Origin: Telmatocola sphagniphila
GTDB lineage: Bacteria; Planctomycetota; Planctomycetia; Gemmatales; Gemmataceae
Assembly (NCBI RefSeq): GCF_018398935.1
Contig: NZ_CP074694.1
Location: 4,530,001-4,562,000, forward strand
Direction of reading: 5' to 3'
DNA: 32,000 nucleotides
In this document: positions 1-32,000 of the stretch, piece after piece
Layout: each line of letters starts with the position of its first letter
How positions within the stretch are numbered: the first letter of the stretch is position 1
Made by a program: the position numbers and the translations under genes
Notes under the pieces: model-generated
Told to the model about the DNA's origin: nothing
Databases searched by the model: none
What the model saw: only the letters and a program-made list of their open reading frames with translations

Positions 1-1
1 A

Positions 2-850
2 ATTGCGATTATCGCAATTCTCATCGGACTGCTGTTGCCGGCCGTCCAGAAAGTCCGCGAAGCGGCCGCCCGCATGAAATGTAGTAATAACCTCAAGCAA
101 ATTGGTCTTGCCTGCCACAACTACTCAGGGGTTTACGGCTATTTTCCCGCCGGCTACTACAACGGCGCGCTGGATCCGACATTCACCTATACCGGTTGGC
201 AGCTGCAACTGCTTCCCTATCTGGAACAAAATCCCCTGTGGAACAACAGCTATACATGGTTGAAAGCCAATCCGGGCAATACGGACAACAATTCCTATCC
301 TGCCTGCGGTTTTAATATGTCGATGTTCGTTTGCCCTTCCAACACGCGACCCACCACTATCAACTACGGCGGCGTCACCTATGAGATCGAATCCTATATG
401 GGCGTTACCGGAACCAGTAGCAATAATCCGGTTTCTGCAGACGGCATTCTCTATGTGAACGCGAAAGTTGCCTTCACCGATATCACCGACGGCACTTCCA
501 ACACAGCCATGGTCGGCGAACGGCCCTGCACGGGCGATCAATACTACGGTTGGGGTTTCGCCCCGTACGGGACCGGAGCGGGAGATGGGGATACCGTTTT
601 GGGTTCCCAGGACGTTGCACTCGCTCTTACCCTGGGCGACGTCGCCACCAACATCGGATTTAAAGCGCCCATTGCACCGCCGAGCAACACGGCCGAAATC
701 GATGGCGCGCACTTCTGGAGCTTCCACACGGGCGGCGGCAATTTCCTGTACGCAGATGGCTCGGTGCACTTTCTGAGCTATAGTATTGCCGGCCCGATCT
801 TCCCCCAGTTGTGCACCCGCAACGGCGGCGAAGTATTCCCCACTCCCTGA
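2..850 (+). CDS. DUF1559-family pilin-like protein (H-X9-DG), 5' end cut by the window edge
   Basis: The frame is open from base 2 and reads [41 protein letters not shown]. This is the hydrophobic helix of a prepilin-type N-terminus followed by the [11 protein letters not shown] signature typical of planctomycetal DUF1559 proteins. [12 protein letters not shown] at 725..760 is an exact H-X9-DG motif. The listed ORF start at 35 is an internal TTG. Confidence 0.9.
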
Positions 851-878
851 GCACCCTTCGAGTCGGAGAAACTTAGAC

Positions 879-1310
879 ATGCACTGGATATCCTCCTGGC
901 GAACCCTCGGTTTCGCCCTCGCCCTATCGTTGGCCACGTCGGGATGCGGAGTGCCTCACTACGAAGTTACTGGCAAAGTTACTTATAATGGAGCTCCGTT
1001 AGCGAAATCGGGCGGCAAAATCGTCTTCGTGGGCTTCAACGGAGATCAGGCGGCGGCTGATATTGCCGAAGACGGGACCTACAAAGCCCCCGGCGTGGTG
1101 GCGGGGCCCAATCAGGTGGCGGTCTATTACCCGAATCCGAAAGCCAGCCGCGATAAGTCGACCAAACTGAAACCGGGCGAGTATCGAACCAGTATCCCTC
1201 CTCTTCTGACACCGTCAAGTTATGCGGATGCCACAAAGTCGGGGCTGGGCTGTCAGGTCGCCAAGAACGAAACTTTCGACGTCGATATTAAAGGACCTAA
1301 AATTCCCTGA
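879..1310 (+). CDS. Small lipoprotein, probably a carboxypeptidase-regulatory-like beta-sandwich; the usual partner gene of DUF1559
   Basis: ATG at 879 is preceded by GGAG at 865-868. The N-terminus MHWISSWRTLGFALALSLATSGC is a signal peptide with a lipobox Cys. YEVTGKVTYNGAPL...DGTYKAPG resembles CarboxypepD_reg-type repeats. The upstream part of the listed ORF (786..878) overlaps the DUF1559 gene and is rejected. Confidence 0.7.
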   Translation: MHWISSWRTLGFALALSLATSGCGVPHYEVTGKVTYNGAPLAKSGGKIVFVGFNGDQAAADIAEDGTYKAPGVVAGPNQVAVYYPNPKASRDKSTKLKPGEYRTSIPPLLTPSSYADATKSGLGCQVAKNETFDVDIKGPKIP

Positions 1311-1502
1311 TCCCCTCGCCTTCCAACAGTCAAAAATGCAACTCGGGCTGAAACCCTCCCCCAGCGGGAAGGCCAGCCCCGACCGCTCCAAATTTCGCCT
1401 CGTTTTTCTGCGCTTTTTCCAATTGCACTCCTTCAATATTCGGATTACCATTAATGCATCGCCCCACTCTCCTGCCATGCCTCTTTCTGGAGGTTCTCTT
1501 CA

Positions 1503-2786
1503 ATGCTTTCGATTCTGGGTAACACCCACCGCTTTTGCGATCGGCTCCATCGCCGCAATTTTCTGCAAATCGGTGCCTTTGGCGCCGGCCTGACTTTGAC
1601 CGACATGCTCCGGCACCAGGCCAAAGCCGCCGAACAAAAAAATCGTCCGACCCGACAAAAATCCGCCATCATGATCTACCTGCCCGGCGGCCCGTCGCAC
1701 ATGGACATGTACGACCTCAAACCCAACGCCCCGGCCGAGTTCCGCGGTGAATTCAAACCGATCAAAACCAATGTCCCCGGCATCGAGATCTGCGAGCATA
1801 TGCCGATGCAGGCGCGGATGGCCGATAAATTTTCCCTCATCCGGTCGCTGGTGGCCGTCGACGAACACTCCGACTCCCAGGTCATGACCGGTTACAGTGA
1901 AGCGATCAATCGCGTTGCCTCGCATCCCTCCTTCGGCTCGGTAATTTCGAAACTCCGTTCCGGAACTTCGGACATTCCCCCTTTCGTCAGCTTGCGCGGC
2001 ATGAGCGTTGGCAACGAGCCGGGCTATCTGGGCGTGGCACACAAAGCGTTCTCCCCCGATGGTCCGGGGCTGCGAAACCTTCAGGTCCAGAGTAACGTGA
2101 ACCTCGATCGGCTCGATGACCGCAAGAGCCTTCTGACCAGTTTCGATTCGATCCGGCGCGAAGTCGATACCGGCTCGACCATGAAAGGGATGGATGCTTT
2201 TGCGGGCCGGGCGTTCGACATGATCTCCTCCGGCCATGTTCGCAAGGCACTCGATCTGACTCAGGAAGACCCTCGGGTTCGCGACCGCTACAAGGGCGTT
2301 GAACCCTTCCTGACCGCTCGCCGGCTCGTCGAAGCGGGCGTCGGCTGCGTTACCCTTTCCTACGGCAGCTGGGACACGCATAGTGGTAACTTCAAAACGC
2401 TCAAGACTCAACTCCCCAACCTCGACCGGGGATTGGCGAATCTGATTCAGGATCTGCACGACCGCGGGATGGAAGACGATGTGGTCACTGTGATGTGGGG
2501 CGAGTTCGGCCGAACTCCCAAAATCAACACGACCGATGCCGGACGCGATCACTGGTCGCCAGTTATGTCGGCCTTCGTCGCGGGTGGCGGCCTGAAGATG
2601 GGACAAGTCATCGGCTCTTCCAGCGATCGCGGGGAACGACCCAAGGACCGACCGCTACGAGTTCCCCAAGTGCTCTGCACTCTGTACCAGGCTATGGGAA
2701 TCGATCCAGCTCTCACCTTCCCCAATGGGGCCGGCCGACCGATGTATATTCTCGATGATCGCGATCCGATAAACGAATTGATCTGA
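1503..2786 (+). CDS. DUF1501 domain protein (sulfatase-fold, Tat-signal)
   Basis: ATG start. A twin-arginine leader (HRRNFLQIGAFGAGLTL) is followed by IMIYLPGGPSHMDMYDLKP and a C-terminal GRDHW motif. These are hallmarks of the planctomycetal DUF1501 family. Confidence 0.85.
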   Translation: MLSILGNTHRFCDRLHRRNFLQIGAFGAGLTLTDMLRHQAKAAEQKNRPTRQKSAIMIYLPGGPSHMDMYDLKPNAPAEFRGEFKPIKTNVPGIEICEHMPMQARMADKFSLIRSLVAVDEHSDSQVMTGYSEAINRVASHPSFGSVISKLRSGTSDIPPFVSLRGMSVGNEPGYLGVAHKAFSPDGPGLRNLQVQSNVNLDRLDDRKSLLTSFDSIRREVDTGSTMKGMDAFAGRAFDMISSGHVRKALDLTQEDPRVRDRYKGVEPFLTARRLVEAGVGCVTLSYGSWDTHSGNFKTLKTQLPNLDRGLANLIQDLHDRGMEDDVVTVMWGEFGRTPKINTTDAGRDHWSPVMSAFVAGGGLKMGQVIGSSSDRGERPKDRPLRVPQVLCTLYQAMGIDPALTFPNGAGRPMYILDDRDPINELI

Positions 2787-2872
2787 TTGGAGCGATCAGC
2801 GAATAAATATTAGCATCGTTACAGATTTTAAGACTTAAACTGGGCTGAATTCTCTGACTGCTGACGGCTAAT

Positions 2873-2921
2873 AAAAAAATCAACCCGCGCGACCGGCACA
2901 CAAAAGTCGCGCGGGTTTTTT
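2873..2921. terminator. Bidirectional intrinsic terminator between convergent genes
   Basis: A perfect 10-bp GC-rich stem (cccgcgcgac 2884-2893 with gtcgcgcggg 2906-2915) encloses a 12-nt loop. It is flanked by an A7 run (2873-2879) and a T6 run (2916-2921). Confidence 0.85.
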
Positions 2922-2934
2922 CGTGAAATGAGTG

Positions 2935-4059
2935 TTACTTGCCCTTCGGCAACGGCAGCACTTCCGGCTCATTCGCCGCCGGGGGTTGGGCCGGTTGTGC
3001 TTGCGGCGGTTCCAGGTTCGGTTTCGGCTTATCCGATTTCGTTTTCAGAGTCTTAAGCATCTGAGCCGCCAGCAGATCGTTCGGCTGCATCTTCACGACT
3101 TTTTCCAGCATCTGCGAAGCCTGCTCCGGATAGTTCAACACCAGGTAGTGGTACGCCAACAGGAACGCGGCTGCTGGTTCCGTGGGATGATCGATCCGGT
3201 ATTTTTCGAGATCGCGTAGCTGTTGCGTGTACGTTTCGGGATCGGCGTAGAGGCTTCGCAGCGTATCCCAGTCCCAACCAGGACCCGCCGCCAGGACGGT
3301 GTAAACGGTGGCCGCCGATTGCTTGTAATCTTTGAGAGCAAACAGGCTCAGAGCACGGAATTCGTGCAGAATCGGATCGCGCGGAATCTCTTTGATCGCG
3401 GCCTCGTTAATATCCAGAGCTTTCTTGTACTCGCCGGCTCGGAACAATTCTCGAGCTACCTGGAAGATGCGAATGCCGCTTTGCCCGGATACCGAATTCG
3501 CCACGGGTGCCTCTGCGGGCGGCAGAATGGGCCGGGAGTAATCGTAGGCAGGCTCGGCCGGTTGGATGTTATACGTAGTGGGATTTATGTAGTACGGGTT
3601 GGAGTAATAGTAAGAGGCCACACCCCCCCAGGGTAAAAGCGGCGCGAAACCATAACCGTAGTAGCCCCAACCCCAACCGTAATTCCACCAGGGCCAGTAG
3701 CCGTGCGACCAGTAGCTGTGATAGTTGTAATCGTACCAGCCGCGGGTGCCGGGCCGGGCATAGACGTTGTTGACGAAAGCCGGCCGATCGGCTCGGAAGC
3801 CGCCGACATAACTGGGGTTATAAGCCGAGCCGTAGTAGCGATTGGTTCCGAAGCTGGATGCGTAGGAAGAATGATACGCGCCGCCGTAATTGGAGTAGCT
3901 GGAGAAAGCGGGCCGGGAAATACTCGAAAAACTGCCGCCGCGAACTCCGCCGCCACTAAACCCGCCACCGGCGTGGCCACCGCCGCCGCGTTGAGCCTGA
4001 GCAGAAGAAGCGGATAAGGACAGAGCCGTTAGAGCGGCTAACAGGATGAGTTTTTTCAT
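2935..4059 (-). CDS. Secreted protein: signal peptide, Gly/Ser/Tyr/Trp-rich low-complexity region, TPR-like helical domain and a Pro-rich tail
   Basis: ATG at 4059 follows GGGGAGG with a 5-nt spacer. The signal peptide is MKKLILLAALTALSLSASSAQA. About 170 aa of GGGHAGGGFSGGG...WYDYNYHSYWSHGYWPWWNYGWGWGYYGYG follow, then helical repeats (ARELFRAGEYKKALDINEAAIK..., AAFLLAYHYLVLNYPEQASQMLEKVVKMQPND). Confidence 0.8.
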   Translation of the reverse strand: MKKLILLAALTALSLSASSAQAQRGGGGHAGGGFSGGGVRGGSFSSISRPAFSSYSNYGGAYHSSYASSFGTNRYYGSAYNPSYVGGFRADRPAFVNNVYARPGTRGWYDYNYHSYWSHGYWPWWNYGWGWGYYGYGFAPLLPWGGVASYYYSNPYYINPTTYNIQPAEPAYDYSRPILPPAEAPVANSVSGQSGIRIFQVARELFRAGEYKKALDINEAAIKEIPRDPILHEFRALSLFALKDYKQSAATVYTVLAAGPGWDWDTLRSLYADPETYTQQLRDLEKYRIDHPTEPAAAFLLAYHYLVLNYPEQASQMLEKVVKMQPNDLLAAQMLKTLKTKSDKPKPNLEPPQAQPAQPPAANEPEVLPLPKGK

Positions 4060-4480
4060 TTGAACCTCCCCTAGAAGCTAAGGGAATCCATTCCAGTGGT
4101 ATTATATACCGGAATTTATTGCGCTGTTTACAATTCAAGCTCCGGCTGCAATTTAGGGGGGTCTCTAACGGACAGTTCGAGCGGATTTTTTCAGGGTTTT
4201 CCCGTAAAGGTCATCAGATCATCAATTTTCACATAGTGGAAACGGCGATTTTGATGACCTTGATTCGAAAAACGCCGGTTTTTATTGGAAATCGAGTTCG
4301 CATGGCGTATCGCACTGCGGTGCAAATTTTTTTCAGAGCGAGACGGGTTTCGCTCTCTGGGGGACTATGTGCGGGAGACGGGGGAGATCGGCCGCCAGAC
4401 CGCCCGCTCATAGCCATTATGAGTGGGTTCGGAAGAAACTCCAGCTGCGTTGCCGAGAGAAATAGGGCTTTGAAGGACAT

Positions 4481-4539
4481 AACCAAATAAAAGAGGCGTG
4501 GTCTTCCGTACGAACGGAGGACCACGCCTTGGTTTTTTT
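4481..4539. terminator. Strong intrinsic terminator closing the filament operon, usable in both directions
   Basis: A 10-bp perfect stem (aggcgtggtc 4494-4503 with gaccacgcct 4520-4529) extends to about 15 bp via ttccg/cggag. T7 at 4533-4539 lies on the plus strand. On the minus strand the hairpin is followed by cttttatttggtt. It sits 12 nt beyond the stop of the 1850-aa gene. Confidence 0.85.
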
Positions 4540-4550
4540 AGAGCTATCGA

Positions 4551-7500
4551 CTACCGGATCTGCGTCGCATAGCGGATGACGTCCGTATACGGCGAGGCCT
4601 GGTAGTTGAAGTACTTGGTCTGCGGCCCCGGGTTGGCGTAGAAGGAGGGCTCGACAGCGCCAATTACCGGGAAGACTGCGATGCTCTCGCCCGGGTAGTG
4701 TTTATTCTTAGTACGAATCGTCAACCGGTAAGGAGCGGGTTGAGGAGTGGAACTGGCATTATTTGTTGCGCCAAGACCCGACATGAATCCTTGCACAACA
4801 TTAGTAGCTCCATTATAGCCGATCGTAATAAACTCTTCGTTGGGCGTTCCCGCTCCAATCAAGATGGAGGTTCCTTGTGTAGTGCTGGTTTGCGACTGGA
4901 TTTTCCAGGGTCGGCCATCGTACTCGCCCGAGAGCGATTTGATGACATAATGATTACCACTGAAAGCATCAACTAATGGCATCAAATCGGTATTCCCGGA
5001 GATGGTTGAGGGATAGACGAAGCCCGGAATGCTACAGGTGTACTGGAAGTAGGACGTACCATTCACACTGGTTGGCGTATAGGGATCCTGGTTTGGGGAT
5101 GGGTCGGGTTGAAAATCGAACAGCACCGGCGCCGAGGCCTGTGGCTGAGAGCCGGCTACGGCTGAGTAGGTAGCTAAGTTCGAACGGTCGACGACCGAGA
5201 AGAATTTGTGTCGAACGACTGTTCCATCTTTTGAGCCGAGCTCTTTACCCAATCGGGGACGATTCGAAGGTGTATAAGGCCCATCGTTTTCGACCTCGAA
5301 GTAGCCGACTGTACACCAGACCGCGAAGGTATTACTGCGGGTGGTAAGGTTATTCATGGCCTTAATCAGCATTTCATGGTTCATATACGGATGGAATTGA
5401 TCGGTGATAAACAACGGTTGGTTACCGACCGGGTTTGGTGCATTCGTATTGACCTGAAGAGGGTTGCCCCACAGGAATGTATTTTGAATACCGCTATTAT
5501 TGCGATAATAGAAGTTTGTGGCATTCGTATGGGCAGTATAAATCGGAAGCCCTGGCGGCATGAAAGCCCGGTCATTTCGAGAGAAATTACCCGGCTGGAT
5601 ATTGGTGGAAGACTCACCGGGCCAACGATATTTCTGTATAGCAGTCCAGGCATTCGTAACATCGCTATTCACACCGTTCGCATCGATATAAGTGAACGTG
5701 TTAGCATCACTGCCGGACACAACTGCTTTTAGGATCGTCGGGTCGTAAATTGTGTTGATATTCACTTTGCCTGGCGTGCGTCCGCCATAGGGAATACCGC
5801 GAACGCGAGTCTTTGTCTCCAGCAACGCAAGCGCCCGGAACAGGCGAACTTGATCGGCCACGAAAAAGTTCGTGTCGTTTGGATCCGGTTGGACGGTACC
5901 CGTGGGATCATTGAAAGCCGGTTCCATATCGGTCCAAGGTGCCAAGTGCATCATTCTCTGCGATCGCATAGCGGCGGCAGTACCGGCCGCAGTCGATTTA
6001 CTATTTACTCGACTCGGTTGATACGTGTTGTTACTCCAGTGGAATTGATTTGTAACGCGATGATTCGAGTAAGCGCACACCGTCAACAATTCCGCTGGGG
6101 AGATCAACGGCCGATCCAGGTGAGTATACCAATCGTAATTTGCGGACAGATTCTGGTTCCCATTCTTCAGGGTTAAAGAAGGAGACAGATACCTTTGCGG
6201 GGGAGGATAGTTCACCTGTCCAAAGGTCGAGAGAATATTTGTTATTGCCGGTGGCTGGGTTATGGTGGGACTTACTCCCGCCGGTTTAGCCGCTGGCTGC
6301 GGAGTTTGCTGAACGACTGAAGCTATGGCAGTCGGGGCAGCTACCGTTGTCGCTGCCGAAATCGTTGGCGTCCTCGAGTTTGTAGCATCCTTCGCAGGAG
6401 CATCGGCATCGGCAACCAGATTCAATAACTGGCTACTCGGTTGATAGCCATCGAGTGGCTGGCGTCGACCTATCGAAAACTGTTGGGCAATGGCTGTATT
6501 CGGGATTCTCGTGAAATTTCCCTTGCCGGCACCAACAACTCGATTATCGAAAATGGAATTACCGGCCTGTACGAAATAATCGACGGTTACCCAGGAATTA
6601 AGAATCGGATTGACGCCGTTCGGTGCGGGATCCTTAGTCGGATTTGTCGGATCGAAATTATATTGCGGCGCCATCGCCATCCGTTGTAAGACGAATATAT
6701 AGCGGTTGTTCGCTCCGTTGGTGGTAAGTGCTTGTGTATCCGCGGTAGTAGCGGTCTGATCCATATTAGGTGGATAAGGAGTAGTTCCCCCCAAAACTGA
6801 ACTTTTCACCTGAACATTCGCTTTTCCAGCACCCATAGTGGGATCGTTAGACATATTGGGAATTAATGTATTGGCCTGTACACCCGCCGCCGTAGCGTAC
6901 TTGCCCGTGGTAGTATCCGTTTGAGCATCGGGTGGACCGATAACAATATAGTTCTGCTGATCGCTCGTTTGGTCCAGGGGTTCGGCATTGGCAACTACCG
7001 GATTTGCCTGGCTCAAGGCCTTGAAAATTTGCTTGAACGGAATGATTTTGACGGTTGATGCAAAGCCATTATTCAAAGCTCCGGTTTGGAGATTGAAAAA
7101 GGTTGCATCGAAAACCCTGTGGTCGTAATTTTCGAGAAGACTGACGTAGCCATCCAGCGCCAAATCGGAAGTCGCCTGAATCTTTAAAATTCGATAATAG
7201 GTAAAATCTGCTTTGAAGATCGATTGAAGATTTGGCTGGCCATTTTGCGAAACGGGTGCCGTAACCGGACACTTCAGTTCAATCCAGTGCTGGTAAATAT
7301 ACGGCTGAGGTAATGTGGCTTTCCACTGCGTCGTATCATTGGGAGCTTGCGGATTAGCTAGAAAGGGATCCGACGGATCATTTCTAATGTGTGAATAAAC
7401 TTCGTTAATGACCAGACGCGGGTTTTCCACCCCGAAAATAATTTCCGTTCCACTGACAGCGTCTGTGGCCAAACTGGGGGGTGCCCCAGGATTCGCATCG

Positions 7501-10103
7501 TAAGCAAAGGTCAGATAATTGGGATCAAACGGATTCAAATTTCGCCAGTTATAGACAGTCATCACATCATCCTGATCGATGTAATCGACGATGTTTACTG
7601 CCAACTGGGCTAAATAACGCAGAGAGTTCTGCACCTGGGCCGTATTATAATTGGGTATTGATTGATCTCTTAGTAGTACCTTGCCAGTACCATAGTTAGC
7701 GGTCGTAGGTGAAGGCGGATTCGTCCAGATACCAGTCGCCACAACCAGTCGCAGGAAAATGTCGCGGGCAAAGACTTGTCGCTCCTGCATGATCTGCGGA
7801 ATCAAAGTCTGAGCAATGCCATTCGTGCCCGATGGGAATGGCGTCAATTTTCGATTCAAATCCAGCGCACTGATAATATTCGAGTTGCCCGCACCCCAAA
7901 GCTTCGCCTGTACCGCCGACGCTTTGTTCAGAGCACTATAATCCCCGCTTACCGGGTTATAAAGAGTGGGGAAGGCAAACGGTGATAGTGCCCCATCTGG
8001 CGTTGTGATGTTCTGGTTAGCGATCTTGAATTGAGTGATCAAACCGCGAGCCAGCGGGTCCACATTATTTCCATAAGTCGTAAACATGTGGTCGGTGCGG
8101 CCACTAGCCCACTCGTAGCCGGTGATACCCGGAGTGATCAAATCATTGCTGGTCGGGGTGATTCGGAAACGAGAGGCTGCGGCGGTCGGCAAATTGTAGA
8201 GGGAGTTTGGAGCCAGATTGGCGAGATCCGAACGCAGGATGGCATCATTTTCCCCTTTGAGCTTGTAATTCAACCAGCGCACGTCAGAAAAATTGTGCCC
8301 ATGATTCAATGACCAATTTTGATCGGTCTGGAAGTTCTGCGGTGGCACGCGGAGAGTCAGATAGGGGTTGTGCAAACTCGGATGATAAATCAATTCTGTC
8401 GGGTTCACAAAGGTAGGTTGCACGGCGTTATCGGTAATGTTCCACGCTTGGAACTGCGTGGCAGGGAAAGTCGGCGCAGTCATCTTCGGGAGACCCACAA
8501 CATTAGCGGGGAGTGCGATTTTCTGCGCGGAAGGCACAGGTATTAGTGAGTTTCCACTTTTTTGCAAATCGAGCGCATCATAATCTGCATTGGAATAGAA
8601 GATTGCTTTCGGGAAATCGGAAGAGTAATTCCCAGCGAATGTACTCAAATCGAATCCATACGGTTTGCCGATAGCAACATTGCTCAGTTGACCTTGATAA
8701 ATCGGTGAGCCGCCTGGATCATTACCCACACTGTTAAACTGAGGGGTCTGTGCCATGCTCTGCACCATTCGCCCGGCCGTGTAGGCGGTCGGGGGTCGAG
8801 TGATGACATTAAAAGCATCGGCTCGGACGAGTGCGGAATTCGGATCTCCCAATGCTGTGTTGGGATCGATATCCCCCATCGCGATAGCCAGATTTTGCTC
8901 CCAAGGGCCCCACCCCTGATTCGAGCGCTGAAGGAAGTCAGGATTACCGTTTTTCGCACTGGCCTGAATCATACTGCCAGCGATATTCGAGTTGATACGG
9001 CCATCGAGATCGGTAATGAACATCGCGACCAACGGCTTGTAGTTCTTCCCTCTCCAACGGCGAACCGGCAGATCGATATCCATCCAGAGGCTGTCGTTAC
9101 CGGGCCCCCCTTCCAGGTTCTGGACATCGCCCGTATACGATCCATCCGCGTTCATGGGAACCGGAGGGAAATTTTTATGGTAATAGTTCGTGGGGCGCAG
9201 AATGCGATATTGACCGCGAGGACCAGCTATTGGGTCGCCGCTTGTTCCCCAGAGTGGGTTGGAGGGGTGCAGAACTGGAAGAGTGTTGTTAGTCGGAGCA
9301 AAGCCGGTATAAGTGATGCCGTTTGCCTGTGTTTCAAAGTGCCAGGGGCGGAAGAAAGAAGGCATCACGACCTGAGGCGTTCCACTCGCTGTAGAAATCG
9401 CGCCTAAATACAAGTGGTTGGTATCGACTGCAGTATAAGGGGCATTTTTTGGCACGTAGATCGCATTGGCCGCAGAGCGGAGTGAATACTGGGCTTGATT
9501 ACCATTTTGTCCATTGGTGATCCATTCCGGATCACGCTGTGGGAAATAACCGTTTGGATTTGTGCCAAGATAATCCGCCGGATATGGAGAATCTGAGTAG
9601 TTGATGTAGTTGTAAGCCCGATCGGAAGCCGTAGCACCTTGCTGGGAAGCATTGGCGTCCGTTATTGAACCAAAAGTCACACCTTCTGGATATCCCAGAC
9701 CGGCGAAGGGTTGGCCATTGATTGCATTGTAGTTGTACCCATACATATCCCGGGCGAGGCTCCAGCCGCGCAAAGCGTTGTAGCGGCCGACATCGTCTTC
9801 CACGTCGTAAATCAGATCGCCAAGCGTCTTATTGAAAATCTCATTCGGGATCGGCGGCGCATCATCGCTCGAACCCCGGTTGGTGATATTCAGACCCGGA
9901 GCCACTCCGGTATGTCCGCCAAACTGCGTTTCGCGGGCCTGCCGGGCCGAATTAGCGGCCGATTCCGCATAGAGCACGAAGGTAATGCCGACCACCGCGA
10001 ACAGCGCCAGCATGGTCACTACGACCAGCAGAATAATTCCGCGACGGCGGGTCGATAGTTTTTTCGTTTGCAGCAACATGGTGAGGGTCTCCCTCTGAAA
10101 CAT
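4551..10103 (-). CDS. Giant (1850 aa) GspK/PilX-like minor pseudopilin, putative filament-tip protein
   Basis: It is the last gene of the G-H-I-J-K series. The N-terminus RRRGIILLVVVTMLALFAVVGITFVLYAES is a GspK-style anchor (RG + hydrophobic helix, with no Phe+1 or Glu+5). GKVNINTIYDPTILKAV (KVNINT = 5751..5768) matches the GspK (I/V)N(I/V)NT motif. LTTRSNTFAVWCTVGYFEV...RHKFFSVVDRS resembles the GspK C-terminal strands. The rest is Asn/Thr/Pro/Tyr/Gln-rich with few charged residues. An alternative start is ATG 10079, preceded by GGGAGA with an 8-nt spacer. Confidence 0.75.
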   Translation of the reverse strand: MFQRETLTMLLQTKKLSTRRRGIILLVVVTMLALFAVVGITFVLYAESAANSARQARETQFGGHTGVAPGLNITNRGSSDDAPPIPNEIFNKTLGDLIYDVEDDVGRYNALRGWSLARDMYGYNYNAINGQPFAGLGYPEGVTFGSITDANASQQGATASDRAYNYINYSDSPYPADYLGTNPNGYFPQRDPEWITNGQNGNQAQYSLRSAANAIYVPKNAPYTAVDTNHLYLGAISTASGTPQVVMPSFFRPWHFETQANGITYTGFAPTNNTLPVLHPSNPLWGTSGDPIAGPRGQYRILRPTNYYHKNFPPVPMNADGSYTGDVQNLEGGPGNDSLWMDIDLPVRRWRGKNYKPLVAMFITDLDGRINSNIAGSMIQASAKNGNPDFLQRSNQGWGPWEQNLAIAMGDIDPNTALGDPNSALVRADAFNVITRPPTAYTAGRMVQSMAQTPQFNSVGNDPGGSPIYQGQLSNVAIGKPYGFDLSTFAGNYSSDFPKAIFYSNADYDALDLQKSGNSLIPVPSAQKIALPANVVGLPKMTAPTFPATQFQAWNITDNAVQPTFVNPTELIYHPSLHNPYLTLRVPPQNFQTDQNWSLNHGHNFSDVRWLNYKLKGENDAILRSDLANLAPNSLYNLPTAAASRFRITPTSNDLITPGITGYEWASGRTDHMFTTYGNNVDPLARGLITQFKIANQNITTPDGALSPFAFPTLYNPVSGDYSALNKASAVQAKLWGAGNSNIISALDLNRKLTPFPSGTNGIAQTLIPQIMQERQVFARDIFLRLVVATGIWTNPPSPTTANYGTGKVLLRDQSIPNYNTAQVQNSLRYLAQLAVNIVDYIDQDDVMTVYNWRNLNPFDPNYLTFAYDANPGAPPSLATDAVSGTEIIFGVENPRLVINEVYSHIRNDPSDPFLANPQAPNDTTQWKATLPQPYIYQHWIELKCPVTAPVSQNGQPNLQSIFKADFTYYRILKIQATSDLALDGYVSLLENYDHRVFDATFFNLQTGALNNGFASTVKIIPFKQIFKALSQANPVVANAEPLDQTSDQQNYIVIGPPDAQTDTTTGKYATAAGVQANTLIPNMSNDPTMGAGKANVQVKSSVLGGTTPYPPNMDQTATTADTQALTTNGANNRYIFVLQRMAMAPQYNFDPTNPTKDPAPNGVNPILNSWVTVDYFVQAGNSIFDNRVVGAGKGNFTRIPNTAIAQQFSIGRRQPLDGYQPSSQLLNLVADADAPAKDATNSRTPTISAATTVAAPTAIASVVQQTPQPAAKPAGVSPTITQPPAITNILSTFGQVNYPPPQRYLSPSLTLKNGNQNLSANYDWYTHLDRPLISPAELLTVCAYSNHRVTNQFHWSNNTYQPSRVNSKSTAAGTAAAMRSQRMMHLAPWTDMEPAFNDPTGTVQPDPNDTNFFVADQVRLFRALALLETKTRVRGIPYGGRTPGKVNINTIYDPTILKAVVSGSDANTFTYIDANGVNSDVTNAWTAIQKYRWPGESSTNIQPGNFSRNDRAFMPPGLPIYTAHTNATNFYYRNNSGIQNTFLWGNPLQVNTNAPNPVGNQPLFITDQFHPYMNHEMLIKAMNNLTTRSNTFAVWCTVGYFEVENDGPYTPSNRPRLGKELGSKDGTVVRHKFFSVVDRSNLATYSAVAGSQPQASAPVLFDFQPDPSPNQDPYTPTSVNGTSYFQYTCSIPGFVYPSTISGNTDLMPLVDAFSGNHYVIKSLSGEYDGRPWKIQSQTSTTQGTSILIGAGTPNEEFITIGYNGATNVVQGFMSGLGATNNASSTPQPAPYRLTIRTKNKHYPGESIAVFPVIGAVEPSFYANPGPQTKYFNYQASPYTDVIRYATQIR

Positions 10104-10158
10104 TCGCCGGGTTCGGCGATTTAAAGTACTAACACGCGGGGTTCGAAAACCTCTCCGC

Positions 10159-11832
10159 TTAGACGTCTTGAATAATCGTCACTTGCCGGGCCAGCCCGGC
10201 CTTGGCATCCCACACCCGCAGCTTGATCTGCAAGGCGCGAATGCGAATTCGCATGGGCGGCCGATCTTCCCAGGGAACCAGGCAACCCGTCGGCACGTTG
10301 TTGGCAGGGTTCGTCTGAAGATCCGTATAAGGATTGCCTGGAACATACGGGGTCGGACTAGGCGGCTCGATGCTGTCGTTATCCCAGTTCACATATTTAA
10401 GATTTGGGAACTGGGATGCATTGCCATACCGCGTCCAGGTATCGAAGGTGTAAGCGAACTGCATACCTTCAGGACGATAACGATTCGATGGAAAATTTAT
10501 GTCCAATGGATTGGGAGGAATCGAAGGTGGATAATTGAAGGATGACGGGTTGGGATTAGTATTAAGTCCTGCATTAGTAACTTGTGTATAAGGAGGCGGA
10601 TAAGGAAGCGATACCGCAATTGCAGGATAAGGCGGAGTGGGTGGAGGCGCAAAAGAAGAATTTAGATTTCCTGGATGGTAACCGTAGTTGAAACCGTTGT
10701 TGTTCCGGCGTGGCAAATAAGTGTAGCGCGGTAGTTCTAAAAACGGCCAGTTTATAGTCGCGTCCGCTGGATCGCTAATCCCGCCGTTCGAGCGATTAAA
10801 TTGATTTGATCCAACAGGGCCTGTTAGAGGATCTGTGCCGTCTTGCAAAATTGTATGCAGAGGCGTAACTGCGCCGTTTAATGGATTCACTACCGAAGGA
10901 ATATCGTATATAGCACGAATTTCGAACGAAAGGACCTCTTGCAACAAAGGTTGTGCTAGTGGCTGGTTTGTATTGGGATCTAAAAGATTTGGGATCTGTC
11001 TAACTAGATTCGGCTGCGTGGCACCCGAATAATTGCGAGATCCGGCAGGTGTAGTCACCACCGAGTAGAGCGGCATAGTCACATCAGCTGGCGAATTATA
11101 ATAACCAGTAACTCCACCATTGGCTAATAACGTCTGGCTGATTTCCGGGGCCGAGTAAGCGGACGAGGTCGAAGAATCAATGACCTGTCCCGACACCGGG
11201 CTCGGGGCCAAAGTGCTGACACGGCGGTAGAGCGTATAAAGCTGCTCCTGACCGTAGGCGCCCTGAATTGTCTGGTTGGGATTGGGGTAAAGAAAATAGC
11301 TCACTTCCCCCCATTTGCTGGCGAACAGACTCGAGGTGCCCAACTCATAAGAACTAAGACTGGTGAGGTTCGAGCCCGGAAGACCGGGCATATTCGCCTG
11401 AAAGGCATCTGCGACCGTGGTGCCGCTGCGCTTGACGGTCATGGCCATCTGATGATTGACGGCGCGGGTAACCGGGACATTATCGCTATCGAGACCTTCG
11501 CGGATGACACGCGGGGCGTAGATGCGGAAGTAGCCCATTTCTGGCGGGGCCCAGCCGATTTTATCAAGTCGTTGGTCGGACAGATAAGGCCCCGACAATC
11601 CCGGCTGAAAACTGCCATCGAAGTGCTGCGAAGCGACATCCCGGCGGATCACGGCCGAGGCGATTCGCAATTTTTCGGCCATCTGACCGGTGGAGCGGAG
11701 GATGCGGAAGGCGTCGATACCCGATTGGAAAGCGCCGGTGAGGATGAGCATGATGAACATGCACAAAGCCACCGAGACCAGCATTTCCACCAGGGTGAAA
11801 CCCCGTCGACCACGTTTAAGGTACTGCTTCAT
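10159..11832 (-). CDS. GspJ/PilW-like minor pseudopilin, expanded (557 aa)
   Basis: The prepilin signal is MKQYLKRGRRG|FTLVEMLVSVALCMFIMLIL with Glu at +5. It is followed by the PilW/GspJ-like stretch AFRILRSTGQMAEKLRIASAVIRRDV. The C-terminus IRIRALQIKLRVWD...RQVTIIQDV is typical of GspJ ends. A Pro/Tyr/Asn-rich insert lies between them. Confidence 0.75.
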   Translation of the reverse strand: MKQYLKRGRRGFTLVEMLVSVALCMFIMLILTGAFQSGIDAFRILRSTGQMAEKLRIASAVIRRDVASQHFDGSFQPGLSGPYLSDQRLDKIGWAPPEMGYFRIYAPRVIREGLDSDNVPVTRAVNHQMAMTVKRSGTTVADAFQANMPGLPGSNLTSLSSYELGTSSLFASKWGEVSYFLYPNPNQTIQGAYGQEQLYTLYRRVSTLAPSPVSGQVIDSSTSSAYSAPEISQTLLANGGVTGYYNSPADVTMPLYSVVTTPAGSRNYSGATQPNLVRQIPNLLDPNTNQPLAQPLLQEVLSFEIRAIYDIPSVVNPLNGAVTPLHTILQDGTDPLTGPVGSNQFNRSNGGISDPADATINWPFLELPRYTYLPRRNNNGFNYGYHPGNLNSSFAPPPTPPYPAIAVSLPYPPPYTQVTNAGLNTNPNPSSFNYPPSIPPNPLDINFPSNRYRPEGMQFAYTFDTWTRYGNASQFPNLKYVNWDNDSIEPPSPTPYVPGNPYTDLQTNPANNVPTGCLVPWEDRPPMRIRIRALQIKLRVWDAKAGLARQVTIIQDV

Positions 11833-12043
11833 AAGTTAGGTTCCGGGAGGCCTTGATTGCGAGTCATGCCTCGAAACTATCCTACCCCGTCCCGGTGGGG
11901 AACAAATGTCCGGGTGGGAGGAGATTGGGACTTAGACGCCGCGTCCGAGGGTCCAGTATCCAGGCCGTCGCGAAATTCCGCAACCCGATACCGTCGCCTC
12001 GGACGAAAAAATATCTGCAAAAACCAAATAACCGATGCAATCC

Positions 12044-13300
12044 TCAAGGAGCGGGAGTGCCGAACGCCGAGATGGTTCCCCGGTCGAATACTTCGGTCAC
12101 GTTGTCCATCACGATAAGAACCTGCCAGGTGCGGCCATTGGTAAACCGGGCGTAATTATTCGTGCCCGGAATCTGGCCTGGCTGAGGCAAAGGTTTTAAT
12201 GGAGTTTGAATTTCGATATCCATCGTGCCGCCTGTGGCCGTGGTCGCTTCCTGAACGGAAACCACCCGGTAGAAATCGGCGAACTGCCGCAGATATTGAT
12301 CGACTGTCGGACCATTCAGAGCACCGCTATGCTCGGTCACGGCGTATTGCGAAGCGTTCATGATCCAAGTGCCGCGCTTGATGGGAGGCCGGGCACCGCT
12401 GTAATTCAAAGTCACAATGTTCGAGTTCGAAGTGTAGGCAAGCCCGGCGGTGTTGGGCAGAAGATTTCCATTCGCAGAGACCCCATAGATATATTCCTGA
12501 TTGGCCACATCAGTGGCCGGTCGACGGCGGAAGACCACAACGTTGAGATTCACTTCATACCGGATATTATTTTTGAGGCGTTGAATCATCCAGCCGTAGT
12601 TGTAGTCCCCTTCCCGCTTCACAGGGAAGTAACCTGGTTGTCCTGCGCTATAATTCGGATTACCGGCTCGGCCGACATCGTTGAACGTAAAATCGTCTAG
12701 CAGGCTGCAGAAGTTGAGTCGAGTGAAGGGCTGCTGTGAGATCGCTTGAGGTGTGCCATTGGAAGCCGGGAATAAAACATCCCGTCGAGCAATATAGCGG
12801 GAAGCGTTGGCACCGCCTCCGGTTAATCCGGCCACCCAAAAGTTCGAATTGATTGTCTGTTGTAGTGCCACGCCAATTGGGTCGAGAAACACCGGCATGC
12901 TGGGAACCGTCAGTGTCGTGGGGTCCACGGTGTTAGGAGCAGGAAGTACTGCTCCCTGCCCGGCGGGGGTAGCGGTTGCGTTCGATACGATATACCCGGG
13001 AGTAACGCCGGAATTGCGATTATCAAGTGCAGCGATTCCCGGCTGAAGAGTGAAGACTGCGGATTCCGGATTCAATCCCCCATTGCCATTCAACCAGGCG
13101 TACTTCCAGAACAGGCGAAACTGTCGATCGGCATTAGCGGCGGCCGTGGCGGTGCGATCGTCCTTCATGGCCTGGGCCATCTGGAGCGCGCCGATAGGGA
13201 ACAGCGCCATCAGAGCCATCAGGCCGATGGCCAAAATGAATATCGCCACCAGAACCTCGGTGAGGCTGAGAGCGGATCGGCGATGACTTCGCAGTTTCAT
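12044..13300 (-). CDS. GspI/PilV-like minor pseudopilin, expanded (418 aa)
   Basis: MKLRSHRRSA|LSLTEVLVAIFILAIGLMALMALFP has Glu at +5 and the PilV-like IGLxAL motif. Residue -1 is Ala rather than Gly. Confidence 0.7.
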   Translation of the reverse strand: MKLRSHRRSALSLTEVLVAIFILAIGLMALMALFPIGALQMAQAMKDDRTATAAANADRQFRLFWKYAWLNGNGGLNPESAVFTLQPGIAALDNRNSGVTPGYIVSNATATPAGQGAVLPAPNTVDPTTLTVPSMPVFLDPIGVALQQTINSNFWVAGLTGGGANASRYIARRDVLFPASNGTPQAISQQPFTRLNFCSLLDDFTFNDVGRAGNPNYSAGQPGYFPVKREGDYNYGWMIQRLKNNIRYEVNLNVVVFRRRPATDVANQEYIYGVSANGNLLPNTAGLAYTSNSNIVTLNYSGARPPIKRGTWIMNASQYAVTEHSGALNGPTVDQYLRQFADFYRVVSVQEATTATGGTMDIEIQTPLKPLPQPGQIPGTNNYARFTNGRTWQVLIVMDNVTEVFDRGTISAFGTPAP

Positions 13301-13343
13301 GATCGAACTCGTATTAATTACCGTTCTTCATCGCGGTATAAAA

Positions 13344-14519
13344 TTACATCCCAGAATCGCCACTTCCATCTAATAGGAAGTAATAAGGATTCCAAACTGG
13401 AGAACTTCCTGGTGTCACGTTAACCGGATGGGCTCCGACACTTCCCGTCCGGGAAGCAATTGAAATCAATGTCGGCGAACCGGCCCCTTTTTGAGTGTTG
13501 CCATTAAAGGAGTAACCATTATTTGAAGTCCAAGTCCAGCGAACATCATCAATGGAACGAACCCACAGTACAACACGGGGAGCCCCGTTATAAAGCACTT
13601 CACCCGAAGCGCCGAAGAGAATGTCGGTGTAATTTGTGCCGGTGAGGCCGCCGTAGTTGAACGGTTCGCTCAAGGCCAGATCGATGCAGATCCCTTTGGG
13701 AAGTAGGAGGGGTTGTTCGCCGATGACTGGTTTGGGTTGTCGAAGGATGCGGCACTCGCCATTGCTGAAATAGATCTTTCCATTTACGCCCGCCTGCGGA
13801 TTATAGGGCGGATTGGGTTGATTAGTAACTGGACTGATATTGAGTTGCCCGGGTGGAATAGAGAAGCCTCCCCCCGTAGGTTGACCCGGAGCGAGGATCA
13901 GGTCAATAGCGTTATTATTAGGCGCGGGGCCCGAACCCATCTGCTGTGCCCTAGCTACACCTAGAATTTTGAATCTATAAGTGGTGCCATAGTTTACTTC
14001 CAGTGTGTCGCCAGCACCGAAGGGTTGCGGTGTAGTCGCAGTTGGGTTGATGAAACTCCGCCGATCCTGCAGCGGCAGAGGAACACCCGCTTGAGACGGG
14101 GTGGGATCCCCGATGGTCGCGATGTAACTTCCCTGAGGAATACCTGCGGGATAGACATCCGGATGATAAATCACGACGGTGCAAGGAGAGCCCGCGGGTA
14201 CGGTAGGAGTCGCAACCGCAGTTCGCGGCAGGTAAACTTCCGGCTGTTCGAGATATTGAAGTTCGGTAACCAGCGTGGGATTCGTCGGGTCGTTGATCAT
14301 AAGGCGCACGCCGCGCACCGATTGGTCGCGCACGGCCCGATTCTTGGCGCCGAAGATCCAGCCTTGAACCTGATCGGCCGCACGAGCGGCGGCGCGATTA
14401 TCGCTACTGGGCACCACCAGGATGGCGAGCGTGGCCAACAGCACCATGATTCCGAGGACCACGAGCAGTTCGACCAGAGTGAAACCGCGCTGGCCCTGTT
14501 TGTTGAAACCGGTTCGCAT
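13344..14519 (-). CDS. GspH/FimU-like minor pseudopilin, expanded (391 aa)
   Basis: MRTGFNKQGQRG|FTLVELLVVLGIMVLLATLAILV is followed by the GspH-like stretch AAARAADQVQGWIFGAKNRAVRDQ. The start lies 3 nt after the upstream stop, with GGGGAGA inside the upstream gene's 3' end. Confidence 0.75.
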   Translation of the reverse strand: MRTGFNKQGQRGFTLVELLVVLGIMVLLATLAILVVPSSDNRAAARAADQVQGWIFGAKNRAVRDQSVRGVRLMINDPTNPTLVTELQYLEQPEVYLPRTAVATPTVPAGSPCTVVIYHPDVYPAGIPQGSYIATIGDPTPSQAGVPLPLQDRRSFINPTATTPQPFGAGDTLEVNYGTTYRFKILGVARAQQMGSGPAPNNNAIDLILAPGQPTGGGFSIPPGQLNISPVTNQPNPPYNPQAGVNGKIYFSNGECRILRQPKPVIGEQPLLLPKGICIDLALSEPFNYGGLTGTNYTDILFGASGEVLYNGAPRVVLWVRSIDDVRWTWTSNNGYSFNGNTQKGAGSPTLISIASRTGSVGAHPVNVTPGSSPVWNPYYFLLDGSGDSGM

Positions 14520-14522
14520 CGA

Positions 14523-15722
14523 TTAATCTCCCCGTTGGCCGGTCCGACGGAGCCGGTAGCTGATGATGTCGTCGTTGGCGATGCTGCGCGATAGCGATTT
14601 TGGCGTTGGTTTTGTTTCTTTACACTCATTAATATCATCGGTGTGGTACAGCTTATCCGGACCGGCCGAGAAAATAATCGGACCCATGTTCAGGTTCGGG
14701 AATCTATATTGCATAAAGTAACTATTCTGATTAGCGTTAGAATTAGGATTGCCTGATGATGTATAAAAATCTGGCTGTAACGCTTTAAAGATTGTCCCCG
14801 AAATATTACCTGTCCAGTTCTCACGCAGTTTACCTTCCGGATCGAGCGGATCGAGAGTTGTTGCTCCGTTTCGCACGAAAGGGGGTGAACTAAGTTCGCC
14901 AATGTAGCTATTCGCTGTGAAAGGCAATATCGGATTATTTCGGTTAGGAGGTTGCTGTGGTATCGCTTGATTCCCACCATGTACACCATAAGTACCATAC
15001 CGACGGAAGCCGATTGGCATCCCCCAAGAATCGATAAAAACAGTATAAGATTTGCCTCCGCGAGATATCACTCCCGTCGAGTTGGCGCCGAAAGTATCAA
15101 CTGAAGATTCCATACCTCCGCGAGAAGTTGAAAGAATCTGGTATAGCAGTACAGCAGATTCCAGATTAAATACACTATTTGTGGTAATCAATGTATCATC
15201 TTGCAAATGGGTTGCACCGATGAGTGCATCCCGATAAGTCTGTTTAGAAAATAATAAAACTTGTGGTAAAGTACCGGTAGCTGGGAGATTAACTGCAGCA
15301 ACCGTCGCTGGATTAGGAACTGCCGAATAAGTGGTTCCTACACCGCCTACATAAACGTCACTGAACGCGTGAGGAAATTCTTGGAATAGCCGCAGGCGAA
15401 CCCAGAGAGCTCGGCCTCGAGCGGAATCAAAACCCGACCACTGATTGATCGCGTCTTCCCAGTTATAACCTGGGGTGTAGGGGTTGTTCGGATCGACCAT
15501 CTGTTCGCGTTTGGCCGTTTCGATTACCGACTTCCACTGCTGATCGAAAGCGGTGCCAATTTTTTCGAGAAGCGTTTCCGTGGCGATGCGCTGCTGCGAG
15601 CTCTGCACCCGGAATACGGCCCCAACCACCAATCCCATCAGAAGCGTGATGATGCCGATCACCGTGAGCAGTTCGATCAGGGTGAAGGCCGCTCGGCTTC
15701 TGTGCGGATGATTCAGACGCAT
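14523..15722 (-). CDS. GspG-like (pseudo)pilin paralogue 2, expanded (400 aa)
   Basis: The start is reassigned to ATG 15722, preceded by GAGGA with a 7-nt spacer. The signal is MRLNHPHRSRAA|FTLIELLTVIGIITLLMGLVV with Ala at -1. The C-terminus IIFSAGPDKLYHTDD...NDDIISY resembles the GspG SxGxDG...DIxxW tail. The listed 461-aa form would overlap the upstream gene by 100 nt. Confidence 0.7.
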   Translation of the reverse strand: MRLNHPHRSRAAFTLIELLTVIGIITLLMGLVVGAVFRVQSSQQRIATETLLEKIGTAFDQQWKSVIETAKREQMVDPNNPYTPGYNWEDAINQWSGFDSARGRALWVRLRLFQEFPHAFSDVYVGGVGTTYSAVPNPATVAAVNLPATGTLPQVLLFSKQTYRDALIGATHLQDDTLITTNSVFNLESAVLLYQILSTSRGGMESSVDTFGANSTGVISRGGKSYTVFIDSWGMPIGFRRYGTYGVHGGNQAIPQQPPNRNNPILPFTANSYIGELSSPPFVRNGATTLDPLDPEGKLRENWTGNISGTIFKALQPDFYTSSGNPNSNANQNSYFMQYRFPNLNMGPIIFSAGPDKLYHTDDINECKETKPTPKSLSRSIANDDIISYRLRRTGQRGD

Positions 15723-15808
15723 GGGAAAGTCCTCGCGAAAATCGCCGGTCCGCACAAGCGAACCGGCAGCCAATCCATTTGGCGGAATTCCGCCAGAGTC
15801 GCCCGGGA

Positions 15809-16933
15809 TTAAGGAATACCTAACAGTTTGGAGGAGAAGTTCGACACATCGTCGTAACCGTAGCCGGTCGATTGCTGCTGGTAATAGGGGTTGTTGCTCG
15901 GCTGCCAAAGTAAACCACCTGGGCCGAATCCGCCCTTCCCGTTGGTAGGATCTTTAATGGCGTACTGACCATCGGTACCGGCACTGATGATCTGGAAGCC
16001 GTTGGGCTTCACAAATTTGTTAGTTGAATCGACGTAAGGATTAATCGTATTACTGAATGATCCCGAAGGAGTTGAACAGTAAACTCTCAGGCCACCACCC
16101 AAGGAATTTGTGGTCAAGATAGGCAAATAGCCATTGGTTGAAAAATATTTGTTATTACCTGTAGTCAGATCTGCATAATCATTTCCATTACGACTGCCAA
16201 AGTAAGCATAAGGAACGTCATACGCATCCAAGAAACCAGGAAAGTAAGATACCTTTCCTACGTTGGGATCGAATTCATGCGAAATTAGCGCAGGATACGG
16301 AGTACCGGTAGTCCGGTTACTCAACTTGCCGGCCGGAAAATCGAAGTATGGTTTCTTATAGGTAATCGTCGGCTGACCTCCTGCTGCTATAGCAGGATTC
16401 CCAAAAGGATTGGTCGGATCATCCGAAAAACCAAGCCCTGCAGCAGCGAAATTATAATTTCCGCCACCATGCTGAGCATAACCACCCAATAGGAAAACCA
16501 ACACTTGCGAACCACTAATAACTTGATAATTCGCTCCAGATTGCACCGGTAACCCATTTGATCCGTTAGGACTAGGATTCCAGCGAGGGAACATTTTCTT
16601 TAGGAACGATTGACTATCAAGAACCATCTGAGGCATCCACTGAACAGCTGGATTAGGCAAATTCAAAGCAGCTTGATAGGCGGCGCCATAATTCGCCGCA
16701 ATCACCAAATGCGTCGGCGGCGTTAGATTCCCGTAATCGCTCCGGAACTGCCCGATGGCGTTATCCAGATTGGTGATATCGCTCCGGATACGAGCTTCAT
16801 AAGCTTTGGTGGTTGCCGCGGAAATCCCGACGAGCAGCAGGCCGACCAGGATGAAGATAATGCTCATGACCACCAGCATTTCCACAAGGGTAAATGCCTT
16901 ACGAGGGGTCATGGCGTGCGGTCGTGGTTTCAT
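15809..16933 (-). CDS. GspG-like (pseudo)pilin paralogue 1, expanded (374 aa); candidate major subunit
   Basis: ATG 16933 is preceded by AGGAGA with an 8-nt spacer. The listed start at 16939 is a TTG. The signal is MKPRPHAMTPRKA|FTLVEMLVVMSIIFILVGLLLVG with Ala at -1. YEARIRSDITNLDNAIGQFRSDYG is like the GspG alpha1-C region. QIISAGTDGQYAI...GYDDVSNF is like the GspG C-terminal motif. Confidence 0.75.
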   Translation of the reverse strand: MKPRPHAMTPRKAFTLVEMLVVMSIIFILVGLLLVGISAATTKAYEARIRSDITNLDNAIGQFRSDYGNLTPPTHLVIAANYGAAYQAALNLPNPAVQWMPQMVLDSQSFLKKMFPRWNPSPNGSNGLPVQSGANYQVISGSQVLVFLLGGYAQHGGGNYNFAAAGLGFSDDPTNPFGNPAIAAGGQPTITYKKPYFDFPAGKLSNRTTGTPYPALISHEFDPNVGKVSYFPGFLDAYDVPYAYFGSRNGNDYADLTTGNNKYFSTNGYLPILTTNSLGGGLRVYCSTPSGSFSNTINPYVDSTNKFVKPNGFQIISAGTDGQYAIKDPTNGKGGFGPGGLLWQPSNNPYYQQQSTGYGYDDVSNFSSKLLGIP

Positions 16934-17016
16934 GGCCAAAGTCTCCTGCTTGGTGCTCCCGGCGTCTGGCCGGGGAATCGAACGTCGGGCCCGGCCGCGA
17001 CGTTCGCCTCTGGTTG

Positions 17017-18255
17017 CTATTTGCTCAAACCTTCCAGCAGCTTAATCAAAGGTAAGAAGAGCGAGATCACAATCGCCCCGATGATAAAACCTAGCACGAC
17101 AATCATCAACGGTTCGATCAAGCTGATCAAACTTTTCACGGCCGTGTCGACTTCTTCATCGTAGAAGTCGGCAATCTTATAGAGCATGGAGTCGAGGTCG
17201 CCGGTCTCCTCGCCGACCTCCACCATGTTGCAAACCATATCGTCGACGAGCCGGCTTTCCTTCAGGGGTTCGGCAATCGTATCCCCTTCCCGGATCGACT
17301 CGTAAACGCGAGTAAACATTCGCTCGAACACGGCGTTATTGGCCGTGTCGCGGACAATACTCAACGCCTCCAATATCGGCACACCGGAGGCCACGAGGGT
17401 GCCCAGGGTGCGCATTGTCCGCGCTACAATCGTTTTCTCCACGAGGTTCCCGACGACGGGCACCCAGAGCAGCATCCTATCTAAGGCATATGTACCGGCC
17501 CTCGATAGTCGTATGAGTTTTATGAGAAGATAGAGCCCCATGGGGAACATCGGAATCGTCCACCAGTAATCGGCGAACCAGTTCGAGGTATCGATGAGGA
17601 TCTGCGTGGGCGCGGGCAACTTCATGTTGAATTCTTCGAAGATCTTTTTGAACTTCGGAATGATCGAGATCATGATGAACGTCAAGATACCGACGGCGAC
17701 CATGATAACCACGGCCGGGTAAACCATGGCGCCGATGATCTTGCGCTTGAGGCTCTGAGCCTTTTCCTTGAAGTCGGCCAGACGCTGCAAGATGATTTCG
17801 AGGGCACCGCCGGCCTCTCCGGCACGCACCATATTCACATAGAGACGGTCGAAGCAGCGGGGGTGCTTGGCCATGGCTTCGGACAGGGTGCTGCCCGATT
17901 CCACATCGTCCACCACGTCGATGAGGTTATTTTTCAGGGTGCTGGGCTTCATCTGCCGTTCGAGAATTCGCAGGCTGCGGAGCACGGGCAGACCGGCGTC
18001 CTGAAGCGTACTGAACTGGCGGGTGAAGGTACAAAGCATCTTGTTGGAGACGCCGCCGATGGTGAAGGTCTTGCGGGATTTACCCGTCTTCTTTTTCTTC
18101 TTCGTCTTCGTGTTCACGCCCATGGCGGTGAGCTTCGTGACGAAGTAGCCCATCTGCTTGATTTTCTGTTGCGCCTCTTCTTCGTTCAGCGCATCGATTT
18201 CGTCCTTGACTTCGGCACCGGCCGTGTCCAGAGCTTCGAATTTATATGTTGGCAT
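17017..18255 (-). CDS. pilC: Type IV filament platform protein (PilC/GspF family)
   Basis: The product is 412 aa. The N-terminus MPTYKFEALDTAGAEVKDEIDALNEEEAQQKIKQMGYFV is a typical GspF/PilC start. Two T2SSF-type repeats are present (...LSEAMAKHPRCFDRLYVNMVRAGEAGGAL... and ...IAEPLKESRLVDDMVCNMVEVGEETGDL...), along with three hydrophobic segments. RBS GGTGGAG. Confidence 0.9.
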   Translation of the reverse strand: MPTYKFEALDTAGAEVKDEIDALNEEEAQQKIKQMGYFVTKLTAMGVNTKTKKKKKTGKSRKTFTIGGVSNKMLCTFTRQFSTLQDAGLPVLRSLRILERQMKPSTLKNNLIDVVDDVESGSTLSEAMAKHPRCFDRLYVNMVRAGEAGGALEIILQRLADFKEKAQSLKRKIIGAMVYPAVVIMVAVGILTFIMISIIPKFKKIFEEFNMKLPAPTQILIDTSNWFADYWWTIPMFPMGLYLLIKLIRLSRAGTYALDRMLLWVPVVGNLVEKTIVARTMRTLGTLVASGVPILEALSIVRDTANNAVFERMFTRVYESIREGDTIAEPLKESRLVDDMVCNMVEVGEETGDLDSMLYKIADFYDEEVDTAVKSLISLIEPLMIVVLGFIIGAIVISLFLPLIKLLEGLSK

Positions 18256-18412
18256 ACCGTAAACTCCACCCCTGCGAATGGCTTAGCACTGGACGGGAAC
18301 GAGGGAGACAAACAATCTTATCCGCGTGCAAGCGAGTCCACATGTCCAAACGGAACAGAATCCCGTGCGAGCGGGCGGTCCTGTTCCCCCCAATATACGA
18401 TTTATCCGGCAA

Positions 18413-20374
18413 TCAACCTTCGTCTTCGAGCACCGTTTCGCGGACGATTTCTTCCACGTTACTGATGCCGTTGAACAGCATATCGATACCCCGTTCGCGA
18501 AGACCGCGAGCCCCCCGGGCGCGCACGGCGTTTCGTAGAGCATCGGTCGATGCCCCGCGCGAAACCATATCGCGGAGGTCATCGTTCATAATCAACATTT
18601 CATAAATCCCGGTTCGGCCCTTGAACCCGAGATTGTTGCACTTGTCGCAACCTTCCCCAAAGTAGAATTGGCGGCCCTTGAGATCTTCAGCCTTCATATT
18701 CAATTCCATCAGCTGTTCCCGGCTCGGATCGTAGCCGGTTTTACAGAACTGACAGATTTTTCGCACCAGACGCTGAGCCAGAATCGCCTCGACGGTGGCC
18801 GTGATCAAAAACGGCTCCACGCCCATGTCGCGCAGACGGGTGATCGTACTCGGTGAATCATTAGTATGCAAGGTACTGAACACCATGTGTCCAGTGAGGC
18901 TGGCCTGAATGGCAATTTGGGCAGTTTCCAGGTCTCGAATTTCGCCGACGAGGATTCGGTCGGGGTCCTGCCGTAAAATTGCCCGCAGCGCGGAGGCGAA
19001 CGTCAGGTCGATTTCCGCATTAATCGGGCACTGCACGATGCCGTCGATTTCATACTCGACCGGATCTTCGGTCGTGATGATTTTATCGGTTATTTCGTTC
19101 AGCTCGTTTAACGCGGAATAGAGCGTCGTCGTCTTACCGGCCCCGGTCGGCCCGGTCACCAGACAGATGCCGTTGGGCTTGCGGATGACGCTGCGGAAAT
19201 CGGCCAGGATATCTTCGGGCAGACCGATACGATCCAGTTCCAGACCGACCCGGGTACGGTCCAGAACCCGGATGACCACGCTCTCGCCAAACATGGTCGG
19301 CAGAACCGAAACGCGCATGTCGATGGGGTTGCCGCCGATGTTCAATTCGATGCGGCCGTCCTGCGGCAGACGGCGTTCGGCGATATCCAGGTTGGACATA
19401 ACCTTGATACGCGAGGAGATCGCCATTGCCAGGTGGCGCGGCGGCGGCACCATCTCATAGAGCACACCGTCGCAACGATAACGCATCTTGTATTCGTCTT
19501 CGAACGGTTCGAAATGGACGTCCGAGGCGTGGTCGCGAATGGCCATCAGCAGCACCATGTTGATGAGCTTGCGGACGGGGGCCGTATTGGCGATTTCGTC
19601 GATTTCGTCGAGGTCGATCGAGGTTTCGCGCTTGATCTTGTTGAAGCGATCGTCCACTTCGAGACTGTGAATCAGATCGGTGATCGATTCTTCCTTGGTG
19701 CCGCTGTAGGCCTTCTGGATGGCCGCTTCGATCTTCTTGACCGGCGCCAGACAGGCAATCACTGTTGGAATACCGAGGAAGTTCCGCACATCGTCGATGG
19801 CCTGCAGATTGTTCGGATCGGCCAGGACCACCGTCAGCGTGTCGTTATCGAACGAGATGGGCAGCATCTTATAGAGATTGGCCATGGTTTCCTGAACCAT
19901 GCCGAGGGCTTTGGCTTCGGGCTTGGTCTCGTCTAGATTGACGATCCGCATGCCCGATTGCTCGGCCAACGCCTGCAGCAACTGATCTTCGTTGATCAGA
20001 CCGCGTTCGACGGCGATCAGTTCCAGAGGGGAATCGGTGCTGCGGGCCTGTTCGAGCAGATCTTCCATCTGCAGTTCGTCGATGAACCCCAGGTCGACGA
20101 GAATCTGACCCAGCTTGCGGGTGCCCGAGGAGGGGGCGGTCTTTTTCGGGGCCGCTTTACCTTCGGCTTTTTTGACGACGGGCTTGGCCGCCGCCGGTTT
20201 CGCTTCGCCCGCTTTGGCCACAGGTGCCGCACCCGGCTTGGCCACGGGTTTGGCTCCGGGAGCGGCCGGCTTAGCCCCAGGGGCAGCTGTCGGCTTGACC
20301 ATCGGTTTGGGCGCCGTGGGCTTCGTGGGATCGGGCTTCTTTCCGTCGTTCGATTTATTGGAAGGGGTGGTCAT
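18413..20374 (-). CDS. pilB: PilB/GspE-family assembly ATPase (paralogue 2) with a Pro/Ala/Lys-rich N-terminal extension
   Basis: Motifs seen are Walker A GPTGAGKTTT, Walker B ILVGEIRD, His box GHMVFSTLHTND and a tetracysteine CQFCK...CDKCNNLGFKGRTGIYE. A T2SSE_N/MshEN-like domain follows about 85 aa of KPTAPKPMVKPTAAPGAKPAAPGAKPVAKPGAAP. Confidence 0.9.
   Translation of the reverse strand: MTTPSNKSNDGKKPDPTKPTAPKPMVKPTAAPGAKPAAPGAKPVAKPGAAPVAKAGEAKPAAAKPVVKKAEGKAAPKKTAPSSGTRKLGQILVDLGFIDELQMEDLLEQARSTDSPLELIAVERGLINEDQLLQALAEQSGMRIVNLDETKPEAKALGMVQETMANLYKMLPISFDNDTLTVVLADPNNLQAIDDVRNFLGIPTVIACLAPVKKIEAAIQKAYSGTKEESITDLIHSLEVDDRFNKIKRETSIDLDEIDEIANTAPVRKLINMVLLMAIRDHASDVHFEPFEDEYKMRYRCDGVLYEMVPPPRHLAMAISSRIKVMSNLDIAERRLPQDGRIELNIGGNPIDMRVSVLPTMFGESVVIRVLDRTRVGLELDRIGLPEDILADFRSVIRKPNGICLVTGPTGAGKTTTLYSALNELNEITDKIITTEDPVEYEIDGIVQCPINAEIDLTFASALRAILRQDPDRILVGEIRDLETAQIAIQASLTGHMVFSTLHTNDSPSTITRLRDMGVEPFLITATVEAILAQRLVRKICQFCKTGYDPSREQLMELNMKAEDLKGRQFYFGEGCDKCNNLGFKGRTGIYEMLIMNDDLRDMVSRGASTDALRNAVRARGARGLRERGIDMLFNGISNVEEIVRETVLEDEG
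20123..20344 (-). repeat. Low-complexity Pro/Ala/Lys-coding tract (N-terminus of PilB paralogue 2)
   Basis: Degenerate (A/P)(A/G)AKP(V/A) units are visible in translation. The DNA shows reiterated ggctt/ggcc/cggg motifs. Confidence 0.7.
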
Positions 20375-20496
20375 TTTTTCATCTATCCTGTTTCGGCTAC
20401 CCGGTCTTCACCTAGCGAGGGCTATCGTTTTCTGATCATTCCTTTTTTTCGGGGCGAGGTCAGCGCCCCTCAAGTCGAAGCAGCCACGGCGGCTTT

Positions 20497-21699
20497 CTAC
20501 GAGCGGCCGTAGTTCAGTTTCTTCTTGGGAGGCGGTCCGCCCTTGCGGGGCTTGTCATCATCGTCGTCCTCATCGTCCATATCGTCGTCGTCATCCTCAT
20601 CGTCTTCGTACTCGTCGTCTTCCAGAAGGCCCTTCTCGGCGGCGGCGATTTTGGCGGCCAGGTCGGCCGGTTTCTTCGAACGCAGCAGCACTTCTTCCTT
20701 ATCGCAGAGGCCAGTCTTCCAGAGATTGAAGAGACTGTCGTCGAGGAGGAACATCCCGTACTTACGACCGGTCTGGATACTCGAGTCGATTCGATACACT
20801 TTGTTTTCGCGAATCAGGTTCTGGATAGCATCGGTCACCACCATCATTTCGTAGGCGGCGATCACCCCTTCGGGCTTCTTCGGCAGAAGCGCCTGGGACA
20901 ACACCCCCATCAGAGCGGTCGACAGCTGCGTGCGAACCTGATCCTGCTGGTCTTTCGGGAACACGTCGATAATTCGGTTGATCGTCGAAGCGGCCCCGGA
21001 GGTGTGCAGCGTACCGAACACGACGTGGCCGGTTTCGGCGGCTTCGATGGCCGCGTGAATCGTCGCCAAGTCTCGCATTTCACCGACGAGGATGACGTCC
21101 GGATCCATACGCAAGGCCCGGCGAATCCCTTCCTTGAAGTCGGGGACGTCCACCCCGATTTCCCGCTGGTTCACGGTGCACTTTTTGTGCTTGTGGTAGT
21201 ATTCGATCGGGTCTTCGAGGGTGATGATATGTCGGTCGTAGTTGTCGTTGATGAAGTTGGTCATCGACGCCAGCGAAGTGGTCTTTCCCGAACCGGTCGG
21301 CCCGGTGACCAGCAACAGACCGCGCGGCCGGACGATCAGCGATCGAATGGCGTCGGGCATCATCAGCTGTTCGAAGGTGAGGAACTGGCTGGGAATGCGG
21401 CGGAGCACCATGCCGATGGTGCCGCGCTGTTTGAAAATCGCACAGCGGAAGCGGTAGCCGTCGGTGAATTCGATGGCGAAGTCCGATCCCCCTTTTTCCT
21501 GCAGTTCCTGCTGGCAGCGATCGGGCGTGATGGACTTCATCAGCGCGGTCGTATCGTCGTTATCGAGAACTTTGGTTTCCAGCTTGCGCATGCGCCCATT
21601 GTGCCGGACGACGGGAGGCTGTCCGACGGATATGTGCAAGTCGCTGGCTTTGAGCTGGATGACGGTCGCCAGCAATTTATCGATCATTACCGTGGCCAC
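20497..21699 (-). CDS. pilT: PilT retraction ATPase with an atypical acidic C-terminal tail
   Basis: Motifs seen are IDKLLATVIQLKASDLHISVGQPP, Walker A GPTGSGKTTS, ILVGEMRD, GHVVFGTLHT and the PilT-specific AIQNLIRENKVYRIDSSIQTG. The start is either GTG 21699 (AGGAGA, 4-nt spacer) or ATG 21687. About 55 residues extend beyond the canonical PilT end. Confidence 0.92.
   Translation of the reverse strand: MATVMIDKLLATVIQLKASDLHISVGQPPVVRHNGRMRKLETKVLDNDDTTALMKSITPDRCQQELQEKGGSDFAIEFTDGYRFRCAIFKQRGTIGMVLRRIPSQFLTFEQLMMPDAIRSLIVRPRGLLLVTGPTGSGKTTSLASMTNFINDNYDRHIITLEDPIEYYHKHKKCTVNQREIGVDVPDFKEGIRRALRMDPDVILVGEMRDLATIHAAIEAAETGHVVFGTLHTSGAASTINRIIDVFPKDQQDQVRTQLSTALMGVLSQALLPKKPEGVIAAYEMMVVTDAIQNLIRENKVYRIDSSIQTGRKYGMFLLDDSLFNLWKTGLCDKEEVLLRSKKPADLAAKIAAAEKGLLEDDEYEDDEDDDDDMDDEDDDDDKPRKGGPPPKKKLNYGRS
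20554..20622 (-). repeat. GAY/GAR codon run encoding EDDEYEDDEDDDDDMDDEDDDDD
   Basis: A run of gtc/atc/ctc triplets on the plus strand spans 23 codons, 21 of them Asp or Glu. It is followed by a basic KPRKGGPPPKKK tail. Confidence 0.9.
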
Positions 21700-21747
21700 G
21701 GGATCTCCTGAATAACCTCAATGAGCGGGCTTGGCTGACAACTACTG

Positions 21748-23457
21748 CTACTCGTGATCGGAATGGCAGATACTCAAAATTTCTTCGACGGTGGTGACGC
21801 CTCGGAGACACTTCAGCACACCGTCTTCCAGAAGGTTGCGCATCCCGGTTTCGCGAGCGACGCGACGGATTTGCTGGGCAGGGGCCTGTGCGAAGGTCAT
21901 TTCTCGAATCTTCGCGTTCAGGGCCATCATTTCGTAGATACCGGTTCGGCCGCGGAAGCCGCACTGGTTGCAGTTGCTGCAGCCGCGGCCCCGCATGAAG
22001 TTCGCTCCCTTGAGCTGTTCGGGCTTGATCCCGGCCGAGAGAATTTCGGCTTCGGGAGGCACGTAAGCGACCTTGCACTTACTGCAGTTCACGCGGGCCA
22101 GACGCTGGGCCATAATCGCGATCACCGAAGAGGCGATCAAGAACGGCGGCACGCCGATGTCGGCCAGCCGGGTAATGGCCGAGGGGGCATCGTTGGTGTG
22201 CAGCGTGGAGAACACCAAGTGACCCGTCAGTGAAGCCTGCACGGCGATTTCCGCCGTTTCCTTATCGCGAATTTCCCCCACCAGAATGATGTTGGGGGCC
22301 TGTCGCAACATGGCGCGGATAATTCGCTGGAAATCGAGGCCGATGTTGTGCCGGACTTCCACCTGATTAATCCCCGGCAGGTAGTATTCCACCGGGTCTT
22401 CCGCCGTGATGATTTTGCGGTCGGGCCGGTTGAGTTCATTCAACGCGGCATAGAGCGTCGTCGTTTTGCCCGAACCGGTCGGTCCGGTCACCAGAAAGAT
22501 GCCGTTGGGGCGTTTGATGATCTTCTGGAAGCGCAGATAGTCGTCTTCGCCGAAGCCCATATCCCGGATGTTCACCTGGATGTTGCCGCGGTCGAGAATA
22601 CGCATCACGCAGGACTGGCCGTGCACGGTCGGCAAGAAGCTAACGCGAAGGTCGAAGTGCTTGCCCTGAATGGTCGTTTTGATCCGACCGTCCTGGGGCC
22701 GGCGCTTCTCGGCAATGTCGATATTGCCCATAATCTTCAAACGGCTGACCATAGCCGCCTGCAAACGACGGGGGATGGCATCGCGCTCGACGAGAATGCC
22801 GTCGATGCGATAGCGGATTCGGACGCGATCCGCAAACGGCTCGATGTGGATGTCGCTGGCCCGCTGGGCCACCGCTTCCGCGAGCATCATATTGCAGAGC
22901 CGGACCACCGGAGCGTCGGAATCGCCGGCATCGGAGTGAGCCGCCCGGGCCGCTTCGGTCTGGGTGAATTCGATCTGGGTGTCGGTGAATTCGGAAAGCA
23001 TGGAGTCCATCGACTCCGTTTCCGTTTGGCCGTAGTGCCGGTTGATCGATTCGCGAATTTGCTCGTGATCCGCCAGCACCGGGGTGACGTCTTTATTCAG
23101 AATGAAGGTCAGCTTCTGAATGGTATCGTAGTTGGTGGGGTCGGAGGTGATGAGCTTGAGAACGTTTCCTTCGAGTTGCAGTGGCAGAACGACGTTTTCT
23201 CGGGCCACGGATTCCGGTACCAATTCGATGACTGACTTGGCGATTTCCACGCCTTCGAGATCCACGTATTGCAGGCCATGGAATTCGGCCATGGCCGCCA
23301 TGACTTCTTTTTGAGTCAGGTAGTTCGATTTGACCAGTGCTTCCTGGATCTTGGTACCGGTCGAAGAGCTCAGGCGCAGTGCTTCTTCTAACTGATCGGG
23401 GCCAATGAGGCGATTGCGGATGAGAATATCGGTAAAGTCGCCGCGTGCCTTGGCCAT
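21748..23457 (-). CDS. pilB: PilB/GspE-family assembly ATPase (paralogue 1), first gene of the operon
   Basis: The start is reassigned to ATG 23457, preceded by AAGGAGA with a 9-nt spacer, giving 569 aa. Motifs seen are an N-terminal T2SSE_N-like domain, Walker A GPTGSGKTTT, ILVGEIRD, GHLVFSTLHTND and CSKCK...CSNCNQCGFRGRTGIYE. Confidence 0.9.
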   Translation of the reverse strand: MAKARGDFTDILIRNRLIGPDQLEEALRLSSSTGTKIQEALVKSNYLTQKEVMAAMAEFHGLQYVDLEGVEIAKSVIELVPESVARENVVLPLQLEGNVLKLITSDPTNYDTIQKLTFILNKDVTPVLADHEQIRESINRHYGQTETESMDSMLSEFTDTQIEFTQTEAARAAHSDAGDSDAPVVRLCNMMLAEAVAQRASDIHIEPFADRVRIRYRIDGILVERDAIPRRLQAAMVSRLKIMGNIDIAEKRRPQDGRIKTTIQGKHFDLRVSFLPTVHGQSCVMRILDRGNIQVNIRDMGFGEDDYLRFQKIIKRPNGIFLVTGPTGSGKTTTLYAALNELNRPDRKIITAEDPVEYYLPGINQVEVRHNIGLDFQRIIRAMLRQAPNIILVGEIRDKETAEIAVQASLTGHLVFSTLHTNDAPSAITRLADIGVPPFLIASSVIAIMAQRLARVNCSKCKVAYVPPEAEILSAGIKPEQLKGANFMRGRGCSNCNQCGFRGRTGIYEMMALNAKIREMTFAQAPAQQIRRVARETGMRNLLEDGVLKCLRGVTTVEEILSICHSDHE

Positions 23458-23755
23458 AGACAAAAATCTCCTTCGGAGGGCAGATCCCCCGCATTCGGAT
23501 GGCCTTCGGGAAATGCCAATGCCATCCCCATAGCAATCCAATAGATAGGAACCACCCCAGTAGCCCGATTCCCCAGCGCTGCAGTGCTTTATGAATCTTT
23601 TGTCATTTTGAGCAAGTACTGGAGCATATGCAAGTGAAAAGTCGTCGAGTCCAGTTTGGAGATAACCGCTCCTGTTGGACTAATCCGCGCGGCTCCCGAG
23701 GGGAGGCCGGGCGGCCGAAACTGATATGCGGGTTGCGCCGTTTTTGAGCGCGGGA

Positions 23756-24289
23756 CTACCGGAAGTCCTTGGTACTTTTCATTAAATCTTTCACATTATC
23801 CTTACAGAACCCGTGCTTGCCCCGATTGATGAACTCGTAGATAACTCCCGTCAGGGCCGAGGGTTTGGTGAAGACCTGGGTCAGCCCCGGGCACTTCAGA
23901 ACATCGTCGGTGCTGAACTCGGCGAAACCCTTATCCCGCCACTCCTTCATCTTCTCTTCGACCGAATCGACCTGATAAGCGAGGTGGTGAATCCCGCCGA
24001 CACCGCCGCGAGCCGCGACCCACTTGCCGACGACCGAATCGGCCGTTCCGTCCGAGATGAAGATCTCGGGAGGAAGGTGATACTCCTGTTCGGAACCAGC
24101 GGCGAACAGCTTCCAGGGAATTTCGCCGTTGAGTTTTTCCGGTGGCTCCAGAGCGATGCATTTGGCCGAACCGCCTTCGTCGAAAACGATATCGAACTCG
24201 GTTTGAACCGTGTAACCGAAGGCTTCCCTGAAGAAGTTGGCGGTTTTTTGCCGGTCCGCTACGCGATAGGCTATATGGTCGAGACGCAT
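23756..24289 (-). CDS. VOC-family (glyoxalase/dioxygenase-fold) protein
   Basis: ATG 24289 is preceded by GGAGG with an 8-nt spacer. MRLDHIAYRVADRQKTANFFREAFGY... and GGIHHLAYQVDSVEEKMKEW... are two VOC beta-alpha-beta-beta-beta modules with metal-ligand-like His and Glu positions. Confidence 0.7.
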   Translation of the reverse strand: MRLDHIAYRVADRQKTANFFREAFGYTVQTEFDIVFDEGGSAKCIALEPPEKLNGEIPWKLFAAGSEQEYHLPPEIFISDGTADSVVGKWVAARGGVGGIHHLAYQVDSVEEKMKEWRDKGFAEFSTDDVLKCPGLTQVFTKPSALTGVIYEFINRGKHGFCKDNVKDLMKSTKDFR

Positions 24290-24525
24290 GGCCTGAACCT
24301 CCGTTGCCCGGTAATTTCGCTCGTCTATCTGAGGTGGCACTTAGATTATATCTGCCCGGCCCAAAAACGAATGTCAGATTATGCCAGTAAAAATTGGCTA
24401 GGGGACGCCAGGTCCGGGCCTGGGGAAGCCTTCCAAACCGAAAAAATTGGGGGAGAAAGCGCCCAAGTGAACCGCGCCTTGTCTTGACGTGTCCGTTTAG
24501 GAACCTAAACTGGATAGACACCTAA

Positions 24526-24609
24526 GCCGAGGTGGCGGAATTGGCAGACGCGCTAGCCTCAGGAGCTAGTCCTCGCAAGGGGGTGCAGGTTCAACTCCTG
24601 TCCTCGGCA
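24526..24609 (+). tRNA. tRNA-Leu (anticodon CAG), type II with a long variable arm
   Basis: The 7-bp acceptor stem pairs GCCGAGG with CCTCGGC, and the discriminator is A. The D-stem is 3 bp. The anticodon stem pairs CTAGC with GCTAG around the loop CTCAGGA. The variable arm is TCCTCGCAAGGGGGT and the T-arm is GCAGG-TTCAACT-CCTGT. No CCA is encoded. Confidence 0.9.
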
Positions 24610-24739
24610 TCTACTGAAATCATAAGGGCTTACGTCAATAATGACTAAGCCCGATTTCAACTTCTCTCAATTTGGCTTCTGCAATTTTGCTGCACTTATG
24701 GCACTCGCACTGCGGTAACATAGACCGTAGGAGATCGTC

Positions 24740-25987
24740 ATGGCGTCCTTGCAGAAGAAAAATCAATCGTACTACTGTCAGTTCCTTTTCCAGGGCAAAC
24801 GTTACACGGTTACGATCGGCCAGGTCAGTGACCAAGAGGCCAATGCCTTCGTTGGGAAAATCGAACATTTATTGATGCGAATAAGGCAAAAGCTCTTGGC
24901 CGTGCCTAAAGGAGTTAAAATCGTCGATTTTCTTCTCACTGATGGTCAGGTGACTTCGGAACCACTCGAGGAAGAAGGCCCCCTCACCCTGGAATTTCTC
25001 CGCGATCTCTATTTGCAAACTCACGGGAACGGGGCGCTCGAAGCAAATACCCTCTACACCGCCAAGATTCACCTGAAGCACATAGAACGCACTCTCGAAG
25101 CCAAGTTCAATTTGCGGACCCTCTCTTCTGCGGATTTGCAGAAACATATCAACCGGCGTGTCAAAGCGAAAGGACTGAGGGGCAAGAAGCTAAGCGGCTA
25201 TACGATTCGCAAAGAAATCAAGACGTTGCGTGCTGTGTGGAATTGGGCGAAAGAATCCACTTTACTCAAAGGTGAATTCCCGGCCAACAAGTTGGCCTTT
25301 CCGAAGATCGAAGAGAAACCTCCTTTCCAAACTTGGCCGGAAATCGAAAAGCGTCTTTCCAAAGGTAATGTCACGGAGGGCGAAGCGGCCGATCTTTGGG
25401 ATTGCGTCTTTCTCACCCTTCCAGAAATCGGCGAACTTCTCGATCATGTGCGAGTGTCCGCTACTCATCCCTGGATTTATCCCATGTTCTGTTTCGCGGC
25501 TCATACCGGCGCGAGACGTTCCGAATTACTCCGCCTTCAGGTTTCCGATATCGACTTGGAAGCCAAGCATGTTTTCATCCGCGAGAAGAAGAAGTCAAAA
25601 ACCAAAAGTACGCTGCGACGAATTCCGATTTCCGGATTCCTGATTGATGCAATGCAAGCATGGCTGGCGAAGCATCCAGGAGGAGCATTTCTATTCGGCC
25701 AATCGGGTCGGCTCGAACACGGAAAGAAATCACGGACAAGCACAGTCCCGATCACCGAAGATGAGGCACATGACCATTTCAAGAGGACATTGGCCGGGAG
25801 TAAATGGAAAGTGTTGCGGGGCTGGCATGTGCTGCGGCACAGTTTCGCATCGAATTGCGCTGCCAAAGGGATCGATCAGCGGCTCATTGATTCCTGGATG
25901 GGGCACACAACTGAAATCCGGCGAAGATACTTGCACTTGATACCAACGAATGAGCAGCAGGCGCTTTCGCTCGTATTCGATGGTTAG
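24740..25987 (+). CDS. int: Tyrosine recombinase / phage-type integrase
   Basis: AGGAGA RBS. The N-terminal arm-binding-like region reads SYYCQFLFQGKRYTVTIG. The catalytic residues can be read as HTGARRSELLRL (Arg), HVLRHSFAS (His-x-x-Arg), WMGH (His) and RRYLHL (Tyr). Confidence 0.9.
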   Translation: MASLQKKNQSYYCQFLFQGKRYTVTIGQVSDQEANAFVGKIEHLLMRIRQKLLAVPKGVKIVDFLLTDGQVTSEPLEEEGPLTLEFLRDLYLQTHGNGALEANTLYTAKIHLKHIERTLEAKFNLRTLSSADLQKHINRRVKAKGLRGKKLSGYTIRKEIKTLRAVWNWAKESTLLKGEFPANKLAFPKIEEKPPFQTWPEIEKRLSKGNVTEGEAADLWDCVFLTLPEIGELLDHVRVSATHPWIYPMFCFAAHTGARRSELLRLQVSDIDLEAKHVFIREKKKSKTKSTLRRIPISGFLIDAMQAWLAKHPGGAFLFGQSGRLEHGKKSRTSTVPITEDEAHDHFKRTLAGSKWKVLRGWHVLRHSFASNCAAKGIDQRLIDSWMGHTTEIRRRYLHLIPTNEQQALSLVFDG

Positions 25988-26377
25988 GCTAGCTATTACA
26001 TACCGTTCAGGAACGGTATGGTTCAAGGTTGACCGTGAAAGCGGTCAACACCGCTCTACACCGCACGTCAAAACTCACCCGGACTGAAAATGACGGAGTT
26101 TAAACAACTCGTTCGATTATTTCCCGATTGGCCGGGAAATTCCGGGCAATTTTGGAAATCATCTTTGACATGTGTGGTGCCGTCATTTAGGCTATGGATC
26201 ACTAGAATACGCGGCAAATCCGCCACTGGATTGCCCACGTGATCGGCTTAAGGGTTTGAGATAAAAGATGTTAGGCGACACGGGACACAAGATACCATAA
26301 TGCGCGGCGCATCGAGTAAGGGCTTTCATGCGTATTACTACTGAGTAGCCCATCCCCCAATTGGTCCTTCCTCACCG

Positions 26378-28552
26378 ATGACAAATATTCTCCTTATCGT
26401 CGCTCGGTGGTTCTGGTGCGTACCGAGCGTAAAAAGTGAACTCCATAAACACACACAGAATACGTCGCATGACATTCTGTCGTGCTTGGTCAACGTTAGG
26501 CTGTTCAGCGTCGCCTTCGTAGCGACTCCACTCATTTCCCTAATACCCTACGCGCTTACTGAGTCCCATGTATGGGGTCTCATCAGTTTCGGTATCGGTA
26601 CCCTTTCGATTATCCTCTGGCTCAGCCTCTTGGGAGGGATCAGACAGAGCTCGCAAGTTACGAGACCGATCAAACTCGGAGCTTGGGCTACGATTATCAT
26701 AAGCGCCGCTCTCGGAGTATGGCTCTTCGTGGCATCGGCAGTGGGTATTGAGCCATGGTGGATACTTGTTGGATACTTGTGGCTTCAATTGTTCACAGGA
26801 GTGCCATTCGCACTAACCTATGGGGTGGACTCAAAATTGTCTGGCCGAGTCTACGACCGAATCCGTTTGCCGGGGAAGTGCCCAATATCGCCAGGAGGTG
26901 AGTTTCGCAAATGTAAAACTGCTGGAGCAACTGCCGCTGCAGCGGTCGGCGCCTTCGTGTGGTGCTTAGTGCTGATCTGCCATCCGAATGCAAGCCGGTC
27001 ACCATGGTGTTACTCTTTGATTTTCTTAATAAATATTGTCCCAATGGTGCTTCTCCTTTACTGGATCCAAAAACTAGAACTGTCGGCTGGTCTAAATATC
27101 CATAGCGACACCGAAGAGATACAGTCGCAGCACGACTCAATTAAAAAGGATGTCTGGGAATCCATTCTCGCTGTCGGATTCTTGGAAGGTCTGCTTCAAT
27201 TCTCACAGTTTTACTTCTCGATCAAAGCTATAAAGATGTTGTTCGACAAGGTTCCTACATACCCCTTACTTTGTACGATATTCATACCATTGCTGTTCTA
27301 CATAATCAATAGTACGGAATTGATAGGAGTGACACTTTTCCGTAGATTCTTCCGCAATCCAGAGCGTGAGTCCAAGAAACGTCAATATATAGCACTAAAA
27401 ACACTTTTAGTCACTGTCTCAATTTTTGCTATCCACATTGCTACATGGATGATATGCGGATGGTATATTGCTATGGATGTGGTAGCATTTTCAGTGTTCA
27501 ACATTGTCAAAGGGTGCGCAGGCGGGCTGTCGGAAGAATGGCAAGAAGCATTACGGCAAAAAAAGAGAACACAACTCGACCGATGTGACGAAGCAATTTT
27601 TTCAGCTCGATCCGCACTGATTGGCCGTCTATATCAAATCGCTGCGATAATTGTTTATATGATCGCTACAGTTCTCGTTGCCAATGATGATGTCTTCGAC
27701 GCCTTTCACAATCTGTCACCTAATACTCTCAAACCAGATCAAAACTCGGCGGTCTTTGCCAGTACGCTGACTGTCTTCGTCTTTCTCCTACTCGCTGCCA
27801 ACCTCTTGGTTTACCTGTGGAGCGCAGACGGAACTCCGCGCAAGACGCCCATAGAAGTGTTTCTCGATGGGATTCGATACCGGGATCAGCGGCGCGCTAT
27901 GTTGACGCAGTTACTGCGTGTATCGTTCGTTGTATCCTTGGTGTTGTCCAACTTTCTTGCAGTGAAGTTAGCCGACATTCGAGGTGTATCCTTCAGTCAC
28001 GGTGGCCTGTGCTATGTCTTTTGTTTCGTAATCCTTCACCTAATGGTTGCGTTCGAGGGCGTGGAGGCGGCTGTCAAGACGGTGCTTCTCGGTATGGCAT
28101 CATATCCATTTGTCTACATCGCGCTTGTGGTATCTTCAACCGGACCGGGTCGGGTCATGGATGGGGGTGGTATTTCCACTGACCAGTACAATTCATTGTT
28201 TGGCCACACTGTCTCGATGCTTTTCGTTGCCAGCCTGATGGGCTACATCATAACAGTCGTACTGGATATGCTACTTATGAGTTACTTGATTCGATATTTC
28301 GGCGCGGACAAGGCACTAGTGGTTGGAGCGTTCGTGACCTGCATCTGCCAATTCCTAGACTCAGCCCTCTTTGTATACATTGGCTACTTTACAGCGCTAC
28401 AGGCCAATATTTGGCCCTTGATTATCGGCCAGTTCGCAGTTAAATTCTGTACTTTTTTAGTGCTGTATTTTCCGTTATACCTCTTCATCCGGATGCTTGA
28501 CAGGCAAGCTTGGCAGCAGGGCGGGCGCGTGTCAGATGCCATTTCCTTGTAA
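26378..28552 (+). CDS. 724-aa polytopic membrane protein; the C-terminal ~230 aa are YhhQ/DUF165 (queuosine-precursor transporter)-like
   Basis: Many hydrophobic segments occur throughout. From about 27860, SNFLAVKLADIRGVSFSHGGLCYVFCFVILHLMVAFEGVEAA and ASLMGYIITVVLDML...VTCICQFLDSALFVYIGYF...IIGQFAVKFCTFLVLYFPLYLFIRML align by eye with E. coli YhhQ blocks (SNYLVQLPV..FPFIFLATDLTVRIFGAPLA; ASFMAYALGQILDVHVF..GNVSDTLAFFFIAF..VDYCFKVLISIVFFLPMYGVLLNML). The start codon is uncertain. Confidence 0.55.
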   Translation: MTNILLIVARWFWCVPSVKSELHKHTQNTSHDILSCLVNVRLFSVAFVATPLISLIPYALTESHVWGLISFGIGTLSIILWLSLLGGIRQSSQVTRPIKLGAWATIIISAALGVWLFVASAVGIEPWWILVGYLWLQLFTGVPFALTYGVDSKLSGRVYDRIRLPGKCPISPGGEFRKCKTAGATAAAAVGAFVWCLVLICHPNASRSPWCYSLIFLINIVPMVLLLYWIQKLELSAGLNIHSDTEEIQSQHDSIKKDVWESILAVGFLEGLLQFSQFYFSIKAIKMLFDKVPTYPLLCTIFIPLLFYIINSTELIGVTLFRRFFRNPERESKKRQYIALKTLLVTVSIFAIHIATWMICGWYIAMDVVAFSVFNIVKGCAGGLSEEWQEALRQKKRTQLDRCDEAIFSARSALIGRLYQIAAIIVYMIATVLVANDDVFDAFHNLSPNTLKPDQNSAVFASTLTVFVFLLLAANLLVYLWSADGTPRKTPIEVFLDGIRYRDQRRAMLTQLLRVSFVVSLVLSNFLAVKLADIRGVSFSHGGLCYVFCFVILHLMVAFEGVEAAVKTVLLGMASYPFVYIALVVSSTGPGRVMDGGGISTDQYNSLFGHTVSMLFVASLMGYIITVVLDMLLMSYLIRYFGADKALVVGAFVTCICQFLDSALFVYIGYFTALQANIWPLIIGQFAVKFCTFLVLYFPLYLFIRMLDRQAWQQGGRVSDAISL

Positions 28553-28599
28553 GCACCTGACTGGGCATTGAAGCGTTGAGGATGTAGTAGGTCATCATG

Positions 28600-28730
28600 C
28601 TGCAGAGGCTGTCCTTCGAGTAGTTGTTCTTCAGCAGGGAGAACGCGAAACGACGCAGCTAGGTCAGGTCGTTGCCCATTACGCGTTCGCGTATCCGGTC
28701 GTCGACTTGCCGAGCGCGACGGTCAATCGC
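28600..28730 (-). pseudogene. Relic of an ISAs1/IS4-like transposase C-terminus with an in-frame stop
   Basis: Minus-frame translation gives AIDRRARQVDDRIRERVMGNDLT*LRRFAFSLLKNNYSKDSL. The spacing and residues resemble the ISAs1-type tail (ED..RIR + 17 aa + LLK/R). TAG lies at 28658-28660. The patch is more GC-rich than its surroundings and has no upstream transposase body. Confidence 0.4.
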
Positions 28731-28929
28731 TGTCTCTTATAAACGAATTAACAGTAACACGGATCGCCCTTTTTCTGGATGGAAGCGACGGGTTGCCCAC
28801 CCCACAATCAAGGAAGACGGGCCCATCCGCTCTAATAATTGATTTTTATTTTATACGAAAAACGTTAAACGGCATCGATCATATTCCGTACTACAAATCT
28901 CAGTGGTTGGAGGCGGAAAATCTAAATCA

Positions 28930-29577
28930 CTAATGGCACAAATACTCGGCAACAAATCGAAGGTCATCCATCCAGTCGTAAATTAACCTTTGCGGTCTTA
29001 AAAGTGGACATGTCAGTAAGATCAGGCTAGGTCGATTCAGAACACCTATGCCATAGTTGGGAGCAAGGTTAGAAGCAGCACGTCGGGAGTGTTGATTCTT
29101 ATGTGCGAAGTAATTTCGGAATACTGGAAGATCGACAAATACCCGTGTGCTAATTGAGAGCGCGGCCGCAATATCAGATGTATTTGAGAATCGTTCGGAG
29201 ACTGATAACTCTAATAGAGTATTACTGAGATACCATTTTGGCTCGAGTCGTCTTTGATACTCACCAACAGCATTAGGCACAGCCCCAGGATTATAGTAGA
29301 GAACGGCACGGCCAATACATTGGTTCAAACTGAGTCCAGGATTTGCAATAGTAATCCACCCCCCGCCACACTTCTTGGCCTGAGCCATGCATGCGAGGAA
29401 ATAACCGCGCATGAAGTTCGACCAGACGTTCAGAAGCTGAATGGTCACGTATCCCACTACCTTTTCAATATCCCGTAGAGTGGCGTTAGGGGGAATTCCT
29501 TGAATGTCACGCCGTAATCGGTTCAATTGAGTTAGGAGGGTTCTCCGGATTTTCTTGAGGCGAGTTGTTCGTCTCAT
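28930..29577 (-). CDS. Hypothetical protein with a HEPN-like R-N-x-x-x-H motif, translationally coupled to DUF262
   Basis: ATG 29577 overlaps the upstream TGA (ATGA at 29574-29577). The product is 215 aa and looks helical. It carries VDLPVFRNYFAHKNQH, where RNYFAH fits the HEPN Rx4-6H motif and specifically the RNxxxH form. I recognise no other family. Confidence 0.45.
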   Translation of the reverse strand: MRRTTRLKKIRRTLLTQLNRLRRDIQGIPPNATLRDIEKVVGYVTIQLLNVWSNFMRGYFLACMAQAKKCGGGWITIANPGLSLNQCIGRAVLYYNPGAVPNAVGEYQRRLEPKWYLSNTLLELSVSERFSNTSDIAAALSISTRVFVDLPVFRNYFAHKNQHSRRAASNLAPNYGIGVLNRPSLILLTCPLLRPQRLIYDWMDDLRFVAEYLCH

Positions 29578-30620
29578 TGAAGCATCTGGGGTCTCATTGC
29601 TGTTGAGTATGTTTTGAACCGCATCTCACGATTTATCTTGGTATTCGTCCCAGCTCTACTGGCTGAAACGAAGTTAATTAGAAATTCCGGTGGGTCCTCA
29701 GCATCCAAGGCCTCAGAAATCGCTCCCAGATTTGCCAGCACGATGTCATCGTTAAACGTTCGCAAAGCCGAAGCCTGGTAAACAGAATTCAGGACTGACA
29801 AAGGCTTCAATGCGTGGGAAATCGCAAGGAAAAATGTGAAAAATTGGAATGGTTTCATGAGGGTAGTGTTATGAATTTGCTCCCATCTTAGGATATGGGT
29901 AAATGCTTGGTCTATCCTGGTCGACATGTCCTGTTCTTCTGGAAACTCAGCATCTTTGTCAGTGTAGAATTTATTCAAGAGTGATTGCGATGCGGTTTTT
30001 ATTCCCGTGAGCATAGTCATAACGATCTCTGAAAGAAGGCCTGAATCCTGCATTCTGCTAAGTTGCTTTTCAGTGAAGACACCAATTGATTTCAACGTAT
30101 TCTCATATCTTTCTGTCACTTCAACGATGAACCATTTCAACTCTCCTTGGTGGGTGGCGTGACGTTTCTCTTGTGGATTCAGCGGCACCGTGTAGGAGTT
30201 CATCCGGCGGAACACTTGGCGGATTTCATTATCCGTCGCTCCTACGAACACATCAGCGGATATGGAATAGCTGATGAATCGTTGTTTATCTCCTTGATCC
30301 AATTGATCGTACGACCTTCCAGAGAACTCGCTTTTTCCCGTGAGTCGGAATTTATTTTCATAGAAGTCTAAAATTGCTTTGCTTCTTTGCTGTCCGTCAA
30401 CGATTTCCTTTACTGTCTTTCTACTCCGTAAGTCAGTTTTCTGAGATAGGCAGAACTTCGGAATCGGGAAACCGTGGAGAATAGTGTCGATTAGATACGA
30501 ACGAGCAGCGGGTGGCCAGACGGCATCGGAACGCTGATAATCGCGATTGATCGTGATTGATCCTTTCTCCATTTGGTCACAGTATTCGGCGATCGTGAAT
30601 CCGGTCGTAGTTACTTGCAT
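29574..30620 (-). CDS. DUF262 (ParB-like nuclease/NTPase domain, GmrSD N-terminal type) protein lacking the DUF1524 nuclease half
   Basis: ITINRDYQRSDAVWPPAARSYLIDTILHGFPIPKF and IVDGQQRSKAILDFYENKF are the two DUF262 signature blocks (QR..vW and DGQQR). At 348 aa the protein has no His-Me/HNH-like motif in its C-terminal half. Confidence 0.8.
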   Translation of the reverse strand: MQVTTTGFTIAEYCDQMEKGSITINRDYQRSDAVWPPAARSYLIDTILHGFPIPKFCLSQKTDLRSRKTVKEIVDGQQRSKAILDFYENKFRLTGKSEFSGRSYDQLDQGDKQRFISYSISADVFVGATDNEIRQVFRRMNSYTVPLNPQEKRHATHQGELKWFIVEVTERYENTLKSIGVFTEKQLSRMQDSGLLSEIVMTMLTGIKTASQSLLNKFYTDKDAEFPEEQDMSTRIDQAFTHILRWEQIHNTTLMKPFQFFTFFLAISHALKPLSVLNSVYQASALRTFNDDIVLANLGAISEALDAEDPPEFLINFVSASRAGTNTKINREMRFKTYSTAMRPQMLQ

Positions 30621-30878
30621 TGTCGGATCCTAAGTATTCTCGAGGTATTTTTTGTCCGTCTTCCCCGTCGAACACAATAAATTTATGACTGCTTACTCAA
30701 ATTTACAGCCAAAACGACCTAAAAACTGTTCGAAAAACGGGTAATCCATATCGCTGTCTCTGAAGCACGCTCCCTTACATCGGTGCTCTTGGTGGCTGCT
30801 TAGGATATCCGTATGATAGAAAAAACTGACTTAAAGCAGACATAAGTGCCATGAATATTTACAGAGGCGAATTCCTGA

Positions 30879-32000
30879 ATGATATTCTCCAACCCGAAGC
30901 GGATGAAACAGAAAACGCCCAATAAAGAATCGTGGTTCAATTTCTATGCCGGATATTCAGGGGCGTTTGTTCGAGACGTATTAGTTCAGGTGATGCCGAA
31001 TAATCAGGGGCGGGTGTTGGACCCGTGGAATGGGAGCGGTACCACTACAACAACTGCACATGAGCAAGGTATCGACTCTACCGGTATCGATATTAACCCA
31101 GTCATGATTATTGTCGCAAAGGCGAAATTACTGTCACCAGGAGTTGTTGAAAGCTTGCTGCCACTTGCAGAAGAGATTATTGCTTTAGCAAAGCAGACGA
31201 AAAAGCGAATCCATTATACCGACCCCCTCTTGGAATGGTTTACCCCGGCTGGGGCTTTACCAACTCGATTATTAGCTGACGCAATTTCCAAAATACTGAT
31301 GCCTAGCGAGGCTTGGGAGAAAGTATTCCTCTCAGACCATATTTGTCTAGTGTCTGATCTTGCCGCTTTCTTTCTGGTCGCTCTGTTTCGAACAACCAGA
31401 TCTCTCGTCGTGCGATTTCGACCAACCAACCCAACGTGGATCAAAGCGCCGGAATCTGACAAATGTCGGATTCGACCTAACCCCGAAAAAGTCTACGATG
31501 AGTTTCGTTTGAATATTCGGGAAATGCTGGCTGGGGTGGCACCAATTTCTGGGCAAGCAAACACAATTATTTCCCTCGGTTCATCTAGTGACCTTCCATT
31601 AGCAAAGAAGAGTGTCGATGCGGTTATTGCTTCACCGCCGTACTGTACAAGAATTGATTACGCAATTGCCACGAAGCCAGAATTGGCGGTACTTGGTTAT
31701 TCGCAGAAGAGAGATTTTGATTCTTTGCGGCGACTTATGATGGGTGGTCCTGTTGTTACCTCTTTAGCCAGTTCAACAAAATCAGGATGGGGTGAAAACT
31801 GCGTAAATTTCTTAAAAGCAGTTGAGACACATCCTTCGAAGGGATCACGCAGCTATTACCACAAGCTGTTCTTGCAATACTACGCTGCCATGTACGAATC
31901 ACTGCAAGAGATCAATCGTGTACTGGTACCTGATGGCCAGTGCGTCCTTGTGGTACAGGACTCCTTTTACAAAGAAGTACACATTGATGTTGCAAAGCAT
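30879..32000 (+). CDS. DNA methyltransferase (N6-adenine or N4-cytosine class), 3' end beyond the window; not in the supplied ORF track
   Basis: My own translation gives 374 sense codons with no stop, from ATG 30879 (TGA immediately upstream) to base 32000. The AdoMet motif I is VLDPWNGSGTTT (about 31017-31052). The catalytic motif IV is VIASPPYCTRIDY (SPPY = 31632-31643). Motif I precedes motif IV by about 200 aa. Confidence 0.8.
   Translation, partial: MIFSNPKRMKQKTPNKESWFNFYAGYSGAFVRDVLVQVMPNNQGRVLDPWNGSGTTTTTAHEQGIDSTGIDINPVMIIVAKAKLLSPGVVESLLPLAEEIIALAKQTKKRIHYTDPLLEWFTPAGALPTRLLADAISKILMPSEAWEKVFLSDHICLVSDLAAFFLVALFRTTRSLVVRFRPTNPTWIKAPESDKCRIRPNPEKVYDEFRLNIREMLAGVAPISGQANTIISLGSSSDLPLAKKSVDAVIASPPYCTRIDYAIATKPELAVLGYSQKRDFDSLRRLMMGGPVVTSLASSTKSGWGENCVNFLKAVETHPSKGSRSYYHKLFLQYYAAMYESLQEINRVLVPDGQCVLVVQDSFYKEVHIDVAKH

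What the first reader, a model, noticed from the sequence alone, without database searches (positions are those of the whole stretch)
4551..23457. Type IV filament operon in which every pseudopilin is oversized and no secretin or alignment genes are in view
Seen in sequence:
- Ten co-directional minus-strand genes have gaps of 3-211 nt and are bounded by one strong terminator at 4481-4539.
- The order is PilB-like, PilT, PilB-like, PilC/GspF, two GspG-like, then GspH-, GspI-, GspJ- and GspK-like genes.
- Five products carry a class III signal ((G/A)|(F/L)(T/S)L(V/I/T)E) plus family-specific alpha1 motifs.
- Their lengths are 374, 400, 391, 418, 557 and 1850 aa.

Established knowledge: canonical GspG, H, I, J and K are roughly 150, 170-190, 120-130, 200-210 and 330 aa, and T4P FimU/PilV/PilW/PilX are similar. 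So each member here is about 2-5.5 times larger. The window holds no secretin, GspC/L/M, PilMNOP or prepilin peptidase.

Inference: this is a distinct filament class whose subunits carry large Asn/Thr/Pro/Tyr-rich globular domains. In a planctomycete it could be a surface fibre or adhesion/uptake organelle rather than a classical T2SS piston.
Basis: partly seen in the sequence, partly recalled or inferred. Interest (0 to 1): 0.88.

Follow-up and report, generated by a model that had tools for sequence, protein, structure and literature searches.

The report
Planctomycete pilus operon with giant pilins
This is a real gene cluster, conserved across the planctomycete order Gemmatales, for a retractable type IV pilus-like filament whose six pilin-like subunits are 2 to 5.6 times the usual size, and it is a candidate for the unusually thick surface fibres of these bacteria.

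Summary
The window is from Telmatocola sphagniphila (Gemmataceae). Ten co-directional minus-strand genes encode PilB-like, PilT, PilB-like, PilC, two GspG-like pilins, then H-, I-, J- and K-like pilins of 374, 399, 391, 418, 557 and 1842-1850 aa. A bidirectional terminator closes the cluster.

The sizes are not artefacts. NCBI's gene calls are identical. The order PilT-PilB-PilC-G-G-H-I-J-K recurs in about 45 Gemmatales/Isosphaerales loci with similarly large proteins.

Only the N-terminal helix (about 20-70 residues) resembles known pilins. Each family best matches its E. coli Gsp namesake, but below every curated cut-off. The globular parts have no Pfam, NCBIfam or PDB sequence match. Confident AlphaFold models of G1 and of a K-like paralogue core have no significant Foldseek match in PDB.

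PilT argues for a retractile pilus, not a T2SS piston. The missing secretin, PilD and PilMNO mean little, because a sister genus is reported to carry them elsewhere in its genome.

The K-like family is large (3,682 clusters at 50% identity). It has extra stand-alone paralogues and a conserved extreme C-terminal peptide.

Verdict: a new, uncharacterised variant of a type IV filament. Function (adhesion or polymer capture) is inferred only.

The parts
21748..23457 (-). PilB/GspE-family extension ATPase 1 (569 aa from the ATG at 23457). It has an MshEN domain and a c-di-GMP-binding motif at the N-terminus.
   Evidence: Pfam T2SSE 4.6e-132 and MshEN 1.8e-22. NCBIfam PilB 633 bits (cut-off 675.65), GspE 590 bits (cut-off 630.25), c-di-GMP motif 38.2 bits (cut-off 38). 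An AAGGAG-like ribosome-binding site lies before the ATG.
20497..21699 (-). PilT retraction ATPase (400 aa) with an unusual acidic C-terminal tail
   Evidence: NCBIfam TIGR01420 pilT_fam 432 bits against a cut-off of 319.1. Tail sequence seen.
18413..20374 (-). PilB/GspE-family extension ATPase 2 (653 aa). It has a Pro/Ala/Lys-rich N-terminal extension, an MshEN domain and a c-di-GMP motif.
   Evidence: Pfam T2SSE 3.4e-135 and MshEN 8.5e-15. NCBIfam PilB 618 bits, GspE 608.5 bits, c-di-GMP motif 41.5 bits.
17017..18255 (-). PilC/GspF inner-membrane platform protein (412 aa)
   Evidence: Pfam T2SSF 7.3e-66. NCBIfam PilC 393 bits and GspF 390 bits, both below their cut-offs.
15809..16933 (-). 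G1: GspG-like candidate major pilin, 374 aa (signal A|FTLVE). The C-terminus keeps a GspG-like 'SAGxDG ... DDxxNF' motif, and roughly 200 extra residues lie between alpha1 and that motif.
   Evidence: N_methyl 25.8 bits. hhalign against E. coli GspG gives probability 98%, E 2e-13, over alpha1 only. 4 of 50 homologues weakly match Pfam T2SSG. AF2 model: pLDDT 76, pTM 0.81, alpha1 at residues 16-66 plus an alpha/beta head. No significant PDB fold match. NCBI calls it QVL30775.1, 'type II secretion system protein'.
14523..15722 (-). G2: second GspG-like pilin, 399 aa (signal A|FTLIE). The C-terminus reads 'SAGPDK ... DDI'.
   Evidence: N_methyl 20.9 bits against a cut-off of 21.2. hhalign against GspG gives 96.8%. 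NCBI calls it QVL30774.1, 399 aa.
13344..14519 (-). H-like minor pilin, 391 aa (signal G|FTLVE)
   Evidence: N_methyl 29.4 bits. NCBIfam GspH 1e-8 over residues 10-73. hhalign against GspH gives 95.7% over alpha1, near-tied with GspG.
12044..13300 (-). I/PilV-like minor pilin, 418 aa (signal A|LSLTE)
   Evidence: N_methyl 21.5 bits. The PilV model TIGR02523 matches the N-terminus in 38 of 41 family members, and Verru_Chthon B matches in 14. The best E. coli match is GspI at 77.7%.
10159..11832 (-). J/PilW-like minor pilin, 557 aa (signal G|FTLVE)
   Evidence: N_methyl 28.6 bits. Of 45 family members, 18 match Verru_Chthon C, 8 match GspJ and 11 match HpsC. The best E. coli match is GspJ at 87.5%.
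4551..10103 (-). K-like giant tip-subunit candidate, 1850 aa (1842 aa as annotated). The N-terminus reads RRRG|IILLV with no Glu5. There are three conserved modules (about residues 1-400, 750-950 and 1300-1650), variable inserts between them, and a conserved extreme C-terminal peptide NPGPQ...Y..V(I/V)(R/P)Y.
   Evidence: No Pfam or NCBIfam family. 125 homologues of 1086-1936 aa. Module map; consensus; C-terminal peptide. The best E. coli match is GspK, but weak: 40% against a single sequence, 60% against a GspK profile, driven mainly by the N-terminus. AF2 model of residues 1-1200 of the paralogue P0044: pLDDT 80.5, pTM 0.85. No significant PDB fold match.
4493..4530 (.). Bidirectional intrinsic terminator closing the operon
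   Evidence: 17-bp stem with 10 G-C pairs. It has a T-run on the + strand and TTTTATTT on the - strand.

Best explanation
The cluster encodes the cytoplasmic and inner-membrane core plus the full pilin set of a retractile, T4aP-like type IV filament that is specific to Gemmatales and Isosphaerales.

SHOWN
- Two PilB-family ATPases, each with an N-terminal MshEN c-di-GMP-binding domain.
- A PilT ATPase and a PilC platform protein.
- Five proteins with canonical class III signals and Glu5.
- A sixth protein with a GspK/PilX-type signal that lacks Glu5.
- Gene order and large sizes are conserved.

INFERRED
- A prepilin peptidase encoded elsewhere cleaves the signals.
- G1 and/or G2 polymerise through their canonical alpha1 helices into the filament shaft.
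- Their heads of roughly 300 residues are about twice the normal mass and should give a thicker fibre.
- H, I, J and K form the tip/initiation complex, as GspH-I-J-K or FimU-PilV-W-X do. Here that complex totals about 3,200 residues.
- K is the distal, ligend-contacting subunit: a GspK-like scaffold expanded by three lineage-specific insertions.
- K's conserved extreme C-terminal peptide may complete its own pilin-like beta-sheet in cis, as described for GspK and CpaL (PMC13533445).
- PilB extends the fibre and PilT retracts it. The likely use is adhesion or capture of polymers.
- Stand-alone K-like paralogues in many genomes could act as alternative tips.
For: - Domain calls for the motors, the platform and the N_methyl signals.
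- PilT scores above its curated cut-off.
- The order PilT-PilB-PilC-G1-G2-H-I-J-K recurs in about 45 of 84 related loci. Median sizes are 304, 313, 339, 324 and 421 aa, with K at about 1300-1800 aa.
- Gene calls are identical in NCBI's annotation.
- In an hhalign cross-matrix, each family's best hit is its E. coli Gsp namesake.
- G1 and G2 keep a GspG-like C-terminal motif. Compare ('ISAGxDGxFG...GxDDxxNF') with E. coli GspG ('LLSAGPDGEMGTEDDITNW').
- The K-like consensus carries five motifs in the same order as the GspK consensus. K-like: RRG+hydrophobic, DLDGRxNLN, VDYIDxDD, ELLHV, GKxNINT, SNxFAV. GspK: QRGVALL, DxQxCFNLN, DWIDxD, SELR, LxINxNT, SxxF.
- The AF2 models are confident, with a long N-terminal helix and C-terminal beta-strands.
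- The six pilin-like proteins have an extracellular-type composition.
- The K-like C-terminal peptide is conserved.
- K-like paralogues occur outside the operon.
- 12-nm pili-like fibres that bind dextran have been reported on Gemmata and Planctopirus (PMC5394234).
- The largest major pilins in solved T4aP structures are 161-208 aa (PMC11046646).
Against: - Similarity to known pilins is confined to alpha1. All class-specific scores are below curated cut-offs.
- The K-to-GspK link is weak: hhalign probability 40-60%, no T2SSK Pfam hit even at E<=10, and 0 PDB profile hits.
- The only structural hint is non-significant: XcpK, 9a1f_T, E=1.3.
- Nothing shows that G1 or G2 is the major subunit, or that any filament is made.
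- The K-like model is of an orphan paralogue truncated before the conserved C-terminal peptide, so the beta-strand-in-cis idea is untested.
- Secretin, PilD and PilMNOP could not be looked for in this genome.
- G1, G2 and I have Ala rather than Gly at position -1. This might reduce processing by the prepilin peptidase.
Confidence: 0.6

Rival explanations
1. The cluster is a divergent type II secretion system. G1/G2 would form a short periplasmic pseudopilus capped by H-I-J-K, which pushes folded exoproteins (for example glycoside hydrolases) through a secretin encoded elsewhere.
For: - G1 and G2 best match GspG and keep a GspG-type C-terminal motif.
- 4 of 50 G1 homologues weakly match Pfam T2SSG.
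- NCBI annotates them as 'type II secretion system protein'.
- The order G-H-I-J-K is the T2SS order.
- The ATPases score almost as well on the GspE model as on the PilB model.
Against: - A bona fide PilT retraction ATPase is embedded and conserved in the operon. By established knowledge, T2SSs lack PilT.
- No GspC/L/M genes are present.
- GspE, GspF and GspG all score below their equivalog cut-offs.
- A tip complex of about 3,200 residues with a 1,850-aa cap is hard to reconcile with a piston working inside a secretin vestibule (inference).
Confidence: 0.15
2. The cluster makes a filament, but G1 and G2 are low-abundance or accessory pilins. The true major pilin, of ordinary size, is encoded elsewhere, so the shaft is a normal fibre of about 6 nm and only the tip is oversized.
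For: - In many T4aP systems the major pilin and the minor-pilin operon lie at separate loci (established knowledge).
- Gemmataceae genomes encode around 100 prepilin-type proteins (PMC8567305).
- No expression data are available here.
Against: - G1 and G2 sit directly after pilC, in the position of the major (pseudo)pilin, in about 45 loci.
- They are the only members with GspG-type features.
- Most other planctomycete prepilin proteins are of the DUF1559 type, which G1 is not.
Confidence: 0.15
3. No filament is formed. The prepilin-type signal is used only to anchor large periplasmic or surface proteins in the membrane and then release them, as is suspected for the expanded DUF1559 family. 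The ATPases would serve as an export motor for these proteins.
For: - Planctomycetes have a very large family of prepilin-signal proteins of unknown role (PMC8567305).
- The globular parts resemble no known pilin head.
Against: - The full stoichiometric set is strictly conserved in order: two G, then H, I, J and K, the last with a GspK-type signal lacking Glu5. This is the signature of a polymerising system.
- alpha1 is long and canonical in the G1 model, residues 16-66.
- PilT implies depolymerisation of a polymer.
Confidence: 0.05

Closest known systems
Type IVa pilus systems (PilB-PilT-PilC with major pilin PilA and minor pilins FimU-PilV-PilW-PilX plus the PilY1 adhesin; e.g. Pseudomonas, Myxococcus)
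   Same: - PilB-type extension ATPase, PilT retraction ATPase and PilC platform.
- Pilins with a class III signal and Glu5.
- An H/I/J/K-type set, with the K-type member lacking Glu5.
- The I-like family matches the PilV model at its N-terminus.
   Different: - Two PilB paralogues.
- Candidate major pilins of 250-400 aa, against 111-208 aa in solved T4aP structures (PMC11046646).
- Minor pilins 2-3 times larger than usual.
- No separate PilY1. Instead there is a K-type protein of 1300-1850 aa.
- PilB scores below its equivalog cut-off.
- PilMNOPQ are not clustered with the operon.
Type II secretion system pseudopilus, GspG-H-I-J-K (E. coli K-12 gsp operon, locus L086)
   Same: - Gene order G, H, I, J, K after the F-type platform gene.
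- Each family's best hhalign hit is its Gsp namesake.
- GspG-like C-terminal motif in G1 and G2.
- The GspK motifs appear in the same order in K.
   Different: - Sizes are 2.3-5.6 times larger.
- PilT is present.
- GspC/L/M/D/O are absent from the cluster.
- All Gsp equivalog cut-offs are missed by wide margins for the pilins.
- There is no T2SSK domain hit.
'Verru_Chthon cassette' proteins A-D (NCBIfam TIGR02600/02598/02599/02596), a computationally defined pilin-like cassette of Verrucomicrobia. As far as I know it is uncharacterised, and a full-text search for the name returned nothing.
   Same: - Same superphylum (PVC).
- Same architecture: D is H-like, B is I-like, C is an oversized J-like protein (361 positions) and A is a giant K-position protein (1296 positions).
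- Weak N-terminal hits of H, I and J to D, B and C.
- UniRef labels K 'Verru_Chthon cassette protein A'.
   Different: - All scores are far below the family cut-offs. For example, the best K-like hit is 14.4 bits against 332.3.
- The window protein itself does not hit TIGR02600 even at E<=10.
- The Gemmatales H and I proteins are about twice the D and B model lengths.
Large tip proteins that complete a PilK-type sheet: TadG/CpaL (about 600 aa), MshQ (about 1200 aa) and PilC/PilY1 (PMC13533445)
   Same: A very large protein sits at the K/Y1 position of the minor-pilin operon. A short, conserved extreme C-terminal peptide follows a variable region, as in CpaL and PilY1, where that peptide supplies the last beta-strand.
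   Different: - No sequence or fold similarity was demonstrated.
- The beta-strand role of the C-terminal peptide is untested here.
- K has its own GspK-type N-terminal helix, like CpaL and unlike PilY1.
Modular type IV pilins (Streptococcus sanguinis PilB and PilC, PMC8179133; titles and abstracts only)
   Same: A pilin module is extended by extra globular modules that give the filament its binding functions.
   Different: In that system a single extra module is grafted onto minor pilins of a monoderm bacterium. Here every subunit is enlarged, including the candidate major pilins, and the extra sequence lies partly inside the pilin fold: between alpha1 and the C-terminal motif in G1, and between the GspK-type motifs in K.

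Membership tests
Type IV filament superfamily | PilB/GspE-family hexameric assembly ATPase | tested here: met
   Pfam T2SSE E=4.6e-132 and 3.4e-135
Type IV filament superfamily | PilC/GspF polytopic platform protein | tested here: met
   Pfam T2SSF E=7.3e-66, two domains
Type IV filament superfamily | Pilins with a class III signal peptide, a hydrophobic alpha1 and Glu5 | tested here: met
   N_methyl found in five proteins; four are above the gathering score and G2 scores 20.9 against 21.2. Motifs read directly. The G1 model has alpha1 at residues 16-66.
Type IV filament superfamily | Prepilin peptidase (PilD/GspO) | not testable with these tools
   None was found in the window ORFs scanned, and the rest of the genome could not be searched. 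It is reported elsewhere in the genome of Limnoglobus roseus, which carries the same operon (PMC7397252; L026).
Type IVa pilus (T4aP) | PilT-family retraction ATPase | tested here: met
   TIGR01420 432 bits against a cut-off of 319.1. It is conserved in the operon.
Type IVa pilus (T4aP) | PilB equivalog score (TIGR02538) | tested here: not met
   633 and 618 bits against a cut-off of 675.65
Type IVa pilus (T4aP) | PilMNOP alignment complex and PilQ secretin | not testable with these tools
   Absent from the window ORFs scanned. They are reported in the L. roseus genome.
Type II secretion system | GspE, GspF and GspG equivalog scores | tested here: not met
   GspE 590 and 608.5 bits against 630.25. 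GspF 390 against 424. GspG 30.6 and 22.4 against 88.85.
Type II secretion system | GspC/L/M assembly platform and GspD encoded with the pseudopilins; no retraction ATPase | tested here: not met
   None of these is in the cluster, and PilT is present. Compare the E. coli gsp operon.
GspK/PilX-type minor pilin | N-terminal signal with Gly at -1, a hydrophobic helix and no Glu5 | tested here: met
   The window protein reads RRRG|IILLVVV. The family consensus is RRGxILxVVLALL, against the GspK consensus QRGVALLxVLL.
GspK/PilX-type minor pilin | T2SSK domains (PF21687/PF03934), or profile or fold similarity to GspK | tested here: inconclusive
   - No Pfam hit at E<=10.
- 0 PDB profile hits.
- hhalign probability 40-60%, dominated by alpha1, and 18-22% for internal modules.
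- Foldseek XcpK hit at E=1.3.
- Colinear motifs seen by eye.
Verru_Chthon cassette (TIGR02596/02598/02599/02600) | Scores above the NCBIfam cut-offs for A, B, C and D | tested here: not met
   - D 22 bits against 70.
- B 18.7 against 51.4.
- C 14.4 against 256.5.
- A has no hit for the window protein, and 14.4 against 332.3 for P0044.
Planctomycete DUF1559 (SBP_bac_10) prepilin-type proteins | SBP_bac_10 domain after the N_methyl signal | tested here: not met
   No SBP_bac_10 hit in any of the six proteins. 1 of 50 G1 homologues matches at E=0.042. hhalign of the G1 profile against the window's own DUF1559 protein gives 33% over 37 columns.

The most novel reading that the evidence does not exclude
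These operons may encode the 12-nm 'pili-like fibres' that emerge from the large crateriform structures of Planctomycetes and bind dextran. The molecular identity of those fibres and the uptake mechanism are still described as unknown (PMC5394234; PMC12673574).

On this reading:
- The shaft is a type IV filament built from pilins of 300-400 aa, the largest known. This would explain a diameter about twice that of ordinary T4P.
- The tip is a complex of roughly 340 kDa. Its 1300-1850-aa K-type subunit, exchangeable with the stand-alone paralogues, is the polymer receptor.
- PilT-driven retraction reels bound macromolecules into the enlarged periplasm.
Probability: 0.2. Interest if true: 0.85.

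Novelty: new variant of a known kind. Interest (0 to 1): 0.62.

Why it matters
Type IV filaments are normally built from small pilins. The largest major pilin in a solved T4aP structure is 208 aa, and adhesive function is usually delegated to a separate PilY1-type protein.

Here a whole bacterial order conserves a system in which every subunit is enlarged. The tip subunit is a family of more than 3,000 sequence clusters with no Pfam, NCBIfam or PDB relative. That would extend the known structural range of the superfamily, including filament diameter, tip mass and in-cis tip adhesins.

It also gives a concrete, genetically testable candidate for the thick, polysaccharide-binding fibres of Planctomycetes. 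Those fibres are central to the unresolved question of how these bacteria take up macromolecules.

Tried and rejected
ARTEFACT HYPOTHESIS (frameshifts or fused ORFs): rejected.
- NCBI's gene calls are identical.
- Homologues from more than 100 independent assemblies have similar lengths.

SEQUENCE SEARCHES FOR THE GLOBULAR PARTS: nothing beyond alpha1.
- Pfam and NCBIfam on all ten proteins, and on family members.
- Profile searches of PDB with all six families and with K module 3.

DUF1559 RELATIONSHIP OF G1: rejected.

FOLD COMPARISON
- Foldseek against PDB gave no hit with E<1 for G1 or for the K-like core.

PROFILE-PROFILE COMPARISON OF K WITH A GspK ALIGNMENT: only weak, and partly mis-registered.

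STRUCTURE MODEL OF K
- P0109 (1086 aa), considered as a full-length short K-like protein for modelling, lacks the C-terminal module.
- The model is therefore of residues 1-1200 of P0044. P0044 later proved to be an orphan paralogue.
- That fragment omits the conserved C-terminal peptide.

LITERATURE
- Searches found no description of this operon or of these protein families.
- The main text of Denise et al. 2019 does not mention Planctomycetes.

OTHER
- The 211-nt gap between the I and J genes holds no convincing small gene.
- The representative-library search lists only its best 150 of 3,682 hits. The distant tail, where GspK or verrucomicrobial relatives might appear, could not be inspected.

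Full report
ORIGIN AND ANATOMY

The 1850-aa ORF is 100% identical to KIH39_18190 of Telmatocola sphagniphila, on a 6.59-Mb contig. The organism belongs to Gemmataceae, Gemmatales, Planctomycetota. The flanks carry the planctomycete signature families DUF1559 and DUF1501.

On the minus strand, ten ORFs run from 23457 down to 4551. From their coordinates the gaps are 3-211 nt. The cluster ends at a 17-bp-stem hairpin at 4493-4530. An A-run precedes it and a T-run follows it, so it can terminate transcripts from either strand. A glyoxalase-like gene lies 298 nt upstream on the same strand. Beyond it sit tRNA-Leu and an integrase-led region of lower GC.

MACHINERY

Pfam and NCBIfam identify the following:
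- Two PilB/GspE-family ATPases. Each has an MshEN domain and an MshE-type c-di-GMP-binding motif at or just above its cut-off.
- A PilT-family ATPase, at 432 bits against a cut-off of 319.1.
- A PilC/GspF platform protein.

The PilB-like and PilC proteins score almost equally on the T4aP and T2SS equivalog models, and just below both. For PilB1 this is 633 bits against 675.65 and 590 against 630.25. For PilC it is 393 bits on the PilC model and 390 on the GspF model. The motor is therefore a conventional but unplaced member of the T4aP/T2SS branch. The embedded PilT is the feature that separates a retractile pilus from a T2SS (established knowledge).

THE SIX PILIN-LIKE PROTEINS

- Five carry a class III signal with Glu5: A|FTLVE, A|FTLIE, G|FTLVE, A|LSLTE and G|FTLVE. 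N_methyl scores 20.9-29.4 bits against a gathering score of 21.2.
- The sixth begins RRRG|IILLVVV, with no Glu5, which is the GspK/PilX pattern.
- NCBI's annotation gives exactly the same genes: 374, 399, 391, 418, 557 and 1842 aa.
- Canonical E. coli K-12 GspG/H/I/J/K are 145, 169, 125, 195 and 327 aa. These proteins are thus 2.3 to 5.6 times larger.
- They are rich in Asn, Thr, Pro and Tyr (25-31% against 16-18% in the cytoplasmic components) and poor in charged residues. This fits exported proteins.

CONSERVATION

- The K-like protein has 125 detectable homologues of 1086-1936 aa, named where known as Gemmataceae, Isosphaera or Planctomycetia.
- A profile scan of one genome per species found 246 encoding stretches. 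The 80 loci retained are almost all titled Gemmatales or unclassified Planctomycetota, with one Singulisphaera and a few apparently mislabelled bins.
- In about 45 loci with enough upstream DNA the order is PilT-PilB-PilC-G1-G2-H-I-J-K.
- Median lengths are 304, 313, 339, 324 and 421 aa for G1 to J, and about 1300-1800 aa for K.
- The oversizing is therefore ancestral to the clade, and Telmatocola sits at the upper end.
- About 20 further loci carry a K-like gene with no pilus genes nearby. Several genomes have two or three K-like copies.
- A profile of the K C-terminal module matches 3,682 clusters at 50% identity in a 1.84-billion-protein library, of which 3,117 have E<=1e-10. This is a large, unnamed family.

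WHAT THE PROTEINS RESEMBLE

Sequence profiles
- Family profiles searched against all PDB sequences match pilins only over alpha1. The K profile matches nothing.
- In an hhalign cross-matrix against the five E. coli pseudopilins, every family's best hit is its namesake:
  - G1 to GspG, 98%.
  - G2 to GspG, 96.8%.
  - H to GspH, 95.7%, near-tied with GspG.
  - I to GspI, 77.7%.
  - J to GspJ, 87.5%.
  - K to GspK, 40%.
- These alignments cover only 18-69 N-terminal columns.
- Member-by-member NCBIfam scans agree. PilV matches 38 of 41 I-like proteins. Verru_Chthon C, GspJ and HpsC match 18, 8 and 11 of 45 J-like proteins. All are below their cut-offs.

Motifs
- G1 and G2 keep a GspG-like C-terminal motif. 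The G1 consensus is 'ISAGxDGxFG...GxDDxxNF'. E. coli GspG reads 'LLSAGPDGEMGTEDDITNW'. They therefore look like GspG with about 200 residues inserted between alpha1 and the C-terminal sheet.
- G1 is not a DUF1559 protein.
- For K, the family consensus carries motifs in the same order as a GspK consensus built here:
  - RRG+hydrophobic against QRGVALL.
  - DLDGRxNLN against DxQxCFNLN.
  - VDYIDxDD against DWIDxD.
  - ELLHV against SELR.
  - GKxNINT against LxINxNT.
  - TTRSNxFAV against SxxF.
- The motifs are separated by conserved and variable inserts.
- Profile-profile scores stay weak at 18-60%. I rate K membership in the GspK family as inconclusive.

Structure models
- G1 with 50 homologues gave pLDDT 76 and pTM 0.81. 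It has a 50-residue alpha1 and a compact alpha/beta head.
- Residues 1-1200 of the K-like paralogue P0044 gave pLDDT 80.5 and pTM 0.85. The model shows:
  - an N-terminal helix;
  - two long helices around the DYID motif;
  - a beta-rich middle;
  - a helical region after the NINT motif;
  - three long C-terminal strands.
- Foldseek against PDB found nothing significant for either model. The only suggestive rows are V. vulnificus GspG (35 columns) and XcpK (E=1.3).

MECHANISM

The conserved set is two G, then H, I, J and a Glu5-less K, placed after PilB/PilT/PilC. This is the signature of a polymerising type IV filament with a minor-pilin initiation and tip complex.

I infer that G1 and/or G2 form the shaft, and that H-I-J-K form a tip of about 3,200 residues with K distal.

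The K family has a strongly conserved extreme C-terminus, (G)NPGPQxxFxxxxxxYxxVVPY. It follows a variable tail, and it is also present in the orphan paralogues. Ellison et al. show that in T4F tip complexes the last beta-strand of the PilK-type sheet is supplied either in trans or in cis: in trans by the C-terminus of PilC/PilY1, in cis by GspK or CpaL (PMC13533445). By analogy, K may be a PilK-type pilin fused to its own adhesin, closing its sheet with its last residues. This is inference only, because my model omitted that peptide.

The orphan paralogues could be alternative tips.

WHAT IT MIGHT BE FOR

- Boedeker et al. describe 12-nm pili-like fibres arising from the large crateriform structures of Planctopirus and Gemmata. 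These fibres bind gold-labelled dextran (PMC5394234).
- A 2025 review still calls the players unknown (PMC12673574).
- Solved T4aP structures use pilins of 111-161 aa, and the 'large' M. xanthus pilin has 208 aa (PMC11046646).
- A shaft of 300-370-aa pilins would plausibly be thicker.

This link is attractive but unproven. I give it about 0.2.

THE MISSING COMPONENTS

No secretin, PilD or PilMNOP was found in the flanking ORFs scanned. I could not scan the rest of the genome. The Limnoglobus roseus genome description lists PilD, PilQ and PilM/N/O (PMC7397252), and L. roseus carries this operon (L026). Absence from the window is therefore not evidence for a secretin-less machine.

NOVELTY

- Public annotation is generic: 'type II secretion system protein', 'prepilin-type ... 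domain-containing protein' and 'hypothetical protein'. UniRef labels K 'Verru_Chthon cassette protein A'.
- The verrucomicrobial Verru_Chthon cassette models (D 196, B 151, C 361 and A 1296 positions) are the nearest precedent for oversized J and K proteins. All scores here are far below their cut-offs.
- I found no paper describing the operon or these families.
- I class it as a new variant of a known kind: a conventional T4aP/T2SS-type motor driving an uncharacterised, uniformly enlarged pilin set.

Noticed in passing
window 24526-32000: tRNA-Leu(CAG) at 24526-24609 is followed directly by a tyrosine-recombinase integrase (24740-25987). A lower-GC stretch (44-51%) then runs to the window end. 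It holds a 724-aa protein with a C-terminal Vut_1 domain (26378-28552) and a GmrSD_N/DndB-like protein (29574-30620). This looks like an integrated island with defence-type genes next to the pilus operon.
   Followed up: partly
window 20497-21699 and 18413-20374: PilT ends in an acidic tail of about 55 aa (EDDEYEDDEDDDDDMDDEDDDDD...KKKLNYGRS). The second PilB-like ATPase starts with a Pro/Ala/Lys-rich extension of about 85 aa. Neither is typical of these ATPases.
   Followed up: no
window 21748-23457 and 18413-20374: Both PilB-like ATPases carry an MshEN domain and the MshE-type c-di-GMP-binding motif at or above its cut-off (38.2 and 41.5 bits against 38). This suggests that c-di-GMP controls extension.
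   Followed up: no
window 16933, 15722 and 13300 (N-termini of G1, G2 and I): The residue before the predicted prepilin cleavage site is Ala, not Gly, in three of the five Telmatocola pilins. The family consensus is Gly.
   Followed up: no
window 4551-4640 (C-terminus of K) and homologues P0004-P0119: The last 25 or so residues of the K-like family are conserved, (G)NPGPQxxFxxxxxxYxxVVPYxxxx, although the 100-200 residues before them are variable. The peptide is also present in orphan paralogues.
   Followed up: partly
loci L003, L009, L016, L019, L029, L041, L047, L061, L064, L067, L075, L081, L085: These are stand-alone K-like paralogues with no pilus genes within 10 kb, and some genomes have two or three K-like copies. 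L085 sits beside phage-tail 'Collar' domain genes and an 1880-aa NHL/TIG repeat protein.
   Followed up: partly
loci L001 (15545-16450) and L004 (14901-15842): An Asparaginase_2 gene lies just downstream of the K-like gene in two distant Gemmataceae genomes, but not in the window.
   Followed up: no
loci L011, L017, L056: Contigs that carry this planctomycete operon are titled 'uncultured Alcaligenaceae bacterium' in their public records. This is probably mis-binned or mislabelled metagenome bins.
   Followed up: no
window 35-850 and 1503-2786: A DUF1559 (SBP_bac_10) prepilin-type protein and a DUF1501 protein lie downstream of the operon on the + strand. These are typical expanded planctomycete families and are not part of the operon.
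   Followed up: partly

Follow-up and report, generated by a model that had tools for sequence, protein, structure and literature searches.

Operon organization and the giant gene

The 32,000-nucleotide stretch of Telmatocola sphagniphila DNA analyzed here (the window) contains an operon that encodes a PilB/GspE-type ATPase, PilT, a second PilB/GspE, PilC/GspF, five oversized prepilins and, last, a giant protein (Table 1). This gene order recurs in 39 of the 49 related Gemmatales loci, and the 557-aa prepilin gene is the conserved upstream neighbor of the giant in 38 of the 49. Ten of the 49 are orphan copies of the giant, located away from any pilus genes. The giant follows G-, G-, H-, I/V- and J/W-like genes (the H, I and J assignments are N-terminal matches only), and occupies the K/X slot, in agreement with the tip-subunit position proposed in the initial annotation.

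Table 1: Features of the operon and of the giant gene. Positions refer to the window; residues (aa) of the giant are counted from the first ATG.
Feature	Position	Strand	Remarks
PilB/GspE-type assembly ATPase, first copy	21748..23541	-	Operon start
PilT/PilU-family retraction ATPase	20497..21699	-	432 bits, cut-off 319
PilB/GspE-type assembly ATPase, second copy	18413..20374	-	
PilC/GspF platform protein	17017..18255	-	
Prepilin-type protein, 376 aa	15809..16939	-	GspG-like N-terminus; candidate major subunit
Prepilin-type protein, ~399 aa	14523..15722	-	GspG-like N-terminus; ORF extends to 15908, probable start Met63
Prepilin-type protein, 391 aa	13344..14519	-	GspH-like N-terminus (TIGR01708, E 1e-8, N-terminus only)
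Prepilin-type protein, 418 aa	12044..13300	-	GspI/PilV-like N-terminus SLTEVLVA (PilV TIGR02523, E 1.4e-4, N-terminus only)
Prepilin-type protein, 557 aa	10159..11832	-	GspJ/PilW position; N_methyl above Pfam cut-off; NCBIfam N-terminal matches only
Giant gene, ORF	4551..10103	-	1850 codons from first ATG
Giant gene, probable true start	10079	-	Second ATG; 1842 aa
N-terminal prepilin-like anchor RRRG/IILLVVV..., RRRGIILLVVVTMLALFAVVG	9987..10049	-	aa 19-39; GspK-type
Long N-terminal helix, pilin alpha-1 equivalent	9924..10034	-	aa 24-60; AlphaFold model 2
Insertion A	9084..9923	-	aa ~61-340; best-conserved region of family
Beta-hairpin segment YKPLVAMFITDLDGRINSN	8973..9071	-	aa 345-377; resembles GspK beta1-beta2 "DxxxxFNLN" region
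Insertion B	7824..8906	-	aa ~400-760; variable, modeled poorly; hhalign P 0.27
First SAM-like helical subdomain	7551..7814	-	aa 764-851; motif VDYIDxDD resembles GspK DWIDxD
Insertion C	6144..7526	-	aa ~860-1320; opens with conserved VFGxExPRLVxNEVY block, remainder variable; hhalign P 0.3, 0.33
Second SAM-like/helix-hairpin-helix subdomain	5616..6128	-	aa 1326-1496; GKVNINT resembles GspK NxNT
C-terminal pilin beta-sheet block LTTRSNTFAVW...FFSVVDRS	5175..5369	-	aa 1579-1643
Insertion D	4644..5156	-	aa ~1650-1820; variable, beta-rich, between sheet block and terminal strand
Conserved extreme C-terminus NPGPQ...VIRYATQIR-COOH	4554..4640	-	Candidate terminal (donor) beta-strand
Terminator hairpin, 17-bp stem, flanking A-/T-runs	4493..4530	.	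Directly 3' of giant gene; operon end

The order G-H-I-J-K is also the gsp order, the closest profile match of the giant is T2SS GspK (see below), and the GspE/GspF scores of the ATPases and platform protein come close to their PilB/PilC scores, all under the equivalog cut-offs. These observations would fit a short periplasmic T2SS-type pseudopilus in which the giant serves as piston head, or as the tip that touches the substrate, and not as a surface-exposed adhesin. Such a machine is made unlikely by the PilT/PilU-family ATPase, which scores above its cut-off, lies within the operon and is kept there in related loci; T2SSs normally lack PilT, and GspC, GspL, GspM and GspD are absent from the window. 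Neither a secretin nor a prepilin peptidase was found in the window.

Translation of the giant probably begins at the second ATG, as in the public gene model: GAGGGAG lies 9 nt 5' of it, and the resulting leader length agrees with the leaders of homologues. The only hydrophobic segment of the protein is the N-terminal anchor. The enrichment in N, T, P, Y, Q, G and S described initially holds (N 9.0%, T 8.8%, P 8.6%, G 7.0%, S 6.5%, Q 5.5%, Y 4.8%), with Ala the highest at 9.3% and Cys at only 0.2%. Self-BLASTP detected no internal repeats, matching the same annotation, and the idea of a repeat protein was dropped.

Given its unusual length and the lack of any recognized domain, the ORF might be an artefact in which sequencing or assembly errors joined several genes, an objection that the initial annotation had itself raised. 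The probability of this is negligible. A 6.59-Mb contig carries a gene for an identical 1842-aa protein, the family comprises ~4,000 representatives at 50% identity (mostly from Gemmatales, and in a genome scan almost exclusively so), and 117 of 118 aligned homologues, from independent assemblies, are 1260-1866 aa long with all blocks present in order. The sole exception (P0109) is truncated, at 1086 aa. No curated Pfam or NCBIfam domain model captures this family, and no PDB entry matches it.

GspK-like segments along the giant

GspK/PilK is a small subunit that caps the tips of fibers in type II secretion and type IV pilus systems. Block-by-block hhalign comparison of the giant family alignment with a 48-sequence GspK profile, with the reversed profile as control, yielded four collinear matches (P 1e-5 to 8e-4). 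These pair giant aa 1-130 with GspK 3-88 (P 1e-5), aa 330-420 with GspK 73-114 (P 8e-4; reversed 0.29), aa 760-860 with GspK 109-160 (P 1.8e-5; reversed 0.3) and aa 1300-1520 with GspK 121-257 (P 1.4e-4). Five other stretches, intervening or C-terminal, gave P 0.27-0.67, and the reversed GspK profile gave 0.013-0.3. Each single match had an hhalign probability of at most 82%. The clear signal appeared only block-wise with controls; against the lone E. coli GspK, or with whole alignments, hhalign returned the anchor or NINT region only.

In a gap-permissive alignment over the full length, the score was 349, compared with 273 +/- 6 for column-shuffled GspK profiles (z = 13) and 288 +/- 15 for block- or order-shuffled profiles (z = 4.1). 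The hhalign P-values of this mode are inflated (4e-33 for the reversed profile), and therefore the shuffle z-scores alone were used. A GspK HMM applied to 208 family members (per-sequence P < 0.01) matched at fixed relative positions: 0.01, the anchor region, in 149 members; 0.45, the first SAM-like subdomain, in 39; and 0.76, the second, in 63. Reversed sequences, serving as control, gave zero matches. The four collinear matches and the position-fixed HMM matches therefore place GspK-like pieces over the whole giant, and they bear out the GspK-likeness first proposed from the sequence.

Counted from Gly21, position +1 of the anchor is Ile and position +5 is Val; the absence of Phe+1 and Glu+5 was correctly noted in the initial annotation, and an RRG-hydrophobic N-terminus of GspK type is common to all homologues. 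PF07963 (N_methyl) and TIGR02532 match all five upstream pilins, but not the giant. GspK itself also falls outside the formal IPR012902/N_methyl signature. An AlphaFold model of aa 1-960 (model 2; 54-sequence alignment, mean pLDDT 63, pTM 0.65) places a helix at aa 24-60, with pLDDT ~80 at aa 31-50.

Insertion A follows, with pLDDT up to 94 and an hhalign P of 0.67 against GspK; neither hhalign nor Foldseek on the AlphaFold model found similarity to GspK or to a known fold. In the hairpin segment, where model 2 has short strands, the giant motif DLDGRxNxN aligns with GspK DxxxxFNLN. The first SAM-like subdomain is modeled with helices at aa 764-789 and 822-842. Its VDYIDQDD corresponds to ADYIDVDD of E. 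coli GspK, with the Asp residues invariant across the family, and V839, D840, D843 and D845 are invariant positions. In the second subdomain, GKxNINT aligns with GspK NxNT. The GspK-type motif initially placed at 5751-5768 is indeed present, although that span is too short: the full motif GKVNINTIYDPTILKAV covers aa 1445-1461 (window positions 5721-5771). At the level of sequence profiles, the two SAM-like subdomains (D-W-I-D-x-D, then N-x-N-T) thus occur in GspK order.

The first reading also had about 1,400 aa inserted between the anchor and the terminal motifs. The distance is right, but the anatomy is not, since GspK-like segments intervene at about aa 345-377 and 764-851. As judged from sequence comparison, a GspK scaffold is interrupted at several points, not by one 1,400-aa insert: three (A-C) divide the scaffold, and a fourth (D) precedes a length-constrained C-terminal VVPY strand.

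The C-terminal region

The terminal block lies where it was first described, with LTTRSNTFAVW at aa 1586-1596 and FFSVVDRS at aa 1634-1641, followed by 209 aa (about 210 in the initial count) to the C-terminus. In an AlphaFold model of aa 1290-1850 (model 1; 36-sequence alignment, mean pLDDT 56), aa 1579-1643 form a helix and strands with pLDDT 77-84. The block is collinear with GspK 258-319, with an hhalign P of only 0.17 (aa 1560-1660). At the equivalent TTRSNxFAV site of one homologue (P0044), TIGR02600 gives a weak match (model positions 1199-1220). Whether the C-terminal quarter resembles T2SSK, which the initial annotation had made a test of its reading, has a divided answer: negative by HMMER against Pfam, NCBIfam and PDB, and weakly positive by hhalign, through aa 1300-1520 and not through the sheet block.

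Insertion D contains strands of lower pLDDT (42-66 in model 1) and has an hhalign P of 0.62. Beyond it, P1825, G1826 and P1827 are kept in at least 90% of the family. NPGP lies 24-30 aa before the C-terminus in 184 of the 208 members, and of these NPGP-bearing sequences ~146 have Val at -9 and ~145 have Val at -8. A terminal strand is modeled at residues 554-560 of model 1 (aa 1843-1849) with pLDDT 79, compared with 49-69 just upstream. This conservation and local pLDDT suggest that the C-terminus of the giant may act in strand donation.

Domain and structure searches

Pfam and NCBIfam scans of the giant gave no match to T2SSK_1st (PF21687), T2SSK (PF03934), GspK, N_methyl or any other model. 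Scans of seven homologues, of 36 homologue C-termini and of a family consensus generated with hmmemit stayed at noise level; the best T2SSK result among the 36 C-termini was one match at E 0.11. Against PDB sequences, neither phmmer nor hmmsearch returned more than a chance match to Cse1 (E 1.8), whether the query or two family profiles were used. For the two AlphaFold models, which are of low to moderate confidence, Foldseek found no meaningful match for model 1 in PDB and none for model 2 in PDB or BFVD, and no GspK fold for either; the inserted domains that the initial annotation expected such a search to reveal did not appear. Lectin, propeller, vWA, Ig and PilY1 domains were likewise missing by Pfam and by Foldseek on these two models. 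A PilY1 homologue was rejected as a candidate identity, as the PilY1/Neisseria_PilC propeller was unmatched in Pfam (E <= 1) and by Foldseek.

These empty structure searches, the unmatched pilin and T2SSK models, the non-significant GspK-likeness of the terminal sheet block and the orphan status of 20% of copies would all be expected if the giant were a membrane-anchored or secreted accessory factor with a PilY1-like role, held by an ordinary signal-anchor and not polymerized. Its GspK-like motifs would then be remnants or convergence. Four collinear matches with z-scores of 13 and 4.1 over shuffles, and HMM matches that are position-specific and vanish on reversal, argue against this reading, as do the GspK-type N-terminus of every homologue and the absence of the PilY1 propeller in Pfam. 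We consider it quite improbable.

Proposed role

We conclude, with a probability of roughly 0.65, that the giant is a cap minor pilin of the GspK/PilK class. It would belong to a type IV filament machine of Gemmatales that comprises PilT, PilC/GspF, two PilB/GspE ATPases and the five oversized prepilins. In the mechanism that we propose, prepilin peptidase would cleave the giant behind Gly21 while alpha-1 remains in the inner membrane. The beta segments at aa 345-377 and 1579-1643, together with the C-terminal strand (aa ~1842-1850), would come together as a single small pilin sheet. Docking of the I/V-like (418 aa) and J/W-like (557 aa) neighbors on this sheet would give an initiation complex, and the G-like subunits would polymerize on that complex. 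The giant would sit at the very top of the fiber, a position that we propose because it lacks Glu+5. The ~1,200 extra residues of insertions A to D would then make up a ~200 kDa head at the fiber tip, likely binding a substrate, a surface or a macromolecule, and PilT could retract the fiber with the head attached. The giant may also act as an adhesin, or combine cap and adhesin (PilX + PilY1) as suggested initially.

Crateriform structures of planctomycetes emit thick (~12 nm) pili-like fibers, which have been seen to bind dextran in Gemmata obscuriglobus (PMC5394234). According to a 2025 review, the players in planctomycete macromolecule uptake are "still unknown" (PMC12673574). It is conceivable, if distinctly improbable, that the present operon builds the ~12 nm crateriform fibers, that the oversized pilins explain their diameter, and that the giant and its orphan paralogues are exchangeable cargo-capturing heads retracted by PilT towards the enlarged periplasm. 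If true, this would name players in planctomycete macromolecule uptake. The operon and its last gene are a genetically testable candidate for the fibers implicated in polysaccharide capture by planctomycetes.

If the giant is a cap minor pilin, insertions within the fold of a tip-cap pilin can enlarge it about six-fold, with short tip-assembly elements (anchor, hairpin, two helical subdomains and terminal strand) surviving the expansion. The size range of modular pilins would be stretched well past the 860-aa extreme of 2021. The family also offers a natural test of a recent model in which the C-terminal strand licenses tip assembly. It has been overlooked, and the annotation gap could be closed with a structure and a Pfam-style model.

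Comparison with known tip pilins

In UniProt, the Telmatocola protein is named Verru_Chthon cassette protein A; no literature on "Verru_Chthon" was found. The protein behind this name (TIGR02600, a 1296-position model) is likewise large (>1,200 aa) and encoded with prepilin-type proteins. However, neither the giant nor the family consensus matches TIGR02600 at E <= 10. The highest score of any family member is 14.4 bits against a cut-off of 332.3, and among 36 C-termini two have E values down to 0.013. In the neighbors of the giant, similarity to cassette proteins B, C and D is confined to the generic prepilin N-terminus.

PilY1/PilC of type IVa pili is similar in size class and in its presumed role as the large component that a retractile pilus displays at its tip. 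The giant lacks its beta-propeller (Neisseria_PilC) domain, and PilY1 is a non-pilin encoded by a separate gene after pilX, whereas in the giant the K/X-like scaffold itself would bear the extra mass.

GspK/XcpX, the T2SS minor pseudopilin K represented by Pfam PF21687 and PF03934 and by structure 3CI0 (chain C), shares with the giant an R-G-hydrophobic anchor without Glu+5. Both follow the order alpha-1, beta-hairpin (D...N-x-N), D-[WY]-I-D-x-D helical subdomain, N-x-N-T helix-hairpin-helix and terminal strands. Both are also encoded by the last pilin gene, behind H-, I- and J-like genes, and GspK has a non-pilin domain inside the pilin sheet, as the giant appears to have. In contrast to GspK (~330 aa), the giant (1,842 aa) adds three scaffold insertions of ~280-460 aa and a fourth, of ~170 aa, ahead of the terminal strand. 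It fails all curated GspK models, and it is encoded with PilT and with partner pilins 2-4 times the usual size.

It is an established design for pilins to carry bulky modules, either grafted or inserted, as S. sanguinis PilB/PilC, ETEC CofB and T. thermophilus ComZ do, the largest case in the 2021 survey being 860 aa (PMC8179133). In the giant, too, a pilin scaffold would present a bulky functional module at the fiber tip, and the placement of the module within the beta-sheet, as in ComZ and GspK, is proposed for it too. Its modules lack a recognizable domain signature, and it lacks the IPR012902 N-methyl signature that the survey required.

Some minor pilins of the PilK class, among them Caulobacter CpaL (~600 aa) and PilK homologues of Thermus and Vibrio, carry a large insertion ahead of the C-terminal donor strand (PMC13533445). 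The giant resembles them in architecture, with a pilin-like module, a large non-pilin region and a short conserved C-terminal strand, and in the absence of a separate PilY1 gene, initiator and adhesin being proposed to reside in one polypeptide. Compared with CpaL, the giant is three times larger and has several insertions instead of one.

Giant gene and operon

The host of the window is Telmatocola sphagniphila (Gemmataceae, Planctomycetota). The giant, product of ORF 4551-10103(-), matches hypothetical protein KIH39_18190 (QVL30770.1, 1842 aa) at 100% identity; that protein is encoded on a 6.59-Mb contig. Counted from the first ATG the ORF has 1850 codons, the frame used here for residue numbers; an 1842-aa product starting at the second ATG (10079) is likelier, because GAGGGAG lies 9 nt before that ATG and the leader length then agrees with that of the homologues. 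Of the 118 aligned homologues, from independent genomes and metagenomes, 117 are 1260-1866 aa long and span the whole query collinearly; the remaining sequence is truncated. The ORF is real. In BLASTP coverage, conservation concentrates in three blocks (aa 26-410, 750-940 and 1320-1650), and the stretches separating them are divergent, yet present in every homologue. An exhaustive profile search of the family returned 3,997 cluster representatives at E <= 1e-3, including 1,433 at E <= 1e-30.

The giant gene lies 55 bp from the 557-aa prepilin gene, and its stop codon is followed by a hairpin with a perfect 17-bp stem, flanked by an A-run and, opposite it, a T-run. Lying between the giant and the sequence upstream of the downstream TPR gene, the hairpin probably terminates transcription in both directions; the giant is therefore the last operon gene. 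The prepilin N-termini best match, in gene order, GspG, GspG, GspH, PilV (GspI class) and generic minor pilins, and the predicted pilin order is G-H-I-J-K (compare the E. coli gsp operon). At 376-557 aa, the five prepilin-type proteins are 2-4 times the usual pilin size, and curated pilin models match them over the N-terminal 25-65 residues only. One is annotated as a 461-aa ORF with a TTG start (14523-15908, -) that overlaps the upstream gene; with the prepilin motif at aa 70-94, translation probably begins at Met63 (15722), for a product of about 399 aa. The PilT-family ATPase has an unusual acidic C-terminal tail of about 55 residues (EDDEYEDDEDDDDDMDDEDDDDD) and then a basic KPRKGGPPPKKK stretch, and the second PilB/GspE-type ATPase has an Ala/Pro/Lys-rich low-complexity N-terminal extension of about 85 residues preceding its MshEN domain.

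This arrangement was seen in three of five homologue loci examined, and in the same order in 39 of the 49 loci of a species-level genome scan with at least 7.5 kb of upstream sequence. Orphan copies account for 10 of the 49 (about 20%; e.g., loci L025, L028 and L057), with pilus genes absent within 10 kb upstream. MAG MFD02248.bin.2.136 carries two orphans besides its one operon copy, a hint of alternative tip subunits. Of the 162 confirmed loci, nearly all bear the label Gemmatales, Gemmataceae or unclassified Planctomycetota; the exceptions are one Singulisphaera and a few loci labelled Alcaligenaceae, which may be mis-binned.

One DUF1501 gene lies near the giant, and another (5366-6778 of locus L003) near its orphan paralogue P0114. 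This closeness is probably coincidental, because the family is abundant in planctomycetes. On the other side of the operon, a tRNA-Leu(CAG) is directly followed by a tyrosine integrase gene, and from about 27 kb GC content is 0.44-0.49 vs 0.50-0.60 elsewhere. The lower-GC stretch includes the gene for a 724-aa Vut_1-domain protein and a further gene that is GmrSD_N/DndB-like and, by PADLOC, NsnA-like. Positions 24526-32000 of the window resemble an integrated island that carries a defence gene and adjoins the pilus operon.

Coordinates of features in the window (nt) and in the giant (aa), with hhalign P values against the GspK profile and its reversed control
Feature	Position	Strand	Details
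DUF1501 gene	1503-2786	+
TPR gene	2935-4059	-
Hairpin	4493-4530		probable terminator
Five prepilin-type genes	10159-16939	-	376, about 399, 391, 418, 557 aa in order, then giant
PilC/GspF	17017-18255	-
Second PilB/GspE-type ATPase	18413-20374	-
PilT/PilU-family ATPase	20497-21699	-	432 bits, cut-off 319
PilB/GspE-type ATPase	21748-23541	-	first in operon order
tRNA-Leu(CAG)	24526-24609
Tyrosine integrase	24740-25987	+
NsnA-like gene	29574-30620	-
Profile block, anchor + alpha-1	aa 1-130		GspK 3-88; P 1e-5, reversed 0.013
Profile block, ITDLDGRINSN ~ DxxxCFNLN	aa 330-420		GspK 73-114; P 8e-4, reversed 0.29
Profile block, NIVDYIDQDD ~ E. coli SIADYIDVDD	aa 760-860		GspK 109-160; P 1.8e-5, reversed 0.3
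Profile block, GKVNINT ~ NxNT	aa 1300-1520		GspK 121-257; P 1.4e-4, reversed 0.075
Profile block, TTRSNTFAV ~ VxSxYF	aa 1560-1660		GspK 258-319; P 0.17, reversed 0.44; collinear, not significant
Alpha-1	aa 24-60		one long helix (model 2)
Insertion A	aa 61-340		most conserved region of family; pLDDT up to 94; no known fold matched
Hairpin	aa 345-377		GspK-like
Insertion B	aa 400-760		variable
First SAM-like subdomain	aa 764-851		helices 764-789, 822-842 (model 2)
Insertion C	aa 860-1320		conserved VFGxExPRLVxNEVY block at start
Second SAM-like/HhH subdomain	aa 1326-1496		GspK-like
Sheet block	aa 1579-1643		helix + strands, pLDDT 77-84 (model 1)
Insertion D	aa 1650-1820		variable, beta-rich

Relationship to GspK

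Searches of Pfam, NCBIfam and PDB sequences returned no significant match for the giant, its homologues, two family profiles or the family consensus, and Foldseek of two AlphaFold models (model 1, aa 1290-1850, mean pLDDT 56; model 2, aa 1-960, mean pLDDT 63, pTM 0.65) found none in PDB or BFVD. By curated thresholds, the giant is outside the Pfam and NCBIfam GspK families. A GspK profile that combined E. coli K-12 GspK with 47 diverse relatives (Pfam PF21687 in every sequence, PF03934 as well in most) was compared block by block with the giant-family alignment. The Asp of the NIVDYIDQDD motif is invariant across the family. Internal negative controls (aa 60-340, 400-760, 860-960, 940-1330 and 1640-1850) gave P 0.27-0.67 by hhalign. 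When gap costs were set close to zero, the score of the whole family profile against GspK was 349, compared with 273 +/- 6 for column-shuffled GspK profiles (n=20, z = 13) and 288 +/- 15 for profiles with permuted 25-column blocks (n=20, z = 4.1); motifs and motif order are therefore both above chance. Among 208 full-length members, a plain GspK HMM (per-sequence P < 0.01) matched the N-terminus in 149, the DWIDxD region in 39 (relative position 0.45, interquartile range 0.43-0.47) and the NxNT region in 63 (0.76, 0.75-0.77), with zero matches to reversed family sequences. From the block comparisons, shuffle controls and HMM matches, we conclude that the giant is a very divergent GspK/PilK-class homologue.

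Architecture of the giant

The initial annotation described a GspK-like protein with one insertion of about 1400 aa between anchor and motifs. This picture is incorrect, because GspK-like pieces alternate with four additions along the entire giant, between and after them. The sequence features described there are all present: the anchor RRRGIILLVVVTMLALFAVVG (aa 19-39) is the sole hydrophobic segment, LTTRSNTFAVW lies at aa 1586-1596 and FFSVVDRS at aa 1634-1641, followed by 209 residues (about 210 had been given). A, N, T, P, G, S, Q and Y are abundant, and no internal repeat was found. GKVNINTIYDPTILKAV is present at aa 1445-1461 (window 5721-5771, -); the range originally assigned, 5751-5768, falls within this and is too short.

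The C-terminus is conserved and length-constrained, with NPGP 24-30 residues from the end in 184/208 members and, among these 184, Val at position -9 in about 146 and at -8 in about 145. The last strand in model 1 has higher confidence than the residues immediately preceding it. Tip-complex assembly is licensed by a 6-10-residue C-terminal beta-strand, supplied in cis by GspK and in trans by PilY1, and some PilK homologues, e.g., CpaL, carry a large insertion ahead of it (PMC13533445). By analogy, the giant's C-terminus appears to mirror this strand and may share its role.

Proposed mechanism and comparison with known systems

The pseudopilus cap is GspK, which lacks Glu+5 (as cited in PMC13533445). 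In our model, prepilin peptidase would cut the giant after Gly21, and the giant would join its I- and J-like neighbours in an initiation complex and sit at the very tip of the fibre. About 1,200 extra residues would be displayed as a ligand-capturing head of some 200 kDa, and PilT would drive retraction. The analysis itself shows a GspK-type anchor that lacks Glu+5, GspK segments in collinear order, the giant's place at the operon end and a PilT within the operon. T2SSs normally lack PilT.

A PilY1 domain is absent from the giant. Its UniProt name, 'Verru_Chthon cassette protein A', corresponds to TIGR02600 and lacks support from that model: the query is unmatched, and the best relative reaches 14 bits vs a cut-off of 332. 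The TTRSN block gives a faint match, a hint of distant kinship. It is rather unlikely that the operon makes the thick fibres of Gemmata, still of unknown composition, which bind dextran and are associated with crateriform structures (PMC5394234, PMC12673574).

The giant family is abundant, yet captured by no curated domain model. We liken the giant to GspK, to large-insert PilK homologues (CpaL, ComZ) and to modular pilins, the largest of which was 860 aa in a 2021 survey whose N-methyl signature criterion would miss the giant family (PMC8179133). Seen beside these, the giant would be a tip-cap pilin enlarged about six-fold by multiple insertions.

Follow-up and report, generated by a model that had tools for sequence, protein, structure and literature searches.

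A conserved DUF262 and HEPN-like gene pair on an integrase-bordered island of Telmatocola sphagniphila, a probable unit of the ParB/DUF262 + HEPN defence-module class

The window, i.e. the whole stretch of 32,000 nucleotides of Telmatocola sphagniphila DNA that was analysed, carries on its minus strand two overlapping genes, one for a 348-aa DUF262 protein (DUF262a) and one for a 215-aa HEPN-like protein (its family is termed fam215), and in divergent orientation the 5' part of a DNA methyltransferase gene (Table 1). This arrangement had been described in the original prediction and is confirmed in the sequence: TCAT on the plus strand at 29574-29577 reads ATGA on the minus strand, in which the DUF262a stop and the fam215 start overlap, and the methyltransferase ATG at 30879 lies 258 nt from the DUF262a start (282 nt for the ATG at 30903 preferred by the gene caller). 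The region between the divergent genes presumably holds both promoters; a scan for sigma-70 promoters and terminators gave no result above chance.

The left edge of the island is likely formed by the tRNA-Leu(CAG) and tyrosine recombinase genes (24526..25987), and beyond about 27000 the GC content is lower, about 0.45 against about 0.55 before. A 724-aa Vut_1 membrane protein, encoded between integrase and module, is cargo of the island; elsewhere it is not conserved beside the pair. An att-repeat probe, GGTTCGAATCC (a general 11-nt consensus T-arm pattern, not taken from this tRNA-Leu), had no match within the window.

Table 1. Features of the island and of the gene pair (window coordinates)
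Feature	Position	Strand	Basis
tRNA-Leu(CAG)	24526-24609	+	ARAGORN
Tyrosine recombinase (phage integrase family)	24740-25987	+	Pfam Phage_integrase 6.2e-23
724-aa polytopic membrane protein, C-terminal Vut_1 (YhhQ-like) domain	26378..28552	+	Pfam Vut_1 4.7e-14
fam215 gene, 215-aa HEPN-like partner	28930..29577	-	ORF
ATGA overlap of DUF262a stop and fam215 start, translational coupling	29574..29577	-	sequence
DUF262a gene, 348 aa	29574..30620	-	ORF; Pfam GmrSD_N
Divergent intergenic region, DUF262a/methyltransferase	30621..30878		258 nt (282 nt with methyltransferase start 30903)
N4/N6 DNA methyltransferase, 5' part	30879..32000	+	translation; Pfam N6_N4_Mtase; PADLOC MTase_II

DUF262a is the same protein as WP_213494665.1 of T. 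sphagniphila (100%, NCBI protein comparison); it contains the motifs NRDYQRSDAVW, VDGQQRS and FRRMN and matches Pfam GmrSD_N (DUF262) with 7.6e-19. The residues Y28 Q29 R30, G76 Q77 Q78 R79, and F137 R138 R139 N141 are invariant among 30 homologues. The AlphaFold model (pLDDT 92.9) is helical past residue 160 and has no beta-beta-alpha unit; Foldseek matched it to BrxU (7p9k_A, E 7.8e-4, prob 0.99), and also to SspE and ParB CTPases. The best PADLOC match was NsnA (1.6e-35, residues 2-245); other matches were PD-T4-2_A (4.9e-16, residues 17-224, two thirds of the length only) and REase_II (5e-9), a model for a 'Type II restriction enzyme' similar in length. On E. coli plasmids, too, DUF262 proteins paired with Pfam-confirmed HEPNs score higher with NsnA than with PD-T4-2_A. 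DUF262a is a ParB/Srx-like NTPase domain followed by an all-helical, NsnA-like C-terminal half. No DUF1524 domain was found by Pfam in DUF262a or fam215, and the part of each model that it would occupy is helical; the description of a DUF262 gene with both signature blocks and no DUF1524, coupled to a HEPN-like partner, is upheld, and the module is an effector-swapped relative of GmrSD in that sense.

With GmrSD, BrxU and SspE the module shares the DUF262 NTPase fold and DGQQR, BrxU and SspE being the top structural matches of DUF262a. However, no DUF1524 His-Me nuclease is fused or adjacent in the module, its putative effector, of RNase type, is encoded as a protein of its own, and its methyltransferase linkage implies the opposite logic, at some loci at least, with unmodified DNA as the target. 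A GmrSD-type type IV restriction enzyme was rejected as a candidate, as DUF262 with DGQQR is present but DUF1524 is absent. The Menshen system (NsnABC) resembles the locus in its NsnA, a ParB-DUF262 domain with a helical DNA-binding half that is the proposed sensor, but there is neither an NsnB ABC-ATPase/DUF3696 gene nor an inPIN-effector NsnC, and DUF262a is directly followed by the putative effector. Membership of Menshen was ruled out, since downstream of DUF262a there is only the 215-aa helical protein and then the end of the operon.

Proteins of the HEPN superfamily are all-alpha helical bundles with metal-independent RNase activity and a conserved Rx4-6H motif, commonly RNxxxH. The 215-aa protein carries VFRNYFAHKN, which contains the RNYFAH noted in the original prediction. 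Its family comprises 772 cluster representatives at 50% identity (threshold E<=1e-3). Of 153 members, 140 carry the motif (RN[FY][FY][AG]H / R[ND]xx[AGS]H), and in these 140 sequences R154, N155 and H159 are each at least 90% conserved; other conserved columns are W52, F55, R57, S62, E112, P113 and W115. Subfamily A2, to which the protein of the window belongs, and the divergent subfamily A4 align with an hhalign E of 2.8e-35, and the latter retains the motif with R and H invariant. The AlphaFold model (pLDDT 97.7, pTM 0.92) consists entirely of helices. Scans with Pfam, PADLOC and NCBIfam gave nothing significant for the 215-aa protein, for 166 family members, or for the family consensus sequences, and a profile search with fam215 against PDB sequences gave no match; in tblastn against plasmids, the 215-aa protein had no match, and a Brevundimonas member had only one weak partial match (E 0.2). 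When genome contigs were scanned with the family alignments, A1 gave no confirmed match, and A2 yielded no conserved stretch. The 215-aa protein is missing from the NCBI protein set (exact look-up), and its gene has apparently been left unannotated in at least the T. sphagniphila genome.

Conservation of the two genes as neighbours had been set beforehand as a test that could refute the original prediction, and the pair withstood it. A fam215 homologue was found directly downstream of a DUF262 gene in 75 of the 78 usable loci, with a spacing of -32 to +25 nt in these 75 (exactly -4 or -1 in 22), and the pair is adjacent in 4 of 4 IMG/VR viral contigs. The loci represent Acidobacteriota, Nitrospirota, Planctomycetota, Chloroflexota, Cyanobacteriota, Bacteroidota, Actinomycetota and Pseudomonadota, and the pairwise identities of the DUF262 and fam215 proteins correlate (rho 0.83, Mantel p <= 0.0005). 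Dozens of unrelated genomes have kept the gene pair, its close spacing and the RNxxAH motif, which is more than chance. The pair occurs on islands, plasmid-like elements and proviral contigs, with restriction enzymes and methylases among its neighbours as in a typical defence island. It is a real, widely conserved two-gene cassette, in which the gene of a small HEPN-like protein comes after that of a ParB-like DUF262 NTPase.

On its integrase-bordered island beside tRNA-Leu in T. sphagniphila, the pair probably acts as a single functional unit and belongs to the defence modules of the ParB/DUF262 + HEPN class. The best explanation, which we also hold to be rather likely, is that of a DUF262a sensor and a HEPN-like RNase effector with a role in defence; complex formation, RNase activity, trigger and defence phenotype are all predicted features of this explanation. 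DUF262a would act as sensor and as switch: with its ParB-like NTPase domain and its DNA-binding helical half it would scan DNA and respond to modification state or foreignness. Both proteins would be made in a fixed ratio, and DUF262a would probably keep fam215 in an inactive complex; on encounter with foreign DNA, an NTP-dependent rearrangement would free or activate fam215. The Rx4H site (R154/N155/H159) would act as a metal-independent RNase that cuts cellular or phage RNA, with a stop of translation and growth arrest or abortive infection as the outcome. A linked methyltransferase, where present, would most likely mark the host DNA so that it is ignored by the sensor.

The methyltransferase has the motifs DPWNGSGTT (motif I) and SPPY (motif IV) and matches Pfam N6_N4_Mtase (7.5e-11) and PADLOC MTase_II (3.2e-24); its gene runs past the window end to about window-equivalent 32156 (417-425 aa). 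Downstream of this gene, in the same orientation, lies a second DUF262 gene (DUF262b), whose stop overlaps by 4 nt with the gene of a HEPN that is recognised by Pfam as MAE_28990/RiboL-PSP (PF18737/PF18735); DUF262a and DUF262b share only 24% identity over 174 residues. The methyltransferase heads its own operon (methyltransferase, DUF262b, HEPN), head-to-head with DUF262a-fam215. The same five genes occur together also in one Pseudomonas and one Myxococcales genome; Planctomycetota, Gammaproteobacteria and Myxococcota have kept both pairs around a single methyltransferase. Of 80 genome loci, 23 have a homologous methyltransferase beside the pair, in three different arrangements. One is also present in locus L001, where it lies directly upstream of the pair and is 40% identical to that of T. 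sphagniphila, and in 1 of 4 viral contigs. The methyltransferase is the sole neighbour cluster with more than two members, and methyltransferase distances track the distances of DUF262 as well as those of fam215 (rho 0.42-0.47, p <= 0.0005). The suggested link between methyltransferase and pair stands as an association at the level of the family; since in this genome the methyltransferase heads the operon of a second DUF262-HEPN pair, it is not simply assignable to DUF262a-fam215. About 70% of the pair loci are without a linked methyltransferase of this family, so that self-marking is not a general requirement. The methyltransferase-linked forms may, as a doubtful possibility, be an RNA-targeting analogue of restriction-modification, in which self DNA would be marked, the DUF262 NTPase would read the missing mark on incoming DNA, and the HEPN would cut RNA and not DNA; the two anciently diverged pairs might then be a redundant or cooperative double read-out of one mark.

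The same linkage, the co-variation of the methyltransferase with both partners and the REase_II match would also suit a DNA-targeting, restriction-modification-like module, in which DUF262a nicks or cleaves DNA that lacks the methyltransferase mark and fam215 serves not as an RNase but as a subunit with an accessory, regulatory or specificity role; moreover, the ParB partner was termed a nuclease in a 2013 survey (PMC3710099). However, no recognised DNase catalytic domain (PD-(D/E)xK, HNH/His-Me, GIY-YIG) is present in DUF262a or fam215, nor was the DNase domain beside the methyltransferase that marks type II restriction-modification found. In the characterised DUF262 enzymes it is DUF1524 that cuts, while DUF262 is the NTPase (PMC10952713). 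With a methyltransferase missing from most loci, and with HEPN-type R, N and H as the invariant residues of fam215, we consider this arrangement unlikely and favour a DUF262a sensor with an RNase effector.

The predicted HEPN nature of the effector is partly supported: Rx4H is conserved, the model consists of helices only, and in profile-profile comparison there is a modest match to MAE_28990-type HEPNs. In hhalign, subfamily A4 matched the MAE_28990-type HEPNs (Pfam-annotated neighbours) with P 2.2e-4, score 33.4, and a probability of only 45%; none of 60 column-shuffled controls reached this score (mean 11.4, maximum 16.0), and the alignment is colinear from the first conserved helix through to the motif. 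The window's own subfamily, A2, gave no significant match to HEPN seeds (P 0.19-0.31), and comparisons with single HEPN sequences, a shallow RiboL-PSP profile and RiboL-PSP seeds (P about 0.1) were not significant. None of the curated HEPN models (Pfam, PADLOC PD-T4-2_B, NCBIfam) was significant against the 215-aa protein or the consensus; marginal Pfam matches within the family were HEPN_RiboL-PSP (0.0016 and 0.016), HEPN_Swt1 (0.012) and DUF4145 (about 0.1), with no other defence-related ones. Foldseek of the model against PDB and BFVD yielded nothing significant and did not confirm the predicted HEPN fold; HEPN-MNT toxins recur among the non-significant matches at E 3-8 (best 8xeh_D, target-normalised TM 0.59, prob 0.21). 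Two family members bear the UniRef titles 'RiboL-PSP-HEPN domain-containing protein' and 'Abi-like protein'. Pairs of DUF262 with PF18735 HEPNs and of DUF262 with PF18737 HEPNs were found on E. coli plasmids, and this positional analogy, together with DUF262b and its Pfam-recognised HEPN in the same island, counts for a HEPN-like partner.

The failure of standard searches to match fam215 significantly to any HEPN model or structure, and the low hhalign probability, would agree with a protein that is no HEPN enzyme at all, i.e. with RNxxAH serving structure or binding in a new helical family whose role is to adapt or regulate DUF262a, and with the effector activity residing elsewhere. Yet across about 770 clusters no residues are better conserved than R, N and H, the colinear alignment to MAE_28990-type HEPNs scores above all shuffles, and a Pfam-recognised HEPN occupies the equivalent position beside the paralogous DUF262b; a non-HEPN partner therefore seems improbable, and a HEPN-like effector is the preferred assignment.

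The module had not been recognised as one of the named defence systems; as a claim of novelty, this fails. The pair 'DUF262, HEPN' is the validated system PD-T4-2 of E. coli ECOR65, which protects against T4 in the native strain and in K-12; HHpred assigned its B protein to HEPN_RiboL-PSP (97.8%) and MAE_28990 (96.9%) (Vassallo et al. 2022; PMC9519451). Both systems consist of two adjacent co-directional genes of about 1.5-1.7 kb in total, the first for a DUF262 protein without DUF1524 and the second for a small all-helical Rx4H protein, and in both the second ORF escapes annotation (PD-T4-2B is 'No ID'). They differ in that fam215 is not detectable as a RiboL-PSP-HEPN by Pfam and has no match to PADLOC PD-T4-2_B (a model that also misses a Pfam-confirmed RiboL-PSP partner encoded on an E. 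coli plasmid), that the partner has 215 aa where that of PD-T4-2 has about 165-177, and that DUF262a matches PD-T4-2_A only in part; PD-T4-2 is without a methyltransferase, whereas fam215 pairs have one in about 30% of loci. Operons of ParB, HEPN (MAE_28990 / RiboL-PSP) and methylase were described in 2013 (Anantharaman et al., Biol Direct 8:15; PMC3710099); they are known by comparative genomics only, and their PrrC-like or restriction-modification-coupled RNase role is a proposal (PMC3710099). These have the same three-part gene content, with the methylase in the neighbourhood of the pair, a Pfam-annotated example (methyltransferase, DUF262b, HEPN) in the same island, and HEPNs to which subfamily A4 aligns; unlike them, fam215 lies outside both Pfam models and DUF262a is far from DUF262b. 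The cassette belongs to this already described class of phage defence, as a member for which there is no model yet, and is not a new kind of system.

Least likely is an addiction module of toxin-antitoxin type that stabilises its integrative element, with fam215 as toxin, DUF262a as neutraliser and no dedicated phage sensing, which the overlapping two-gene operon with a small putative RNase in second place, the carriage on mobile elements and the recurrent, non-significant fold matches to HEPN toxins of HEPN-MNT pairs would allow, but against which stand the 348 aa and the fully conserved catalytic motifs of the NTPase, unusually elaborate for an antitoxin, the protection of its native host against T4 by PD-T4-2 as the closest characterised analogue, and neighbourhoods in the style of defence islands.

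DUF262 proteins are assumed to be sensors of DNA modification. For the sensor-effector reading of DUF262a and fam215, the variants with and without a methyltransferase and the islands with two pairs offer a natural comparison for the signalling from DUF262 to its effector and for its tuning to unmodified or modified DNA. The fam215 family is large and near-universally paired with DUF262, and as it is missed by Pfam, PADLOC and NCBIfam, DUF262-HEPN modules are undercounted by the present defence-system finders; a profile built from the fam215 alignments would fill this gap in detection.

The DUF262 protein of the window (DUF262a) contains the blocks NRDYQRSDAVW and VDGQQRS and was matched by the Pfam model GmrSD_N (DUF262) at 7.6e-19, with no DUF1524-like match in the Pfam scan; the original observation of such a protein was thus borne out. 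Positions 29574-29577 are TCAT on the plus strand, i.e. ATGA on the coding strand, where the DUF262a stop codon overlaps the ATG of the gene for its 215-aa partner (family fam215), and VFRNYFAHKN is found within the latter protein; the overlap and RNYFAH motif described originally are thus confirmed. The divergent DNA methyltransferase gene that had been described was likewise recovered, with an N6_N4_Mtase domain. DUF262a is identical to WP_213494665.1 of the planctomycete Telmatocola sphagniphila. The 215-aa protein has no matches in Pfam, PADLOC or NCBIfam; its sequence is recorded solely from a raw-read assembly and is absent from the NCBI protein set on exact look-up, and in the deposited genome its ORF probably lacks an annotation or is annotated with another start. 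The B protein of the anti-phage system PD-T4-2 had likewise been given no annotation ('No ID'), which would be a parallel case.

Location of the DUF262a-fam215 pair and of surrounding features
Feature	Coordinates	Strand	Basis or remark
Large pilus-type gene cluster	4551-23541	-	
tRNA-Leu(CAG)	24526-24609		after pilus/secretion cluster
Tyrosine recombinase	24740-25987		after tRNA-Leu(CAG)
724-aa polytopic membrane protein, Vut_1 domain	26378-28552		Pfam; between integrase and module
fam215, 215 aa	28930..29577	-	ORF call
DUF262a, 348 aa	29574..30620	-	ORF call
N6_N4_Mtase (DPWNGSGTT, SPPY)	start 30879, runs off window	+	Pfam
Methyltransferase, DUF262b, 228-aa HEPN operon	L105 321-3406 (window-equivalent about 30903-33988)		beyond right end; L105, contig extending the locus

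A word-indexed search for relatives of the 215-aa protein returned only three, each with its gene overlapping a preceding DUF262 gene by 4 nt, and an exhaustive profile search found 772 cluster representatives at E <= 1e-3 (262 at E <= 1e-30). When an alignment of DUF262 homologues was scanned against one genome per species, 80 loci from many phyla were obtained, with DUF262 proteins 32-55% identical to DUF262a. In 75 of the 78 usable loci a fam215 gene follows immediately downstream in the same orientation, so that the pair passed the check for conserved neighbours; the two genes are spaced by -32 to +25 nt, with an overlap of exactly 4 or 1 nt in 22 loci. Exceptions to the tight pair comprise contig ends, truncated DUF262 genes, splits by 1.6-kb and 2.7-kb insertions (two genes), and one 91-nt gap. 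The insertions, which break the DUF262 gene or the pair in two genomes (about 2.7 kb, L051 6537-9249; about 1.6 kb, L059 6831-8456), are possibly mobile elements inactivating the module. The partner is also present on four of four IMG/VR viral contigs with the DUF262 gene, and pairwise identities of the DUF262 and fam215 proteins correlate (rho 0.83, Mantel p <= 0.0005). The DUF262a-fam215 feature is real. At one metagenomic locus (L002 2236-3063), a XhoI-family restriction endonuclease gene is convergent to the pair, a defence-island-like context.

Thirty homologues of DUF262a share the invariant residues Y28-Q29-R30, G76-Q77-Q78-R79 and F137-R138-R139-x-N141, which correspond to the three NTPase motifs that the literature gives for DUF262 in GmrSD-like proteins (PMC10952713, PMC12065111). 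Its AlphaFold model (pLDDT 92.9) shows an alpha/beta N-domain, and the C-terminal half is helical; in structure it best matches BrxU (E 7.8e-4, prob 0.99), SspE and ParB CTPases. The top PADLOC match is NsnA of the Menshen system (1.6e-35, residues 2-245); PD-T4-2_A (4.9e-16) comes second, ahead of a model labelled 'type II restriction enzyme' (5e-9). The last match touches on a rival explanation, a DNA-cutting restriction system with DUF262 as the nuclease. Identity with GmrSD was rejected for want of a DUF1524 domain, and identity with Menshen because neither NsnB nor NsnC is present.

For the partner, the motif RN[FY][FY][AG]H was found in 140 of 153 fam215 members, and R154, N155 and H159 are among twelve near-invariant positions (140 sequences). 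This conservation bears on the alternative that the partner is non-catalytic. The AlphaFold model is wholly helical (pLDDT 97.7, pTM 0.92), with the motif ending helix 146-159; Foldseek searches against PDB and BFVD gave no significant match, and HEPN-MNT toxins recur among the non-significant ones with top probabilities and target-normalised TM-scores (8xeh_D, 0.59), which falls short of proof. Among the model matches of 166 members and of several consensus sequences, those related to defence were all marginal (HEPN_RiboL-PSP, 0.0016 and 0.016; HEPN_Swt1, 0.012; DUF4145, about 0.1), and UniRef labels two members 'RiboL-PSP-HEPN domain-containing protein' and 'Abi-like protein'. The best evidence for a HEPN identity is genomic context: on annotated E. 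coli plasmids, the gene after DUF262 encodes either a RiboL-PSP HEPN (PF18735, 177 aa) or an MAE_28990 HEPN (PF18737, 211 aa), and on the contig extending the present locus a second DUF262 gene precedes a HEPN gene that Pfam annotates as MAE_28990/RiboL-PSP. A four-sequence alignment of MAE_28990-type partners of DUF262 genes was compared with fam215 subfamilies and matched the divergent subfamily A4 (P 2.2e-4, score 33.4, 114 columns), colinear from the first conserved helix (LWqxWxxFcR versus LYaxxExF) to the RNxxAH motif; sixty column-shuffled templates scored 11.4 on average and 16.0 at most. A4 matches the subfamily of the window protein, A2, at E 2.8e-35, and by sequence the two are clearly one family. 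In a control, MAE_28990-type and RiboL-PSP seeds gave only P 0.29 though both Pfam models overlap on one MAE seed (L089), which indicates that such shallow profiles have little power. Fam215 is very probably a divergent HEPN family of the MAE_28990/RiboL-PSP branch.

Upstream in the window, the type IV pilus/type II secretion cluster has a GC content of about 0.55, while that of the module region, next after the membrane-protein gene, is about 0.45; together with the tRNA-Leu and recombinase genes, this gives the region the look of a mobile island that has integrated here. A truncated ORF at the end of L105 (1-234; …DTMERPFFSLSKKP…) seems to resemble the N-terminus of plasmid RepA-type initiators, which would suit an integrative plasmid-like element. 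This setting bears on a further alternative, that the pair is an addiction module of a mobile element. As to the neighbouring genes, the pilus-type cluster encodes three T2SSE/PilB-PilT-type ATPases, a T2SSF platform protein and five successive proteins of 376-557 aa that carry prepilin methylation motifs at their N-termini; a 1850-aa ORF (4551-10103) comes next. The Vut_1 (YhhQ-like transporter family) match covers the last 160 residues of the membrane protein, which has a long extra N-terminal membrane region. No convincing gene lies in the roughly 380 nt (28553-28929) that separate its gene from the end of fam215; short ORFs in this stretch, present on either strand, may be what is left of a gene.

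For the methyltransferase, the automatic gene call favours an ATG at 30903. The methyltransferase gene heads an operon of its own: 12 nt after its end, on the same strand, lies a second DUF262 gene (DUF262b; 378 aa, DGLQR variant), overlapped by 4 nt by the gene of the 228-aa protein (RNGVSH; Pfam HEPN_MAE_28990/HEPN_RiboL-PSP). The island thus has two head-to-head DUF262-HEPN pairs with one methyltransferase between them; DUF262a and DUF262b share only 24% identity over 174 residues. The same five genes were found all on one strand in Pseudomonas corrugata DSM 7228 (L074 2552-7706), and with the second pair convergent in a Myxococcales MAG (L011 4708-10653). This recurrence in two other phyla, in differing arrangements, suggests that the two pairs are kept together rather than co-located by chance. 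In a metagenomic locus (L001), where methyltransferase, DUF262 and partner lie on one strand and an integrase and a ParA-like gene adjoin, the methyltransferase immediately preceding the pair shares 40% identity with that of the window. Homologous methyltransferases are the sole neighbour family in more than two loci (23 of 80), placed either upstream in the same orientation or just downstream in convergent orientation, and the distances among them correlate with the distances for each of the two partner proteins (rho 0.42 and 0.47, p <= 0.0005). About 70% of the loci have no such methyltransferase, hence the pair can work without one.

We prefer a sensor-effector module, in which complex formation, RNase activity, trigger and phenotype are postulated: the DUF262 NTPase would read DNA (modification state or foreignness) and control the co-translated HEPN-like putative RNase, whose activity would lead to translation arrest; the methyltransferase, where present, would exempt host DNA. 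This model draws on the anatomy of the genes and proteins, on the NTP-driven switching of DUF262 known for BrxU and SspE (PMC10952713), and on the sensor role proposed for NsnA; methylase-linked ParB-DUF262 proteins have been suggested to target unmodified genomes (PMC12065111).

The pair had not been recognised as a named defence system, but PD-T4-2 from strain ECOR65 is listed as 'DUF262, HEPN', with a second ORF without accession whose product matches HEPN_RiboL-PSP (97.8%) and MAE_28990 (96.9%) in HHpred, and deletion of PD-T4-2 in the native strain restored T4 plaquing (PMC9519451). The architecture and proposed logic of the DUF262-HEPN module are, by this precedent, already known. Other plasmid DUF262 genes are followed by an unmodelled 206-aa RNQAAH protein (Glutamicibacter, L084 2986-4684), a protein kinase (Pseudanabaena, L085 2986-5230), a RelA/SpoT-like protein split by IS5 (Rhizobium, L086 3001-6385) or DUF3696 of Menshen (Pantoea, L090 2875-6182), a pattern suggestive of effector exchange behind a single type of sensor. 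Neither Pfam-recognised HEPN partner of the E. coli plasmids (L088 4021-4554; L089 3931-4566) was matched by PADLOC 2.0, and their DUF262 genes score higher for NsnA than for PD-T4-2_A; pairs of this kind would probably be missed or mislabelled by PADLOC. New here are a large family of fam215 partners without an existing model, its near-obligate pairing with one DUF262 subfamily, and recurrent double-pair islands with one methyltransferase in common.
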